Origin: an uncultured Acidobacteriota bacterium
GTDB taxonomy: Bacteria; Acidobacteriota; Thermoanaerobaculia; UBA5066; DATFVB01
NCBI GenBank assembly: GCA_963813155.1
Contig: CAWEYG010000002.1
Location: forward strand, 544,001 to 608,000
Reading direction: 5' to 3'
DNA: 64,000 nt
The notes below the pieces were generated by a model. The model was not told the origin of the DNA. It was given only the letters and a program-made list of their open reading frames with translations, and made no database searches. Made by a program: the position numbers and the translations under genes. Shown in pieces: positions 1 through 64,000 of the stretch. How positions within the stretch are numbered: the first letter of the stretch is position 1; every line of letters starts with the position of its first letter.

Positions 1-593
1 CCACCTCGACTTCGATCCGAAGCCCGAACGGCCCGCGAAGCCGGGCGGCGGCGACAGCAGCGGCGACCCCGCCGGCGATGGCGATGTGGTTGTCCTTGAC
101 CAGGATTCCGTCGTCGAGCCCGAAGCGATGGTTCGTTCCCCCGCCGGCAACGACCGCCTGCTTGTCGAGGGAGCGAAGGCCCGGCGCCGTCTTGCGGGTG
201 TCGAGAATCCGGGCGGCCGTTCCGCGCACGGCCTCGACGTAGCGCCTCGTCTCGGTCGCGATGCCCGACATTCTCTGGAGGAGATTGAGGGCAACCCGTT
301 CCCCCGCGAGAAGGCCCCGGGCGCCGCCCGAGACTTCGGCGATTCGGGATCCCGGGGCGACCAGCTCCCCTTCGACCGCGAGGGAGGTCCAACCCGATCC
401 GGGGTCAGCCAGGCCGAAGATTTCGCCGGCGATTTCGAGGCCGCTCGCGACGAGCTCGCTCTTGGCCAGAAGAACTCCTTTCGCCCGAATGCCTTCCGGC
501 ACGACGGCCCGGGAAGTCGCGTCGCCGCGACCGATGTCCTCCCAGAAGGAACATCTCCAGGCGCGACCTCAGGGCGGGATCGATCCGGCTCAC
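1..593 (-). CDS. nadC: Nicotinate-nucleotide pyrophosphorylase (quinolinate phosphoribosyltransferase); runs off window start; 1-nt frameshift near 542
   Basis: Reverse strand reads LEDIGRGDAT...ERVALNLLQRMSGIAT...ILDTRKT.PGLR...GGGTNHRFGLDDGILVKDNH...IEVEV. GTG start at 593; extra G in ctgggaggac; downstream of nadA. Confidence 0.93.
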
Positions 594-748
594 GCCGGCA
601 GGATATCTCGAACCGGCGGCGACGACGCCGCTCGAGACCCCCTTTTGCCGCTCGCGGCGCGCAGTCGTAGCAAAGTCCTCAAACCGCAGTGAGCGGAAAA
701 GCGGGGCGAGTCCCGTGACAGGACCCTCGCCGGCCGAGCGGGCTCGAC

Positions 749-1726
749 CTACGACAGCTCGAGCATGCGGAGGAGAGACTTCTCCGCCGCGGCGCGGACG
801 TCTTCCGGAATCGTGATCTCGGGCGTCTCGTCGCGCATCGCGAGGTAGATCTTTTCGACGGTGTTCTTCTTCATGAAGGGGCAGAGGTTGCACGCGCAGG
901 TGTCCGTGGGAAGCGGGATGAACTTCTTCCCGGGAGCGGCCTTCTCCATCTGGTGCAGGATCCCCGGCTCCGTCGCGATCAGAAATTCGGGCGCCTCGTT
1001 CGTCGTGACGTAGTTCAGGATCGACTTCGTCGAACCGACGTGATCCGCGTGCTTCAGGATCGCCTCGGGACATTCGGGGTGCGCGGCAATTTTCGCCCGG
1101 GGGTGGGCAACTTTCAGCCGGACGAGCTCGCGCTCGGAAAACTGTTCGTGGACGATGCAGGTGCCGGGCCAGAGGACGAGCTCGCGGCCGACTTTCTTCT
1201 CCAGCCAGGCGCCGAGATGCCGGTCGGGGGCGAAGAGGATCTCCCGGTCGGACGGAAACGAACGCACGATCTTTTCGGCATTCGACGACGTGCAAATGAC
1301 GTCCGACAGCGCCTTCACGCGGGCCGAACAATTGATGTAAGTGATCGACGCCGCGCCCGGATGCGCATCGCGGAAGGCCCGGAACGCGTCGGGAGGGCAC
1401 GAGTCTTCGAGCGAGCACCCGGCTCCCATGTCGGGGATCAGGACCTTTCGCGACGGATTCAGGATCTTCGCCGTCTCCGCCATGAAGCGAACGCCGGCGA
1501 ACAGGATGATGTCGGCGTCGGTCTTCTGCGCCGTCTTCGACAGGTCGAGCGAATCGCCGACGAAATCGGCGAGGTCCTGAATCTCCGCCTCCTGGTAGTA
1601 GTGGGCGAGCAACACAACCCGCTTTTCGCGCTTGAGCCGGCGGATTTCCCGCTCCAAATCGATCCGCGGGTCGATCGAGGAAGGTCCTTCGGTTCGGGCC
1701 GCGATCGCGCTCATCTCATGGATCAT
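749..1726 (-). CDS. nadA: Quinolinate synthase A
   Basis: LAHYYQ, GDSL, AGCSL, YINCS, CTSSNA, CIVH, AHPEC, CPFMK motifs. Confidence 0.97.
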
Positions 1727-1764
1727 AACGTCTTCGAAAGCCGGGGGATTTCGCGCGCACTGGC

Positions 1765-1780
1765 TGGCTCTGAAATTGCT
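1765..1780 (+). promoter_or_regulatory. sigma54 -24/-12 promoter of bacterioferritin
   Basis: TGGC-TCTGAAA-TTGCT, GG-N10-GC spacing. Confidence 0.6.
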
Positions 1781-1816
1781 GTAGGCTAGAAAGCGTCATT
1801 TGAAAGGAGCATCAGC

Positions 1817-2395
1817 ATGCCGAAAACGGAAGGGGCGGGCGGAAAAAAGGCGTTCGTGAGCGACATCCAGGAGCTCCGCCGCCGAGCCCGACAGCACATG
1901 GACAAGGGCGCGGTCACCGAAGGCTACAAAGCCGACCGGCCCACGGTGATCAAGATCCTCAACGAGGCGCTCGCGACCGAGATCATCTGCATCCTCCGCT
2001 ACAAACGCCACTACTTCATGGCCGACGGAATCCACGCCCAGGCGGTCAAGGCGGAGTTCCTCCAGCACGCCAACGAGGAACAGGGGCACGCCGACCTGAT
2101 CGCCGAGCGCATCACGCAGCTCGACGGCGAGCCGAACTTCAGCCCGGAGGGCCTCTCCACCCGGAGCCATGCCGAATACGTGGAAGGCACCGACCTCCTC
2201 GACATGATTCGCGAAGACCTCGTCGCCGAGCGCATCGCCATCGATTCGTACTCCGAAATGATCCGATACATCGGGGACGACGACGTCACCACGCGGCGCA
2301 TGCTCGAGGGCATCCTCGCCATGGAAGAGGAGCACGCCGAAGACCTGAAGACGATGTTGAAGACGCTCGGCAAGGAAGAACGCTCGGCGGGATAA
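1817..2395 (+). CDS. bfr: Bacterioferritin / ferritin-like protein
   Basis: LNEALATE, HANEEQGHAD, DLVAERIAIDSY, EEEHAED ferroxidase-type motifs; AAGGAG RBS. Confidence 0.88.
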   Translation: MPKTEGAGGKKAFVSDIQELRRRARQHMDKGAVTEGYKADRPTVIKILNEALATEIICILRYKRHYFMADGIHAQAVKAEFLQHANEEQGHADLIAERITQLDGEPNFSPEGLSTRSHAEYVEGTDLLDMIREDLVAERIAIDSYSEMIRYIGDDDVTTRRMLEGILAMEEEHAEDLKTMLKTLGKEERSAG

Positions 2396-2405
2396 AATCC
2401 CGCCA

Positions 2406-4010
2406 ATGTCCGACGCCTCCTGTCCCCGGAGCGGCGAAGAGAAATATCGCCTCCTGCTGCAGGTGTCGGAAGCGGCAAACGCGCAGCTCGAGCTGGCGGG
2501 AGTCCTCGGAGCCGTGGCTCGCGCCCTCAAGGCGTTCGTGCCGGTCGACGCGATCGGCGTCGCCACCACGGACGGAGAGCTCGTCCGCCTGCACGCGATC
2601 CACATCGAAGGAGTCGAGCGCCTGCCGGGGGAGCCGTTCGCGGAGGTCATGACGCGGGCCCTGCACCTCTCGGCCGACCAGGTCGCGCAAATCTCCGGCG
2701 GGCTGCCGTTCCACGGATCGGGAACGGAGTACGTCGGCCGGACGGGGAAGGCCTACGTCTGCCAGAACCTTCCCGAGGAGAAGTTGTTCGCGGAGGACGA
2801 CCGGCTTCTCTCCTATGGAATCCAGTCGTACGTCCGCACTCCCCTGTTCGTCCGGGAGCGTCTGATCGGCTCGATCGCGTTCTCGCGAACTCGCCAGAGG
2901 CGCTTCGAGCCCGACGAGGTCGATACTCTCGAAGGCGTCTCCCGGCCGATCGCGACCGCGGTGGCGAACTCGCTCGCCTTCGACGAGATCGGAAAGCTGA
3001 AGGACCGGTTCCAGCAGGAGAACCTCGTCCTGAAAGAGGAAATCGACCAGGAATCGATGTTCGAGGAGATCGTGGGAGCCTCGAAAGCCCTGCGAAAAGT
3101 CCTTTCGAAAGTGGAAAAAGTCGCGCCGACCGACTCGACCGTTCTGCTGACCGGGGAGACTGGGACCGGAAAAGAGCTCATCGCGCGCGCGATCCACCGG
3201 CGGTCCCGCCGGTCGGAAAGCGTCCTCCTGAAAGTGAACCTGGCGGCTCTTCCGCCTTCGCTCATCGCTTCGGAGCTCTTCGGCCACGAGAAGGGCGCTT
3301 TCACGGGAGCCCTCCAGCGGCGCCCGGGCCGCTTCGAGCTCGCCTCCGGCGGAACGATCTTCCTCGACGAGGTCGGGGAACTCCCCTCGGAGATCCAGGT
3401 CGCGTTGCTGCGGGTCCTTCAGGAGGGAGAATTCGAGCGCGTCGGCGGAACACGAACGCTTCGCACCGACGCGCGGGTGATCGCCGCGACGAACCGGGAC
3501 CTCGCGAGCGCGGTCGACGAGGGCGCCTTCCGCAGCGACCTCTATTACCGGCTGAACGTCTTTCCGATTGAGCTGCCCCCGCTGCGGGAACGGCGCGAAG
3601 ACATTCCGATCCTCGTCGAATACTTCACGGCGCGCCATTCCGCCCGGCTGGGGAAGAGGATCCGAAAAGTCGAGAAGAGGACGATGGACCGCCTCGTCGC
3701 TTACTCCTGGCCCGGGAACGTGCGCGAGCTCGAGAATCTCCTCGAGAGGGCGGCGATTCTCGCCGAGGGCGAAACGCTCGAGATCGAAGAAAGCGCCCTC
3801 GCGGGACCGTCCGCGTCCGCCCCGGGCGGCGCGCTTCCGGCGAGCCTCCTGGGACAGGAAAAGCGAATGATCGAAGCCGTTCTCGCGGAAACGCGCGGCC
3901 GAGTCTCGGGGCCTTCCGGCGCGGCGGCGCGGCTGCAAATCCCTTCGACCACGCTCGAATCGAAGATCCGAAAGTTGAAGATCGACAAGTACCGGTTTCG
4001 CTCCGTTTAG
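2406..4010 (+). CDS. GAF-domain sigma54-dependent enhancer-binding protein (FhlA-like, Fis HTH)
   Basis: N-terminal GAF, GETGTGKE Walker A, intact GAFTGA, FLDEVGE, WPGNVREL, C-terminal HTH. Confidence 0.95.
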   Translation: MSDASCPRSGEEKYRLLLQVSEAANAQLELAGVLGAVARALKAFVPVDAIGVATTDGELVRLHAIHIEGVERLPGEPFAEVMTRALHLSADQVAQISGGLPFHGSGTEYVGRTGKAYVCQNLPEEKLFAEDDRLLSYGIQSYVRTPLFVRERLIGSIAFSRTRQRRFEPDEVDTLEGVSRPIATAVANSLAFDEIGKLKDRFQQENLVLKEEIDQESMFEEIVGASKALRKVLSKVEKVAPTDSTVLLTGETGTGKELIARAIHRRSRRSESVLLKVNLAALPPSLIASELFGHEKGAFTGALQRRPGRFELASGGTIFLDEVGELPSEIQVALLRVLQEGEFERVGGTRTLRTDARVIAATNRDLASAVDEGAFRSDLYYRLNVFPIELPPLRERREDIPILVEYFTARHSARLGKRIRKVEKRTMDRLVAYSWPGNVRELENLLERAAILAEGETLEIEESALAGPSASAPGGALPASLLGQEKRMIEAVLAETRGRVSGPSGAAARLQIPSTTLESKIRKLKIDKYRFRSV

Positions 4011-4073
4011 GCGAGTCTTCCGCGCGGTTCTCGCCATTCGAGCCTAGAATACGACTCACGTTATTCCAAAAAA

Positions 4074-6224
4074 ATGAGACAGGAGAAATTCATGAAAACC
4101 GTGGCGCCGTCCCTGGCGATTCTGGCTGCTGCTTTGTCGTTCTCCTCGCTGGCGTTTGCCGGATTCGCATCGACCGAAACGTTCCTGCCCGCCGTCGGAC
4201 GCGTGACGGGACAGGGCGGGGCGCAGTTCTACACGACGATCTGGGCAACGAACCTCACGGGTGTTACGGTCTCCTTCACTTTCGACTTCCTCAAGCAGGG
4301 ACAGGCCAACCCGAGCCCGGCGAGTTTCTCGGACACGCTCGCGCCGGGACAGACGAAAGTCTACGAGAACATCGTCGAGACGAAGCTCGGTCTCTCCGGC
4401 CAGCTCGGCGCCGCGCGGATCACCGCCTCCGGCGAGATCCTCGTCTCCGAGCGGATCTACAACCAGGCTCCGGGAGACGACGTCGGAAAATCCGAAGGGC
4501 TTTTCTTCGCCGGCGTGCCGAGATCTCTCTCGATCTCGCTTGGCCAGTCCGCATCGATCCAGGGGATCAACCAGGGAGGTTCGGAGAGCTTTCGCTACAA
4601 CTTCGCCCTCGTGGAAACCGGAGGCGGGAGCCCGACCGTCAACGTCCAGCTCTTCGACGGCAACGCGACGATGCTCGGGCAGAAGGCGTACAACCTGCAA
4701 CCCTACGAGCAGGTCCAGCCCAACGTCGCGGATCTCTTCTCAGGAATCGCGACGACGAACGCGCGGATCACCGCGACGGTGACCGGGGGCTCGGGATCGG
4801 CCCTGATCGCCGGCGCACAACTCGCCAACGAGTCGCAGGACTCCTCCGGCTTCGAGATGAGCTTTCGCGACAGCATCCTCGGCGGCGGCACCGGAGTCAC
4901 GAGCCTGAACAGCCTCACCGGCGCGCTCAACCTGACAGCCGGAACCGGAATCACGATCACGCCGTCCGGGAATACCATCATGGTCGCCGCCACCGCCGGA
5001 AGCGGCGGAATCCTCACGCTTCCGTACAGCCAGATGGTGGCCGATGCGGATCATCCCGGCTTTGCCATCACGAACACCGCCACCGCGCCGAGCGGGGGAG
5101 CCAACTCGGCCATCACCGGCATCGGAGGCGTTCCGTCAGGTTTCGCGGGCGGACAATTCTCGAATGGAACGACCGGTGTCACCGGCGATTCAAAGACAGG
5201 GACAGGCGTCGTGGGATCCTCTTTGGGCTCCGTCGGCGTCCTCGGCGCGAGCGGCGGTATAGCGGGCGTACTGGGCGTGGTTTTTACGGAGAGTCCAGGA
5301 ACCGTCGGCTATGGCGTTGCTGGACTTTCTTCCTCGTCAAAAAGCACCGGCGTTTTTGGCCAACAGGGGTTGACCGGTCCCGACGTCTCGAACGATATTG
5401 CCGGCGTCGAGGGCTCGTCGAGCGACCAGGCCGGCGTGATCGGTCGCAGTGCGACGAACAACGGAGTCCAGGGATTCAGCGACGCCGGCGGAATAGGAGG
5501 CGTGATTGGTAACAACGACTCTTCCTCCGGATGGGGTGCCGAGGGATACAACACAGCGACAAACGGGCACGGGTACCTCGGTGGTTACGAGTACGGCGTG
5601 CTCGGCGTCGCTCCGATGTTTATTGATCGCGCTGTGTATGCAGGCAGCTTTCAGGGCGATGTCACCGTCACCGGCCACTTGAGCGCCCATGGCGTCACGC
5701 TGGCCGTATCTCCAGATCCGATACGGCCGGAGATGGAGATTCGCTATGTCTCCCTCGAGGGAAGAGAGGCGGGCACCTACTTCCGTGGCACGGCGCGGAT
5801 CGTGAACGGCTTTGCAACGATCGAGGTCCCCGAGGATTTCCGAATGGTGACGACGGAAAAGGGGTTAACCGTGGTCGTTACGCCGGTCGGCGGACTCGCC
5901 GTGCTCGCCGCAATTCATCAGGGTCTCGACAAGATCGTCATTCAGGGTTCGGCCGACGTCGATTTCAATTACATGGTCAACGGCGTTCGAAAAGGATCGG
6001 AAGACTTCGCTCCCGTGGCCAGGAATGAGGACTTCGTTCCGCGCTCCGCCGAAGACAAAGAATTCGCACGCCATCTCGACGCAAACGCGATCGCGGCGCT
6101 CAAGGCCAACGGGATCCTGAACGCCGACGGCTCGATCAATCTCAAGACCGCGCACCGGCTCGGCTGGGACCGGAAACCGGGGTGGAGCGGCGCGAAACCG
6201 GAATCGAACGCGAAAATCCAATAA
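4074..6224 (+). CDS. Secreted fibre/adhesin-like protein with Gly-Val repeats and tail-fibre-like C-terminus
   Basis: Signal peptide; GVTSLNSLTGALNLTAGTGITITPSG segment; GVxG repeats; C-terminal EGREAGTYFRGTARIVNGFATIEVPEDF. Confidence 0.65.
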   Translation: MRQEKFMKTVAPSLAILAAALSFSSLAFAGFASTETFLPAVGRVTGQGGAQFYTTIWATNLTGVTVSFTFDFLKQGQANPSPASFSDTLAPGQTKVYENIVETKLGLSGQLGAARITASGEILVSERIYNQAPGDDVGKSEGLFFAGVPRSLSISLGQSASIQGINQGGSESFRYNFALVETGGGSPTVNVQLFDGNATMLGQKAYNLQPYEQVQPNVADLFSGIATTNARITATVTGGSGSALIAGAQLANESQDSSGFEMSFRDSILGGGTGVTSLNSLTGALNLTAGTGITITPSGNTIMVAATAGSGGILTLPYSQMVADADHPGFAITNTATAPSGGANSAITGIGGVPSGFAGGQFSNGTTGVTGDSKTGTGVVGSSLGSVGVLGASGGIAGVLGVVFTESPGTVGYGVAGLSSSSKSTGVFGQQGLTGPDVSNDIAGVEGSSSDQAGVIGRSATNNGVQGFSDAGGIGGVIGNNDSSSGWGAEGYNTATNGHGYLGGYEYGVLGVAPMFIDRAVYAGSFQGDVTVTGHLSAHGVTLAVSPDPIRPEMEIRYVSLEGREAGTYFRGTARIVNGFATIEVPEDFRMVTTEKGLTVVVTPVGGLAVLAAIHQGLDKIVIQGSADVDFNYMVNGVRKGSEDFAPVARNEDFVPRSAEDKEFARHLDANAIAALKANGILNADGSINLKTAHRLGWDRKPGWSGAKPESNAKIQ

Positions 6225-6238
6225 AATCACTCCCTTCC

Positions 6239-6613
6239 ATGGCGGACCAGAAGAACGATCCTCCGAACGAGCGGCGCCGGGGAAGACGGATCAGCCCGGC
6301 GAAGCCGCTCTCGGCCCGGGTCCGCATGGTCACCGAGGCCTTCATCCGGAATCTCTCGACGGGAGGAGCGCTCATCGAGTCGGACCGGGCGCTCGCGCCG
6401 GGGTCCCGATGCGAGCTTCACCTCGAGCTCGGCGGCGTCGCGACGACCGCGATAGCGAGAGTCGTGAGGTGCCACATGCTCGCGGGAAAGGGCGCGCGCT
6501 ACCAGTCGGGGCTCTCGTTCGAGGAGATCGACGACAGGACGCGCTCCGCGATCGAGAAGATCGTGAAGGCGGCCGGCGACGGGGGACCGCTGCCCGGAAA
6601 GCTCAAGGTCTGA
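6239..6613 (+). CDS. PilZ-domain c-di-GMP receptor
   Basis: RRRGRR (RxxxR) and NLSTGG (D/NxSxxG) motifs. Confidence 0.85.
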   Translation: MADQKNDPPNERRRGRRISPAKPLSARVRMVTEAFIRNLSTGGALIESDRALAPGSRCELHLELGGVATTAIARVVRCHMLAGKGARYQSGLSFEEIDDRTRSAIEKIVKAAGDGGPLPGKLKV

Positions 6614-6639
6614 CCGGCAGCCCTCCGGATCTTCCGAAC

Positions 6640-6742
6640 TTACGGATTTGCGTAAAAACACGCGAACCTTGGGAAAGACAGGCCGGGCGCTACCTGTGCC
6701 ATCAACGACTTAGGCCCTGGTAGCGCTGGCACGCGTCTTGAT
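6640..6742 (+). promoter_or_regulatory. sigma54 promoter region: candidate UAS palindrome, IHF-like site, -24/-12
   Basis: TTACG-N6-CGTAA (6640-6655), CATCAACGACTTA (6700-6712), TGGCACGCGTCTTGAT (6727-6742; GA instead of GC at -12). Confidence 0.55.
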
Positions 6743-6762
6743 CTCCTCTTCGGCGTGAGCCC

Positions 6763-7041
6763 ATGCTGAAGATCGAGAAGACTTCCGAGACCGCGACGGC
6801 CGTCACGTTCTTTCTCTCCGGCCGGATCTCCGCGGACCATGTTCCCGAATTGAACCGGCTGCTTCGAGAGGCCCGCGACGCCGGCCAGACCGTGACCCTC
6901 GACCTCGAGGGCGTCGGCCTCGTGGATCGGAAGGCCGTGGAGTTCTTCACGAAGGGCGAGGGGGCGAAATCGAAACTCCTGCACTGCCCCGTGTACGTCA
7001 GCGAGTGGTTGCGCTGCGAAGGCCGGAAGATCGCGCAATGA
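6763..7041 (+). CDS. STAS-like small protein
   Basis: FLSGRI...VTLDLEGVGLVDRKAV pattern. Confidence 0.7.
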   Translation: MLKIEKTSETATAVTFFLSGRISADHVPELNRLLREARDAGQTVTLDLEGVGLVDRKAVEFFTKGEGAKSKLLHCPVYVSEWLRCEGRKIAQ

Positions 7042-8384
7042 GTCGCACAGCAACCCGAAACGCGGCGGCCGCGGCGCTCGTCTACTTCGGCCTTTCTTCC
7101 GCGCTCACGGCCCAGACGCCGGGCGGGGCGCCCCTTCCCGGAAAACTCACGCTCGCCGACGCGGTCCAGCGAGCGCTGTCCGACGGCACCGCCGCGAAGC
7201 TCGCGTCGCTGCGCGTGGAGGAGTCCCGGGCGGCCGCACTCGAGGCGAAGTCGGCTCTGTTTCCGCGGCTCGACGCCGCTGTCCAGGACCAGAACGAGGT
7301 CCTCAATCTCAAGACGTTCGGACTGACGATTCCCGGTTTTCCCTCCGTGGTCGGACCGTTCAACGTCTTCGACGCGCATCTCGCCGCCGCCTACAACGTC
7401 GTTGACCTCGCCGCCCGGCGCCGATACCAGGCCGCTCGAAGCGGGATCGGCATCTCGGAGACCGAGCGACGCCGGGCCGACGACGACGTCGCGGCCGCTG
7501 TCGCGACGATCTATCTCGCGGTCCGGAAGGCGGAGGCTCAGGTCGACGAGACGCAGGCAAACGTGACGCTCTTCGATCGCCTTTCCGAGCTCGCGCAGCA
7601 CCAGCTCGACGCCGGTGTCGCGACGAAGCTCGACACCACCCGCGCCCGGGTGCAGCTCTCGCGGCGGAGGCAGGACCTTCTCGTCGCGCAGACGCAGCGC
7701 GACACGGCGAAGATCGTGCTGTTGAGAGCGATCGGGGCGGATCTCGGAGAGGCGTTCGCGCTCGAAGAGCCGACGACACCGGAGCGCGACGCGCCCTCTC
7801 TCGAAGAAGCGCTCGGCCAGGCCCGATCGGATCGGCCGGAGATCGCTACCGCCCGGGAGCGTCTCGAAGAGGCGCGGCTCGAATTTCTCGCTGTCCGATC
7901 CGAGAAGTATCCGCGGCTCGTCGCGCAGGCGCAGGGGGGATACAACGGCAATTACCTCGGCGACCTCTCCTGGAACCGCGTCGTCGGAGCGACGGTTTCC
8001 GTCCCCATTTTCACGGGGGGGCAGATCGGCGCGCGAGAAGCGGGAGCGAGAGCTCGCGCGCGGGAGCTCGAAGTTCAGGCGCTCGACGCCGAGCGACAGG
8101 TCGAAGAAGATGTTCGCCGCGCCCTGTTGGCCTACGAAAGCGCGGTCAGCCGCGTCACGCTCGCGGAGGAGACCTCGCGCCTCGCCGCCGACGAGCTCGA
8201 TCTGGCGCGGGACCGTTTCGCCAACGGGGTTTCCAACGACGTCGAAGTCGATAACGCCCAGACCGCCCTGACGTCCGCGAGCGATTCGCGCCTCGCCGCG
8301 CTGGCGGATCGCGCGCAGGCGTGGTTCGATCTGGAGCACGCGACCGGGAGGATCCGGGAGGCGATTCTGCAGGGAGGAAGATGA
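7038..8384 (+). CDS. TolC-family outer membrane efflux protein
   Basis: Signal peptide, two OEP repeats (LFPRLD, KYPRL, VSVPIFTGG, RDRFANGVS). Confidence 0.92.
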   Translation: MSRTATRNAAAAALVYFGLSSALTAQTPGGAPLPGKLTLADAVQRALSDGTAAKLASLRVEESRAAALEAKSALFPRLDAAVQDQNEVLNLKTFGLTIPGFPSVVGPFNVFDAHLAAAYNVVDLAARRRYQAARSGIGISETERRRADDDVAAAVATIYLAVRKAEAQVDETQANVTLFDRLSELAQHQLDAGVATKLDTTRARVQLSRRRQDLLVAQTQRDTAKIVLLRAIGADLGEAFALEEPTTPERDAPSLEEALGQARSDRPEIATARERLEEARLEFLAVRSEKYPRLVAQAQGGYNGNYLGDLSWNRVVGATVSVPIFTGGQIGAREAGARARARELEVQALDAERQVEEDVRRALLAYESAVSRVTLAEETSRLAADELDLARDRFANGVSNDVEVDNAQTALTSASDSRLAALADRAQAWFDLEHATGRIREAILQGGR

Positions 8385-9380
8385 TGGAAGCTCGAGCTCA
8401 AGAGGGCTCCAGGCCGGAAGCGCGACCCGCGCGTTCCCGGAAGAGGCGCGTGATCGCGTATCGGTCTCCTGGCGGCGGCGCTCGTCGTCGGCGCGATCTT
8501 CGCGGTCCGGACGGTCCGTTTCTACGGCCACCATGCCGTGACCGACGACGCTCAAATCGAGGCCCACATCGACCCCGTCATCCCCCGGATCCCGGGATAC
8601 GTCACCGAAGTCGGCGTTCGCGACAACGAAACGGTCAAAGCCGGGCAGGTCATCGTCCGCATCGACCCGCGCGACCTGCAGTCGAAGGTGGACACGGCGC
8701 AGGGAGCCGTCGAGAACGCCCGCGCGCAGGTCTCGGTCGCGCGCGCCAACGTCTCCGCCGCGCGGGCGGCCTCGAACAAGGCAGACGAGGATCTCGCGCG
8801 CTACCGCCCGCTGCGACAGAAGGAAGAAATTTCCCAGCAGCAGTTCGACGCGGCCCGCGCGGCCGCCGACGCCGCGAAATCGCAGCTCGAGGCGGCGGCG
8901 CAGCAGGTCCAGGCGGCCTCCGGACAGGTCGCCCAGAAACAGGCCGACCTCGACTGGGCGCGCCTCCAGCTTTCCTACGCGACGGTGGCCGCTCCCGCGT
9001 CCGGAGTCGTCTCGAAGAAAGACGTGGAGGTCGGCCAGCTCGTCGCCGCCGGCCAGCCGCTCATGGCGATCGTCGAAGGCTCGGAGGTGTGGGTCGTCGC
9101 GAACTTCAAGGAAACTCAGCTTCGAAAGATGCGCGTCGGCCAGACGGCGGAATTCACGGTGGACGCGTACCCGAAAAAGGTCTTCCGCGGCCGCGTCGAC
9201 TCGTTTTCTGCCGCGACGGGCGCGAAATTCTCCCTCCTGCCGCCCGACAACGCGACGGGAAACTTCACGAAGGTCGTCCAGCGAGTCCCCGTCAAGATCG
9301 TCCCGACCGAGGCTCCCGATGCCCGGTATCCCCTTCGCGCCGGAATGAGCGTCAACGCGACCGTCGACTTCGACAGATGA
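8381..9380 (+). CDS. emrA: EmrA/HlyD-family membrane fusion protein; frameshift near 8459
   Basis: TDDAQI, ANFKETQL, FSLLPPDNATGNFTKVVQRVPVKI; start and N-terminal basic segment lie in another frame. Confidence 0.9.
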
Positions 9381-9562
9381 CCGCGCCGAATCTCTTCGCG
9401 GAGGCAATCGTTTTCGGCCCGGCCAACGTATACACGTCGAAGATGAGCTCCAGCCGGAAGCCCGACCGCCTCGCGTTGCTCTTTGCGCTGCTCGCCGTCG
9501 GCTCCCTCGGCGCGGAAGTCTGGGCGCTCGTCCGAACGCTCGGGCTGCTGCTCGCCCGGTAG
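9377..9562 (+). CDS. Small membrane peptide between emrA and emrB (alternative start 9443)
   Basis: ATGA overlap with emrA stop; hydrophobic LALLFALLAVGSLGAEVWALVRTLGLLLAR; ends 6 nt before emrB. Confidence 0.4.
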   Translation: MTAPNLFAEAIVFGPANVYTSKMSSSRKPDRLALLFALLAVGSLGAEVWALVRTLGLLLAR

Positions 9563-9568
9563 GGCTCC

Positions 9569-11116
9569 ATGTCGGAAACGGGAGCCCGCAAATGGATCAT
9601 CACGATCACGGTGATCCTCGCCTCGGTGATCGAGCTCATCGACACCTCGATCGTGAACGTCGCGCTCCCGCAGATGATGGGAAATCTCGGCGCGACCCTG
9701 GACGAGGTCGCCTGGGTCGTCACGGCCTACGTCGTCGCGAACGTGATCGTCGTGCCGATGACCGGCTGGCTCTCCTCGCTCTTCGGCCGGCGAAACTATT
9801 TCGCGGGCTCGATCGTCCTGTTCACGATCGCCTCTTTCTTCTGCGGCCATGCGACCGGCATCTGGGAGCTCGTCGTGTTTCGTTTCATCCAGGGAGTCGG
9901 CGGAGGGGCGCTGCTCTCGACGTCGCAATCGATCCTCGTCGAGACCTTCCCGCCCGAGGAACTTGGCCTCGCCAACGGCCTGTTCGGCCTCGGGGTCGTC
10001 GTGGGCCCGACGATCGGCCCGACCCTCGGCGGCTGGATCACGGACAACTATTCGTGGCCGTGGATCTTCTACGTCAACATTCCGATCGGAATCGTCGCGG
10101 CGCTGCTGACCTTCGCGTTCATCCGGGACCCGAAGGAAAAGCGCCACGTCGGCGCCGTCGACTGGTGGGGGATCGCCCTGCTCGTCGCGGGAATCGGCTC
10201 GCTCCAGGTCGTCCTCGAGCGCGGCGAGCGCGAGGATTGGTTTTCCGCGGCTTACATCACGATCCTCGCGATCGTCGCGGTGGCCGGCATCGTCGGTTTC
10301 ATCTGGCGAGAGCTCGCGGCGGAGCATCCGATCGTCGACCTGAGGGTCCTCAAGGACCGTTCTCTCGCCGTCGGGACTCTCTTCACGTTCATTCTCGGCT
10401 TCGGCCTCTATTCGTCCGTTTTCATTTTCCCCGTTTTCGCGCAGAACCTGCTCGGGTTCACGGCGATGCAGACCGGGTTGATCCTGCTGCCCGGGGGCAT
10501 CGCGACGGCGATCATGATGCCGGTCGTCGGCAAGCTGATGCAGAGAGGATTCCCGCCGCAGATCATGAACGCGCTCGGGTTCGTCTCCTTCTTCGGATTC
10601 ACGTTCCTGTTGTCGCATTCGACCCTGGCGTCGGGCACGCACGACTTCTTCTGGCCCCTCATCCTGCGCGGCGTCGGGCTGGGCCTCCTCTTCGTTCCGC
10701 TGACCACGCTCGCTCTCTCGAATCTCCGCGGGAGGGACATTCCGCAGGGCGCGGGTTTCACGAACATGATGCGCCAGCTCGGCGGTTCCTTCGGCGTCGC
10801 TCTCGTCGCAACATTCATCCAGCACCGCTCCGCGACGCACCGCCAGAACCTGCTCGCGCACGTGTCCGTCTACGATTTCGCCCTGCGGCAGCGTCTCGAC
10901 TCGATTTCGAAAGGGTTCCTGGCGAAAGGCTCGAGCGCCTACCAGGCGCAGAAACAGGCGTACGCGGCCATCGAGGGAGCGGTCGCCCGGCAGACGTTCC
11001 TGTTGACCTACATGGACGCGTTTCGCGTCGTCGGGATCTTCTTCCTCCTCTGCATTCCGCTCCTGCTGCTCTTCAAACGGACCCGGCGGGGAGGGCCCGT
11101 CGCTCCGATGCACTGA
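9569..11116 (+). CDS. emrB: DHA2-family MFS efflux permease (EmrB/QacA)
   Basis: IDTSIVNVALP, GPTIGPTLGGWITD, WPWIFYVNIPIG; about 14 TM segments. Confidence 0.95.
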   Translation: MSETGARKWIITITVILASVIELIDTSIVNVALPQMMGNLGATLDEVAWVVTAYVVANVIVVPMTGWLSSLFGRRNYFAGSIVLFTIASFFCGHATGIWELVVFRFIQGVGGGALLSTSQSILVETFPPEELGLANGLFGLGVVVGPTIGPTLGGWITDNYSWPWIFYVNIPIGIVAALLTFAFIRDPKEKRHVGAVDWWGIALLVAGIGSLQVVLERGEREDWFSAAYITILAIVAVAGIVGFIWRELAAEHPIVDLRVLKDRSLAVGTLFTFILGFGLYSSVFIFPVFAQNLLGFTAMQTGLILLPGGIATAIMMPVVGKLMQRGFPPQIMNALGFVSFFGFTFLLSHSTLASGTHDFFWPLILRGVGLGLLFVPLTTLALSNLRGRDIPQGAGFTNMMRQLGGSFGVALVATFIQHRSATHRQNLLAHVSVYDFALRQRLDSISKGFLAKGSSAYQAQKQAYAAIEGAVARQTFLLTYMDAFRVVGIFFLLCIPLLLLFKRTRRGGPVAPMH

Positions 11117-11135
11117 AGATCCGACGAACGGGGGG

Positions 11136-11807
11136 CTATTTTCGCGCGGGGCGCCTCGCGGCGCGGAGGAGCACCGCGATCTCGTCGGGGCGGGGGTTGA
11201 CGAAATCCAGCCGGATGCGGCCGTCGGCAGTTTCGGAGATCGTCGCGGGAATCGAGCTCGCCGTCAGGTACCACTCGGCGGGGAGCACGACGGCGTTGCG
11301 CGGTCGGCCGAACGACCGGTCGAACACGAGCTCGTCGCCGTCCCGCCGGTAGCTCTTCGGGTCCGTGTAGGTTTCCGAGATCCGGAGCCGCACGGACTGC
11401 CCCTTGCGGACGGCCGGATAGCGGACCAGGACGATCTCCGAATCGGGACCGATCGGCTCGCCGATGTCGACGACCGCCTTCCGGATTTCCTCGCCCCGCA
11501 GCGTCTCGACCTTCAGCTCTTCTCCCGAGTCGAGAACTCGCGCGGAAGGCTTCGAAGCGCGGCTCCCCTTCCGAACGACGTTGACGTACTTGTCTTCGCC
11601 CGGTTTCGTCTCCGTGTAATCGTGGTAGAGGTCGAAGGAGTGCGAATCCGGGTCAAGAAGGAAATAGACGATCGTCCGGTCCTGGTGAGCGCGCTCGTCG
11701 AGCCGTTCGGCCTGAGGGTCCGGACGGCTCTCCGCCGCGAACGCCGCCCCGGCCGCGAAGATCGCCGCACCAAGGGTCACGGCCGCGAGGGTCGGCCGGG
11801 CCCTCAT
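11136..11807 (-). CDS. Secreted hypothetical protein (paralog of next gene)
   Basis: Signal peptide; TYTDPKSY..DGDELVFDRSFGRPRNAVVLP. Confidence 0.75.
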   Translation of the reverse strand: MRARPTLAAVTLGAAIFAAGAAFAAESRPDPQAERLDERAHQDRTIVYFLLDPDSHSFDLYHDYTETKPGEDKYVNVVRKGSRASKPSARVLDSGEELKVETLRGEEIRKAVVDIGEPIGPDSEIVLVRYPAVRKGQSVRLRISETYTDPKSYRRDGDELVFDRSFGRPRNAVVLPAEWYLTASSIPATISETADGRIRLDFVNPRPDEIAVLLRAARRPARK

Positions 11808-12424
11808 TGCGCGAGCTTCCTCGCCCGGAGGACGACCGACGCCGGGTCGAGAGCCAGGTTCATGAAAGAAATCTTCAGCCGACCGTCCGCCTCTCGGAGG
11901 ACCTGCGCCGCGACGTTGCATTCGATCACCTCGTAGCCGGGCGGAAGGACGATCGAATTTCGGCGAATTCCGAGCGACCGCGAAAACACGATCGTGTCGC
12001 CGGCGACGGTATAGCTCTTCGGGTCCTTGTACGTCTTGTCGATCAACAGGCGCACGCCGCCGTCTTTCGGGACGGGGCGCGGCAGCTTCACGCGGATGTA
12101 GGACACGTCGTTCTCCGCGTCGGAGAGCCCCCCGCGCCGAGCTTCCTCGCCGGACACCACGTCAAAGGAGAGCGGCAGTCCCGAGGCGACGTCCACGACC
12201 GACTCGCCGCTCGCCTCGCTTCCCTTTCGAATCGGGTTGAAGAAATAAGCGGCGCCCGGCGAAGTTGCGGTGACCTCGTACAGGATGTGGAACTGCGACG
12301 TGCCGGGGGCGAGCAACTCGTAGCGCGTGTACTCGTCGGACTCCGACGGAGCGGCAGCCGCGGCGACGAGGACGCGGACCGAAAGGAGCGCGAGTCCGAG
12401 GAAGGCGAAACGGAGCGTCTTCAC
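11804..12424 (-). CDS. Secreted hypothetical protein
   Basis: Signal peptide; TYKDPKSY..AGDTIVFSRSLGIRRNSIVLP; 4-nt overlap with next gene. Confidence 0.75.
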   Translation of the reverse strand: MKTLRFAFLGLALLSVRVLVAAAAAPSESDEYTRYELLAPGTSQFHILYEVTATSPGAAYFFNPIRKGSEASGESVVDVASGLPLSFDVVSGEEARRGGLSDAENDVSYIRVKLPRPVPKDGGVRLLIDKTYKDPKSYTVAGDTIVFSRSLGIRRNSIVLPPGYEVIECNVAAQVLREADGRLKISFMNLALDPASVVLRARKLAQ

Positions 12425-12495
12425 TTCCGAAAGCGTAACACGGAGGCGCTTGGCATTCTCGACGCGCGCGGATAGAGTGGGAACGAGGTGAGGAA

Positions 12496-12921
12496 ATGAA
12501 ACGAAAAGCTTCGGCTGTGTGGAACGGCGGGCTCAAAGACGGAAAAGGGGCGATCTCGACGGACAGCGGCGTCCTCTCGAAAACGCAGTATTCCTTCGGC
12601 ACCCGTTTCGAGAACGGAGCGGGGACGAACCCGGAGGAGCTCATCGCGGCCGCGCACGCGGGCTGTTTCTCGATGGCGCTCTCGGGCCAGCTCGGAGCCG
12701 CGGGGTTGACCGCGGAGGCGATCCACACGACCGCGACGGCGACGTTCGAAAAGCTCGAGGCGGGCTGGACGATCACGGAGATGCACCTCGACGTGACCGC
12801 GAAGGTCCCGGGCGCCGACCAGGCGAAATTCGACACGGCCGCGAACAACGCGAAGACCGGCTGCCCGATCTCGCGCGTCCTCAACGCGAAGATCACGATG
12901 GACGCGAAGCTCGAGGCGTAA
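12496..12921 (+). CDS. osmC: OsmC peroxiredoxin
   Basis: GTNPEELIAAAHAGCFSMALS and CPISR. Confidence 0.96.
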   Translation: MKRKASAVWNGGLKDGKGAISTDSGVLSKTQYSFGTRFENGAGTNPEELIAAAHAGCFSMALSGQLGAAGLTAEAIHTTATATFEKLEAGWTITEMHLDVTAKVPGADQAKFDTAANNAKTGCPISRVLNAKITMDAKLEA

Positions 12922-12975
12922 GAAGCTCACTCGCCGACCTGACAGGACCCGCGCGGCTCGCGTCGGCTCGAGTTT

Positions 12976-14778
12976 CTACTTCTGCGTCGCGATCACGGCC
13001 GAGAGCTCTTCGACCGAGCGCAGCATCCCGCCGCGCACGACCGATTTGAGCTTCCTCAGGTTCGCGATGTCTTTCGTCGGGTCTGCCGCAACGACGAGGA
13101 GGTCCGCGATCTTCCCCTTCTCGATCGTCCCGATCTCCTTCTCGCGCCGCATCGCGAGGCTTCCGCCGCGCGTCGAGGCGACGAGGACTTCCATCGGCGT
13201 CATTCCCGCCTTCTGCATCGCTTCCATTTCCGCATAGACGGAAACTCCGTGCAGCGTCAGGGGGTTGCCGGCGTCGGTGCCCATGGCGATTGGAATTCCC
13301 GCATTCTTCACCGCCAACAGGTTTCCCCCCATGAACGTCCCCATCCTCGCGACGCGATCGCGCATCCGGCCGATCCGTGCGGCGTCGACGCCCGACGAGA
13401 GCCCGGCCGTCTCGGCGACGCGGGCCCGGGTCGCCGGATCGACGCAACGGTTCGGATCGTCGATCTCCGGCTCGCGCTTCGCGTCGGCGGCCTCGTACAT
13501 CTTCAAGTAGCCGGAGACGACCGTCAGAGTGGGGCAATAGATCGTGCCGTTTTTCTTCGCGAGGTCGAGGAATTCCGCGTCGACCGGCGCGTCGTCGACG
13601 CTGTGAACGAGCATCTTCGCTCCGGAGCGCAGCGCCGCCTTCGCCTCCGCGAGGCCCGTCGCGTGGACGATCAGCGGCAGGTGGGCCTTCGCCGCTTCTT
13701 CCCCCGCCGCCCGAACGGCGGGCTCGGACGCCTCCACGGGAAGGTCCTTGTTGACGATGTACCAGACCTTGACGGCCTGCGCGCCGCGCGAGACGAGGTA
13801 CGAGACTTCCGATTTCGCAGACTCCGCGTCCTTCAGCAACATGAACTGCCGCTCGGCCGGGAGATTCAGCCAGTGGTCAAGCGTCGACAGCAGGGGGCCG
13901 GCGGCCGACACGTGCGGCGCGCGCGGATCGTCCTCCGCGAGCTTCGGCAGGCCCAGCGTCCAGGCGTACCCGCCGACGTCGAAGACTCCTGTCACGCCGG
14001 AACAAAGGTCGGTTCGAAAAAACCTCTCGGGATGGGAGCGCAGGTCCGCCTCCACCTCCTCGTACGGATGGCTCTTCCGCACGTCGAGCGCGTCCGGGCG
14101 CCCATCGGCCCAGCCGGTCTGCGAGAAATGCACGTGCGCGTCGATCACGCCCGGCGTGACCCACATCCCGCGGACGTCGTCCACGAGGATCCCCTCGGGG
14201 AGCGGGCACGCGCGCCGGCTGCCCGCGCAGTCGACCTTTCCCCCGCGAACAATGACAACGGCGTCGGGGACCGGCGCGGCTCCCGTTCCATCGACGAGCG
14301 TCGCGCCCACGAGCGCGCGGGGAGGCGGCGGCGTGCCGGCGGGAGCGTCGAACGCCGTCGTGACCGCGATCTTCCAGCCCTCGGGCGTCTGGCGGAAGAC
14401 CCTTTCCGAGATGCCCGCGTGCTCTTCCGCGCCGTAGCGGACGCGGTAGCGATAGGTACCGTAGACGACTCCCGGCGAGATCGGGACGAGCTGGAGGTCT
14501 TCCGCATCGAACGTGTCCGGCCACGCCTCGCCCGCGCTCTTCTCGATGGATTCGTATCCGAGAGAAGGACCTTCCCAGCCGGTCAGGGCGAGGCCCGGGG
14601 AGCGGAGATAGCAGGCGAGGTAGGCCGTCTTGTCGCGACTCCGGATCGCGCGAAGGTTCTTTTCGAACAGCTCGCGCGCGGCGCGGCGGTCCGCCGAGGG
14701 GTCCGGCGGAGACGCGAAGGCCGCCGAGGCGGCGAGCAGAGCCAGGGAAAGGAACGCGACGGCCTTCTTCATCTTCAT
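12976..14778 (-). CDS. Secreted amidohydrolase with N-terminal NTF2/SnoaL-like domain
   Basis: PGVIDAHVH, VHA, GTDAG, GKIADLLV; about 120-aa N-terminal domain ending EGWKIAV. Confidence 0.85.
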   Translation of the reverse strand: MKMKKAVAFLSLALLAASAAFASPPDPSADRRAARELFEKNLRAIRSRDKTAYLACYLRSPGLALTGWEGPSLGYESIEKSAGEAWPDTFDAEDLQLVPISPGVVYGTYRYRVRYGAEEHAGISERVFRQTPEGWKIAVTTAFDAPAGTPPPPRALVGATLVDGTGAAPVPDAVVIVRGGKVDCAGSRRACPLPEGILVDDVRGMWVTPGVIDAHVHFSQTGWADGRPDALDVRKSHPYEEVEADLRSHPERFFRTDLCSGVTGVFDVGGYAWTLGLPKLAEDDPRAPHVSAAGPLLSTLDHWLNLPAERQFMLLKDAESAKSEVSYLVSRGAQAVKVWYIVNKDLPVEASEPAVRAAGEEAAKAHLPLIVHATGLAEAKAALRSGAKMLVHSVDDAPVDAEFLDLAKKNGTIYCPTLTVVSGYLKMYEAADAKREPEIDDPNRCVDPATRARVAETAGLSSGVDAARIGRMRDRVARMGTFMGGNLLAVKNAGIPIAMGTDAGNPLTLHGVSVYAEMEAMQKAGMTPMEVLVASTRGGSLAMRREKEIGTIEKGKIADLLVVAADPTKDIANLRKLKSVVRGGMLRSVEELSAVIATQK

Positions 14779-14782
14779 CCTT

Positions 14783-15478
14783 TCAGCTGATGAGCTTCGC
14801 GATGCCGAAAGCCGCGGCCGCGGCGAGACCCCCGACGACGGCGGTCTGCCAGGCGCTTCGAAACGGCTTGCGAACGGTGAATCGTCCCTTCACGTATCCG
14901 AAGACGAGAAGAGCGGCGAGCGTGACCGCGATCGAGCCGATCAGAGCCTCCCGGGTCTCGCGAAAAAAGAAGTAGGGCGCGAGCGGAACGAGGCCGCCCG
15001 CGATGTACGAGAGCGCGATCGTCAGCGCGCTCGTCCGCGCCCGCTTCGGGTCCGGCTTCTCGAGGCCGAGCTCGAATCGCATCATGAAATCGATCCAGCG
15101 CCCGCGATCCGCCCGGATCGCGTGAGCGGCGCGCGAAGCTTCTTCTTTCGGCAGCCCGTAGGAGTGAAAGATCTCCGCGACCTCGCGGGTCTCCTCTTCC
15201 GGAATCTCGATCGTTTCCCGCCGCTCGCGCGCGTGTTCCGACGCATAGTGCTCCGCGTCGGTTCGCGCCGCGAGGTACCCGCCGAGTCCCATCGCGATCG
15301 AGCCCGCGGCGATCTCGGCCAGTCCCGCCGTGATCACGACGCGCGTCGATCCGACCGCGCCCGACAGGCCGGCCGCGAGAGCGAACGGCACCGTGAGCCC
15401 GTCGGACATTCCGATCACGACGTCCCGGATGGTCTCCGACGACGTGAAGTGTTTTTCCACGTGGGGAGTCTGAGGCAT
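14783..15478 (-). CDS. VIT1/CCC1 iron/manganese transporter
   Basis: DVVIGMSDGLTVPFALAAG, AEIAAGSIAMGLGGYLA. Confidence 0.95.
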   Translation of the reverse strand: MPQTPHVEKHFTSSETIRDVVIGMSDGLTVPFALAAGLSGAVGSTRVVITAGLAEIAAGSIAMGLGGYLAARTDAEHYASEHARERRETIEIPEEETREVAEIFHSYGLPKEEASRAAHAIRADRGRWIDFMMRFELGLEKPDPKRARTSALTIALSYIAGGLVPLAPYFFFRETREALIGSIAVTLAALLVFGYVKGRFTVRKPFRSAWQTAVVGGLAAAAAFGIAKLIS

Positions 15479-15596
15479 GAGTGCTCCTCGGCTTCGGGTG
15501 ACTCTATCGCAGGCCGGCGGCGGGGAGCGGCGCGGTCGGCTGAATTCCGGTTTTTCCGGTGCCCCGCCCCCCTATAATCGCCGAGGGGGGAAGCCC

Positions 15597-16787
15597 ATGA
15601 AAGCTCTCACGGCGTTTTTCGCCGCCGCGCTCGGCGCCGGCGCGCTGCTGGCCCAGACCGTCGACCAGAACAAGTTCAAGCCTCTCCACGACGCGGGAAA
15701 GGCGTTCGAGAAGGGCCTCGACGATCCGAGCGCCTCGGTCGAAGAGGTTCGCGATCTCCGGCAGAAGCTCGATCGCGAAGCCGCGGTTTCCGCGGGAGCC
15801 GCCGCGACGGCCGAGGAGAAAAGGGTCGTCGAGATCTATTCCGCCTCCGCTCGGGGCTACCAGGATGCCCGGGACCGCTTCGATCGGGACAAATCGCGCG
15901 CGAAGTATTTCGCCGATCTTCACCGAATCCAGTCGGAGCTGAAAGAGGCCGACGAGCTCTACAACGGCACGGCGAAGTTGGCGCCCCCTCCTCCTCCAAA
16001 AGCGGCTCCCCCGGCCGTCGTTTCCGAGCCGAGCGTGGCTCCCGCGCCGCCAGCTCCGGCAAGAGTCCCGCCGGCGCCTCCGGTCCAGGCCCCGCCCCCG
16101 CCCGCGCCCGTCATTCCGCCGGCTCCTCCGGTCAAAACACCGCCGCCTCCTGCCTCGGTCGTTCCGCCTACGCCCCCGGTCGTCGTCCCTCCGCCTCCTG
16201 CGCCCGTGGCGCCCCCGGCGCCCCCGGTCGTCGTCCCTCCGCCCCCTGCGCCCGTGGCGCCCCCGGCTCCTCCCATCGTCGTCCCTCCGCCTCCCGCGCC
16301 GGTCACACCGCCTTCGGCGGCCGAGTCGATGCCGGCCGCGGTGGCGGCGCCGCCCCCCGTCGCGGAAAAGACCGCTCCACCGACACCCGAGCCCCCCGCA
16401 ACGCCTCCGCCCGCTCCCGCGACTCCACCGGTTGCTCCGCCCCCCGCTCCTCCGCCGGCCGCGCTCCCCCGGGAGGCGCCCCCTGCGCCCTCGGCCGAAC
16501 CCGCGCCGCCCCGCGCGGACGTCGCCCTGAACAGTTTCCGGAAGGCCGCAAACCGCGTGAAGATCGACAAGGACTCGTCGGCGGTGTCCGGATGCTCCCG
16601 CGTCGCGGAGTTCACGGTCGCGGATTCGGGAAGCGGCGTCTACGAGATCGCCGGCCACAACTTCTATTACGGCAACACCCAGGAGTTGATCCGGCTGAAG
16701 ACCGCCGAAGCCGGGGGGGACCGGTTCGTCATGAAAGCAAAGTCGAAGACCGAGATCTCGGGCGAGGCGTACCGCTGCGGCAAGTAG
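15597..16787 (+). CDS. Secreted protein with long Pro-rich linker
   Basis: Signal peptide, helical N-domain, Pro/Ala linker, C-domain ending GEAYRCGK. Confidence 0.75.
   Translation: MKALTAFFAAALGAGALLAQTVDQNKFKPLHDAGKAFEKGLDDPSASVEEVRDLRQKLDREAAVSAGAAATAEEKRVVEIYSASARGYQDARDRFDRDKSRAKYFADLHRIQSELKEADELYNGTAKLAPPPPPKAAPPAVVSEPSVAPAPPAPARVPPAPPVQAPPPPAPVIPPAPPVKTPPPPASVVPPTPPVVVPPPPAPVAPPAPPVVVPPPPAPVAPPAPPIVVPPPPAPVTPPSAAESMPAAVAAPPPVAEKTAPPTPEPPATPPPAPATPPVAPPPAPPPAALPREAPPAPSAEPAPPRADVALNSFRKAANRVKIDKDSSAVSGCSRVAEFTVADSGSGVYEIAGHNFYYGNTQELIRLKTAEAGGDRFVMKAKSKTEISGEAYRCGK
16050..16312 (+). repeat. Intragenic tandem repeats of about 45 bp (PPPPAPVAPPAPPVVV)
   Basis: Repeated gtcgtccctccgcc...gcgcccgtggcgcccccggc units. 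Confidence 0.8.
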
Positions 16788-16804
16788 GCGGGACCGCGAT
16801 TTCT

Positions 16805-16831
16805 GGAAACTTTTTCCGGCGGCTCTCGTCT
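16805..16831 (+). promoter_or_regulatory. ECF-sigma-type promoter
   Basis: GGAAAC-N16-CGTCT upstream of DUF4097 gene. Confidence 0.5.
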
Positions 16832-16860
16832 CTTGGAAGGAAGAGAGACGGGAGGGATCC

Positions 16861-17802
16861 ATGCGCCTCGAAACCACACTTCTCCTGGCCGCGCTTTCCG
16901 CGGGCCTCGCCGGCGGCCTTCGGGCCGATTCGCGAGTCGAAAAGACCCTGAAGCTCGCTCCGGGAGGGCGGTTCGTGCTCGACACCGACGATGGAGGCGT
17001 CGTCGTGACCGGCAAGGCCGGCGACACCGCGCACGTCGTGTTCACGTCTCCGAGAAGCGATCTCGAGGATCACCTCGCGATCCGATTCGAAGCCGGCGCG
17101 AGCTCGGTGAGCGTCACCGCGAAGAACCGGCGCCACGGCTGGCTGGAGCACTGGAACGGCCGCGTGCGCGTCGAGGTGGAGGTTCCGTTTCAGACCGCCG
17201 TCGAAATCCACACGGCAGGCGGATCGATCGACGTGAAAGGGCTTCGGGCCTCGGCACGGCTTCGGACCTCGGGCGGCGGGGTCGCGGCGGCGGACCTGGC
17301 TGGAGACCTCGACGCGGACACCTCCGGCGGATCGATCGATCTTCGCGACCTCCGCGGATCGAGCCGCGTGCGGACCTCCGGAGGTGGAATCGAAGCGGTC
17401 CACATCGACGGGCCGCTCGATGCCGGATCGAGCGGCGGGTCCGTCGAGATCCAGCAGATCAGCGGCGACCTCCGAGCCCATAGCTCCGGGGGGCCGATCC
17501 GGATCACCGAGGCGGGGGGCAGGATCGATGCGGACACGTCCGGCGGCGGCATTCATGCCTCCTTCGCCCGCGGAAACTCGAAGGGCGGACACCTGGAAAG
17601 CTCGGGCGGAGGCATCACGGTTTCGGTGGATCCCGCGGCGAGCCTGTCGATCGACGCGGAGGGAGACAGCGTGGACACGGATCTTCCGCTCCAGATTCGC
17701 GGGTCCGTCTCCCACGGGTCGCTGCACGGCCAACTCAACGGCGGTGGTTCGCCGCTGCGCCTCGAGACTTCCGGAGGATCCGTCAGAATCCGGGCGCTCT
17801 AG
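16861..17802 (+). CDS. DUF4097 beta-strand repeat protein
   Basis: Repeated TSGG.I motifs; signal peptide. Confidence 0.9.
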   Translation: MRLETTLLLAALSAGLAGGLRADSRVEKTLKLAPGGRFVLDTDDGGVVVTGKAGDTAHVVFTSPRSDLEDHLAIRFEAGASSVSVTAKNRRHGWLEHWNGRVRVEVEVPFQTAVEIHTAGGSIDVKGLRASARLRTSGGGVAAADLAGDLDADTSGGSIDLRDLRGSSRVRTSGGGIEAVHIDGPLDAGSSGGSVEIQQISGDLRAHSSGGPIRITEAGGRIDADTSGGGIHASFARGNSKGGHLESSGGGITVSVDPAASLSIDAEGDSVDTDLPLQIRGSVSHGSLHGQLNGGGSPLRLETSGGSVRIRAL

Positions 17803-17826
17803 GGCCCCGGAGAATCCGGCCCGCGG

Positions 17827-17842
17827 CGGCACGAGATATGCA
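17827..17842 (+). promoter_or_regulatory. sigma54-like promoter (near-leaderless)
   Basis: CGGCACGAGATATGCA, 12 nt before ATG 17855. Confidence 0.45.
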
Positions 17843-17854
17843 CCTGGCAGGGGC

Positions 17855-18214
17855 ATGGGGCGAAGAACGCTGCTCCTCGCCGTGTTCGCGAGCGGACTTC
17901 TGACGGCGGCTTCCGGACAGGTCAAACCGCCCGATGCGCCGCCGTTCAAGCCGCCCCCGGACATCAACCATCCGAAATCGCCCGACGAGCCGCCGGGAGC
18001 TCCGGAGAAAACCACCGGAACGGTCCAGAGCTACGAGAAGGCCAAATCCCTCGTGCTGACGACTCCGGACGGTTCCCGGTCCTTCGACCTCGCGCACGCC
18101 GAGGTTTCGGGCGACACCGACTTCGAAGTCGGGGATCAGGTGACCGTCATCAAGATCGTTCGCTCGAACGGACAGGTCGTTCTCGCGATCGCAAAGGAAG
18201 CTCCGCGCGAATAG
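17855..18214 (+). CDS. Small secreted protein, OB-fold-like C-terminus
   Basis: Signal peptide; GTVQSYE...FEVGDQVTV. Confidence 0.65.
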   Translation: MGRRTLLLAVFASGLLTAASGQVKPPDAPPFKPPPDINHPKSPDEPPGAPEKTTGTVQSYEKAKSLVLTTPDGSRSFDLAHAEVSGDTDFEVGDQVTVIKIVRSNGQVVLAIAKEAPRE

Positions 18215-18250
18215 AACGAATTTCCGCTCGTCCGTTGTAATGTCGCGCTC

Positions 18251-18610
18251 GTGGAGAGCGTTTCCCCGGCCGAATTCGAAGAGCTCGTTTCCGAGGCGCT
18301 CGATTCGATTCCCTCCGAATTTCAACGGTACCTCGTAAACACGCTCGTCTCGGTGGAAGACAACCCGTCCGCGAGAACGCTTCAGGAGCTCGGTGTTCGC
18401 CCCGGATCGACGCTCTTCGGGCTCTACACGGGGGTTCCCCTGACGAAACGGGAATCCAATTTCGCCGCGCTGCCGGACGCGATCGTGCTCTTTCGCGGCC
18501 CGATCCTGCGGTTCTGTCGCACCCGGGACGAAGTCGTCGGCCAGATTCGCAAAACCGTCGTCCACGAGATCGGACACTTCTTCGGCCTGGCCGACGATCA
18601 ACTCCCTTAG
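18251..18610 (+). CDS. Zincin-like minimal metallopeptidase (DUF1025 type)
   Basis: LFGLYTGVPL, PDAIVLFRGPI, TVVHEIGHFFG. Confidence 0.9.
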   Translation: MESVSPAEFEELVSEALDSIPSEFQRYLVNTLVSVEDNPSARTLQELGVRPGSTLFGLYTGVPLTKRESNFAALPDAIVLFRGPILRFCRTRDEVVGQIRKTVVHEIGHFFGLADDQLP

Positions 18611-18616
18611 CCGCCG

Positions 18617-19381
18617 TCAGTTCGGAGGCAACGCCGGAATCCGCTCGCGGACGAGAGTCGCGAACTTCCGAAGCTCGGCCGGGTCGACGTCGGAAACGGA
18701 CCAGAACGTCATCCCTCCGCGCGTCCAGTGGAGAACGTGAAACCCGTTCTCGTTCCATTCCGTCTCGTCCGACCGACCCTCCGACGGCCAAAGGAAGACG
18801 TTGATCGCGTGCTTGCGCCGCCGGTACACGAGCGCGGCGACGGTGCGTCCTCCGGCATAGTCGAGCCGTCCCCCCTCGAGAGGAAACCCGGCGTCTGCGA
18901 GGTCGACAACCGGGGGCGAGTAGTCGAGCTTTCCGGAAAACCACGGCTTCACCGTGTGCTGGTCGGAAGAGACCACGTCCGTCATGTGCCCGGGCAGCGT
19001 CGCCCGAATCTGCGCGGCCACGACCTCCCGGGCGATGGAGGCTCCGCCGCGATCGGCGCGCGGCAAGAGCTTCGCGCCGGCGAGGGTGAGGAGAGAGCCC
19101 GCCACGAGCGAGGCCGCGAGAGGCAGGAAGGATCGAAATCGCGAGGCCGCCCTCCAGGGAAGGCGCGGCGAAAATCCGGCCGGGGCCTCGAACGCGAGCG
19201 AGCGTTCCCTCAGCGCCGAGCCGAGCGCCGCGGTCGCGCGCGCGCGGGTCCGGCACGACTCGCAGCCCGCGAGGTGATTTTCCAGGGGAATCGCCTCGAG
19301 AGCACCCAGCTCGCCGTCGTGGTGCAATCCGATGAGCCGGCGCGCCTCCGCGCAGCCGAGCTCCGCCGTACTTTCCGTCAT
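18617..19381 (-). CDS. Zinc-finger anti-sigma factor, membrane anchored
   Basis: HLAGCESC (HxxxCxxC), TM segment, SSDQHTVKPWFSGKLDYSPPV. Confidence 0.92.
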   Translation of the reverse strand: MTESTAELGCAEARRLIGLHHDGELGALEAIPLENHLAGCESCRTRARATAALGSALRERSLAFEAPAGFSPRLPWRAASRFRSFLPLAASLVAGSLLTLAGAKLLPRADRGGASIAREVVAAQIRATLPGHMTDVVSSDQHTVKPWFSGKLDYSPPVVDLADAGFPLEGGRLDYAGGRTVAALVYRRRKHAINVFLWPSEGRSDETEWNENGFHVLHWTRGGMTFWSVSDVDPAELRKFATLVRERIPALPPN

Positions 19382-19914
19382 ATTCCGTTTTCCTCTTCTC
19401 CCGCGAGGATTCGCAGCAGCCGCGACCGGGCGCGCGCGAGACGCGACATCACCGTGCCGATCGGCGCCCCGACGATCGAGGCGATTTCCTTGTACGACAA
19501 GCCCTCCTGCTCCCGAAGAATCATCACTTCCCGAAGGTGGGGCGGAAGGTCCTCGAGCGCCGAGCGCAGCCGTTGAAAATCGATCCGTATCGTCGCGAGG
19601 GCCTCGGGGTCCCGCGCGTCCTCCTCCGCCGTGTGCCGTTCCTCGTCGAACGGCGTCGCGCTGTCGGCGAACCGGTTGCGGTCTCTCCACGTCGCGCAGC
19701 AATTCCGCACGATCGCGAGCAGCCACGAGCGGCCATCGCCGCCCCGGTAGCCGCCGAAGAACTTCCACGCGCGCAGGATCGCCTCCTGGACGACGTCCTG
19801 AGCATCCACGTCGCTGCGGGTCAGCCAGCGCGCGAGGTTGTAGGCGGAAGAAAGATGCGGCAGAACGATCGTCTCGAACCGCGCCTGCACCAGACTCTCC
19901 GCTGAATCCTTCAT
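19378..19914 (-). CDS. ECF RNA polymerase sigma factor
   Basis: AYNLARWL, DAQDVVQEA, SWLLAIVRN, GTVMSRLARAR. Confidence 0.94.
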   Translation of the reverse strand: MKDSAESLVQARFETIVLPHLSSAYNLARWLTRSDVDAQDVVQEAILRAWKFFGGYRGGDGRSWLLAIVRNCCATWRDRNRFADSATPFDEERHTAEEDARDPEALATIRIDFQRLRSALEDLPPHLREVMILREQEGLSYKEIASIVGAPIGTVMSRLARARSRLLRILAGEEENGI

Positions 19915-19989
19915 CTCTCCGAGCTCGGCGTCGATCTTATCTCCGCCGCTCGCCCGGACCGCGAACTGCAAGGTCTGCCTCCGCCTTCC

Positions 19990-20016
19990 AGACCGGCGCA
20001 GGTCCCTTTTTATTCC
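19990..20016 (-). promoter_or_regulatory. ECF promoter (autoregulatory, sigma/anti-sigma operon)
   Basis: GGAATAA-N16-GTCT on minus strand. Confidence 0.7.
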
Positions 20017-20041
20017 CTGCGGAGAAAGAGCGCCCGGCGAT

Positions 20042-20068
20042 GGAATAACCACGCCGTCTCCCCCGTCT
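20042..20068 (+). promoter_or_regulatory. ECF promoter of metallophosphoesterase operon
   Basis: GGAATAA-N16-GTCT, same boxes and spacing as the divergent copy. Confidence 0.7.
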
Positions 20069-20091
20069 CCTCGTCCAGCAAGGAGGCAGGG

Positions 20092-21069
20092 ATGAAAGAA
20101 ACCGATCGCCGGTCATTTCTGAAAATCGCGGGAGCATCCATCGGCGTGGGCGCGCTTCTGAAGTTCGCCCCCGCTCTCGGAGCGAGCCCCGCGGGCGCCG
20201 AGCTCGCAAGAATGATCAAAGGCAAGACGGGCGAGGCGCCGCGCCCGTTTTCGTTCGTGCAATTGAGCGACACGCATGTCGGATTCAACGGGCCGCCGAA
20301 CCCGCTCGGAACGCGCGCGTTCGAAGAGGCGGTCAAAACGATCAACGCGCTGCCCGAGGCGCCGGACCTCATCCTCTTTACCGGAGACCTGACGCACGAT
20401 TCGGAAGACCGCGCCGAGCACGCCGCGCGCATGAACAAGTTTCGGGAGATCGCTCAACGCCTGAACGTCAAGAACGTGAAGCTCATCCCGGGAGAGCACG
20501 ATGCCGGCCTCGACGGCGGCGCGCTCTTCCGGGACGTCTTCGGAGAGACCCACTACTCCTTCGATCACAAGGGAGTGCACTTCGTCGCGCTCGACAACGT
20601 GTCGCGCGCGAAACCCGAGGTCGGCCCCGAACAACTCGCCTGGCTGAAGAAGGATATCGCCCGCTTCGACCCGGCGGCTCCGATCGTCCTCTTCACGCAC
20701 AGGCCGCTGTTCGACCTGAAGCCGGAGTGGGAGTGGTTCACGAGCGACGGCGACGACGTCATGAACGCGGTCGCGCCCTACCGCAACCTCACGGTCCTCT
20801 ACGGCCACATTCATCGCCGGCAGGTGACTCAGCTCGGCGGCGCGACGCACTACGGCGCGAATTCCCTGATCTTCGCGTTTCCCGATCCCGACGCCGGCGT
20901 CGAGAAGAAACCGCTTCCGTTCGACAAGTCTCGCCCGTTCGCGAACCTCGGCGTCCGGCGAGTCCGCGAGGGCGGGCCGGCCGTCGGCATCGAGGAAATC
21001 GAGCTGACGGCGCGGGAGTTCGCCGGCACCGCCGGAATCCAGCAATTCTCGAGAAAGGAGATCGTATGA
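20092..21069 (+). CDS. Tat-exported metallophosphoesterase
   Basis: DRRSFLK Tat motif; DTH, GDLTHD, GEHD, THRP, GHIH. Confidence 0.92.
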   Translation: MKETDRRSFLKIAGASIGVGALLKFAPALGASPAGAELARMIKGKTGEAPRPFSFVQLSDTHVGFNGPPNPLGTRAFEEAVKTINALPEAPDLILFTGDLTHDSEDRAEHAARMNKFREIAQRLNVKNVKLIPGEHDAGLDGGALFRDVFGETHYSFDHKGVHFVALDNVSRAKPEVGPEQLAWLKKDIARFDPAAPIVLFTHRPLFDLKPEWEWFTSDGDDVMNAVAPYRNLTVLYGHIHRRQVTQLGGATHYGANSLIFAFPDPDAGVEKKPLPFDKSRPFANLGVRRVREGGPAVGIEEIELTAREFAGTAGIQQFSRKEIV

Positions 21070-21422
21070 AGAAGGCAATTTTCCTCGGCGCCGCGATTGG
21101 CGCGTGCGTCCTTTCCCTCTCCGGCAGCCGCGCGTCGGCCGAAGGCGAGCCGAAAGTCATTCCCATCACCGCGAAGCGGTTCGAATTCCTGCCGCACGAG
21201 CTGAAGCTCAAGAAGGGAGAAACCGTCACGTTTCACCTCACGAGCGAAGACGTGCAACACGGGTTCTTCAACCGGAAGCTGAAGATCGACGCGGACATTC
21301 CCGCCGGCCAGTCGGCCGACGTCACGATCACGCCGCAACAGGAGGGAAAGTTCCTGATCATCTGCGATCACTTCTGCGGCGCCCAGCACGGAAACATGCA
21401 CATGTCGGTCGAAGTGGAGTGA
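21066..21422 (+). CDS. Cupredoxin (CuA-type, CoxII-like)
   Basis: DVQHG and CDHFCGAQHGNM. Confidence 0.9.
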   Translation: MKKAIFLGAAIGACVLSLSGSRASAEGEPKVIPITAKRFEFLPHELKLKKGETVTFHLTSEDVQHGFFNRKLKIDADIPAGQSADVTITPQQEGKFLIICDHFCGAQHGNMHMSVEVE

Positions 21423-21490
21423 GCCATGGGAATTCTCGAACCGGATCCGGCAGAGCCGCCGGGCGGCGAGAATCCGCAGGGGCGCCTGCC

Positions 21491-22012
21491 GTGAGGTTTC
21501 TCTCCGGCGTCCTCGCGAGCCTGCTCGGGATGGCTCTCACCGCGGCGGTGCTCGCCTTTTCGGGCGTGATCTCGGTCGCGGCCGACCAGTACGGATCCCT
21601 CGACGCCCGGGTCGACTCCGCGCTGAACAGCGCGTCTCGCGCGTCGATTCGCCGGCATGCTTCCCGCGGGAGAGATCCGTTCGGCGACGACCGGGCCGCC
21701 GCCGTCGAAGGGCTTTCGGAATTCCGGCAAAATTGCATCGCCTGTCATGGCGCGGGAAGAATCCCGCCCGGGGAATTCGCCGCGGGAATGAACCCGGGAG
21801 CTCCGTCGCTCGCCTCCAACGAGATCCAATCGATGAGCGATGGTGAGCTCTTCTGGGTGATCTCGCATGGAATCCGCGCCACGGGTATGCCCGCGTTTTC
21901 CACCACGAAGGACGAGAAAGAGATCTGGAGGATCGTTGCGTTCACCCGGCACCTGCCGAGATTGACCGCTGAAGAGGCGCAGCTTCTCCGCGCCGTGGAT
22001 GCCGATCGATAA
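21491..22012 (+). CDS. Membrane-anchored cytochrome c
   Basis: CIACH, SDGELFWVISHGIRATGMPAF. Confidence 0.88.
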   Translation: MRFLSGVLASLLGMALTAAVLAFSGVISVAADQYGSLDARVDSALNSASRASIRRHASRGRDPFGDDRAAAVEGLSEFRQNCIACHGAGRIPPGEFAAGMNPGAPSLASNEIQSMSDGELFWVISHGIRATGMPAFSTTKDEKEIWRIVAFTRHLPRLTAEEAQLLRAVDADR

Positions 22013-22018
22013 AAGAAA

Positions 22019-22049
22019 CTGCCGGGGGGAAAGAAAATCCCCCCGGCAG
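22019..22049. terminator. Hairpin between convergent genes
   Basis: CTGCCGGGGGGA-loop-TCCCCCCGGCAG. Confidence 0.75.
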
Positions 22050-22074
22050 AGTCACGAAAGAACGACGAGCCTCA

Positions 22075-22437
22075 CTACTCCCAGTACGGCGTGTAACCGT
22101 AGTAGGCGTAGATCTTCGTCGCGTAGCCGCGGTCCGCGATGTCGGGCCAGTGGGTTTTGTCGAACCCGGGCGCGTTCTTCAGAATGTTCTTGTCGGCGTT
22201 GACGACAAAGTCGCCATGGTCGGCGTCGAAATTCAGCGCCCTCGGCGGGATGGCGAACAGCTTGTTTCCGATGTGCAGGAACCCCCCGAACGAGAGCACC
22301 GCATACGCGATACGGCCCGTTTCGAGGTCCAGCACGAAATCCTCGATCTTTCCCAGCTTCTCGCCGGCCGTGTCCCTGACTTCGCGGCCGATTATCGCGG
22401 TGACGGATCGCGATTTCATTTCAACCAGAGTTTGCAT
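22075..22437 (-). CDS. PRC-barrel domain protein
   Basis: GEKLGKIEDFVLD...GRIAYAVLSFGGFL...LKNAPGFD..WPD. Confidence 0.92.
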   Translation of the reverse strand: MQTLVEMKSRSVTAIIGREVRDTAGEKLGKIEDFVLDLETGRIAYAVLSFGGFLHIGNKLFAIPPRALNFDADHGDFVVNADKNILKNAPGFDKTHWPDIADRGYATKIYAYYGYTPYWE

Positions 22438-22457
22438 TGGATAAACCTCCGATCGGT

Positions 22458-22637
22458 TCAGAACCGGGGCTCGCGCGGCGAGCCCTCGTCCGGTTTTCTC
22501 ATGGGATCTTCGTGCTTCTTTTCGCCGCGAAAATCCCGGTCGCGACTGCTTCCGGGCGACTCTTTCCCGCCCTGACCCGGCGATTCCTTCGCGCCGCGGT
22601 CCCGGGCCGGGTCTTCGTAACTCTTGTTGCGTGACAT
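22458..22637 (-). CDS. Small hydrophilic 59-aa protein (not in ORF track)
   Basis: AAAGGAG RBS, MSRNKSYEDPARDRG...PREPRF*, co-oriented with PRC-barrel gene. Confidence 0.55.
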   Translation of the reverse strand: MSRNKSYEDPARDRGAKESPGQGGKESPGSSRDRDFRGEKKHEDPMRKPDEGSPREPRF

Positions 22638-22706
22638 CTCGAACTCCTTTCGAGGCCTCCTGGCCTGTTGAAAAGACGGAGCCCCATTGCTCCCGGACGA
22701 GAACGC

Positions 22707-22722
22707 AGCAAGATCCGTTCCG
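22707..22722 (-). promoter_or_regulatory. sigma54-like promoter
   Basis: CGGAACGGATCTTGCT. Confidence 0.5.
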
Positions 22723-22790
22723 GAAATCCAGGGCGAAAACCGGGAATATCCGCGCGTGCGCTAAGATCGGCGCGGACGGGAGGACGCCCG

Positions 22791-23342
22791 ATGTTCTGGA
22801 GACCAAGGCCTCGGCGCGCCTACCGCGCGAGTGTACGGCCGGTGCTTCTGTCGCTCTCGCGCCGTCCCCGGCCGGCCGCAGCGGACGAGGAGCGGATGAA
22901 CGATCTCGCGGAATTCACCCGCGCGAGCCTCGCCACGGAGAACCCGACGGCCTACGGAGCGCAGGTGGTCGACACGGCGACGGGGCGCATCGTCGCGCGG
23001 GCGCGAAACGGGGTCCTCGCGACGGGGGACCCCACGGCGCACGCCGAGGTGCTCGCGATTCGCGAAGCGTGCCGCGAGCTCGGCGTTCTCGATCTTTCGG
23101 CGTTCACACTCGACACGACCTGCGAGCCGTGCGCGATGTGCATGGGTGCGGCGCTCTGGGCGCGGGTCGGCCGCCTCGTGTACGGATTCACCCTCGGCGA
23201 TTCCGCCGGATACTTCCCGGAAACTTCCCTCTCCGCGAGGTCGATTGCGGCCCGCTCGCCCATCGCGTGCGCCGTCGTCGGCCCCGTGGCCCGCGGCGCC
23301 TGCCTCGCGGTTCTTCGGGACGCGATCGATCTCTCCCGTTAG
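22791..23342 (+). CDS. Nucleoside/nucleotide deaminase (TadA/guanine deaminase-like); start uncertain
   Basis: DPTAHAE and CEPCAMC zinc motifs. Confidence 0.88.
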   Translation: MFWRPRPRRAYRASVRPVLLSLSRRPRPAAADEERMNDLAEFTRASLATENPTAYGAQVVDTATGRIVARARNGVLATGDPTAHAEVLAIREACRELGVLDLSAFTLDTTCEPCAMCMGAALWARVGRLVYGFTLGDSAGYFPETSLSARSIAARSPIACAVVGPVARGACLAVLRDAIDLSR

Positions 23343-23391
23343 GCCGGCCGCGCTTCGATTACGAGAAAATACGATCGACTGACCGCGAGTC

Positions 23392-23407
23392 CGGCACCCC
23401 GCTTGCA
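23392..23407 (+). promoter_or_regulatory. sigma54 promoter
   Basis: CGGCACCCCGCTTGCA. Confidence 0.65.
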
Positions 23408-23458
23408 GAAGGCGAGGGCGGGGAAACGCGATCGAGCGGACTCCCCGGGAGGTGAAAG

Positions 23459-24067
23459 GTGAAACGACTCGCGATCATTCCGTTATTCGTTTTCGGCGTC
23501 CTCGCAGCCCGCGCTGTGTCGGCCCAGGGCACAGGTCCGGTCCAATTCGGGCTGAGCGGCGGTGCGGACTTTCCCGTCTCCGACCAGAAAGACGTCTACA
23601 AGACCGGCTGGAATGGAACGGCGCTCCTCGCCTTCAATTTCGGCGCCTCGCCCGTGGGTCTTCGAATCGACGGCTCGTACCACGAGCTCACGACGAAGAG
23701 CGACCTCGAGGCGTTCTTCGTGGGCTCCGGCAAGACGCGCATCATCGACGGAACGGTCGACCTGGTGGCGGGACCCCGCGGCCTCGTCGTCGAGCCCTAT
23801 TTCATCGGAGGCGTCGGGGCGTACGACCTGCGTTTCCGAGGAGAGGACATCACGACCGGGAACTCGTTTTCCCAGAGCACGACTCGCTTCGGATGGAACG
23901 CCGGCGTCGGAGTCGCGTTCCCTCTCGCGCGCGACTCGTCCAGCCGGCTTTTCGTAGAAGCCCGCTACACGAGCGTTTCCGTCGACTCGGACCGGTTCTC
24001 CAACAGCCTCCACACGGGCGGAAACCGGTTCAAGTTCGTGCCCGTGAACCTCGGCATTCTGTTCTGA
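23459..24067 (+). CDS. Outer membrane beta-barrel protein
   Basis: Signal peptide, PYFIGGVG, GWNAGVG, FVEARY, terminal Phe. Confidence 0.88.
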   Translation: MKRLAIIPLFVFGVLAARAVSAQGTGPVQFGLSGGADFPVSDQKDVYKTGWNGTALLAFNFGASPVGLRIDGSYHELTTKSDLEAFFVGSGKTRIIDGTVDLVAGPRGLVVEPYFIGGVGAYDLRFRGEDITTGNSFSQSTTRFGWNAGVGVAFPLARDSSSRLFVEARYTSVSVDSDRFSNSLHTGGNRFKFVPVNLGILF

Positions 24068-24071
24068 GAAT

Positions 24072-24827
24072 TCAGCCCCGCCGGGCTTCGACGATCACGA
24101 AACGGGGCACACTCGAACGAAGGGCCCGAAGCGCCGGGTCCGGCTCGTCGGCGCCGGGATCCGTTCGCGGTTCGAGGAGGCGGAGGACGACGAGGTCGCA
24201 CGTGCGCAAGGCCTCGAAATAGTCGGTCAGGCTCCGATGATAGTAGTTGTGGCCGCCTTCGAAGTCCGTCCTGCGAACGACCGCCGGATCGAGATAGCCG
24301 GTGACCTTGAGGAAAGGCCGCCCGGTCAGCTCGTCGCGCGCGATTTCAGACCCGGCGAAACCAGGGTGCAGGATCGAAAAGATGAACCGGCCGCGCCGTT
24401 TGAGGCATCGGCGCACGTCCCGAAACAAGGGGGCGATGTCCGGGATGTCCAGGACGAGCATATGCGCGAGGATCAGATCGAAGCTCCGCGTCGGGTACGG
24501 AAGGCCGAGCGAGAGGTCCCCCCGCCGGAACTCGACCCCGGGACAGGCTTCTCGCGCCAGCCGCAGCATCTCGGCTGCACCGTCGATCCCGCGCACCCGC
24601 GCGCCCGCGTCCTTGAGGGCGCGCGTCATCCAGCCCGGGCCGCAGCCCGTGTCCAGGACGCGGCGGCGGCGGACATTTCCGACGACCTTCCAGAAGACTT
24701 CCGCGGATTGCAGGAGCATCCGACCGTCGGGTGAATCTCCACGTTGGAGGTAACTCGCCGCGATTCGCTCCCAGTCGGCGAGATCGCGGCGCACCGCCTC
24801 ACTGATCTCCGGGCCTTCCGTGCCCAT
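24072..24827 (-). CDS. Class I SAM-dependent methyltransferase
   Basis: VLDTGCGPG, FDLI, LKRRGRFIFSILHP. Confidence 0.9.
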   Translation of the reverse strand: MGTEGPEISEAVRRDLADWERIAASYLQRGDSPDGRMLLQSAEVFWKVVGNVRRRRVLDTGCGPGWMTRALKDAGARVRGIDGAAEMLRLAREACPGVEFRRGDLSLGLPYPTRSFDLILAHMLVLDIPDIAPLFRDVRRCLKRRGRFIFSILHPGFAGSEIARDELTGRPFLKVTGYLDPAVVRRTDFEGGHNYYHRSLTDYFEALRTCDLVVLRLLEPRTDPGADEPDPALRALRSSVPRFVIVEARRG

Positions 24828-24831
24828 GGCT

Positions 24832-26145
24832 TCAGCGGCGGGGGACGGGACGGTACTGTGGCGGCAGAGCGCCGTCTCCCCGAAGCTGGTTGAGATACCG
24901 GTCGCGCAGCAGCGTCTGGCGGCTCACCATCGGGATCTTCCGGCCGTCGATGAACACCTGCTCGGCGGCCGTCGTCACCTCCAGCGGGTCGCCGCTCCAC
25001 AAGACCACGTCGGCGTCCTTCCCCGGGGCGATCGAACCGGTTCGGCCGTCGAGTCCGTAGATCCGCGCAGGATTGAGCATGATCGCCTTGAGTCCGTCCT
25101 CGTAGGGCAGGCCGTTGGCGACCGCGTTGCCGGCGAGCTGCGTCAAATTGCGGGCGTTGTGGGAATCGCCCGTCTCGAACGCAATGACGACGCCCGCCCT
25201 TGCGAGCCGGGCCGCGTTCTCGAGCGTCGACCCGAGCGCCTCGAACGCCGACGGAAGGTCCTGGAGCGGATTCAACACGACGGGAACCCGCGCGCTCGCG
25301 AGCTCCGCGGCGACGAGGGAGGCCTCCGCGCCGCCCGACACGACGAGATGGAGCTTGAATTCCCGCGCAAGGCCGATCGCCGCGAGAATGTCGCTCGCGC
25401 GCTCGACCGAGACCACGAGAGGAATCTTTCCCAAGAGCACGTCGCCGAGCGCCTCGAGGTCCGCCCGATCGAGCAGGTACGGCCGCCGGCGCGCGGAGTC
25501 GTACGCGCTCCGATTTTCGCGAAAATCCCGCGCGTCCCGCAGCGCTTCGCGGAGATACAGCATCGAGGCCGCGCGCGATCCGCCGGACAGCTCGGCACCC
25601 GCTTCCCCGAACGCGACGAACATCGCGGCGGGGCTCTTGCGGACATAGCGATCCGTCGAGCCGAGGCTCACGATTGCGCCGAGCCCCGCGATGATCGTTC
25701 CTTTGTCCGTGACGGCGGGGGCGACCATGGCGGTCGTGACCCCGGCGATCCGGTTGACGGGAATCAGCATCGAACGCGGGTTGATCGCGGGCGTCACGTC
25801 GAATGACGCCGTGAACCGCCGTTCCTCCGTCGAGAAGTCTCTCGTTTGCTTGACCCCGGAAACTTCCTCGATGCCGAACCGGCTGACCGGGTCGAACAGC
25901 CCCGGAGTGACGATCTTCCCGGTCCCGTCGATGCGGGAGGCGCCGGCCGGCACGGCGACATTCGCGCCGACCGCTTCGATCTTTCCGTCGCGCAGAACGA
26001 CGGTCGCATGCTCGATTTTCCCGGCCGCGCCGAGCGTGTACACTGTCGCGTTCGTGATCGCATACGTTTCGCCCTCCGCCCCGACGGAAAAAGACCCGAC
26101 AAGGAGGGCCGCCGCGAAAGCGCCCAGAAGCATTCGTCGATTCAT
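24832..26145 (-). CDS. Secreted amidohydrolase-fold protein lacking HxH metal motif
   Basis: PGLFDPVSRFG in place of DxHxH; GSIAPGKDADVVLWSGDP. Confidence 0.85.
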   Translation of the reverse strand: MNRRMLLGAFAAALLVGSFSVGAEGETYAITNATVYTLGAAGKIEHATVVLRDGKIEAVGANVAVPAGASRIDGTGKIVTPGLFDPVSRFGIEEVSGVKQTRDFSTEERRFTASFDVTPAINPRSMLIPVNRIAGVTTAMVAPAVTDKGTIIAGLGAIVSLGSTDRYVRKSPAAMFVAFGEAGAELSGGSRAASMLYLREALRDARDFRENRSAYDSARRRPYLLDRADLEALGDVLLGKIPLVVSVERASDILAAIGLAREFKLHLVVSGGAEASLVAAELASARVPVVLNPLQDLPSAFEALGSTLENAARLARAGVVIAFETGDSHNARNLTQLAGNAVANGLPYEDGLKAIMLNPARIYGLDGRTGSIAPGKDADVVLWSGDPLEVTTAAEQVFIDGRKIPMVSRQTLLRDRYLNQLRGDGALPPQYRPVPRR

Positions 26146-27629
26146 CGTTCGCCTCCCATGCTCCCGAGCGAAAAATCGGAGCTCGGCTGCCGGCCCGGGT
26201 CGTCCCGGTCGTACGCGAGCGCGCCGTCGATGAAGACCTTCTCCGCCTTCGCGTAAACGCTGAACGGGTCTGCGCTCCAGATCACGACGTCCGCCATTTT
26301 CCCGGGGGCGAGCGAACCGGTGTCCTTGTCGATTCCCAGCGCACGCGCCGGATTGAGGGTCATCCACTCGACGGCCCGCGCCTTCGAGATCTCCAGGCCG
26401 GCGCGGCGCCCCGCTGCCCACGCCTTCGCGACCTCCTGGTTGAGCCGCTGGATCCCGTTGGGATCGTCCGAATGGATCATCGCGCAGGCGCCCCCCGCAT
26501 CGACCATCGAGATGTTCTCCGGAATGCCGTCCCAGGCTTCCATCTTGAAGCCCCACCAGTCCGCCCACATCGACGCGCAGGTTCCGTTCTCCTGCAGGAG
26601 GTCGGGAATCTTGTAGGCCTCGGTCGCGTGGTGGAACGAGGCGATGTGGTAGTGAAATTCCTTCGCGACGTCGAGCATCGTCGCCATCTCGTCGCAGCGG
26701 TAGCAGTGCATCTGGACCCGCATCCGGCCCGCGAGCACCGCGGCGAGCGACTCCAGCCTCAGATCGCGCTTCGGGGGAGCGCCCTTCTTTTCCTTCTCCC
26801 ACGCTTTCCATTTCGCGTCGTAGTCCTGCGCGTCGGCCCAGGCCTGGCGATAGCCGGCCACGTCGCCCATCTCCGTCGAAGGAAACTGCTTGCGAGACCC
26901 GTACACCCGCTTCGGATTTTCTCCGCAGGCCATTTTCAGGCCGTACGGGGCGCCGGGAAACTTCATCGCCTGAACGGTCCGGGCGGGAACGTTCTTGAGA
27001 ACGACGCTCACCCCGCCGATCAGGTTGCCGGAGCCGGGCAGGATCTCGAGCGTCGTGACGCCGCCGGCGCGCGCGGTATGGAACCCCGGGTCCTGCGGCC
27101 AGACGGAATTCTCCGCCCGCACCTGGGCCGTGTCCGGGCTCGTGAGCTCGTTTCCGTTGGACAACGCATCGACCTCCGGGGACGGATAGACGCCGAGGTG
27201 CGAATGGACGTCGATCAACCCGGGCGTGACGTATTTCCCCTTTCCGTTCACGACGACCGCGCCTTCCGGGGCGGAAATCTTCGGCCCGACGGCGACGATC
27301 CGGCCGCCGCTCAGGAGAACGTCGCCCTCCTCGATCTCGCCGCCTTCGCCGGTGTAGATCCGGGCGCCGGAGATGAGAGTCGGCTTCGAGGGGAGCGGCT
27401 TGTACGTCGAAGGGAACGGGTCCGGCGGGAATTCCACTGCGGTTTCTCCCGCCTTTTCGGGCGGCGGAGCCGGCGATGGAGCGTCCCGTTGCGCGTCCTT
27501 TCGCGGAGTGGCCGCGGCGCCCGGGGTGTCTTTGGCGCCGCCCCCGCCCGCCGACGCGCAGGCGCCGAGGAAGGCGGCAGCCGCGATTGCGAGCGACATC
27601 CCCAGAAGATTTCTCCAGTTCCGCGTCAT
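26142..27629 (-). CDS. Lipoprotein amidohydrolase
   Basis: LGAC lipobox; PGLIDVHSH, LKMACGENPKR, HCYR, HSDD. Confidence 0.9.
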   Translation of the reverse strand: MTRNWRNLLGMSLAIAAAAFLGACASAGGGGAKDTPGAAATPRKDAQRDAPSPAPPPEKAGETAVEFPPDPFPSTYKPLPSKPTLISGARIYTGEGGEIEEGDVLLSGGRIVAVGPKISAPEGAVVVNGKGKYVTPGLIDVHSHLGVYPSPEVDALSNGNELTSPDTAQVRAENSVWPQDPGFHTARAGGVTTLEILPGSGNLIGGVSVVLKNVPARTVQAMKFPGAPYGLKMACGENPKRVYGSRKQFPSTEMGDVAGYRQAWADAQDYDAKWKAWEKEKKGAPPKRDLRLESLAAVLAGRMRVQMHCYRCDEMATMLDVAKEFHYHIASFHHATEAYKIPDLLQENGTCASMWADWWGFKMEAWDGIPENISMVDAGGACAMIHSDDPNGIQRLNQEVAKAWAAGRRAGLEISKARAVEWMTLNPARALGIDKDTGSLAPGKMADVVIWSADPFSVYAKAEKVFIDGALAYDRDDPGRQPSSDFSLGSMGGER

Positions 27630-27649
27630 GTGACCTCCGAGCGCGATCG

Positions 27650-28540
27650 TCAAGGTTTGGGCGGAGTGTTCGTCCACTTCTCTCCCGCCGGCCGCCAGTT
27701 CCCGGCAATCCGCGAAAGGCGAACCGTTCCGTATTGCTTTTCGCCTCCCTGCAGGCCCGTCATATAGAGCACGGCCTCGTCGTCCCGGACGTAGCCGTCC
27801 TCGATGACGACCTTCTCCGGGGCCATGGCTGCCATGAGCTCCAGCCCCTTTTTCAGGTCCTCGTCCGACATGTCCGGCATCTCGCCGGGACGGCTCATTT
27901 TCCGGATCGTCGCGAGGTCCTTCCGCAGGATTGCCCGGTGGAGCGCCATCCAGGCCTTCCCCGGCTCGCCGCCGCCGGCCGGAAGCTTCTGTCCGGTCTT
28001 CGCGTCGGGCGCGGGCGGTTCGCGGAACGATTCGCGGAGAACGGCGTGAAAGCGAACGTCGCTCTTGTAGCGGTGCTCGAGGAACTCCTCTTCGTTCGCC
28101 GTCGAAACCGAGCCGGAGATCTCGCCGGCGCTCCGGGAACCGACGCGCACTTCCGAATGCGTCATTCCCGACATCTGAAGGCTTCCCCCGCCGAGCGCCG
28201 AATGGTGGACGACCTCGCGAATCGCGCTGCCGGACTCGTCCAGTTTCAAAAGCAGCGAATTGCCCTCTCCCTGCGCCGCGCTCTCGAGGTCTTTCAGCCC
28301 TTCCAATGCCCGGGCCGGCAGCGGGCCCTCCGTCAAAAGGATCGCCGTGTCGGTTTTTTTCTCGTCGAAATCGCCGGGCTGCGTCATCGCGTAGGCGTGG
28401 TGCAGCGAGACGGCCTTGCCGTCGATCGAAAAACTCCCGGCGGCCTCTCCCGGTGCGAGGGAGTCCGCAGGCGCCGCGGAGGCGAAAGCGGCGAGCGCGC
28501 CGAGGAGGAGCGAGATCGCAACGATCCGGGAGGCGCGCAT
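27650..28540 (-). CDS. Secreted hypothetical protein
   Basis: Signal peptide MRASRIVAISLLLGALAAFASA; natural-looking composition. Confidence 0.75.
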   Translation of the reverse strand: MRASRIVAISLLLGALAAFASAAPADSLAPGEAAGSFSIDGKAVSLHHAYAMTQPGDFDEKKTDTAILLTEGPLPARALEGLKDLESAAQGEGNSLLLKLDESGSAIREVVHHSALGGGSLQMSGMTHSEVRVGSRSAGEISGSVSTANEEEFLEHRYKSDVRFHAVLRESFREPPAPDAKTGQKLPAGGGEPGKAWMALHRAILRKDLATIRKMSRPGEMPDMSDEDLKKGLELMAAMAPEKVVIEDGYVRDDEAVLYMTGLQGGEKQYGTVRLSRIAGNWRPAGEKWTNTPPKP

Positions 28541-28557
28541 CTCGGAGAATCGTAGCA

Positions 28558-29434
28558 TCATGCCCGGCGCCCGGGCGATTCGGAGGCGATCCGGCTCCGG
28601 CCGGCCACGGCGAGCGCGACCCCGCCGAGGATCGCGAGCGACGCGAAGACCAGCCGCGCCGTGATCCCCTCGCCGAGCCACGCGACCGCGCCGGCCGCCG
28701 CGAGGACGGGCACCGCGAGCTGAACGCTCGCCGCGCGGGTCGCCGTGAGACCGGGCAACGCCGCATACCACGCGGCGTACCCGACGCCGGACGCGACGGC
28801 TCCCGAGAGCACGGCAAGGACGATCCCGCGAGGCTGCGCGCGCGACGATCCGACCCATCCGACCATGGCCAGGCTCGTCAGCACGGCGAGCGGTGCGGCC
28901 CGAAGGAAGTTCGCAGCCGTGTCGGCGAGGGGATTTCTCGAGCCGCGACCGCGCAGCGAATAGATCCCCCAGCTCACGCCCGCGACGGCCATGAGGCCCG
29001 AGCCCACGGCCGAGGGGGCCGCGGCGCCGGGCCGGACGAGATATCCCAGGCCGCCGAGCGCGAGAGCCAATCCCGCCCACTGGAGAACGTCCGGCCGCTC
29101 GCCCGAGGCAAGGGCCGAGCCGATCATCGTCGCCTGGACGCAGCCGAAGAGCACGAGCGCGCCGACGCCGGCAGGGATCGTCCGATACGCGAAGGAAAAC
29201 GGCGCGGCATAGAAAAAGAACGCGAGCGCGGACGGCCAGCTCCCGCTCGCGGCGAGGCTCCCGTCCTTTGCCGGCGAGCAGGGCGAGCGCGAGCAGCGCC
29301 GCCGCCCCCGACACGATCCGGATCGCCGTGTAGCTCGCGGCATCGATCGCGTTTCCCCCCAGGGCCAGCCGGCCGAGCAGCGAGTTCGCCGCGAACGCGG
29401 CGAGCGCGAAGACCGTGAAAAACGGCGTGCGCAT
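28558..29434 (-). CDS. DMT/EamA family transporter; frameshift near 29265
   Basis: AFAANSLLGRLAL, FSFAY, GALVLFGCVQATM, SGAVASGVGY split over two frames. Confidence 0.88.
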
Positions 29435-29468
29435 GGTTTCGCCATTATCCGCGAATCGCGAGCGGGGA

Positions 29469-29484
29469 TGGCACAGGCCTTGCT
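29469..29484 (+). promoter_or_regulatory. sigma54 promoter
   Basis: TGGCACAGGCCTTGCT, near consensus. Confidence 0.75.
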
Positions 29485-29508
29485 CCCTCCGATTTCCGGA
29501 GGCATCTC

Positions 29509-29709
29509 ATGAAATGGACCGGCTTGTATCTGCTCGGCTACGTCGTCCTGATCGCCGGCCTTCTCGCCGCGCTCTGGAAGATGGGAATCCTGCAGCACAT
29601 CGGCGCGGCATGGACAGCGATCGGGCTCGTGATCCTGATCGGGCTCGGAATCATGATCGCCGTCTCCCATGGCGGCGTGAAGGAAAACATCCAGATCGAC
29701 CGAAAATAG
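29509..29709 (+). CDS. Small 2-TM membrane protein
   Basis: GGAGG RBS; two hydrophobic helices. Confidence 0.8.
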   Translation: MKWTGLYLLGYVVLIAGLLAALWKMGILQHIGAAWTAIGLVILIGLGIMIAVSHGGVKENIQIDRK

Positions 29710-29713
29710 GGCC

Positions 29714-29887
29714 TTACGACCTGGCGACGCCGGGCTCGTGAGGCTCGGGTTTCTCGCTGCCTCGCTTTTCACGACGGTCCGGCCCCTCGAATTCCTCGAC
29801 CTGCTCGACGAAGCGAGTCCTTTTCGGCGGGTCGTCATCGGGCGTCGATTTTCGGGGCGGTTTTCGTGGCTTTTTTGGCTGCTTCAT
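29714..29887 (-). CDS. Small charged hypothetical protein
   Basis: GAAGGAG RBS before MKQPKKPR. Confidence 0.45.
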   Translation of the reverse strand: MKQPKKPRKPPRKSTPDDDPPKRTRFVEQVEEFEGPDRREKRGSEKPEPHEPGVARS

Positions 29888-29993
29888 CCAGATCTCCTTC
29901 CAAAGCGTCAAAGACTTACTTCCCGAGCGAGTCGACTGGAATCAATCCGTCCGACTCCATTGTTCTCTCATTCGTGATACAGTTCTCTCGAGC

Positions 29994-30792
29994 ATGAAAA
30001 GGCCTTTCGTTTCAGGAGTTTTCCTGTCGTCTCGCCCTTGTCGGGTTTTCGGGCTCGCCGGCGCCGCGTCCGCCGATCCCCAGGCGTCGCGGCCCTCGAA
30101 TTGGGCCGGAGCGGTCACCGGCACCCACGTGCCGAATCTCTACCGGGTCGAGCCCGACCTGCTGCGGAGCGCCCAGCCCGATTCGACCGGATTCGAGGAG
30201 CTGAGCGCGTCTCTGGGCGTCAAGACCGTTCTCGACCTTCGCGCCGGGCACGGCGACGCCGGGGAGGCGGGCAAGGCGGCTCTCAAGTTTCTGAACGTGC
30301 CGATGCGAGCCTGGTCGGCCCAGCGACGACCTCGTGGTTCAGGCGCTTCGAATCCTCGCGGACCGCTCGAACCGGCCGATCCTCGTGCATTGCCAGCATG
30401 GCGCCGACCGGACCGGCATGATCCTCGCGCTCTATCGCGTCGTCGTGCAGGGATGGACGAAAGAAGACGCCATCCGCGAGATGGACGAAGGCGGTTACCA
30501 CCACAGCTCCCTGTTCCGGAATCTCGACCGATACGTCTCGAACGCGAACGTCGCGGCGCTGCGGCGGGAGCTCGGGGTCTCGGCCCCCGGCGTCGTGCTC
30601 GCCGCGGCTGCCGCCTCGCCGTCCGTTCCGGCGCCGTCCGCGTCGAAGGGTCCCGCCATTCCGGACAAGCTCTCGCTCCGGCACCGAGCCTCATTCCCCT
30701 GGCCTCCGCCGCGGCCCGCTGAGGCCGCGACCGCCGGAGCTCGATCGGGCGGCGTCCCGCGAGTTGAAACTTCGGAAAGACGAGATAGCTGA
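29994..30792 (+). CDS. Secreted protein-tyrosine/dual-specificity phosphatase; frameshift near 30321; 3' end uncertain
   Basis: NLYRV..LLRSAQP, VKTVLDLR, HCQHGADRTG (HCx5R). Confidence 0.85.
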
Positions 30793-31804
30793 TCGCCTCG
30801 CGTGAGTCTTTCGGGGCCGTCAGGTAGGCGGCGGCCCATTTCAACACGACGTAAAGCTTGTAATAGAACGGCAGCCGGCCGTGCGACTCCGGCAGTCGCC
30901 GGCTCAGCAGTTTCTCCGCGAGAGCGCCCTTCTCCTCGGGGCTCATCGACTTCTCGGCGGACGCGTTCTCGGCCACGCGTTCCGCGATCGCGGCCCGAAT
31001 TCTCTCCACTCGCCGGCGGCTCGCCGTAAACACAGGAGGATTCACGGCTTCGTCCCACCCGGAAGAGACGTAGGCACAGACGTCGACGTCGCGTCTCTTT
31101 CGGAGAAGACCTGTCGGCCCGTCGCGCTCGAAGACGGGATCCGGCCCCTCGAAGTCGTCTCTCGCGAGGCGGAACCCCGCCTGCGTTGCTTCGGCGTCGG
31201 CGGGACTCTCGACCGCCGTCGATTTCGCGCCCATGAGGCCGCGTTCGTCGGCCCGGGCGGCCCGCAGGGCGTCCTCGTCGGTTCGAAGCCGCGCGCCCTC
31301 CCGGCGGCTCGCGTTGTAATAGAAGAACCCGTTCGAGAAGAGGTGCGTCAGCTTGTCCGTTCCCATGCGGACGCCGCACAGCTCGAATGTCGGCGCGAGC
31401 GAGGTCTCGGCGAGTCGGTTGTATCGGCTTTCCCCGTAGATGCTCTCTTTTCCCTCGAGGACGATTCGCTCGAGTCGCGGCCAGCCGGCGCAGTCATTGC
31501 TCTCGACGCACGCGCCGACGACCGGCAACAGCCGGTCCAGGAACCGGCGCAAAACGATTTCCCGATAAGCCTTGAAAAACGCGAGCTCCGCTCCGGTGTC
31601 GCTCGCCGCCGCCGGACCGCCGGGAGACTTCCGCAGTTCCCCGTTCGCCCGCTCCACGGCGGACGCGAGAGTCGTGTTCACGGCCGCGTTCAGCTTCGGC
31701 GCCGAGTCCTCCAGCGGCACGTAACGAAACGTCACGTTGTCCGTTTCCGCCCCGAGAGCGGCCGACGCGAAGCCGAGAACGACGACGATGGCTGCAGCGC
31801 GAAT
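30140..31804 (-). CDS. Secreted hypothetical protein; probable ATT start at 31804; real 3' end probably near 30700
   Basis: Signal peptide then ETDN..FRY..LEDS...LN..VN and GTDKLTHLF; C-terminal tail overlaps phosphatase antisense. Confidence 0.65.
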   Translation of the reverse strand: MRAAAIVVVLGFASAALGAETDNVTFRYVPLEDSAPKLNAAVNTTLASAVERANGELRKSPGGPAAASDTGAELAFFKAYREIVLRRFLDRLLPVVGACVESNDCAGWPRLERIVLEGKESIYGESRYNRLAETSLAPTFELCGVRMGTDKLTHLFSNGFFYYNASRREGARLRTDEDALRAARADERGLMGAKSTAVESPADAEATQAGFRLARDDFEGPDPVFERDGPTGLLRKRRDVDVCAYVSSGWDEAVNPPVFTASRRRVERIRAAIAERVAENASAEKSMSPEEKGALAEKLLSRRLPESHGRLPFYYKLYVVLKWAAAYLTAPKDSREAISYLVFPKFQLAGRRPIELRRSRPQRAAAEARGMRLGAGARACPEWRDPSTRTAPERTARRQPRRARRRGPRPRAPAAAPRRSRSRRIGRDSGTGSCGGNRLRPSRGWRLLSSIPARRRDRARGSCRSGRRHAGNARGSAGSSGPRGFEAPEPRGRRWADQARIGTFRNLRAALPASPASPCPARRSRTVLTPRDALSSSNPVESGWALRSRSGSTR

Positions 31805-31807
31805 GTC

Positions 31808-31960
31808 TTACAGCCTCCCCATCAAGAGCAGCACGACCAGGATGATCAGGACGACTCCAACGATGCCGCTCGGGCCGTAACCCCAATTGCGACTGTGGGA
31901 CCAGCGGGGAAAGACGCCGAGAAGGACGAGAATCAGGATGATCAGGAGTACCAGGCCCAT
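31808..31960 (-). CDS. DUF3309 family small membrane protein (not in ORF track)
   Basis: MGLVLLIILILVLLGVFPRWSHSRNWGYGPSGIVGVVLIILVVLLLMGRL; AAGGAGGT RBS. Confidence 0.92.
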   Translation of the reverse strand: MGLVLLIILILVLLGVFPRWSHSRNWGYGPSGIVGVVLIILVVLLLMGRL

Positions 31961-31998
31961 GAGCACCTCCTTCAAAGATGGCTTCGCCTCGTTCCAAG

Positions 31999-32014
31999 AG
32001 CGAATCTCGTGCCA
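31999..32014 (-). promoter_or_regulatory. sigma54 promoter
   Basis: TGGCACGAGATTCGCT. Confidence 0.65.
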
Positions 32015-32054
32015 CCGAGGAAGAAGCTAGCGGCCCGGCCGGGAGAAAGGAACC

Positions 32055-32267
32055 TCAAATCCGAAACGTCTTCTCGGTCGCGGCGCGCCCCGCCATCGTG
32101 CGCGCCTGGCGGCGATTCTTCGCGACCGCCTTCTTCAGCGCGGATCGCAGCCCCGTCATCATCGCCTCGCGGCTCTTCGCCTGCGCACCCACGCCCTGAA
32201 TCTCTTCGACCCAGCCGAACCACCGCCCGTCGGTCTGGCAATAGACAGCCGTATATGTTTGTTTCAT
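32055..32267 (-). CDS. HicB-like antitoxin domain protein (orphan)
   Basis: YTAVY...GRWFGWVEEIQGVGAQAKSRE...LRSAL. Confidence 0.7.
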   Translation of the reverse strand: MKQTYTAVYCQTDGRWFGWVEEIQGVGAQAKSREAMMTGLRSALKKAVAKNRRQARTMAGRAATEKTFRI

Positions 32268-32311
32268 GGCGGGATCATACTCCCGCCGGCCGCCCGCGCC
32301 CGGAACGCCCC

Positions 32312-32755
32312 CTAACCCTTCCGGACTTCGCGATCCGCGCGAACCTTCTTCTGGTACTCGCGCATTCCGGCGACGCGCTCGGCTCCGCCCGGCGTTTCGG
32401 CAACGAAGCGCTCGACGTTCGCGAGGAATCCCGCGTTGCCCGTCATCTCGCGGAAAGCGGGCACGTACTCGCCGATCTTCGCCCAGAGAAAGAACGCTTC
32501 ACCGCCGGCTTCGACGAAGAGACCGCGGTGAACGACGCCCTGGTTCACGAACGAGGTCGCGATGTCCCAGTACCCGGCGACCATCCGCATGTAGGCGTCC
32601 GGCGCCGAGTAGGCGTTGTGAAGGTCTTTCGCGGAGTCCGCGTAGAAGCTGCCGAACCAGCTGCGCGCCTCGCGGAGCTTGGTCTCCCGGCGCAAGTCGA
32701 ACAGCTTCAGCACGAGATCGGCGTCCTGGTAGTTGGGGGAACGTGTGTCCGTCAT
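32312..32755 (-). CDS. DUF4760-like hypothetical protein
   Basis: DADLVLKLFDLRRETKLREARSWF...RMVAGYWD. Confidence 0.7.
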   Translation of the reverse strand: MTDTRSPNYQDADLVLKLFDLRRETKLREARSWFGSFYADSAKDLHNAYSAPDAYMRMVAGYWDIATSFVNQGVVHRGLFVEAGGEAFFLWAKIGEYVPAFREMTGNAGFLANVERFVAETPGGAERVAGMREYQKKVRADREVRKG

Positions 32756-32778
32756 GAGTCTTTCTCCTTCCAAAAATG

Positions 32779-34233
32779 TCACAACCATCGAGACGTGACG
32801 ACCTTCTTGTCCGTGTAGAACTCGAAGGCGTCCCGGCCGTGGACTTTCAGATCGCCGAAAAAACTGTCCCTCGCTCCGCCGAACGGGAAATACGCCATCG
32901 GGGCCGCGACTCCCACGTTGATCCCGACCATCGAGGAAGGCGCGAGATGCGCGAACTCCCGCGCAGCCTTGCCCGAAGACGTGAAGATGGAAGCCGCATT
33001 CGCGTTCGGGTGCGCACGCATCGCTTCCAGGGCTCCCGCGAGGTCGTCGACCGGGCAAACCGAGGCGACCGGGCCGAAGATTTCGTCGCGAGCGATCGTC
33101 ATCGCCGGGTCGACCGAATCGAAGATGGACGGGCCGAGAAAGAAGCCGCCCTGAGCCATTCCCGGCGCGGCCCCGGGACGGCCGTCCAGGACGAGGCGGG
33201 CGCCCTCGGCGATTCCCTTCTCGATGTGGCCGACGACGCGGTCCCGGTGTCGCGCGCTGATGAGGGGTCCCATCTGCGTCCCGGTCTCCATTCCCGATCC
33301 GACCTTCAGCGCCCGGGCTGACTCGATCAGCCGGTCCCGTGTCGGGCCGTGCGCCCGGCCGACCGGGACGAGGACGCTCCCCGCCAGACAGCGCTCCCCG
33401 GCGCATCCGTAGAAGGACTCCGTGATCGCCGCGATCGCCCGGTCGAGATCGGCGTCCGGCATCACGACGACGTAGTTCTTCGCGCCGCCGAGGGCCTGGA
33501 CGCGCTTTCCCGCCCGCGTCGCCCGCTCGTACACGGCGCGCGCCACCGCGGTGGATCCCACGAAAGAAACGGCGCGTATTCCCGGATGGTCGCAGATCGC
33601 CTCGACCGCCTCGCGGCCGCCGTTGACGAGGTTGACCACCCCGGGCGGCAGGCCGCACTCGTCGAGCAGCTCGAAGATTCGGGCGAGCGACGTCGGGACC
33701 TGCTCCGACGGCTTGACGACGAACGTGTTTCCGCAGACGACCGCGAACGGCAAGAACCACAGCGGCACCATCACCGGAAAGTTGAAAGGCGCGATCGCGG
33801 CGCAAACGCCGATCGGCTGGCGATAAACCGCGCAGTCGACGCCCGTCGAGACGTTTTCCAGGCTCTGGCCCATCAGCATCGACGGCGCTCCACACGCGAC
33901 CTCGACGCATTCGATTCCGCGCCGGAGGCTGCCCCGCGACTCGTCGAGCGTCTTCCCATGCTCCCGCGTCACGAGTCGGGCGATCTCCTCGAAATGCTCT
34001 TCGAGCAGCGCGCGAAAGCGGAACATCGGCCGCGCCCGGGCCGCCGGGGACGCCTCGCTCCACTCGGGAAAGGCGCCCAGAGCGGCCTCGACGGCGGCGC
34101 CGACTTCTTCGCGCGTGGACATCGGGGTCCTCGCGATGACCTCGCCGATCGAGGGGTCGTGAACGTCGGCCATTTCCCGGGAGCCGGAGCGGATCCATCG
34201 GCCGTCGACGAAATTTCGGAGAACCGGAATCAT
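32779..34233 (-). CDS. mmsA: CoA-acylating methylmalonate-semialdehyde dehydrogenase
   Basis: PFNFPVMVPLW, KPSEQVP, FVGST, LGGAKN, GCAGERC, SFFGDL. Confidence 0.93.
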   Translation of the reverse strand: MIPVLRNFVDGRWIRSGSREMADVHDPSIGEVIARTPMSTREEVGAAVEAALGAFPEWSEASPAARARPMFRFRALLEEHFEEIARLVTREHGKTLDESRGSLRRGIECVEVACGAPSMLMGQSLENVSTGVDCAVYRQPIGVCAAIAPFNFPVMVPLWFLPFAVVCGNTFVVKPSEQVPTSLARIFELLDECGLPPGVVNLVNGGREAVEAICDHPGIRAVSFVGSTAVARAVYERATRAGKRVQALGGAKNYVVVMPDADLDRAIAAITESFYGCAGERCLAGSVLVPVGRAHGPTRDRLIESARALKVGSGMETGTQMGPLISARHRDRVVGHIEKGIAEGARLVLDGRPGAAPGMAQGGFFLGPSIFDSVDPAMTIARDEIFGPVASVCPVDDLAGALEAMRAHPNANAASIFTSSGKAAREFAHLAPSSMVGINVGVAAPMAYFPFGGARDSFFGDLKVHGRDAFEFYTDKKVVTSRWL

Positions 34234-34272
34234 TCGAGAAAGCTTATCGCGGCCGGCAAGATTCCCGCGAGA

Positions 34273-34572
34273 TCAGCGTCCGTCGAGCTCGCCGTCGATC
34301 GGCGCGCCGCTCTCGGCGAGGGCGCACAGCCGGGACCAGCGGTCGGCTTCGGCCGCGAGGAGCTTCATCATGTCATCGCGGGCGCCCGGGCTGATCCCCG
34401 AATGCTTTCGCCTCTCGTGATCTTCCTGCAGCGCCCAGAACTTCCTGTCCTCGTCGCCGAAGATCGAGGCCGCCTCCGGCGTGAATCGCTTCTGCTTGCT
34501 CAGGGTGTTCTTGAATGCCGTCAGGAGGGAGCGAACCTCCCGGAACTTGTCGAGAAGAGGATCATGCGACAT
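34273..34572 (-). CDS. Small helical hypothetical protein
   Basis: 99-aa ORF with GGAGG RBS. Confidence 0.6.
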   Translation of the reverse strand: MSHDPLLDKFREVRSLLTAFKNTLSKQKRFTPEAASIFGDEDRKFWALQEDHERRKHSGISPGARDDMMKLLAAEADRWSRLCALAESGAPIDGELDGR

Positions 34573-34599
34573 TGCGAACCGCCCTCCGGCCCGGCCGGC

Positions 34600-34845
34600 T
34601 CACCGGGCCGCTCGCTTCCCGCCCTGGAATTGTTCGACGTCGATCTCCATCTCCCAGAGCATCTCTTCCGAGCAGCCGTAATCGATCGGTCCGCTCCACG
34701 AGATGTAGTCGCCCCCGCTCTTCTTGAGCGCGACCCGCCGAATCGGCAGAACGGGGTCGTCTCCCCGGTGGCCGCGCTCCATCGCCAGACGGATCCGCTC
34801 GAGACCCGCGGGGGTGAACTGGGGCATGTTGAACCTGACTTCCAC
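34600..34845 (-). CDS. Small hypothetical protein
   Basis: 81-aa ORF, GGAGGT RBS before GTG, preceded by promoter and leader motif. Confidence 0.6.
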   Translation of the reverse strand: MEVRFNMPQFTPAGLERIRLAMERGHRGDDPVLPIRRVALKKSGGDYISWSGPIDYGCSEEMLWEMEIDVEQFQGGKRAAR

Positions 34846-34864
34846 GGAAACCTCCGGTTACGGT

Positions 34865-34910
34865 CTTGATCGTTCGGGATTCAGCAGCGATGCTGTCAAA
34901 AGGCGAGCGA
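34865..34910 (-). ncRNA. Candidate cis-regulatory leader motif, copy C
   Basis: TCGCTCGCCTTTTGACAGCATCGCTGCTGAATCCCGAACGATCAAG, 13 nt downstream of TGG-TATGCT. Confidence 0.6.
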
Positions 34911-35090
34911 TGCGGAAAACGCAAGCATACCATGCCTTTTCTCGGCTCGGGCTCGCGCCCGGCGGAGCCTTCCTCTGGCGGCGGGCGGGCCGACGCCCTA
35001 TGCTCGGGCGATGAAGATCGTCACTCGCCGAGCGGTTTCGTCCGCGGCGGAGATTCTGCTAACCTCCCCGCAGAAAACGCGGAGCGGCCC

Positions 35091-36299
35091 TTGGAACTGA
35101 CGGAAACCTTTCAGGGAGAGCTTCGGCAGATCCCCGTGCCGATGGTGCTTCATCGAATCGTCGGCGCCCGGGCGAAAGGCACCCTCACCCTCACGAAGCC
35201 CGGCGAAACGGTCCATCTCTTTTTCGTCGGCGGCGAGCTGAAAACCGCCGCGACGACGCGGAAGGGCATGCGGATCGGCGAGATGTTGATTCTGAACGGC
35301 GTCATCGAGGAAGAAAAGATCGAAGAGGCGATCCGCTCCGTCGAACCCGGCCGCCGGGGACGAATCGGACAGCTCCTGGTCGAAAAGGGACTGCTCACGC
35401 AGGACGTTCTCGATGGGGAGATCCGCAGGCATTTCGAGGAAATCTTCTTCTCGTGCTTCCTCTGGAAGGACGGCGAGTTTGCGTTCCTCCCCTCTCCGGG
35501 CGAGCTCGATTCCGGCGTCGCCGTCGACCTGCCGACCGCCGCCCTGATCATCGAGGGCGTTCGCCGGGTTCCGGAGCAGGATCGGGCTCTGGAAGCGCTC
35601 GGAGATCCCGCGAATTTCGGCAGGACGACGGACCTGGCCCTTCACGTCGACTCGCTCCGCCTCAACTCGGAGGAGGCCTACCTGCTCTCGCTTTGCGACG
35701 GCAAGACGCGGCTGCGCGACATCCTCCGACTCGGGACTTCCCGCGAGCAGACCGGCCAGACTCTCTACACGCTGTTCGCGTGCGGCCTGATCGAGTTCGC
35801 GCCCTCTTTCTTCGAGGGGCCGGCGCCGCCGCCCTTCGACGACAGCCCCCTCGTTCTTCCGATCGCGCAGCGCGGCGAACGGGAGTCCGACCCGAAGGTT
35901 CGCTTCGAGCAGGCCCGCGCCGGATACGTCGACGCCCTGGGTCTCCTCGAGAAGCGCGATTACTACGGGGCGATCCTCCTGCTCCAGGAAAGCGTGAGGC
36001 TCGCGCCGGAGAATTCGGAATATCGGTACCGGCTCGCCGGTGCCCTCTCGCACAACAAGAACTGGCGGCAACGCGCTCTCGACCAGTACCGGGAGGCCCT
36101 CCGGCTTGACCCGATGCGGCAGTCGCTGATGATCGATTACGCGGAGCTTCTCCTGCTGTGCCAGAGAGCGCCCGATGCGCTCCGGATCGCTCGGGCGCTG
36201 ATCGACCGCTACCCCGCCGAAACGAGCAACCGCGAATTGCTTCGGCGTTGCGAACAGGCGGCGCGCGAGCACCCCGGGTTTCGCGGCCTCACCGTTTGA
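35091..36299 (+). CDS. DUF4388 protein with MshEN-like repeats and C-terminal TPR; start uncertain
   Basis: FQGEL...KGTLTL...LFFVGG; RIGEMLILNGVI / RIGQLLVEKGLL; WKDGEFAF; TPR helices. Confidence 0.8.
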   Translation: MELTETFQGELRQIPVPMVLHRIVGARAKGTLTLTKPGETVHLFFVGGELKTAATTRKGMRIGEMLILNGVIEEEKIEEAIRSVEPGRRGRIGQLLVEKGLLTQDVLDGEIRRHFEEIFFSCFLWKDGEFAFLPSPGELDSGVAVDLPTAALIIEGVRRVPEQDRALEALGDPANFGRTTDLALHVDSLRLNSEEAYLLSLCDGKTRLRDILRLGTSREQTGQTLYTLFACGLIEFAPSFFEGPAPPPFDDSPLVLPIAQRGERESDPKVRFEQARAGYVDALGLLEKRDYYGAILLLQESVRLAPENSEYRYRLAGALSHNKNWRQRALDQYREALRLDPMRQSLMIDYAELLLLCQRAPDALRIARALIDRYPAETSNRELLRRCEQAAREHPGFRGLTV

Positions 36300-36316
36300 C
36301 ACCCACGTCTTGAAGC

Positions 36317-36346
36317 AAAAGGAAAAGGCGGGCACGAAGCCCGCCT
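36317..36346 (-). terminator. Rho-independent terminator of RRM gene 1
   Basis: AGGCGGGC-N5-GCCCGCCT followed by a T-rich tail on minus strand. Confidence 0.7.
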
Positions 36347-36371
36347 CGAACATTCCGGATCCGAAGGGAAA

Positions 36372-36644
36372 TTAGTTCGCGGCGAGCGCGGGGGCGGGAG
36401 CGGCCTTCGAGCGCGCCTCGTTGACCGTGAGCGGCTTGCCGCCGTGATCTTTCCCGTTGAGTCCGGCGATCGCGGCCTTCGCCTCTTCGTCGCTCGCGAA
36501 TTCGGCGAAGCCGAAACCCTTCGCCTTGCCGGTGGCCTTGTCCATGACCAGGGCAACGCTGTCGGTCTTGCCGAACGGCGTGACGAGATCGCGGAGGTTC
36601 TGTTCCGTGGAATCGGGGGAGAGGTTGCCGATGTAGATTTTCAT
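36372..36644 (-). CDS. RRM-domain RNA-binding protein 1
   Basis: RNP2 IYIGNL, RNP1 KGFGFAEF, LTVNEAR. Confidence 0.95.
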   Translation of the reverse strand: MKIYIGNLSPDSTEQNLRDLVTPFGKTDSVALVMDKATGKAKGFGFAEFASDEEAKAAIAGLNGKDHGGKPLTVNEARSKAAPAPALAAN

Positions 36645-36732
36645 GGTCGAGCCCTTCTGCGCCGGCGGTCCGGCGTGTTGACGGCGATCAATCTGGGACG
36701 CAGCACTCGCCGACGCGTGTGGCGCCATCTCG

Positions 36733-36778
36733 CTTGGGATTCGTTCGAAAACTCAGCAGTTCTGAGAAGGGCGAGCGA
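36733..36778 (-). ncRNA. Candidate cis-regulatory leader motif, copy A
   Basis: TCGCTCGCCCTTCTCAGAACTGCTGAGTTTTCGAACGAATCCCAAG, 15 nt downstream of TGA-TATCCT. Confidence 0.6.
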
Positions 36779-36799
36779 AACGAGACCAGTTGCAGGATA

Positions 36800-37513
36800 T
36801 CACAACAACCTGGCTCGCAGGCTCGCGTACCACGCGCATTCGGCCCGAAGGGGACACGCCTCGCAGCGCGGATGCGCCGCCTTGCACAGCTCCTGGCCGT
36901 GCTGGCGCAGCAGCTGGTGGGCGCGGATCAGGAAATCGAAATCCGCGGGAAGCTCGGGCGCCGCCGCCTCGGTCGCGGAGCGATAGCTCTTGCCGTAGTT
37001 CCTGTCTTCGGTCCCGTAGCCGAGCCGCAGCAGCACGCGCAGCGCGTTGGAGTCGGGCGCGAGCGACGGAGCGCCGCGCGAAAAGAGAAGAATCTTGTCC
37101 GCTCCCGGCTCTCCGATTCCCGGAAAGCGCTTCAGGAGCCTTCGCGTACCCACTTTCGGCGCGCGGGACTCCGCGCGAAGCCGCTCGAGGCCCGCCTCCC
37201 GCGCGATCTCGGCCGCTTCCTGAAGCTTGCGCGCCCGGTCGAGCGGCCGCATTCCCCCGGACCCGATCGCCGCGGCCAGTGCTTCGAGCGGAGCGGCGAG
37301 GATTCGATCCGGCGAGACGCCGACCTTCCGGCGCAGCTCCCGAAACACCTCGCGCCGCCGCGCATCGTCCACCAGGTACGCGGCATTCTCGAAGAGCACG
37401 ACTTCGAACGGATCCGTGACCGGGAGCGGCGCGGGCTCGCCGTAAAACCTTGCGAGCTTTCCCACGAGCAATTGCAGCCGCCTCTGTTTTCTCACTTCCT
37501 GTTCACGAGGCAT
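36800..37513 (-). CDS. HhH-GPD / endonuclease III-like DNA glycosylase
   Basis: LKRFPGIGEPGAD HhH; CKAAHPRCEACPLRAEC 4Fe-4S motif. Confidence 0.85.
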   Translation of the reverse strand: MPREQEVRKQRRLQLLVGKLARFYGEPAPLPVTDPFEVVLFENAAYLVDDARRREVFRELRRKVGVSPDRILAAPLEALAAAIGSGGMRPLDRARKLQEAAEIAREAGLERLRAESRAPKVGTRRLLKRFPGIGEPGADKILLFSRGAPSLAPDSNALRVLLRLGYGTEDRNYGKSYRSATEAAAPELPADFDFLIRAHQLLRQHGQELCKAAHPRCEACPLRAECAWYASLRARLL

Positions 37514-37582
37514 CGTAGCAGGGGCAAGCGGCTCGCGCCGGCCCGCGATTCGGGATACGCTGACCAAAAGGAGGGGCGCCCA

Positions 37583-37741
37583 ATGTCATTCAAATCCAGA
37601 GGCCTCGGGATGATCCTTCTCTCCATCTGGCTGATCCTGCTCGGTCTGCTTCCGCTCCTGTCGATTACGTTTGCCCACTCGGGTCAGCTGCTGGACGTTC
37701 TGGCCATTGCGGCCGGCATCTTCCTGCTCATGGGTCGTTAG
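37583..37741 (+). CDS. Small 2-TM membrane protein
   Basis: AAGGAGG RBS; LGMILLSIWLILLGL...LAIAAGIFLLMGR. Confidence 0.8.
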   Translation: MSFKSRGLGMILLSIWLILLGLLPLLSITFAHSGQLLDVLAIAAGIFLLMGR

Positions 37742-37826
37742 CTACCCGGCAGGGTGAGGCACCAGCCGGCCGGCCTCACCCGCCCTTCACCCCGCTTTTT
37801 GGGCGTTTTCCTCGAAATTTCCAGCG

Positions 37827-37842
37827 TGGCACACATCTTGCG
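37827..37842 (+). promoter_or_regulatory. sigma54 promoter
   Basis: TGGCACACATCTTGCG. Confidence 0.75.
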
Positions 37843-37874
37843 CTGAAAATTGGCGGCAGAGGAGACACAAGAAA

Positions 37875-38789
37875 ATGGAACGACACCCTTCCCGACGACG
37901 CTCGGCGATCTGGACTTTCGCGGCGCTCTTGAGCGCGGTTTCGGCCGCGGCAATCGGCGCTACTTCTTTCGAGCTTCCGCCGCTCGTCCAGCCGGCGACG
38001 AAGGATCTTCACGCGGGCAAGGTCGTCTGGGTCGACCTCGTCACGCCCGATCTCGACGGCGCCAAGCGCTTCTATTCGGGACTGTTCGGCTGGACGTACA
38101 AGGACATCCACACCGGCGACACGGACTATTCGGTCGCCCTGCTCGACGGGCAGCCCGTCGGCGGCCTCGTCCACCGGGCCGTGCCGTCGGGAGAACATCG
38201 GCAGCCGGCGTGGCTGACGTTCCTCTCCGTGCGCGACGCGGCAGAAGCGGAGCGCCAGGCACTTTCCCATGGCGGAAAGGTCCTGAGGAAGGCCAGTGAG
38301 TACCCCCGGCGCGGACGGCAGGAGATCTTCACCGATCCGCAGGGCGCCGTGTTCGCCGTGCTGCAATCCTCGAGCGGCGATCCCGCCGATCTCCTCGCCG
38401 AACCGGGCGACTGGATCTGGAGCTCGCTGATCACGAGCGATCCCGACGCGGGCGCCGCGTTCTACCAGTCGCTCTTCGGATACGAAGTCTTCGACCTGAA
38501 TGCCGCCGATCAGCGCGAGCACCTGTTGCTCGCGACGGACGGCTATGCGCGAGCGAGCGCGAGCCCGTTGCCGGATTCCGGCAAGAGTCACTCCCACTGG
38601 CTCAACTTCGTGCGAGTCGCCAGCGCCCGGGACTCGGCGGCGAAGGCCGCCGCGCTCGGCGGGCGGGTGCTCGTCGAGCCGCATGTGGACCGGCAGGGCG
38701 GAATGGTCGCGGTCGTCGCCGATCCGTCGGGCGCGCCCTTCGGCCTCCTCGAATGGTCGGATACCGAAAGCAAAGAGGTCACAAAATGA
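37875..38789 (+). CDS. Exported VOC/glyoxalase two-domain protein
   Basis: WVDLVTPDLDGAKRFYSGLFGW, DPQGAVF, DPSGAPFGL; N-terminal signal. Confidence 0.9.
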   Translation: MERHPSRRRSAIWTFAALLSAVSAAAIGATSFELPPLVQPATKDLHAGKVVWVDLVTPDLDGAKRFYSGLFGWTYKDIHTGDTDYSVALLDGQPVGGLVHRAVPSGEHRQPAWLTFLSVRDAAEAERQALSHGGKVLRKASEYPRRGRQEIFTDPQGAVFAVLQSSSGDPADLLAEPGDWIWSSLITSDPDAGAAFYQSLFGYEVFDLNAADQREHLLLATDGYARASASPLPDSGKSHSHWLNFVRVASARDSAAKAAALGGRVLVEPHVDRQGGMVAVVADPSGAPFGLLEWSDTESKEVTK

Positions 38790-39115
38790 AAATCACCTAC
38801 CGGCGCTGGGCAATCGGCGCGCTCGCGGCCGCGCTGCTCGCGGTCCTGTCGGGATGCGTCGCGACCGTCGACGACGGCCGCCGAGGCGGTTACGGAGTGG
38901 GCTACTACGAGCCGTATGGCCAGCCCTACGGCGGTTGGCCGTCGGGCTACCACGTCGCCCCTCCTCGCGGCGATCGCGACCGCGACACGCACAGCAGTCC
39001 GGCTCGCGAGGAGAACCGTTCCCGGAAATACCGGCCCGCGGACTCTTCCCGGCCGGTCCCCTCGCTTCCGTCCAAACGGCGTTCGAACGACCACGACCAC
39101 GATCACGGCAATTGA
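38786..39115 (+). CDS. Small Gly/Tyr-rich lipoprotein
   Basis: LSGC lipobox; 4-nt overlap with VOC gene. Confidence 0.75.
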   Translation: MKITYRRWAIGALAAALLAVLSGCVATVDDGRRGGYGVGYYEPYGQPYGGWPSGYHVAPPRGDRDRDTHSSPAREENRSRKYRPADSSRPVPSLPSKRRSNDHDHDHGN

Positions 39116-39142
39116 GAAGGGGGGAGGCCCGGCGGCCTCCCG

Positions 39143-39752
39143 TCACGCCTTCTCCAACACCCACGTCGTCATGCATCGCTGGCCGGATACGACGGTCGTC
39201 TTCAGCGGATCGAGCAGCCGGCCCCCGAGCTCCGCTGTCCAGTCGAGCAGATACCGCTCGTCCACCAGGTAGCGCTCGCTGCCGTCCGGCAGCCCGAAGC
39301 GTCTCCCCCCGATCGGCCGGAAGCGGTCTTCCATTCCGATCGTCGAGGCGAGACGGCAGAACATCAGGCCGCCCCGCTTCACGAGACGCCAGGTGCCGCG
39401 GAGCATCGCCTGGAACTGCGCTTCGTCGCGCGCGAAGTGAAGCACAGCGCTGCTCACCACGGCATCCGCGATCGCGTCGGGAAAACTGTTCGACTCGACC
39501 GCCTCTTCGCGGATGTTGGCAGAGGGAAGACTGCGGAGCGAGCTCCTGCAACAGCCGTCGCACCGCCCGGACGCTGTTCGCGTCCGGATCGAGGCCGTAG
39601 ACCTCATATGCCTCGCTCAGAAAGAACACGAGGTTGCGCCCGCTCCCGCAGCCGGCGTCGAGCATCGTCATTCCCGGCGCGATTCGCCCGCGCAGGATCT
39701 GGTCGAACAGGTAGATGTCGATCTGCCCGAAGAGCGAGGAAAGGTCGGTCAC
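39143..39752 (-). CDS. Class I SAM methyltransferase; frameshift near 39535
   Basis: IDIYLFDQILRG, LDAGCGSGRN then SSAVLHFA...PLKTTVV in second frame. Confidence 0.85.
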
Positions 39753-39782
39753 GCGAAGGTATGGTAGCAGGCCGGCCGCCGG

Positions 39783-40556
39783 CTACCGCGGGTACTGCGG
39801 CCCCGCGAGCTCGATCGTCCACAGCGGCCCGCCTTCGTAGAACTGGCTCTCGGATTTCGCGAAACCCGGCGCGTCTCCGACCGACGATCCACACGGAAGC
39901 GTCCTTCGGCTGTTTCCCGACGATCGGCGCGACCGCGCCGCGAGCCCGCGAAGGTCCACGTGGATGTTGAATCGCTCCGCCCGGTACGACTGCCGGCCGT
40001 TGGAAATCGTCTCGAATCCCGCGCGCGAGACCACGAGCTTCACGAGCCGCGGCTTCGGGGCGGCGACGAGCATCGGAAACGTCGTCGAGGCGATCTCGGG
40101 AGCAAGGTCTTTCAGGAGAGTCGACGGCAGACCGTTCGCCAGGTCGGGAGGAAGCTTCATCCGCTCGTCGAGGAATTTTTCCACGCCTTTCTCCGCGTAC
40201 TTCACGGTCACGCGACCGCTCTTTTCGTCGATCGACACTTCCATCGGACCCGGAAAGCTCGGGCCGCGCTGGACGAGGCGGTCGCTCACGAGCCGAAACC
40301 GCCCGCGCTGCGTGAAGACCGTCGTCTCGTCCTGCAGCGAGCCGTCCCGGAAATGGAAAACCAGGCGGCTCGTGACGCGGTCTCCCCGCGCGAACTGGAT
40401 CGAATCGCCGTCGGCGATCACGGCGCCGTCGGGACCTCGGAGAGCCAGAAATCCGCGCACGACGCCCTCCGGGTAGCGGACGGGCACGAAATCCCCGCGA
40501 AGAATCGCGCCGCCAGCAAGGAAGGCGAGAACAAAGAGCGCGAGCCGTCTCTTCAC
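39783..40556 (-). CDS. Secreted hypothetical protein; two compensating frameshifts near 39880-39940
   Basis: Signal-like VKRRLALFVLAFL; natural-looking segment VAPIVGKQPKDASVWIV lies in the alternate frame. Confidence 0.75.
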   Translation of the reverse strand: MKRRLALFVLAFLAGGAILRGDFVPVRYPEGVVRGFLALRGPDGAVIADGDSIQFARGDRVTSRLVFHFRDGSLQDETTVFTQRGRFRLVSDRLVQRGPSFPGPMEVSIDEKSGRVTVKYAEKGVEKFLDERMKLPPDLANGLPSTLLKDLAPEIASTTFPMLVAAPKPRLVKLVVSRAGFETISNGRQSYRAERFNIHVDLRGLAARSRRSSGNSRRTLPCGSSVGDAPGFAKSESQFYEGGPLWTIELAGPQYPR

Positions 40557-40568
40557 GCAGCTTTCGAG

Positions 40569-40584
40569 AGCAAGACCCATACCG
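40569..40584 (-). promoter_or_regulatory. sigma54-like promoter (near-leaderless)
   Basis: CGGTATGGGTCTTGCT, 12 nt before GTG 40556. Confidence 0.45.
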
Positions 40585-40657
40585 ACGCCGGTCGGCTTTC
40601 CCGGTTGCCTTTTTTTCTCCTCCGGCATGGAATGCGCCCATGAGATCGAAATTCACA

Positions 40658-42111
40658 ATGCACGGATCCCGGTTTCTTCCGCTCGCCGCCCTCCTCCTCG
40701 CAGCGGGGTGCGCCTCGACGGGGCCGTCGGCCGGCCCGGGTCCGGCCGGGCGCCCGCGCCGTCGGAGCGCGCGACGCTCGGCATGGAGGGAAAGCCGATC
40801 ACGCGGCAGCTCCGCAAGAAGCTGGGCCTGCCGGCAAACCTCGTCGGCGTCGTCGCGGGAGACGTGCTTCCCGGCGGCCCGGCCGCGCTCGCGGGAGTTC
40901 GCCCGAACGACGTCGTCGAGCAGATCGGCGGCGCGAACATCCTCGTCGATTGCGATTTCCTCGACGCCGCGTTCAACCGCCCGTCCGGCCCGGTCGGCGT
41001 CGTCGTCCGCCGAGGGGCCTCGAAGCTCTCCCTGACGGTCGCCGCCGCGGGACAGGACGCTCTCTTCGCGAAGAGCTGCCGCGCAGGAGTCCTCGCGGCC
41101 TGCTTCCGACAGGCGTGGTCGCTCGCCGGCAGCCGCGATGCCGCCGACCGCGGGCGCTCGCTCGAGCTCTACGACTCCGCCTGCCGCGCCGGCTCCGCGG
41201 ACGCGTGCACGTACCGAGGCCTGTTCCTCAGCCGGGACGGCAACCGGGAGAGCGTCGCCGTCCTCGAGCGCGCCTGCGATCTCGGGAGCGGCGGCGGGTG
41301 CGCGACGCTCGCGTTTCTCCACGCAACTGGAAAGTTCGTTCCGAAAGACGACCGCCGCGCGAATTCGCTGTACGTGAAATCCTGCGTCCTCGGCGACGAG
41401 CAGGGCTGTTACAACGAAGGGTTGATGGCGGACGAAGCGCGCGGGACCAGCCGCGATCTCTCCCGGGCCGTCGCGCGATACCGCGAGGCGTGCGACGGAG
41501 GAAGCGCGCCCGCGTGCACGAACCTCGGATTTTTCTACGAGCATGGAAGCGGAGTCGGGAAGGATGCCGCGAAAGCGGCCGCGCTCTACAAGCGGGGATG
41601 CGACGGCACCACCTGCCAGCCCTCCAACCGGAACGGCTGCGTGAACCTCGGCCGCGCGTTCCGCGACGGCACGGGCGTCGCGAAGGACCCGTCGCGGGCG
41701 GCGCCGCTCTTCCGCGATGCGTGCAATCGCGACCTCGACGCGAACGACCCCGGTTCCGAAACGAACCGGTCGCGCGCGTGCTCGCTTCTCGGCGCGCTGT
41801 ACATCGACGGCGACGGTGTGGAGAAGGACTCCTCCAGCGCGCTCCGCCTCTCCGAGCTCGGGTGCGAGCGCGGAGACTCCTTCGGGTGTTTCAACGCCGC
41901 CGCGATCACGGGAATCGGCACCGAGCGGGACGCCGCGAAGGCGGCAGGGTTCCTGGAGAAAGCGTGCGACCTCGGCGACGGGGAGGGATGCTTCGACCTC
42001 GGGGTCGACTACGAGAAGGGACGGGGCGTCTCCGCGGACCGCGACCGCGCGAAGGGTCTCTTCCGGAAGGCCTGCCAGCTCGGGTTCCGGGAGGCGTGCG
42101 GGAGGAAGTAA
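40658..42111 (+). CDS. Lipoprotein with PDZ domain and Cys-rich Sel1-like repeats; frameshift near 40748
   Basis: AAGC lipobox in other frame; PGGPAALAGVRPNDVV PDZ; repeated ACDxG..xC.NLG. Confidence 0.85.
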
Positions 42112-42124
42112 GGGCCTCGCTCGC

Positions 42125-42922
42125 TCAGCGGAATACGCAGGTGCGGAAGACCTCGTGCAGCGTCGTTCCGCCCGGGCAGTAGCGCAGGGCCACGAAACCG
42201 AACGCGGCCGCGCCCACGAATGCGACCAGAAAAGGAAAGAGCGTCTGCTTGAAGACGCTCTCCATCCACCCGTCTTCGTGCATGCCGCGCGATGCCTTGA
42301 CGAGTCCCGCCGCCATCGCGGCCTGGAACGCCGCTTCGGAGAGGATCACGGGCGCATGGACGACCAGGATGATCCCCGCGCCCAGGATCCCCGCGACAGC
42401 GACGAGGAAGATGATGAGGATGATCAAGCCGTCTCCGTCAATGTCGAACCCCCCCGAGCCGGACCCGCCCCCGCCGCCACCCGAGTGCGAAACGGGAACC
42501 GCGACCATTCGCGCGGGCGCGTCGCCCTCCTCGAACGTCGCGCTCGCGCCTCCGCCGCCGAACTTCCCTCCGCCCCCGGAAAACATCGATCCCCCGCCCG
42601 ACCCGCCTCCCGAGCCCCCGGAAGAGCCGCCCGGAAAGAGATCGCCGAGGTCGCCGCCCGAGCCCGATTCTCTGCGGCTCCGGGCGCGCATCGCGTACGC
42701 GACCCAGAGGCGGACCATCAGGAAGAAGACGAGGTACGAAACCGCCACGGCGGCCGGGTACCGGACGACGAGCCACCGCACCCCGACGGCATGGAGCGAA
42801 CGGCTCGCGAGCACGCCGGAGAGCAGCACGAGCGACAACATCATCGCCATGTGCAGCCGGATGAAATAGCGGTGCGTGATCCACACGCGAAACCGGTCGT
42901 GCAGCGAGAACGTGTCGGGCAT
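42125..42922 (-). CDS. Membrane protein with Gly-rich loop (FSGGGGKFGGGGAS)
   Basis: Multiple TM helices; Gly-rich motif. Confidence 0.75.
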   Translation of the reverse strand: MPDTFSLHDRFRVWITHRYFIRLHMAMMLSLVLLSGVLASRSLHAVGVRWLVVRYPAAVAVSYLVFFLMVRLWVAYAMRARSRRESGSGGDLGDLFPGGSSGGSGGGSGGGSMFSGGGGKFGGGGASATFEEGDAPARMVAVPVSHSGGGGGGSGSGGFDIDGDGLIILIIFLVAVAGILGAGIILVVHAPVILSEAAFQAAMAAGLVKASRGMHEDGWMESVFKQTLFPFLVAFVGAAAFGFVALRYCPGGTTLHEVFRTCVFR

Positions 42923-42933
42923 CGGCCCGCGCG

Positions 42934-43416
42934 CTACTTCGCGGGCATCGGCACGAAGACGTACGCGCGCACGGACTCCAGCATCCAGTGCCCGTTCTTC
43001 TTGTGGTAGACGAGCGTCACGTTGTGGCGAAAATCCGGCGCCGGTTTCCCGTCCGGCGTCATCATTCCTGAAACGACTCCGACCCAGTCCGCGACGGCGA
43101 GGTCCTCGCCGATTTCGCGCATCGAGCCCGACTCCACCTTGTACGTGGTCGGCTTCATCACGCCGCCGTGCTCTTCTTCGAAGAGCGCTTCGATCGCGGC
43201 CCGGCCTCTCTCGGCCCTGCCGAACGGGTTGACCAGGTCGCCGTCTTCCGCCCACACCATCGCCATTTTCTTGGCGTCGTGCGCGTTCCACGCCGAAACG
43301 AAGGCGTGCTGGGTCCCCTCGAAGGCGGCTTTCGCGCCGGCGTCGGCGGCGCGGACGGACGAGGGAATTGCTGCAAGGACGACCGCCAGGACGGCGGCCA
43401 CAAGAATCTTTTTCAT
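42934..43416 (-). CDS. Secreted NTF2/SnoaL-like (SgcJ/EcaC, DUF4440) protein
   Basis: AWNAHDAK...WAEDGDLVNPFG..GRAAI...KKNGHW; AAGGAG RBS. Confidence 0.88.
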   Translation of the reverse strand: MKKILVAAVLAVVLAAIPSSVRAADAGAKAAFEGTQHAFVSAWNAHDAKKMAMVWAEDGDLVNPFGRAERGRAAIEALFEEEHGGVMKPTTYKVESGSMREIGEDLAVADWVGVVSGMMTPDGKPAPDFRHNVTLVYHKKNGHWMLESVRAYVFVPMPAK

Positions 43417-43507
43417 AGACTCTCCTTTTCTTCGGCCAAGCATACAAGAAAGCCCCTGCGCCTTCACGTCTTCACGTCTTCGCCTTTTCCATGAGATCTT
43501 CGCAGGC

Positions 43508-44065
43508 ATGGCCACCAGGGCGACAATCCACAACGTCGACGTCGAGATCTCCGACGTGGATCGGGGCGTGTACGAGTCGCTCGCGCTCTGCCTCGCGCGG
43601 CAGCCGTCCGAAACGGCCGCCTACATGGTCACGCGCCTGCTCGCCTACTGCCTGGAGTACCGCGAGGGGATCGCGTTCACCGAGGGAGTCGCGGCGGGCG
43701 ACCAGCCGGCCGTGCTCGCGCGCGACCTCACCGGCCGGATGACGGCGTGGATCGAAGTCGGCATGCCCGACGCCGATCGGCTGCACCGCGGAGCGAAGGC
43801 GGCCGAGCGCGTCGCGGTCTACACGCAGCGGGACCCCGAGCGGCTCGTCAAGCAGCTCGCCGCCGCGAAAATCCACCGCGCCGCGGAGATCCCGATCTTC
43901 GCGTTCGATCCCGGGTTCGTGGACACGATCGCCGAGTCGATCGACCGCCGCTCGCGAATCTCCCTTTCCGTTACAGAACGCCAACTCTACGTCGAGCTCG
44001 ACGGCCGAACACTCGAGACGAGAATCGCGGAATACCGCATCCCAGAGCGAGCGCCAAGCGCCTAG
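43508..44065 (+). CDS. yaeQ: YaeQ family protein
   Basis: MATRATI..SDVDRGVY, PSET, RLLAYCL, DLTG...WIEVG.PD. Confidence 0.92.
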   Translation: MATRATIHNVDVEISDVDRGVYESLALCLARQPSETAAYMVTRLLAYCLEYREGIAFTEGVAAGDQPAVLARDLTGRMTAWIEVGMPDADRLHRGAKAAERVAVYTQRDPERLVKQLAAAKIHRAAEIPIFAFDPGFVDTIAESIDRRSRISLSVTERQLYVELDGRTLETRIAEYRIPERAPSA

Positions 44066-45831
44066 GGTCTTCGCGCGAAAACCTGGCGCTCGCTCCCGCC
44101 CTCCTCCAGCTGCAGGCCGGTCACCCGTTGCCCGTCGCTCTGGAACTCGATGAAAAACCCGGGAGGCGCGCCTTCGAGGCGAAAGCGCGTTTTGCTCACC
44201 GCCGCGAGCCGGACGGTCCAGTCTTCGCCCAGCACGGCCTGAAGGATCGTGTCCTGGTGCCGGACGACGAGCTCGTGGCCGTCCGGGGCGACGTACTTGC
44301 CCGCGAACCGGTCGAGCTCGGCGGCGGGAAGATCGATCTCGGCGGCGCGCTCGTCTTTCAATGCGAAGGGTGCCGGCTCGATTTTCGCGACGCAGCTCGT
44401 GTCCAGGCCCTTTTCCGTTCCGCGCTCGACGAGCTCCAGCCCGAGGCGATCGAGGCACTCGGTCCCCTTTTCTCCGTCGAATCCGTGGCCGCCTCCCGGA
44501 ACGACGATGTGTTTCGAGCGCGTGAGGGTCCGTGCCGCGAGCTCGCCCCAGGACGCCGGCGTCACCGGGTCGCGCTCGCCCGACATCAGAAGCGTCGGCG
44601 CATCCGACCGCACCGGTTCGTTGACGTCCGGGGGCGTTTCTCCGCGAGGCCATTCCGCGCACGCGGCCTTCTGCGCCCGAGCGCGAAAATCGCCCAGAAA
44701 AGTCCCCCGCGTCGCCCTCTCGGCTTCGTCGGGCGTGAAGAAGGCGACGTCCTCCGAACAGGTGACCGACAGGTAAAAGCCGTCCGACATCGACGTGGCG
44801 AAGTTGCCGAAGAGATACGCGCTCTCCGCGAGCGGTGCGAGGTCGCCCTGCGCCGCCATGTGGACCTGCAGGGGAATCTGCGCCGCGGTGATCGGCGTGT
44901 AGAGCATGTAGCGGATCGTCTGGGCGGCGGCGATGCGGCCGAGAACGATCTTCAACGGCTTGCCGGTGTCCGGGTCTTTCACGGTCGCTTCCGCCGGCTG
45001 CTTTCCGAGGCGGGCGAGCAGGCCGTCGATTTCTCCCCGCGTGTCCGGAAAAGCCGCGTGGCAGGGCGCCTCTTTCGCGCACGCGGCGAGCACCTGATCG
45101 AGAGCCGTCTGCGCGTCGCGGGCGAAGTACAGGGGACTCCGGGTGCCGGGCGGAACGATGCCCCCGAGCACCGCCGTTCGAACGTGTTCCGGATGCCGGC
45201 GCATGTACTCGAGCGCCGCGTTCGTGCCGTAGGAGCCGCCCTGGACGTTGACGCGATCGTAGCCGAGAGCGCCGCGCACGTCGTCCACGTCGTCCACGGC
45301 CGGGGCCGTCGTGTAGAACCTGAGATCGGCCCGCGGTTCGAGCTCTCGCCGGCAGGCGCGCACCCCTTCGACCGGCAGGAAGCTCTCCAGAAACCCGAGC
45401 ACGCCCGTGTGCCCCTGGAGCGCTTTGCAGTGGAGCCCGTTGGAATCGCCGGTCCCGCGGACGTCGACGAGCACGAGATCGCGCTTTCGATTCACCTCGG
45501 CGCCGGCCGCCGCCTCTCCCGCCGCCGACTGGACGGCCGACTCGCCCGGCCCTCCCTCGAAGAGGAAAACGGGATCGGGCTCCTTTGCGGAGCCTGTCGC
45601 CGGCAGCACGACGACGCGAAGCGAGATCTTTCGTCCGGCGCGCTTCACGCGGTCTTCCCACACCTCGAAGCGCCCGCACCGCACTTCGCGTTCGATTCCG
45701 GGCACCTTGCACGGCGAAAGGTCGAGGTGCGGAGGGTTCGGCCGGGCACTCGGCGCGCCTTTCGGAGTTTCCGCCGCGAGAGCTCCAGCCGCGAGAAACA
45801 GGAAGAGAGCCGGGAAACGAATTTTCTTCAT
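44062..45831 (-). CDS. Secreted alpha/beta hydrolase (TAP-like peptidase) with C-terminal DUF3471-like domain
   Basis: GGPG, DVRGTG, GGSYGT, DPVTP, GH. Confidence 0.9.
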   Translation of the reverse strand: MKKIRFPALFLFLAAGALAAETPKGAPSARPNPPHLDLSPCKVPGIEREVRCGRFEVWEDRVKRAGRKISLRVVVLPATGSAKEPDPVFLFEGGPGESAVQSAAGEAAAGAEVNRKRDLVLVDVRGTGDSNGLHCKALQGHTGVLGFLESFLPVEGVRACRRELEPRADLRFYTTAPAVDDVDDVRGALGYDRVNVQGGSYGTNAALEYMRRHPEHVRTAVLGGIVPPGTRSPLYFARDAQTALDQVLAACAKEAPCHAAFPDTRGEIDGLLARLGKQPAEATVKDPDTGKPLKIVLGRIAAAQTIRYMLYTPITAAQIPLQVHMAAQGDLAPLAESAYLFGNFATSMSDGFYLSVTCSEDVAFFTPDEAERATRGTFLGDFRARAQKAACAEWPRGETPPDVNEPVRSDAPTLLMSGERDPVTPASWGELAARTLTRSKHIVVPGGGHGFDGEKGTECLDRLGLELVERGTEKGLDTSCVAKIEPAPFALKDERAAEIDLPAAELDRFAGKYVAPDGHELVVRHQDTILQAVLGEDWTVRLAAVSKTRFRLEGAPPGFFIEFQSDGQRVTGLQLEEGGSERQVFARRP

Positions 45832-45919
45832 ACGTAACGTTACAACGCAATCGCTTCGGGAGAGTTCCCGAAATCGCGAACCAACGGGTTAGAAATCTCC
45901 CCGGTGGTAGGATGGCCCC

Positions 45920-46339
45920 ATGCTCAAGACATTCGATCCGATCGAAATGACACGTCCCATGCGCGAAGAGCTCGTTCACGCCGGCTTCGAAGAACTGAAG
46001 ACTCCCGAGCAGGTCGACCGGGTCCTTGGCGAGAAGTCCGGCTCCGTCCTCGTATTCGTGAACTCCGTCTGCGGATGTGCGGCCGGGTCCGCGCGGCCGG
46101 GCGTCGTCGCCGCCGTCAAAGGTCTCGCGTCTCCGCCGCGGCTGACGACCGTGTTCGCCGGGCAGGACCGCGAGGCGACGGAGAAGGCCCGCGGATACTT
46201 CCGCAACTTTCCGCCCTCGTCGCCGTCGGTCGTCCTGCTGAAGGACGGCGCGCCCGTTTACATCCTGGAACGCCGCCAGATCGAGGGCCGCTCGCCCGAT
46301 TTCGTCGCCGCCGAGCTGCGGCGCGCCCTCCAGGGCTGA
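45920..46339 (+). CDS. BrxA/BrxB family bacilliredoxin
   Basis: PMREEL, VNSVCGCAAGSARPG, TVFAGQD.EAT..AR, PPSSPS. Confidence 0.93.
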   Translation: MLKTFDPIEMTRPMREELVHAGFEELKTPEQVDRVLGEKSGSVLVFVNSVCGCAAGSARPGVVAAVKGLASPPRLTTVFAGQDREATEKARGYFRNFPPSSPSVVLLKDGAPVYILERRQIEGRSPDFVAAELRRALQG

Positions 46340-46359
46340 GCCGGGACGGGTCGCCCGAC

Positions 46360-46803
46360 ATGGACCCGGGCGGCACTCGACAACCCTCCGAGCGAAGGAT
46401 CTTCACCGGTCTCGCGATCGCCGGATGGGCGATGTGGTTCGCGATCGCAAAGGGATACAACGGCGAGCGCGAGGGCGACTCCTCCGCCTGGCTCACCTGC
46501 TTCACCCTGTGGGCGCCTGCGTCCTATCTTCTCGTCCTGAACCGGCGCTCCTGGGCGAGGCCCGGCAGGGCCCACTCCCTCCTCATCGCGTCCGCCTCCG
46601 TCTTTGCCCTCGTCGAGCTGATTCTGATCTCGAACTCGGTCCATCTCCTTCCGGGCTTTCTGATCCCGAAGGCCGATCTCCCCGTCTGGATCGGCATCCC
46701 GATCTACTTCGGGGCGATGGGATCTCTCGCGGCGACGCCGCTGCTTGCGGTGATCGTCTTTCTGCAGGGCCGGTCCTCACCCCCGGCCTCAGCGAAGCCC
46801 TGA
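46360..46803 (+). CDS. 4-TM membrane protein
   Basis: Four hydrophobic segments. Confidence 0.65.
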   Translation: MDPGGTRQPSERRIFTGLAIAGWAMWFAIAKGYNGEREGDSSAWLTCFTLWAPASYLLVLNRRSWARPGRAHSLLIASASVFALVELILISNSVHLLPGFLIPKADLPVWIGIPIYFGAMGSLAATPLLAVIVFLQGRSSPPASAKP

Positions 46804-46843
46804 CTCGTCGTATGATCGGCTCAACATAAGAAAGGAGGCCCCC

Positions 46844-46984
46844 GTGTTGCTCACCATCGGGATCATTCTCCTCATCCTCTGGCTGCTGGGTTTCTTCGCT
46901 TTCCACGTTGGCAGCGGGCTCATCCACATCATTCTGATCGTCGCGGTGATCGTGATCGTCCTGCACCTTATCCGAGGCCGCTGA
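46844..46984 (+). CDS. lmo0937/DUF5670 family small membrane protein (not in ORF track)
   Basis: AAAGGAGG RBS; MLLTIGIILLILWLLGFFAFHVGSGLIHIILIVAVIVIVLHLIRGR. Confidence 0.9.
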   Translation: MLLTIGIILLILWLLGFFAFHVGSGLIHIILIVAVIVIVLHLIRGR

Positions 46985-47059
46985 CCGTCAAACCCAAGGC
47001 ATCAAAGCTCGCCCTCGACAGAATTCTCGAGACCTCATTTTTTTCGAAGGAGGGACTCC

Positions 47060-47584
47060 ATGGCCAAGCCCGGAAAATGGTTCTCCGGATTCGTATGCCT
47101 CGCTGTCCTCGGAATCGCGGCCGCCTCGTTCGCGGCCGACGCACCGAAGGCCGACGGCGCGAAAGCCAAACCCGCCATGCACGCGATGGCGAAGCCGGTC
47201 GTGTGGCCGGCCGACAAGCTCAAGTGGGTCGACGCTCCCGGGGTAACGGGCGTGAAAGTCGCGGTCCTGTGGGGAGATCCCGACAAGGGCGCGTTCGGCG
47301 CGATCCATAAGTTCCCCGCGGGCTTCAAAGCTCCCCTCCACACGCACTCGAGCGACCTGCACTGCGTCGTGATCTCGGGCACGATGATCCACGGCGAAGC
47401 GGACGGCTCGGAAACGCGGCTGCCGGCCGGCTCCTACCTGTTCGACCCGCACACCGAGCAGCACACGACCGCGTGCGATGCCGCGAGCGAGTGCGAGATG
47501 TTCGTGCAGGCGACCGGGAAGTTCGACATCCAGATGGTCGGCGCGAAGAAGATGGAAAAGAAGACGGAGAAGAAGGCGAAGTAA
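47060..47584 (+). CDS. Secreted cupin (DUF4437-like)
   Basis: LWGDP, PLHTHSS, VISG, LPAGSY, HTTAC. Confidence 0.85.
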   Translation: MAKPGKWFSGFVCLAVLGIAAASFAADAPKADGAKAKPAMHAMAKPVVWPADKLKWVDAPGVTGVKVAVLWGDPDKGAFGAIHKFPAGFKAPLHTHSSDLHCVVISGTMIHGEADGSETRLPAGSYLFDPHTEQHTTACDAASECEMFVQATGKFDIQMVGAKKMEKKTEKKAK

Positions 47585-47973
47585 ACGCTTCGCTCAGCCC
47601 GAGGAGCGAGCCAGGCCCCGGAGCGGGTCCTCGGCGCCTCCCTCGAGGAGACGCAGCGCGCCCGGCGGTGGCATCAGTCCGTGCGCGCTCCTCGGGCAAA
47701 TTTTTTCGCAAGTGAGCGTCCTCTTGAAGTTCAGGCTTTACCAGCGAAAAAACATACGCTCCTCTCGGGAGGCACCTGCGACTCGCTCTCAGCCCCGCCC
47801 CTGAGCGAAGCCGGCGGAGCGGCCCGGGGCTGACGCACTCCGCGCAGGCTGGTCTTCGAGACCCCGAGGGAAAGCGAACTGCGGCCGAGGGTCGAGAAGA
47901 CTTGCCGAGCGGAGGGCTGGGGCTGGGCGGCGGCGTCGGCGAGCGAAGTCTGACCGTGTAAAATAGCCGGGTC

Positions 47974-49486
47974 GTGCAACTCCGGTACCTCGGATCTCCG
48001 GCGCCTCCCATTCCGACCGCGAAGACACGGGCTTTCCCCGGCTCCCTCGCCGGCGTCCTTGTCGCCGTCGCGCTGTTCGGCGCCTCGCCCCCGGTGCGGG
48101 CCCAGCCCTCCGGTCTCGCACTGTCCGCGAGCTTCGCGGCGGTGACCGACGACGGAGGCGGCGTGCCGCCCGATCCGCAGGGGGCCGCCGGGCCCGAATA
48201 TCTCCTCACGATGACGAACACGCGCTTTGCCGCCCAGCGCAAGGACGGAGCGTTGGCCAGGACCTGGACGCCCGCGCAGTTCTGGGCATCTGTTTCGATG
48301 AACGATCTGCTCTTCGACCCGCGCGTGATGTACGACGCGCTGGCGGGCCGATGGATCGCCGTGATGGCGACGGCCGGCGTCACCTCGGACCCCGCCCTGC
48401 TCCTCGCGGTCTCCGACGGGACCGACCCGACGCAGGGGTGGACCTTCCGGCGGATCCCCGCCGATCCGCTCGGGAACAACGCCGCGGAGTTCCCGCTGCT
48501 CGGGGGAAACGGCCGTTGGATCTGCCTGACGGCGAACCTGATCTCGTTCTCGGGGGATAGCGACGGAGTGGCCGTTTGGGCGATCGAAAAGGCGCCGCTC
48601 TTGACCGGGACGCTGACGTTCACCCGCTTCGTGTTGCCGGATGCGGTCTCTCCCGTGGCGACCCGTCGTGACGCTCGACGCGGACCAGCCGGACGAATTC
48701 CTGCTGGAGCAGTGGTCGGAGAACAACGGCGGCCACGGCCAGCTGGAGTTGTTCCGCGTGACGGACGTCGGCGGAAGCGCGAAACTGAGGACGGTCGCGA
48801 CGATTTCCGCGGCCACGACGTGGGTCGCGCACCCGAACCCGTTCGACGCGCTGCCGCAGGTCGGGACCTCTCGCCTCATCACGGCATCGCAGGACGACGT
48901 CGCGAGCGCGTGTCTGCGAAACGGACAGATCTGGGCCGCGCAGACCGCGACGATTCCCGCGGCGGGAACCATTCCGCAACACTCCGTCGTTCAGTGGTGG
49001 CGCGTCACGACGGGGGGAGCGCTTTCGGGGTTCGGCCGGATCGGCGACGCGTCGGGACAGACCTGGCTCGCGTACCCGAGCGTCGCGGTCAACGCGCGGG
49101 ACCAGGCCGTCATCGGCTACTCGGTCTTCTCGCCGCAGGCGTACGCCTCCGCCGGGTACTCGATCCGGCCGGCGGGAGGGTGCGACGGGCAGCTTTCAAA
49201 GATCCACACGCTCCAGACGGGCCTTGGCGTCTACGTGAAACTCGATTCGACGGGCCTCAACCGGTGGGGAGACCTCTCCGAAACGGTCGTCGACCCGCAG
49301 GACGATCTTTCGATCTGGACGATCCAGGAGTACGCGGCGGCGCCGATCCAGGGCGCGAGCCGCTGGGGAACCTGGTGGGGCGGGTTTTCGCCCGCCGAGG
49401 CGGGGCGAGAAGGGGCGTGCATCGCGCCCGCGCCGGAGCAGGTCCCCGCGGGACTGCACGACCGGATCTCGAGCGGACCGCGGTAA
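47974..49486 (+). CDS. Secreted hypothetical protein (PPDP...FDP...RWGD motifs); frameshift near 48660
   Basis: PPDPQGAAGP, FDPRVMYD, YPSVAVN, NRWGDLS in two adjoining frames. Confidence 0.75.
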
Positions 49487-49504
49487 GGGCTCGCTCGACC
49501 CCGA

Positions 49505-50362
49505 TTAGACGCGGTCGAGCAGGACCATTCCCCCCATGCGCCGCATCTCCTCGCGCTTCGCCGCGGGCTGGAGCCTTCCGAGCAGCTTGAAGATCCACCC
49601 CATTTTCATCGTCCGACGCAGGCGAAACGCTTCCTCGATCGTCGAGCGGAACTCGCGCTCTTTCCAGCCGTGCGGCTCGAAGAACTTCGTCCCCTCGGCC
49701 GGAGCGAACTTGAACGGCGCGTTCGCGGAGGAGACGTGCTTGCCGACCTTCCGGTCGAGCATTTTTTTCAAGCGTGGCGACGCAATGTCGATCAACCACT
49801 GGCGCATCGCCGGGGGCGAGTGGAGGTCGTCCGCGAACGCGCCGACCTGCTCCGGAGCAAGGTACGCGAGCAGGCCCTCCGTCACCGTGAGGACGCACTT
49901 GCTCCCCTGCGCCGCGCGCACGAACAGGCCGCGGCGCGCGGCCGTGTCGGTCAGGTCCGCCGCGACCCTCTCGAACCGGCAGACGGGAGTGTCGCCGGCG
50001 AGCTTCTCGGTCTTGTAGGCGAGAATGTCCGGAAGGTCCGCCTCGATCCACCGCAGCGTCTTCGGCAAGGGCAGGCGGTAGGGACGCGTGTCGAGGCCGG
50101 CCGCAAGGTTGAGGACGCAGTCGACGCCCTCCCGCTCGATCGACCGGAGGATGATCTCGTCCATCACGGCCGTTCGGACGATCATCGGCCACGCCAGGCC
50201 GCCGACTTTCATCTTCCGGACAATCGCCTCCCCCCGGTCGCCGACGAGCTTTTTCGCGAGGGGGTCGCGGAAGATCGCGTCGGGGCGCTCGGTCTCCATG
50301 ACCCGGTACTGGGCGACCCAGAGCGCCGTGTCGGAAATGTTGCGGAGGCCGCCGTTTTCCAT
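49505..50362 (-). CDS. LCM-type SAM-dependent methyltransferase
   Basis: SDTALWVAQYR, LAAGLDTRPYRL, EGLLAYL. Confidence 0.9.
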   Translation of the reverse strand: MENGGLRNISDTALWVAQYRVMETERPDAIFRDPLAKKLVGDRGEAIVRKMKVGGLAWPMIVRTAVMDEIILRSIEREGVDCVLNLAAGLDTRPYRLPLPKTLRWIEADLPDILAYKTEKLAGDTPVCRFERVAADLTDTAARRGLFVRAAQGSKCVLTVTEGLLAYLAPEQVGAFADDLHSPPAMRQWLIDIASPRLKKMLDRKVGKHVSSANAPFKFAPAEGTKFFEPHGWKEREFRSTIEEAFRLRRTMKMGWIFKLLGRLQPAAKREEMRRMGGMVLLDRV

Positions 50363-50421
50363 GGATTTCTTGGAATCTTATCCGATTCGGCATAGGATCG
50401 AGGTCCAACAGGGGAAAAACG

Positions 50422-51924
50422 ATTCGAGACTTCGACACGGCCCCCGAGGCCGCCGCCGGGATATTCGAGAGCGAGGAGACGTTTCGCGCGCTCGTCGAGA
50501 CGAGCGCCGCCGCCGTCGTGCTGTTCGACGCGGAAGGAAAGATCCTCTACGCGACACCCGCGACCTCGAAACTCTGCGGCCTGGAGTTCCGGGAAATTCC
50601 CGGCCACCGCGTGACGGAGTTCCTCGAGCCCGCCGACGCCGACGCCGTGAAGGACCTCTTCGAGGAATTTCGCTCCCGGGGCCGCCTCGCGAAAGAAATG
50701 GAGCTTCGCTGCTGCGGGGCCGACGGAACACGCAAGGTTCTCAACTCGGTGTGGGCGAACCGCCTGAAAGATCCCGCGATCTCCGCGATCGTCGCGACGT
50801 TCCGCGACGTGACGGAGTACCGCCGCGGCCTCGCGCTGCAGTCGGCGCTCTACCGCATCGCCGCGAAGGCCAGCTCGGTGGAGGAAATGAGCGAGTTCTA
50901 CGCGTCGATCCACGCGATCGTCGGCGAGCTTCTCGACGCGAAGAACTTCTACATCTCGCTGTACGACCCGGCCGCGGACCTCCTGACGTTTCCGTATTTC
51001 GTCGACGAAAGCGACGAGTCTCCCGCGCCGATGCGGCCCGGCCGGAGCCTCACGGCGCTCGTGCTGCGGAGCGGCCAGCCGCTCTTCGTGACCGACGAAA
51101 CGTTCTACGAGATGGCGTCCCGCGGCGAGGTCGACCTCGTCGGCGCAGCGTCGGCGGACTGGCTCGGGGTTCCGCTCAAGATCGGCGGCAAGACGATCGG
51201 GGTGCTCGCCGTGCAGAGCTACGTGCCGACGACTCGCTACGTCGAGTCGGAAAAGGCCGTGCTCACGTTCGTTTCCCAGCACGTCGCCGCGGCCCTCGAG
51301 CACAAGCGCGCGATCGAGGCGCTGCGGGCCTCCGAGGAGCGGTACCGGCAGCTTTCGGAACGAAACCAGTACCTGGCCTTCCACGACGCGCTCACGGGCC
51401 TTCCCAACCGCGCGCTCCTCGCGGACCGCCTCACGCTCGCCCTTGCCCGCTGTCGGCGGGAAAAGACGGGCCTCGGCGTGCTCTTCGTCGATCTCGACCG
51501 TTTCAAGGACGTCAACGATTTTCTCGGCCACCACACGGGCGACCGGCTGCTCGAGACCGTCGCGCGGCGGCTCAAGTCGTGCGTGCGCGACGAGGACACG
51601 ATCGCCCGTGTCGGAGGCGACGAGTTCGTTCTCGTGTTGAACCGGATCTCTTCCGAAACCGACGCGCGCATCGTGTCGGAGAAGATCCTCAAGGCGATCG
51701 CGGAGCCGATCGAGATCGCCGGCGAACCGTTGCGAGTGAGCGCGAGCATCGGCCTGAGCCTTTTTCCTTATCACGGCGCCGAACCGGAGGATCTCGTGCG
51801 CCGGGCCGACGCCGCGATGTACGCCGTCAAAAGCTCCGGACGCAATGGCTTTCGAGTCGCTCCGCCGCGGCAGCTCGACGGCCGCGACTTCGCGGCCGCG
51901 GAGGGGAAAGAACCATGGCGATGA
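50422..51924 (+). CDS. PAS-GAF-GGDEF diguanylate cyclase; probable ATT start at 50422 (first canonical start 50518)
   Basis: HDALTGLPNR, DLDRFKDVND, GGDEF. Confidence 0.92.
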   Translation: MRDFDTAPEAAAGIFESEETFRALVETSAAAVVLFDAEGKILYATPATSKLCGLEFREIPGHRVTEFLEPADADAVKDLFEEFRSRGRLAKEMELRCCGADGTRKVLNSVWANRLKDPAISAIVATFRDVTEYRRGLALQSALYRIAAKASSVEEMSEFYASIHAIVGELLDAKNFYISLYDPAADLLTFPYFVDESDESPAPMRPGRSLTALVLRSGQPLFVTDETFYEMASRGEVDLVGAASADWLGVPLKIGGKTIGVLAVQSYVPTTRYVESEKAVLTFVSQHVAAALEHKRAIEALRASEERYRQLSERNQYLAFHDALTGLPNRALLADRLTLALARCRREKTGLGVLFVDLDRFKDVNDFLGHHTGDRLLETVARRLKSCVRDEDTIARVGGDEFVLVLNRISSETDARIVSEKILKAIAEPIEIAGEPLRVSASIGLSLFPYHGAEPEDLVRRADAAMYAVKSSGRNGFRVAPPRQLDGRDFAAAEGKEPWR

Positions 51925-52406
51925 TCGAGCCGATCGTGGACGAATTCCTTCGCGAAGCGGAAACGACGAAGCGCGTTCTCGCGCGCGTGCCGACGGCCCG
52001 GCTCGCCTGGAAGCCGCACGAGAAGTCGCGCTCTCTCGGCGAGCTGGCCTGGCACGTGGCCTCGATCCCGCGGCGCGTGTCGGCAATGGCGCTGCTGGAA
52101 GACGCCGATGTGATGGCCCACAAGCAGCCGCCGCTGCCGGAAACGGCCGAAGCGATGCTCGAGGCCTTCACCGCGGGAATTCCCGAGACGAAAGAGAACC
52201 TCCTTAAGCTCGGCGACGAGGACCTCCGGAAGACGATTCACTTTCACCGGGGCGAGGTCACGATGGCCCGCCTTCCGAAAATCGGATTTCTGCGGGCCGT
52301 CATGCTGAACCACTGGTATCACCACCGCGGACAGCTCTCGATCTACCTGCGGCTGCTCGACGTGCCGGTGCCTTCGATCTACGGCCCGAGCGCCGACGAA
52401 AGCTAG
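51915..52406 (+). CDS. DinB/YfiT family protein
   Basis: WKPHEKSRSLGELAWH, HWYHHRGQL..YLR...VPSIYGPSADE. Confidence 0.92.
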   Translation: MAMIEPIVDEFLREAETTKRVLARVPTARLAWKPHEKSRSLGELAWHVASIPRRVSAMALLEDADVMAHKQPPLPETAEAMLEAFTAGIPETKENLLKLGDEDLRKTIHFHRGEVTMARLPKIGFLRAVMLNHWYHHRGQLSIYLRLLDVPVPSIYGPSADES

Positions 52407-52446
52407 GTAGCCCGCGCGGCCCCAGCGAGCCCCAAAACCCGGGGGC

Positions 52447-52475
52447 TTGCATTCCCCCACGACATTTGCTATTCT
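52447..52475 (+). promoter_or_regulatory. sigma70 promoter of RRM gene 2
   Basis: TTGCAT-N17-TATTCT with extended TG. Confidence 0.75.
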
Positions 52476-52489
52476 TAAGGCTCTTCGAA

Positions 52490-52535
52490 TCGCTCGCCTT
52501 TTTCAGCTCGCCTGTAGAATTCCGACCGATCTAAG
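52490..52535 (+). ncRNA. Candidate cis-regulatory leader motif, copy B
   Basis: TCGCTCGCCTTTTTCAGCTCGCCTGTAGAATTCCGACCGATCTAAG, 14 nt downstream of -10. Confidence 0.6.
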
Positions 52536-52631
52536 AAGAAACGTTGGGATGTTTTTGCTGCGACCCGCCCTACGTAAATTGACAAGCGGCAAGGATTCGC
52601 CGGATTTTCCGGCACAAAGGAAGGTACCCAA

Positions 52632-52937
52632 ATGAAACTGTACGTCGGCAACCTGAGCTACGACACGACCGAAGACCAGGTGAAGGACCTCTTCGCCGGT
52701 TACGGCACGCCCGATTCGGTCCGTCTCATCACGGACCGCGACACCGGCCGCGCCAAGGGATTCGGCTTCGTCGAGTTCTCCAACGACCAGGAAGCGCGCG
52801 CCGCGATCGCCGGCCTCAACGGCCAGGACATGAACGGCCGCCCGCTGACGGTCAACGAGGCGCGTCCGCAGGAGCCCCGCACCGGCGGCGGCAATCGCGG
52901 AGGCTACTCCCGCGGCGGCGGCTCCAACCGCTACTGA
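52632..52937 (+). CDS. RRM-domain RNA-binding protein 2 with Gly-rich tail
   Basis: LYVGNL, KGFGFVEF, LTVNEARP, RGGYSRGGG. Confidence 0.96.
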   Translation: MKLYVGNLSYDTTEDQVKDLFAGYGTPDSVRLITDRDTGRAKGFGFVEFSNDQEARAAIAGLNGQDMNGRPLTVNEARPQEPRTGGGNRGGYSRGGGSNRY

Positions 52938-52962
52938 GGAATCCCTCCCACGAGTGGATTAT

Positions 52963-52992
52963 CCCGGGCCGGAAACGGCCCGGGTTTTTTTT
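52963..52992 (+). terminator. Rho-independent terminator
   Basis: CCCGGGCCG-GAAA-CGGCCCGGG then T8. Confidence 0.9.
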
Positions 52993-53075
52993 GGACTCAT
53001 CTCGACCCGCCTTGAGCTCGAAAACTCCGTAACCTCCGGCGCCGGGCCCCGTCATAAGGGGACAGGAGGCCCGGC

Positions 53076-53447
53076 ATGGAACGCAACAGACCCCGACACA
53101 AGAGATTGATCGCCGCGCTGCTGATCGGGGCCGCCGCGCTCACCGCCTCCGGGCAAACCGGCGTCACCAATTTGGGACGCTCCGCTTCCTGCAGGGCCGA
53201 GTCTCTCCTCCAGGATCTCCGCAACCTCGGAGGCTACGAAATTCTGTTCGGAACGGTCCTCACGAAAATGGACCCGGGTGTTCGGCGCTCCGCGCTGCTC
53301 GCGCTCGCCGGGCCGAGCCAGTGTCCGATCGCGGCTGCGGCGAGCCGCGCCGGCCGGCAGACGCGTGCCCCGCGCTCGCCCCGTCCCGCCGCGCTCGCCC
53401 CCGCGACGCGCCGGCCCGCGTGCCCGGCGGGCGGATCACTCGTCTAA
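53076..53447 (+). CDS. Small secreted hypothetical protein
   Basis: AGGAGG RBS; signal-like N-terminus. Confidence 0.5.
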   Translation: MERNRPRHKRLIAALLIGAAALTASGQTGVTNLGRSASCRAESLLQDLRNLGGYEILFGTVLTKMDPGVRRSALLALAGPSQCPIAAAASRAGRQTRAPRSPRPAALAPATRRPACPAGGSLV

Positions 53448-53479
53448 GAGAGAACCGGACGAAAGCCCCGGGAGCTGAC

Positions 53480-55543
53480 CTAGCTGCCGATCCCCCACTC
53501 GGAAAGGAGAAACGCCTGTTCGAACGCGATTTCGCGCAGGCGGTCGTATCGCCCGGAGGAGCCGCCGTGGCCGGCGGCCATGTTCGTCCGGAGCAGCAGG
53601 ACGCCGCCGCCGGTCTTCATCGCCCGCAGCTTCGCGGCGAGCTTGGCGGGCTCCCAGAACGGGACCTGGCTGTCGTGGAGCGAGGAATTCAGCAGAATCG
53701 CAGGATACGTTCGGGGGGCGACGTTGTCGTAGGGAGAGTATTCGCGCATGCAGCGGTACTCGCTTTCGACGTTCGGGTTTCCCCACTCCTCGTATTCGCC
53801 GACGGTCAGCGGCAGGGAAGCGTCGAGCATGGTGTTGATCACGTCGACGAACGGAACCGTCGCGACCGCGGCGCGGAACAGATCCGGCCTCAGGTTCACG
53901 GCCGCTCCAACGAGCAGCCCTCCGGCGCTCCGGCCTTCGATCGCAAGCCGGCCGGGCGAAGTCCATCCGCGGGCGATCAGGTCCTCGGCGGCCGCGATGA
54001 AGTCGGTGAACGTGTTCATCTTCTTGCCCATGCGGCCCTCGTCGTGCCAGGCCTTGCCGAGCTCGCCGCCCCCGCGAACGTGGGCGACCGCGAAGACGAC
54101 GCCGCGGTCGAGCAGGCACAGGCGATTCGAGTTGAACGCGACGTCGACCGTCAGGCCGTAGGACCCGTAGCCGTACAACAGCATCGGGGCCGAACCGTCG
54201 AGCGGTATGCCTTTGCGCGCGACGAGCGAGATCGGGATCTTCACACCGTCGGAAGCGACCGCTTCGAACCGCTCCGACCGGTAGAGCGAGGCGTCGTAGC
54301 CGGGCACTTCCGTCCTTTTGCGGAGGATCGACTCGCCGCTCGCGACGTCGTAATCGAACACGGAGGACGGCGTGAGAAACGACTGGTAGTTGTAGCGGAG
54401 ATGGAGCGCGCCGTAGTCGCGGTTGGAGGTCGGGAAGGCGTCGTAAGCCGGCTCGGGAAACTCGATCCGCCGCGACCGGCCCGACGGCAGCTCCGTGACC
54501 CGGATCCGGGGCAGGCCCGCTTCGCGCTCCGACAGCGCGAGGAAACTGGAAAAACAGTCGACGCCCTCGACCATGACGCTCTCCCGGTGGGGAACGATCT
54601 CAGTCCAGTTCTCGCGGCGCGGGTCCGCGGCCGGCGCCGTGACGACCCGGAAGTTGCGCCCTTCGTCGTTCGTTCGGACGTAGAAGAGCCCTTCCCGCTC
54701 GTCGACGTCGTACTCGACGTCCGGCTCCCGCGCCGCAATGATCCTCCAGGCGCCGGCGGGCTCCCCCGCGGGAAGGAACCGGCTTTCCGTCGTCGTGTGG
54801 CTCGCGCAGCGAAGAAGGAGGTATTTCCCGCTGCGGGTCAGGCCGACTTCGACGTCGAAACGCTCGTCAGTTTCCTCGTGCACGAGCTCGTCGCGGCCCG
54901 TCTCCCCGAGCCGGTGGCGGAAGACGCGGAAGGAACGCTTCGCTTCGTTTTCGACGGAGTAGAACAGGGTGCGATTGTCGGCGCCCCACGCGGCCGAGGT
55001 GGCCTTCTCGACACGCTCGGCGAGGTCTTCGCCCGTGTCGAGGTTCCGGACGCGAAGCGTGTATTCCCGATAGCCCGTCTCGTCGAGCGAATACGCGAGC
55101 AGGCGGTCGTTCGGGCTCACGCAGTATTCGCCGAGCGCGAGGAACTTCTTCCCCCGGGCGAGATCGTCGAGGTCGAGCGTGACTTCCTCCGGCGCGGCGA
55201 GCGATCCCCTGCGCCGGCAATAGCGCGGATATTGCTTTCCCTCCTCTGTTCGGGAGTAATGGAAGTATCCGCCCTCGCGGTACGGGACCGAGAGGTCCGT
55301 CTCTTTCCAGTGGCTCCGCATTTCGCGGTAGAGAGCTTCCTGGAGAGGCTCCGTCGCTCTCATCACGGCAGCGGCGTAGGTATTTTCGGCTTCGAGGTAG
55401 GCGAAGACCTCGGGGTCGTTCTTTTCCCGGAGCCAGAAGTAGTCGTCGACGCGCGTTTCGCCGTGGAGACGGAGCGTTCGCGGAGCTTTTCTGGCTACCG
55501 GCGGAGTTGCGGCGGATGAATCGAGCAAGATGGTCCCTTTCAC
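53480..55543 (-). CDS. ptrB: Oligopeptidase B (S9A)
   Basis: DDYFWLR, YGYGSYG, HVRGGGELG, GRSAGG, PFVDV, EWGNP, AGHGG. Confidence 0.95.
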   Translation of the reverse strand: MKGTILLDSSAATPPVARKAPRTLRLHGETRVDDYFWLREKNDPEVFAYLEAENTYAAAVMRATEPLQEALYREMRSHWKETDLSVPYREGGYFHYSRTEEGKQYPRYCRRRGSLAAPEEVTLDLDDLARGKKFLALGEYCVSPNDRLLAYSLDETGYREYTLRVRNLDTGEDLAERVEKATSAAWGADNRTLFYSVENEAKRSFRVFRHRLGETGRDELVHEETDERFDVEVGLTRSGKYLLLRCASHTTTESRFLPAGEPAGAWRIIAAREPDVEYDVDEREGLFYVRTNDEGRNFRVVTAPAADPRRENWTEIVPHRESVMVEGVDCFSSFLALSEREAGLPRIRVTELPSGRSRRIEFPEPAYDAFPTSNRDYGALHLRYNYQSFLTPSSVFDYDVASGESILRKRTEVPGYDASLYRSERFEAVASDGVKIPISLVARKGIPLDGSAPMLLYGYGSYGLTVDVAFNSNRLCLLDRGVVFAVAHVRGGGELGKAWHDEGRMGKKMNTFTDFIAAAEDLIARGWTSPGRLAIEGRSAGGLLVGAAVNLRPDLFRAAVATVPFVDVINTMLDASLPLTVGEYEEWGNPNVESEYRCMREYSPYDNVAPRTYPAILLNSSLHDSQVPFWEPAKLAAKLRAMKTGGGVLLLRTNMAAGHGGSSGRYDRLREIAFEQAFLLSEWGIGS

Positions 55544-55938
55544 GCGAGAGACGCGATCTTATCCGAGAGGAATTCGTCGTCGGGAAACGCCACGAACTTC
55601 AGGTAACCCTAACAAACGGAATGGAGTGATCCTGTGGGAAAAGATGGCATTGCGATTGCGTGATTGCGGGAGAGGCCACCGCCTGCTCCAGTTCCGAAAT
55701 AACAAACTGAAAACACAGAGCTTGTCGAACAGCACATGAATGAGTGCAAGTTGATCGAGAGGGCCGTTTTTTCGGTGTTTTCTGATGATTTCCGCATGGA
55801 TTTCCGAAGAGATTTCCGAAACCCTCGCGGAAAACTTCGGCTCCGTGTGCTGGCGGGTCGCGCGCGCGAGCCGCCGTCGACGCCCGATCGGAGCTGGAAC
55901 GCGAATTGCCTCTAGAATTTCCGTGATGCGACACGACC

Positions 55939-56406
55939 ATGCCTGAGGCGAAAGAGCGCGGAGCGAGCTCGAGCGTCGTCGTCGCGTGCGGCGAGTGCGG
56001 AAAAAAGAACCGCGTTCCTTTCTCACACCTCGCCGACACGGGACGCTGCGGCGCGTGCCGCTTTCCCCTGCCGCCGCGTTCCGAGCCGATCGAAGTCGGA
56101 CCGGCGGAGTTCGACGAGATCATCCTGAACTCCCGCGTTCCCGTACTCGTGGACTTCTGGGCGGCCTGGTGCGCGCCCTGCCGGATGGCGGCGCCCGAAG
56201 TCGCGAAGACGGCGCAGGAAATGGCCGGGCGCGCGATCGTCCTCAAGGTCGATACCGAGGAGCACCCGCGCGTGGCGGCCCGCTACGGCGTCCAGGGAAT
56301 TCCGAACTTCCTCGTCCTGAAGTCGGGACTCGTCCTGCGCCAGCAGGCGGGCCTGGTGCCGAGCGCGACGATGAATGCGTGGCTCGCGGCGGCAGCAGCG
56401 GGATGA
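55939..56406 (+). CDS. trxC: Thioredoxin 2 (zinc-finger TrxC type)
   Basis: CGECGKKNRV...CGAC; DFWAAWCAPC. Confidence 0.88.
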   Translation: MPEAKERGASSSVVVACGECGKKNRVPFSHLADTGRCGACRFPLPPRSEPIEVGPAEFDEIILNSRVPVLVDFWAAWCAPCRMAAPEVAKTAQEMAGRAIVLKVDTEEHPRVAARYGVQGIPNFLVLKSGLVLRQQAGLVPSATMNAWLAAAAAG

Positions 56407-56447
56407 GGGAACAGCGTTAGAATCGGAAGAATCTCCCGGGAGGAAAC

Positions 56448-56807
56448 ATGAAGCCAGGCCGACTGATCGCCCTTCTCGTGCTCGCCGCTGCGGCGATCTG
56501 GATCTGGAGAAATCCGGGAGAGCTCAAGAAGCTCGCGCCGGGAAACGCCGCGCCATCCCCGAAGGCCTCGGAGCCGCAGCCGAATTCGCAGCTCAACGAG
56601 GCGGCGCGGGAAGCCGAAAAGTCCTCTGGCGGCGGCGTGACGGAAAACATGACCCCCGAACAGGTGCGCGGGCTCCTCGGAAGCCCCGACGAGGTGGAGA
56701 GCTACACGTCGGACGCGGGCAAGCCGGGCGAAAAATGGACTTACCGGCAGGCGCACCGCATGGTCGTCTTCGAAAACGGGATCGCCATTTCGGTGCAGCC
56801 GCTGTAA
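56448..56807 (+). CDS. Membrane-anchored SmpA/OmlA-like small protein
   Basis: MTPEQVRGLLGSPD...EKWTY...VVFENG. Confidence 0.7.
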   Translation: MKPGRLIALLVLAAAAIWIWRNPGELKKLAPGNAAPSPKASEPQPNSQLNEAAREAEKSSGGGVTENMTPEQVRGLLGSPDEVESYTSDAGKPGEKWTYRQAHRMVVFENGIAISVQPL

Positions 56808-56831
56808 ATTTCCCTTCCTCACCCCTCCGAA

Positions 56832-56847
56832 TGGCACAGCACGTGCT
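56832..56847 (+). promoter_or_regulatory. sigma54 promoter
   Basis: TGGCACAGCACGTGCT. Confidence 0.6.
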
Positions 56848-56878
56848 GGTGATAGCTCCCGGAAGGGAGCATCACGAC

Positions 56879-57667
56879 ATGGAAACAGCAGTGGGAATCT
56901 TTTCGACCCAGAGAGACGCCCGGCGCGCGGCCGAACGCCTGATTGCCGCCGGAACTCCCGCGGAGCGCATCAACATCCTCACGCCCGGAGAATGGAAAGG
57001 AGAAATCGGGCACGTGCCCTTGAGCGATACCGAACAGCCGGGGACGGCGGAAGCGATCGGCGGAGTGGTGGGCGGAGCCGCGGGGGCGTCGGCCGGATAC
57101 GCGCTCGGCCCGCTCGTGGCCGGGCTGTTCGTGCCCGGAATCGGAGCCGTCGCCGCGATCGGTCTCGCCGGAGCGGCGCTGCTCGGGATCGGGGGCGCGA
57201 TCGGGGGCGCCGCCGGAGGCAAAGCGATCGAGAACTCGTTGTCCGACGGTCTGCCTCACGACGAGATTTTTCTCTACGAAGAGGCGCTGCGGCGTGGCCG
57301 GTCCGTTGTGATCGCGATGCCGGACGACGACGACGAAACGGAGAGAGCGCGCCGGATCCTCGACGAATCGGGGGCCGTCTCGATCGACGCCGCCCGCGAG
57401 GAGTGGTGGGTCGGCCTGCGCGACGTCGCCCGTTCCGAATTCCAGGGCGAGAACGACGAATTCCCCGTCTTCGAGAAGATGTACCGCTGCGGTTTCGAAG
57501 CGGCGCAGCGCCTCGACTTCCGCGGGAAGAGCTTCGACGAGGCGAAGGAAGGCCTTCGTCGCAAGTATCTCGACTCCTGGGAGAACGCGGCGTTCCGGCG
57601 AGGATTCGAGCGCGCGCAGCAGATGCTGCGGGAACGGCGCGGCGCCCCGGCAGCCTCGAGCCGTTAA
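56879..57667 (+). CDS. General stress protein-like (YflT-type with glycine zipper)
   Basis: VGIF...ARRAAERL; GGVVGGAAG...VPGIG; YEEALRRG. Confidence 0.78.
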   Translation: METAVGIFSTQRDARRAAERLIAAGTPAERINILTPGEWKGEIGHVPLSDTEQPGTAEAIGGVVGGAAGASAGYALGPLVAGLFVPGIGAVAAIGLAGAALLGIGGAIGGAAGGKAIENSLSDGLPHDEIFLYEEALRRGRSVVIAMPDDDDETERARRILDESGAVSIDAAREEWWVGLRDVARSEFQGENDEFPVFEKMYRCGFEAAQRLDFRGKSFDEAKEGLRRKYLDSWENAAFRRGFERAQQMLRERRGAPAASSR

Positions 57668-57676
57668 TCCGGGCCG

Positions 57677-60289
57677 TTAGAGGATCGGCGGCGTCCGGGC
57701 GGGAGCGATCTTCGTTTTCCTCGTCTTTCGCGTCCGAAGGAGCGCTTCGAATTCCGGAGCGGCGAGGCCGGGGCTGAAGAGAAACCCCTGGACCTCGTCA
57801 CAGTGGGACTGGCGCAGGAAATCGAGCTGGTCCTCGGTTTCCACGCCTTCCGCCACGACCTTCAGCTTGAGTTCGTGCGCCATCACGATCGCGGCGCGGA
57901 CGATCGACGCGTCGTTGGGATCGGTTGCGAGGTCCCGAATGAACGTGCGGTCGATCTTGATCGTGTCGACCGGAAGGAGCTTCAGGTAGCTCAGGGACGA
58001 ATAGCCCGTGCCGAAATCGTCCATCGTGATGCCGAGCCCGAGCTCCCTCAATTCGTGGAGCTTCCGCACGCTCGCCTCGAAACCCTGCATCGCGAGGCTC
58101 TCGGTGATCTCCAGGCTGACCCAGCCCGGTTCGAGACCGCTCTCGACGACGATCTTCCGGATCCGCTCGGCGGCGTCCTGCCGCTGAAGCTGGCGAACCG
58201 AGAGGTTGACCGAAATCCGCAGGTTCGCCCACCCGAGGTCCCGCCACGAGCGCGTCTGGGCGCAAGCCTCGCGCAGGATCCGCGATCCCAGGGGAAGGAT
58301 GAGGCCGGTTTCCTCGGCCACGGGAATGAAGTCGCCGGGCAGCACGAGGCCGCGGACCGGGTGCTGCCAGCGCGAGAGAGCCTCCATCCCGGTGATCTTC
58401 CGGCTCGCGAGGTGGAACTGCGGCTGGTAGTGGACGACGAACTCGCCCGCGTCGAGACCGCGGCGCATTCCGGCTTCGAGGTCGAGCCGGTCGAACCCGT
58501 TCTCTTCGATCGCCCTCGCGTGGAACTGGTAGTTGTCGCGGCCCTTCTGCTTGGCCAGGTACATCGCGATGTCGGCGCTCTTCACGAGCGACTCGGAGTC
58601 CTCGCCGTCGTAAGGAAAAACGCCGATGCCAAGACTCATCGTCACGAAGAGCTCTCTTTCGGCGACCGAAAACGGGCGGCGGAAGAGCTCCAGGATCTTG
58701 CGCGCGACGACTCCCGCGTCTTCGGGCCGCTCGATGCGCGAGAGCAGCAGAATGAACTCGTCTCCGCCCAGCCGGGCGAGCGTGTCGCCGGCGCGGTGCA
58801 ACCCCTGCAGCCGCGACGCGACCTGCTGCAGGAAAAGATCGCCGACCTTGTGGCCGAGGCTGTCGTTGACGATCTTGAAACGGTCCAGGTCCATGAACAG
58901 GATCGCGATCGAATGGCCCTGGCGTTTCGCCTGCGTGAGGGCCGTCTCGAGCTCCTCTTCGAACCGGGCGCGATTCGCAAGGCCCGTGAGCGAATCGTGA
59001 TACGCGAGCTGCTCGATTTGCTTCTCGGCAAGCCGGTTCTCCGTCACGTCCCGGTTGATGGAGAGCACCGCGGGACGCCCGTCGTAGTCCACGACCGAGG
59101 CGCTGACGACGAAGTCGAGCAATCGCCCGTCCTTGCTCTGGTGAATGGTCTCCCAGTTCTGGAGCGAGCCCTCCCGCATCAGCTGGCGCAGCCGTTCGTC
59201 GCCCCGCGCCACTTCCTTCGTGATGGACCTCAGGCTCATTCCGAGCAGCTCTTCGCGCGAAAACCCGTAAATCTCGAACGCCTTCTGGTTCGCCTCGAGG
59301 ATGACCTCGGTCTCCGGCTCGAAGATCAGAACGGCGTCGTTCGCGCTCTCAAACAGATTCCGGTAATGCCTCTCCGACCGCTGAAGCGCCTCCTCGTTGC
59401 GCTTGCGCTCGAGCGCGCTCGCGACGTGCTGCGAGACGAACGTGAGGATTCCCTTCTCTTCCTCGCCGTACCGCACGTCCTCGCTGTAGGTCTGAACCAC
59501 GAGAACGCCGATCGTCTGGGAGCCCACCTGCAGCGGTACGCCGAGCCAATCGATGGAAGGCGCGCCCTGGGGCTCGACTTTGCCTTCTTCGACGAGCCGG
59601 TTGAACGATTCCGAAGACACGAGTTGCGGAACGCCCGTGCGCAGGACGAGCTCCGTGAGGCCCCGCCCCGGTTTCTTCGGCGCGGGAACCGGGTCGAACT
59701 CGTCCACGAAATAGGGGAAGCTCATCGTGTCGCTCGCCGGGTCGTAGAGAGCGAGGTAGAAGTTGCGGGAGTTCATCAGCTCTCCGACGATCCGGTGGAG
59801 GGCCGAATAGAACGCCGGGAGGTCCCGCTCGGAGCTCGTGATCTCGGCGATGCGGTAGAGCGCGGACTGCAGCTTCTCGGACTGGCGACGCTCCGTCACG
59901 TCTTTCGCGACGACCATCCGCGCCGGGCTTCCGGCGAACGTCACCCCGCACGACGCAACTTCGACGAAAAAGATCTCTCCGCTCCGGGCGCGGTGGCGCC
60001 ACTGGCCGGCGCTCGTGGAAGAGCCCAGGTTCCGCACGTCTTCGAGAAGGAGAGCGACCTCTTCGGGAGGACGGATCTCCAGAATCGTCATCGCGAGGAA
60101 CTCTTCCCGCGAGAACCCGTATCGTTCGATCGCCGCGTCGTTGACCGCGAGAAAACGCAGCGTCTCGCGCTCGTAGACCCACATCGGGACGGGGTTGGAC
60201 TCGAAGAGGAGGCGGTACAGCGGTTCCGACTCTCGGAGGTCCTCCTCCGGTCGCGAGCGAACCTTGACGTCGAGCTCCTCCGGGTCCAA
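57677..60289 (-). CDS. PAS-GAF-PAS-GGDEF-EAL protein
   Basis: HDSLTGLANR, GGDEF, YQPQ, EALSRW, LEITES, DDFGTGYSSL, EGVET. Confidence 0.95.
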   Translation of the reverse strand: MDPEELDVKVRSRPEEDLRESEPLYRLLFESNPVPMWVYERETLRFLAVNDAAIERYGFSREEFLAMTILEIRPPEEVALLLEDVRNLGSSTSAGQWRHRARSGEIFFVEVASCGVTFAGSPARMVVAKDVTERRQSEKLQSALYRIAEITSSERDLPAFYSALHRIVGELMNSRNFYLALYDPASDTMSFPYFVDEFDPVPAPKKPGRGLTELVLRTGVPQLVSSESFNRLVEEGKVEPQGAPSIDWLGVPLQVGSQTIGVLVVQTYSEDVRYGEEEKGILTFVSQHVASALERKRNEEALQRSERHYRNLFESANDAVLIFEPETEVILEANQKAFEIYGFSREELLGMSLRSITKEVARGDERLRQLMREGSLQNWETIHQSKDGRLLDFVVSASVVDYDGRPAVLSINRDVTENRLAEKQIEQLAYHDSLTGLANRARFEEELETALTQAKRQGHSIAILFMDLDRFKIVNDSLGHKVGDLFLQQVASRLQGLHRAGDTLARLGGDEFILLLSRIERPEDAGVVARKILELFRRPFSVAERELFVTMSLGIGVFPYDGEDSESLVKSADIAMYLAKQKGRDNYQFHARAIEENGFDRLDLEAGMRRGLDAGEFVVHYQPQFHLASRKITGMEALSRWQHPVRGLVLPGDFIPVAEETGLILPLGSRILREACAQTRSWRDLGWANLRISVNLSVRQLQRQDAAERIRKIVVESGLEPGWVSLEITESLAMQGFEASVRKLHELRELGLGITMDDFGTGYSSLSYLKLLPVDTIKIDRTFIRDLATDPNDASIVRAAIVMAHELKLKVVAEGVETEDQLDFLRQSHCDEVQGFLFSPGLAAPEFEALLRTRKTRKTKIAPARTPPIL

Positions 60290-60329
60290 CCCCGAAAGTG
60301 TATCAGCGCCGGGGCATCAGTAACCGGGG

Positions 60330-61202
60330 TTGCGGAGATTAGAATGGAAAGATGTCTTCGAGCGGCGCCCTTTGAGAATCGCGAACGCCATCCCGGCGCG
60401 CCTGCTCCCGTTGAGGGAATCGCTTTCGCCTTTTCCGCGGGGCGAGGAAGTCCTGCGCCTCACGCATCTCACCGAGAGCGAGTGGGACGAAGTCGCGCTC
60501 CGCTTCCCGGGACTCGGTACCGGCGCCGGCCGGAAGGCGGCCCGCGCGCGAAAGATTTTCCGCTTCCTCGTCGGCCGGGCCATGGCCACCGAGCGGCACC
60601 AGCCCGTCTGGAAGGGCGAGCCTCCGACGAGCGAGCCCACGCTTTACCTGACGGCCCACCTCGGAGACCTTCGCCCCCTTCGCTACATCCTGAGGCGCCG
60701 GGGCATCCCCGCGGCGCACGTTCTGGGACCGGAAAATCTCTTCCGCGAGGAAATCGCCGCGCAGGACAGGGAGTTCGACCGGGACAACCCGATCGACTTT
60801 CCCCACTTCTTCTCCACGGATCACCCCCACCAGCTGAAGGCCGCTCTCGCGCGCGGAAGCCTGATCACGGTCATCGACCGCGTTTTCAAGCGCCACGCGC
60901 CCGCACCGGAGAGCGAGGGACGCTTCTGGGCCGCTTCCTTCCTCGGGGGATTCCTTCAGATCGACGCTCATCCGCTTCGCCTGTCGCATCTCGCCCGGGT
61001 ACCGGCCCGGCCGATCTTCCTGACCGCCCCGGGAGGGCGCCTGACGGTCTCTGCTGGCGACCCTCTCCCCGCAGAACCGGCCGCCGCCCTCGCGCGGTTC
61101 GCGGACCTGCTGCGGGCGAGCGGCGAAGCGTCCCGGCACGATTTCGACGGATTCACCCATCGATGGAACCCGGGCCGGGCCGACGGAAAGCGGATCGTCT
61201 GA
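60330..61202 (+). CDS. Putative LPLAT/LpxL-like acyltransferase; start uncertain
   Basis: LYLTAHLGD, ALARG.LITVIDR, FLG...PLRLSH...VP. Confidence 0.6.
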   Translation: MRRLEWKDVFERRPLRIANAIPARLLPLRESLSPFPRGEEVLRLTHLTESEWDEVALRFPGLGTGAGRKAARARKIFRFLVGRAMATERHQPVWKGEPPTSEPTLYLTAHLGDLRPLRYILRRRGIPAAHVLGPENLFREEIAAQDREFDRDNPIDFPHFFSTDHPHQLKAALARGSLITVIDRVFKRHAPAPESEGRFWAASFLGGFLQIDAHPLRLSHLARVPARPIFLTAPGGRLTVSAGDPLPAEPAAALARFADLLRASGEASRHDFDGFTHRWNPGRADGKRIV

Positions 61203-61204
61203 CG

Positions 61205-62338
61205 ATGGCGGGCGCGCGCGACCCGGAAGAGGACGTCTGGATCACGGGGCTCGGGGCCGTCACCGCGTTCGGAGTCGGCGTCGACCCGTACTTCGAGGGC
61301 TGCCGCGACGGCCGGCTCGCGACGTCCCCGATCGAACGCTTCGAAACCGGCGATCTCAACTGCCACGTCGGGGGAACTGTCCCCGGGGAGTGGCCGCTCT
61401 TTCGCGAGACCGAGTTCTCGATTCGCGCCGCGCGCGAGGCTCTCGACGACGCCGGCCTGAATTCCGGCGACGAGCGCGGCGAGGTGTGGCTCGGGATTCT
61501 CCAGCCCGACGCCGGGCCGCTCGAGAAAGAGATGCCGTGCCCCGGGAATTCCGCCCCCGACCTCGTCGCGAGAGAGGCCGGCTTCGGCGGGTTCTCGACG
61601 TCGGTCGCGACCGCGTGCTCGGCGGCGGGGATTTCGATCGCGCTCGCGGAGGAGCGGATTCGCGCCGGAACGTGCGACGTCGCGCTCGCGGGAGGCGTCG
61701 CGGGGCTCTTTCGCGCCGCGTTTGCGGGACTCTGCCAGATGGGCGGAATGGCCGACGAGGTCTGCCGCCCGTTCGACGCGGAACGCACGGGGGTCGTCAT
61801 CGGCGAAGGAGCGGGGTTCGTCGTGCTGGAGTCGGCCGCCCGCGCGCGCGCCCGCAAGGCCCGTCCCTACGCGAGGATCGCGGGCTCCGGAATTTCGTGC
61901 GACGCCACGCACCCGCTCGCGATGGATCGCACGGGAAAAGGAGTTCGCCGCGCGCTCCGGGAATGCCTCGCGAGCTCCGGCCGCCCGGCCGGCTCGATCG
62001 CTCTCGTCGTCGGCCACGGGACCGGGACCCGCCTGAACGATTCGACCGAGACGGAGGCGATCCGCGAGATCTACGGCCTCCATCCGGAGGTCGTGTCGCT
62101 CAAGCCCCCGATCGGACACACGATGAGCGCTTCCGCGGCGCTCTCGGTCGTCCTGCTCTGTCGGATGTTCCGCGACAGGGTCCGCCTCGGAACGACGACG
62201 CTTCGCAACCCCGACCCGGAACTGCCGCGCCTGAATTTTCCCCGCGAGACCGCCGCCTGGGAACCGCGCCTCTCGGCGGTTCACGCTTTCGGCTTCGGGG
62301 GGCAGAACGTCGCCCTGCTGCTGGAGCCGTTCGAGTGA
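61205..62338 (+). CDS. Beta-ketoacyl synthase (FabF-like, Cys-His-His)
   Basis: ITGLGAV, TACSAA, CRPFD..RTG..IGEGAG, HGTGT..ND, KPPIGHT, AFGFGGQN. Confidence 0.92.
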   Translation: MAGARDPEEDVWITGLGAVTAFGVGVDPYFEGCRDGRLATSPIERFETGDLNCHVGGTVPGEWPLFRETEFSIRAAREALDDAGLNSGDERGEVWLGILQPDAGPLEKEMPCPGNSAPDLVAREAGFGGFSTSVATACSAAGISIALAEERIRAGTCDVALAGGVAGLFRAAFAGLCQMGGMADEVCRPFDAERTGVVIGEGAGFVVLESAARARARKARPYARIAGSGISCDATHPLAMDRTGKGVRRALRECLASSGRPAGSIALVVGHGTGTRLNDSTETEAIREIYGLHPEVVSLKPPIGHTMSASAALSVVLLCRMFRDRVRLGTTTLRNPDPELPRLNFPRETAAWEPRLSAVHAFGFGGQNVALLLEPFE

Positions 62339-63012
62339 GCGCGCTCGGCGGCGAGCCGGCGCTCGTCCGGGAAGCCGCGCTCGGCCCGCGGGACGATCCG
62401 CTCGTGGCTCTGCTGGAAGCCGCCTATCGAAGCCTGTCGCCGGCCGCGTCCGCGGAGGAAGACCCCGCTGGCCTGATCGTCGCCGGCGACGGGTCGCGGG
62501 TCGGCCAGCGCCGGATCTTCGAGAGGGCCGCCGAGACCGGACGCGCCCTCCCGCCGCGTTTCATTCCCCACCGCCTTTCCAACGGCGCGGCGAGCCAGCT
62601 CGCGATCCGCTTCCAGCACACCGGACGCGTCCTGACCTTCCCCGACGGGCAGGCGTCGGTTTTTCGCGCGCTCGCGTTCGCCGTCGCCTCGCTCGAGGCG
62701 GGATCGGGCCCGCGGCGATGGGTCCTGCTCTCGGGGACGGTGGACGGATTCGACCAGGAGAAAGTCGAAGGCGCTTCCCTGGCGCTGGAGCTTCGGCGCG
62801 ACGACCCGAGCCCCTTCGTCCGTTTCCGCTCGGACCGCGACCCCGGAGGCGCCGAGGAAGGACCGGGCGATTCCCGGTCGCTGCTCCTGTCGCTGGCCGG
62901 GATGCGGAATTGGGAATCCGAAAAAGCCTTTCGCGACCCGGAGAGAAGGAACGCCGCGGAGCTCTGGATCCGGGGAAAGAGAGCTACCATTCGATCGAAG
63001 GAGGAACCATGA
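62335..63012 (+). CDS. Truncated ketosynthase-like / chain-length-factor-like partner
   Basis: PRFIPHRLSNGAASQLAIRF..TG; no catalytic Cys; GTGA overlap with KS. Confidence 0.7.
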   Translation: MSALGGEPALVREAALGPRDDPLVALLEAAYRSLSPAASAEEDPAGLIVAGDGSRVGQRRIFERAAETGRALPPRFIPHRLSNGAASQLAIRFQHTGRVLTFPDGQASVFRALAFAVASLEAGSGPRRWVLLSGTVDGFDQEKVEGASLALELRRDDPSPFVRFRSDRDPGGAEEGPGDSRSLLLSLAGMRNWESEKAFRDPERRNAAELWIRGKRATIRSKEEP

Positions 63013-63620
63013 AATTGAAGCGTCTCTCCCTCCTCGTCTTCCTGATTCTTCCCGGGAGCCGCGCGCTCTTCGCCGAGGGCGCGACGGACCACCGTTTCCA
63101 CGTCTCCTTCGGCGCCCTCGCGGGTTCCGACGCGATCGTCCAGACGCCGGAAGGCGCGGCCGTCGCGCTCACCGTTTCGTTTTCCCTCCCGGCCGCGGCG
63201 TTCGTGCCCGATCCCTACGCCGGAAAGTGCCGTTTCACAGCCGTCAAGTACACGCTCAAGCCGTCCGACCAGAAAGAAATCCTCGGCGATCAATACAAAG
63301 CCCCGGACCCGGACGCCGACGATCCGCTCGTGCTGCATCCGATCGAGCTGCAGAACGCCGCGGGAAAATTCCACGCGAATTCGATTTACCTTCTTCTCAG
63401 CGACTCGGAAGACCTGAAGGACGTCAAAGGCCTCCATGACTGCACGATCGTGAGCAAGGACCGCGACCGCTACCGCGGCGAGACGCTGAACGAGGTCTCC
63501 TGCCAGGACGAGCGCGGCGCCGCCCGCAAGTTCAGCGAGTACGCGGGAAGGGCGAGCTTCTACGCCTGCGGGGCGCCGGCGGAGAAGGCCCCGGCGAAGA
63601 AAGGGAAACCGCGGGGTTGA
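63009..63620 (+). CDS. Secreted hypothetical protein (4 Cys)
   Basis: GGAGGA RBS, signal peptide, ATGA overlap. Confidence 0.7.
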   Translation: MKLKRLSLLVFLILPGSRALFAEGATDHRFHVSFGALAGSDAIVQTPEGAAVALTVSFSLPAAAFVPDPYAGKCRFTAVKYTLKPSDQKEILGDQYKAPDPDADDPLVLHPIELQNAAGKFHANSIYLLLSDSEDLKDVKGLHDCTIVSKDRDRYRGETLNEVSCQDERGAARKFSEYAGRASFYACGAPAEKAPAKKGKPRG

Positions 63621-63622
63621 TC

Positions 63623-64000
63623 GTGAACTTTCGAAAATGGGCTCGGGCGGGAGCCCTGGCGGCTGCGGCTTCCGCGGCGCTCGCCGCGGCTTCGTGCTCG
63701 GAGAGCCCGCGGAACGACTCGCTCACGATCGCGCTTCCGTACGAGGTGACGACCCTCGATCCGCACGCGGCGTTCACGCTTTCGAACCTCGCGATCCTGA
63801 TGAACAGCTATGAAACGCTCGTTTCCACCGACGCGGAAATGCGCCTCCTGCCGTGCCTGGCCGAGCGCTGGGAAAACCCCGACCAGGAGACATGGATCTT
63901 CCATCTGCGCCGCGACGTCCGGTTCCACAGCGGCAAGCTCCTCGATTCGCGCGACGTGGCGTATTCGTTCAACCGGCTTCTGCGGCGGCGGGACCTCCAG
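63623..64000 (+). CDS. ABC transporter substrate-binding lipoprotein, family 5 (partial)
   Basis: AASC lipobox; TLDPH, YETLV, LAERW, FHLRRDVRFHSG..LDSRDVAYSF. Confidence 0.88.
   Translation, partial: MNFRKWARAGALAAAASAALAAASCSESPRNDSLTIALPYEVTTLDPHAAFTLSNLAILMNSYETLVSTDAEMRLLPCLAERWENPDQETWIFHLRRDVRFHSGKLLDSRDVAYSFNRLLRRRDLQ

Follow-up and report, generated by a model that had tools for sequence, protein, structure and literature searches.

The window, a 64,000-nt stretch of a Thermoanaerobaculia (Acidobacteriota) genome, holds three intergenic copies of a 46-nt segment, at 34865-34910 (−, copy 1), 36733-36778 (−, copy 2) and 52490-52535 (+, copy 3), each oriented toward the gene downstream. 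Coordinates, length, intergenic position and shared fold are as given in the original prediction, and the same outer stem, TCG-C-TCG paired with CGA-M-CGA, can form in all three copies. The length of exactly 46 nt also stands, but its equality among the copies is due to compensating indels: ungapped identity is just 18-24 of 46 positions, and aligned identity is 74-85%. The first part of the predicted consensus, in a fixed-length rendering made for the present analysis, matched one of the three copies. As proposed, copies 2 and 3 lead RRM genes (Pfam RRM_1), and copy 1 leads genes, unrelated to these, for two small proteins without family.

The 46-nt segment forms the core of a 5′ leader that extends over ~135 nt (length quartiles 129-146 nt). 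The core is enclosed by an outer stem, P1, and copies 2 and 3 have a second domain, putatively knotted, and one more hairpin ahead of the Shine-Dalgarno (SD) site. P1 and the pseudoknot domain had been overlooked. The leader of copy 3 follows an extended −10 (TGn-TAnnnT, 52467-52475, +) and is composed of domain 1, a long interrupted hairpin P1-P3 (52481-52541, containing the core), and hairpin P4 (52544-52567), the loop of which (52555-52561) supplies the 5′ side of a pseudoknot or switch helix, pairing over 7 bp with a 3′ strand at 52586-52592. An optional hairpin P5 (52599-52613) and the SD (52617-52624) precede the gene for a 101-aa RRM protein with a Gly-rich tail (52632-52937), which matches Pfam RRM_1 and, above cut-off, NCBIfam Rbp_regulator. 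An intrinsic terminator follows at 52963-52992.

Copy 2, on the minus strand, has the same layout: extended −10 (TGn-TAnnnT, 36794-36802), domain 1 (36726-36787, containing its core), P4 (36697-36726, apex 36707-36714 pairing with the downstream strand), the 3′ strand of the pseudoknot or switch helix (36680-36687, with one U·U mismatch), P5 (36660-36675) and SD (36652-36658), followed by the gene for a 90-aa RRM protein (Pfam RRM_1, 36372-36644) and a predicted intrinsic terminator (36317-36347). In this copy, the SD region could form 8 bp with the domain-1 loop strand at 36765-36772. Copy 1, also on the minus strand, has an extended −10 (TGn-TAnnnT, 34924-34932) and a domain 1 (34855-34920, containing its core) with P1 decayed, and has neither P4 nor pseudoknot; a short hairpin predicted at 34845-34857 holds the SD and touches the GTG start. 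The genes behind it encode an 81-aa protein of an unnamed small family (34600-34845, −; a helix plus three strands, with conserved arginines) and a 99-aa three-helix-bundle protein (34273-34572, −) with 22 close homologues and no family. No intrinsic terminator was found inside the window's leaders. Searches of the 3.8-Mb genome with two covariance models and with an HMM built from the copies gave strong matches at the three copies and at one site on a further contig, an assembly duplicate of the copy-2 region (99.3% identical), and at no others. Weak fifth matches were rejected, as promoter and gene context were absent.

The placement of the element at the 5′ end of the transcript, 13-15 nt downstream of an extended −10, is borne out by relatives. 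The leader begins ~7 nt past the extended −10 element. All of 100 leaders have TAnnnT at a distance of 2-7 nt from the model start, on its upstream side; about one third of these leaders had been pre-filtered for the presence of a −10. The distance is 5 nt in 74, TG is present in 85, and a control window gave 4 of 100. A strict scan for sigma-70 promoters gave none at the three copies, and the −10 assignment, which is a prediction, rests on this conservation of position. Comparison thus shows the predicted transcription start to be the base of domain 1. A weak hint in favor of the predicted transcript is a soil metatranscriptome contig (X3/11; 485 nt, depth 49), which would span ~52478-52962, from predicted start to terminator. 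The sequencing-run matches make up small shares (≤0.26) and are all contigs, so that start site, strand and level are not readable from them.

Domain 1 is an interrupted hairpin of ~22 bp at the very 5′ end, the outer and apical stems of which covary. Its cells are paired in 91.9% of cases, vs 85.9% when shuffled and 36-51% when slid, and double changes are present in 17 of 22 pairs. P2 is its most conserved part and, because it is almost invariant, gives no covariation support. Conserved C·A and C·C mismatches interrupt the hairpin: C19 is opposite G in 1 of 100 leaders, and C23·C87 is found in 87 of 100. The spacing between the arms varies widely. Single domain-1 hairpins are only modestly stable (z of −0.3, −1.1 and −1.9 for the three copies); the support for the structure is comparative.

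Domain 2 is a hairpin whose loop pairs with the word directly upstream of the SD site. This knot helix has at least 5 contiguous pairs in 87 of 95 leaders, vs 44% in shuffles, and displays compensatory changes; in a plain MAFFT alignment, 89.8% of it is paired and double changes occur at 4 of 6 pairs, and RNAalifold selects it unaided. The linker is 6-15 nt in most leaders. The complementarity between loop and downstream word, the covariation and the steady linker are those of a candidate H-type pseudoknot. On the present alignments, the long-range pairing may be either a pseudoknot or a mutually exclusive switch helix, and the data fit both equally.

With the covariance model, the leader was found in 6 of 6 and 78 of 80 genomes of two families and in 0 of 63 genomes of a sister family (f2), where RRM genes have a leader of a different type; the rest of the class and phylum gave chance matches only. 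There are 236 matches in 85 genomes, at 1-6 copies per genome. In 24 genomes, 59 of 68 RRM genes found by Pfam alone are preceded by the leader (a hand tally), and one RRM paralogue of family f1 is without it in 7 of 7 genomes. Viewed from the leader, RRM genes are downstream of 120 of 152; behind the others lie a gene for a secreted protein, a pair of small-protein genes, or a gene whose RRM partner has been lost. A model termed R1 matched 1 of 80 RRM loci of a species collection, at a locus whose protein is identical to the window's, and none of the Bacteroidota RRM loci among L036-L114; a strict pattern had 0 matches in viral contigs. Ten weak matches elsewhere in the phylum, outside the order, were rejected, all lying within long ORFs with no RRM gene nearby, as were weak matches in the class and in f2 that lacked promoter and gene context. 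A REP-like repeat was rejected as well, given 1-6 copies per genome and the position of the examined copies between −10 and start codon. The scan of this and related genomes, proposed with the original prediction, found matches concentrated before RRM genes in two families. None of the outcomes named beforehand as contrary to it, i.e., scatter without regard to gene orientation, a start downstream of the motif, a known Rfam family, or no conservation upstream of orthologous RRM genes, was encountered.

The non-RRM leaders look like promoter-plus-leader units inherited from RRM leaders. Those of secreted proteins nest within one RRM-paralogue clade, three "other" genes stand second in RRM operons that have lost the RRM reading frame, and in one genus (g2) the small-protein leader is ~500 nt behind an RRM leader. 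Domain 1 is kept alone in the small-protein leaders, and its identity is ~0.81-0.84, vs ~0.53 for the promoter flank; therefore, domain 1 has been under selection after capture. The terms "regulon" and "not a relic of duplication" are weakened by the apparent inheritance. For the non-RRM genes, Pfam and NCBIfam gave no significant family, the Atlas no usable match, and the PDB no significant match of fold. No metabolic theme unites the genes downstream, and the non-RRM genes offer no cold clue.

A cold-shock-domain protein (Csp) is encoded in 2 of 61 genomes of the order, and RRM proteins in 41 of 41; Csps number 0 of 27 in f2. In an order with hardly any Csps, RRM proteins probably act in place of cold-shock RNA chaperones, and 2-4 RRM paralogues share the leader. 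In nested-structure models of 42 leaders, which cannot hold a pseudoknot, SD access is 0.38-0.42 from 5 to 45 °C; thermometer behavior was rejected for these models. No SD-blocking helix is common to all leaders; in 12 of 95 ensembles the SD is paired with domain 1. The domain-1 loop pairs with its own SD at −4.5 kcal/mol, vs −3.9 for others (p 0.0004, without kinship correction). This anti-SD pairing is clade-limited and, as the effect stems from a few clades, was rejected as a general mechanism. No pairing between 5′ and 3′ UTRs was seen (−52.4 vs −52.3 ± 0.5).

The leader is almost certainly a functional leader RNA. It is best read as a putative cis-regulatory 5′ leader of rbp (single-RRM) mRNAs that is specific to a lineage of two Thermoanaerobaculia families, and the claim of a conserved cis-element at the 5′ end of RRM mRNAs holds for an uncatalogued, covarying RNA. 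Most likely the leader governs the amount of protein produced. As to its job, we lean slightly toward RRM feedback and/or cold control. Control would be post-transcriptional, acting on translation initiation and mRNA lifetime, with RRM proteins binding or refolding the leader. Folded into its 5′ hairpin and knot, the leader would shield the mRNA while the ribosome site stays open, so that output would be high when the structures are stable and free RRM protein is scarce, e.g., after a shift to cold. Accumulating RRM protein would loosen domain 1 or the knot and lower output. The result would be a negative feedback common to the 2-4 paralogues, and genes with an inherited promoter-leader unit would obey the same control.

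Several observations count against feedback or cold control. The sister family f2 is Csp-free too, yet has a different leader. SD access is flat in the nested models, a common SD-blocking helix is absent, and a paralogue in f1 lacks the leader. RRM proteins, according to a section of PMC11697453, favor single-stranded RNA, whereas the conserved letters here are mostly paired.

An RNA-intrinsic thermosensor or folding switch, like that of cspA, would dispense with RRM binding and set P4 against the loop-downstream helix, with temperature and transcription kinetics determining the balance. P4 and the alternative helix are indeed competing MFE folds across leaders, P1 forms in just 0.25-0.45 of the full-leader ensemble, secreted-protein leaders have an SD-occluding hairpin that overlaps the 3′ strand of the knot, and the order is nearly without Csps. 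Nevertheless, we consider this explanation unlikely: SD access does not respond to temperature in the nested models, the near-invariant sequence of P2 would be needless in a purely thermal device, and copy 1 retains domain 1 only. Domain 1 might instead serve the processing or stability of the mRNA, either as an RNase III-type site or as the target of a double-strand-binding protein, and determine its half-life, with the knot as structural guard. The ~22-bp helix at the very 5′ end, the RNase III encoded in the genome, and the persistence of domain 1 alone in small-protein leaders would suit such a role. RNase III sites, however, are usually not sequence-invariant, and the RNA contig continues through domain 1 into the gene, although contigs cannot exclude partial cleavage; the proposal seems improbable.

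A long shot is a self-contained two-domain RNA sensor, in which the mismatches would sense temperature along with pH, an ion or a metabolite, and the knot beside the SD would switch translation. If true, it would be a portable stress switch for Csp-free soil Acidobacteriota, captured several times by unrelated genes. Even less probable is a riboswitch-like sensor of a small molecule, ion or pH, with the mismatch-bearing domain 1 as sensor and the knot by the SD as expression platform. Few unpaired nucleotides are conserved, there is no multi-way junction, the genes downstream lack a metabolic theme, and a common SD switch was not found; the invariant non-canonical positions, C19 and C23·C87, and a pseudoknot near the SD, which is common in riboswitches, are the points in its favor. 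It is scarcely credible that the element acts as DNA, i.e., as an inverted-repeat operator for a transcription factor, or is left over, without a role, from the duplication of a promoter. Conservation of the TCG/CGA arms extends to both sides, just behind the promoter, C·A reads as G·U on the opposite strand, which folds more stably in two of the three copies, and the non-RRM copies derive from RRM leaders. Yet the arm spacing is widely variable, inner and outer stems and the knot helix covary, conservation is far above that of the flank, and the model pairs of the sense strand include 153 G·U against 32 C·A, although two mismatch positions add 96 C·A.

With the leader, for which a cis-regulatory role on rbp mRNAs is the preferred reading, a lineage of uncultured Acidobacteriota gains a well-supported RNA family whose predicted start and structure are defined and whose knot covaries. 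A preprint on Bacteroides (PMC13370968) asks whether rbp 5′ UTRs serve as thermosensors or as sites of feedback, and names this as open. Because natural variants exist in the family, i.e., compensatory changes, a domain-1-only deletion (copy 1) and leaders moved to unrelated genes, the question is directly testable in reporters. The surprise is moderate, since RRM genes are already known to have conserved leaders.

The element was thought to be an unrecognised one, and no Rfam family matches it: the window has no gathering-level match, and weak matches in 30 loci fall outside the leaders. The literature covered has no description of the leader motif, and the main texts of PMC11109978 and PMC8632094 do not mention "RRM"; the supplements of PMC11109978 and PMC5737381 could hold a related motif. 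The model of the Chlorobi-RRM RNA motif (RF01697) has no match in the window and no weak match over leaders in the 30 loci. That motif is found in 5′ UTRs of RRM genes, and feedback has been proposed for it. Weinberg et al. 2010 (PMC2864571), in the portion concerned with it, list it as lineage-restricted, RRM-linked and probably cis-regulatory, and describe ~70 nt of AU-rich RNA in Chlorobi with short hairpins ending in an intrinsic terminator. The likeness is that of a lineage-restricted structured RNA tied to RRM genes (here, 120 of 152); unlike Chlorobi-RRM, the present leader, in a host of another phylum, has ~135 nt, a long interrupted 5′ hairpin, a putative pseudoknot or switch helix, and no terminator.

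The 5′ UTR of E. coli cspA, a thermosensor, is a long structured leader that belongs to the gene of a small RNA chaperone and can fold in alternative ways close to the ribosome site. Its length is given as 159 nt in a passage of PMC13370968. Unlike it, the present leader precedes RRM rather than CSD genes and has no Rfam match. In Anabaena, a different phylum, the 5′ UTR of the RRM gene rbpA1 is reportedly involved in cold-regulated expression, a role like the one proposed here. For Bacteroides thetaiotaomicron, parts of the preprint PMC13370968 report rbpA/B/C 5′ UTRs of 122-155 nt and show cold induction and redundant negative feedback, and an excerpt of PMC11697453 places an RbpB CLIP site on its own mRNA. 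Those UTRs, in the same parts of PMC13370968, are without a reported shared structure, unlike the leader described here. The two systems are alike in UTR length, in having several RRM paralogues, and in having few Csps; as in Bacteroides, 5′ UTRs of 120-160 nt stand before several rbp paralogues in a Csp-poor organism.

The 46-nt element is the core of a 5′ leader RNA of about 135 nt. Its three copies lie where the original prediction placed them, at 34865–34910 (−, copy 1), 36733–36778 (−, copy 2) and 52490–52535 (+, copy 3), each on the strand of its gene and between an extended −10-like element and the start codon. The genes behind copies 2 and 3 do encode single-RRM proteins (Pfam RRM_1, E 1e-20 and 1e-24), and copy 1 leads a small-protein operon encoding proteins of 81 and 99 aa, neither of a named family. 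The length of exactly 46 nt is correct, but its constancy is accidental (ungapped identity is 18–24 of 46). The 81-aa protein (34600–34845, −) belongs to a small unnamed family of 14 representatives with invariant arginines; its domain is doubled in protein P0040 and N-terminal in the integrase-like protein P0045. A DUF4388/TPR gene (34866–36299, +) intervenes on the opposite strand between copy 2's RRM gene and copy 1, whereas in genus g2 the copy-1-type and copy-2-type units are adjacent.

Scanning the source genome (3.8 Mb, 91% complete) with one HMM and two covariance models gave strong matches only at the three copies and on contig C15, which duplicates the copy-2 region (C2:580074–586255) at 99.3% identity. 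The small contigs C7, C8, C15 and C19 repeat parts of the genome, and three contigs carry a tmRNA call; both observations point to duplicates that stem from strains or from the assembly. A third RRM gene lacks the element. No cold-shock-domain (CSD) gene was found in this genome; Hfq is present.

The leader is confined to two families of Thermoanaerobaculia, f1 and f3. A first pattern matched 23 of 41 relatives (reversed control, one match), part of the matches being chance occurrences within coding DNA. With a stricter one, 34 of 401 genomes from the class gave matches, only one of them outside f1 and f3. Of the two covariance models, R1 was trained on 34 rows selected by pattern and R2 on 101, one of them probably false. 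At E 1e-4, R2 matched 6/6 f1, 78/80 f3 and 0/63 genomes of the sister family f2, with 236 matches in total in 85 genomes (the source genome included; 1–6 per genome). The rest of the class and phylum yielded single weak matches only; ten at phylum level were rejected, as all lie inside long ORFs. A further 79 RRM loci, most of them in other phyla, gave no match, nor did viral contigs. Eight of ten metagenome matches are true leaders, and for seven of these the contig also carries an RRM gene. Two of the leaders in the alignments, tree and tallies come from G008, an unpublished genome; none of the claims depends on it alone.

The leader has two domains. Domain 1 is a hairpin in which an asymmetric loop separates the 7-bp P1 from P2, and a CC/YC loop separates P2 from the variable P3. 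P2 consists of two TCG/CGA helices flanking a C that stands opposite A, C, U or nothing, and opposite G in 1 of 100 leaders. In alignment A5, 91.9% of cells are paired (shuffled 85.9; slid 36–51) and double changes are seen at 17 of 22 pairs, matched by none of 500 shuffles, a significance that is overstated because the rows of A5 are related and were fitted to the model. P2 is almost invariant and thus lacks covariation support. On the sense strand the model pairs include 153 G·U and 32 C·A, with a further 96 C·A at the two mismatch positions, and in two of the three window copies it is the antisense strand that has the more stable fold. The strand assignment therefore comes mainly from promoter and gene direction.

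Domain 2 begins immediately after P1 with hairpin P4, the loop of which is complementary to a word usually 6–15 nt downstream, itself followed by an optional hairpin P5 and the Shine-Dalgarno (SD) sequence. Among 95 leaders, small-protein leaders excluded, 87 have at least five contiguous loop–word pairs (shuffled, 44%), with a mean energy of −10.0 against −4.7 kcal/mol. A leader's own partner scores best in five of eight loop groups, and RNAalifold selects the helix unaided. In a MAFFT-only alignment of 55 of the 95 (the 40 omitted being three misaligned groups and near-duplicates), the six-pair helix is 89.8% paired, with double changes in four pairs (G-C to C-G, C-G to U-A and G-C to U-A). 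Doubly changed cells number 104 against 49.5 in shuffles (0/500), but in its number of doubly changed pairs, 13, the alignment does not exceed the shuffled 11.4 (80/500). The compensatory changes stem from a handful of clades rather than dozens of events. The helix may either coexist with P4, as an H-type pseudoknot, or replace it. Copies 2 and 3 have the domain 2 helix; copy 1 has domain 1 only.

The leader sits at the predicted 5′ end of the transcript. TAnnnT occurs 2–7 nt upstream of the model start in 100/100 leaders, about a third of them pre-filtered for a −10 (control window, 4/100); in 74 the distance is exactly 5 nt, and 85 have the TG. A strict sigma-70 scan found no promoter at the window copies. 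Seventeen RNA runs contain a small share of the copy-3 locus, and four of them were compared with it. One 485-nt RNA contig (depth 49) differs at 15 positions from 52496–52940, to which it aligns; counting its unaligned ends, it would cover about 52478–52962, from predicted start to terminator. This is a hint of the predicted copy-3 ends, since contigs prove neither ends nor strand.

To avoid circularity, RRM genes were chosen by Pfam alone. In 24 f1/f3 genomes the leader precedes 59 of 68 distinct RRM genes (hand tally; three with weak scores, one gene judged from coordinates only). The exceptions comprise two downstream genes of leader-bearing tandems and seven instances of a single f1 paralogue that lacks the leader. 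That paralogue, found near 908270 on contig C3 of the source genome (L031) and at loci L150, L152, L153, L155, L161 and L167, has a short leader with two hairpins, alike across these genomes. None of the 24 f2 RRM genes examined (of 51) has a significant match.

Alignments A2–A4 hold 153 distinct −10-bearing matches, a subset of the 236, one of which is an antisense artefact. The other 152 lead 120 RRM genes, 22 genes for a secreted Pro/Ala-rich protein anchored to the membrane at its C-terminus, six small-protein pairs, three genes for a 95–106-aa protein and one unknown ORF. In a tree of 100 leaders, seven secreted-protein leaders form a single clade within an RRM-paralogue group; the 95–106-aa gene is usually second in an RRM operon and stands directly behind the leader in three genomes; in g2 an RRM leader precedes the small-protein leader by about 500 nt. 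As judged from these arrangements, the non-RRM genes inherited a promoter–leader unit. This weakens the original view that the element is not just a relic of duplication, but after inheritance domain 1 identity is 0.81–0.84 and that of the promoter flank about 0.53. In G002 (L115:1124–1204, −) the first small-protein gene has shrunk to a 27-codon remnant, with domain 1 and the 99-aa gene retained. The secreted proteins (L030:1615–2259, L121, L127, L266 and others) are 88–265 aa long and carry a signal peptide, a membrane helix at the C-terminus and a basic tail; no family was found for them. In f3 up to two or three copies occur per genome, each behind a leader.

No intrinsic terminator was found within the leaders, and control is thus probably exerted on translation or mRNA decay. 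RRM genes occur in 41/41 relatives (1–4 each) and CSD proteins in 2 of 61 genomes of the order; it follows that RRM proteins plausibly take the place of cold-shock proteins (Csps) there. The rbp genes of Bacteroides, with UTRs of 122–155 nt, show cold induction and mutual repression (PMC13370968), and RbpB has a CLIP site within its own transcript and a preference for single-stranded RNA (PMC11697453). With these precedents and the RRM/CSD distribution, we favour, at somewhat better than even chances, a leader that would serve shared RRM feedback with cold control. Three observations count against it: nested models give an SD access that hardly varies with temperature, no SD-blocking helix common to the leaders was found, and f2 is also without Csps yet has a different leader. 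An intrinsic thermosensor is an unlikely alternative to such feedback. A processing or stability site, for which the genome does encode RNase III, is less probable again, a ligand or pH sensor is quite improbable, and a DNA operator or relic slightly more so. The idea of 5′/3′ pairing was also checked on the leaders and does not apply.

The f2 leader belongs to one RRM paralogue (L194:370–521, L195, L197, L198, L200, L201, L203, L207, L168, L172 and L173). Within its roughly 130 nt, a highly conserved hairpin close to the 5′ end is joined by a C-rich linker to a second, covarying hairpin that precedes the SD; pairing of a 5′ strand rich in pyrimidines into the first hairpin is also possible. 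It matches neither R1 nor R2, and the three loci tested have no Rfam match.

The f1/f3 leader, too, has no match in Rfam, consistent with the original statement that the RNA was not recognised, and a literature search, with the supplements of two papers beyond its reach, found no description of it. We conclude that the RNA family is real and new and that its knotted architecture sets it apart. Among catalogued families the nearest is Chlorobi-RRM (RF01697), which shares the link to RRM genes but differs in sequence, shape and taxon (PMC2864571). By analogy, the leader would work like the known leaders of RRM genes.
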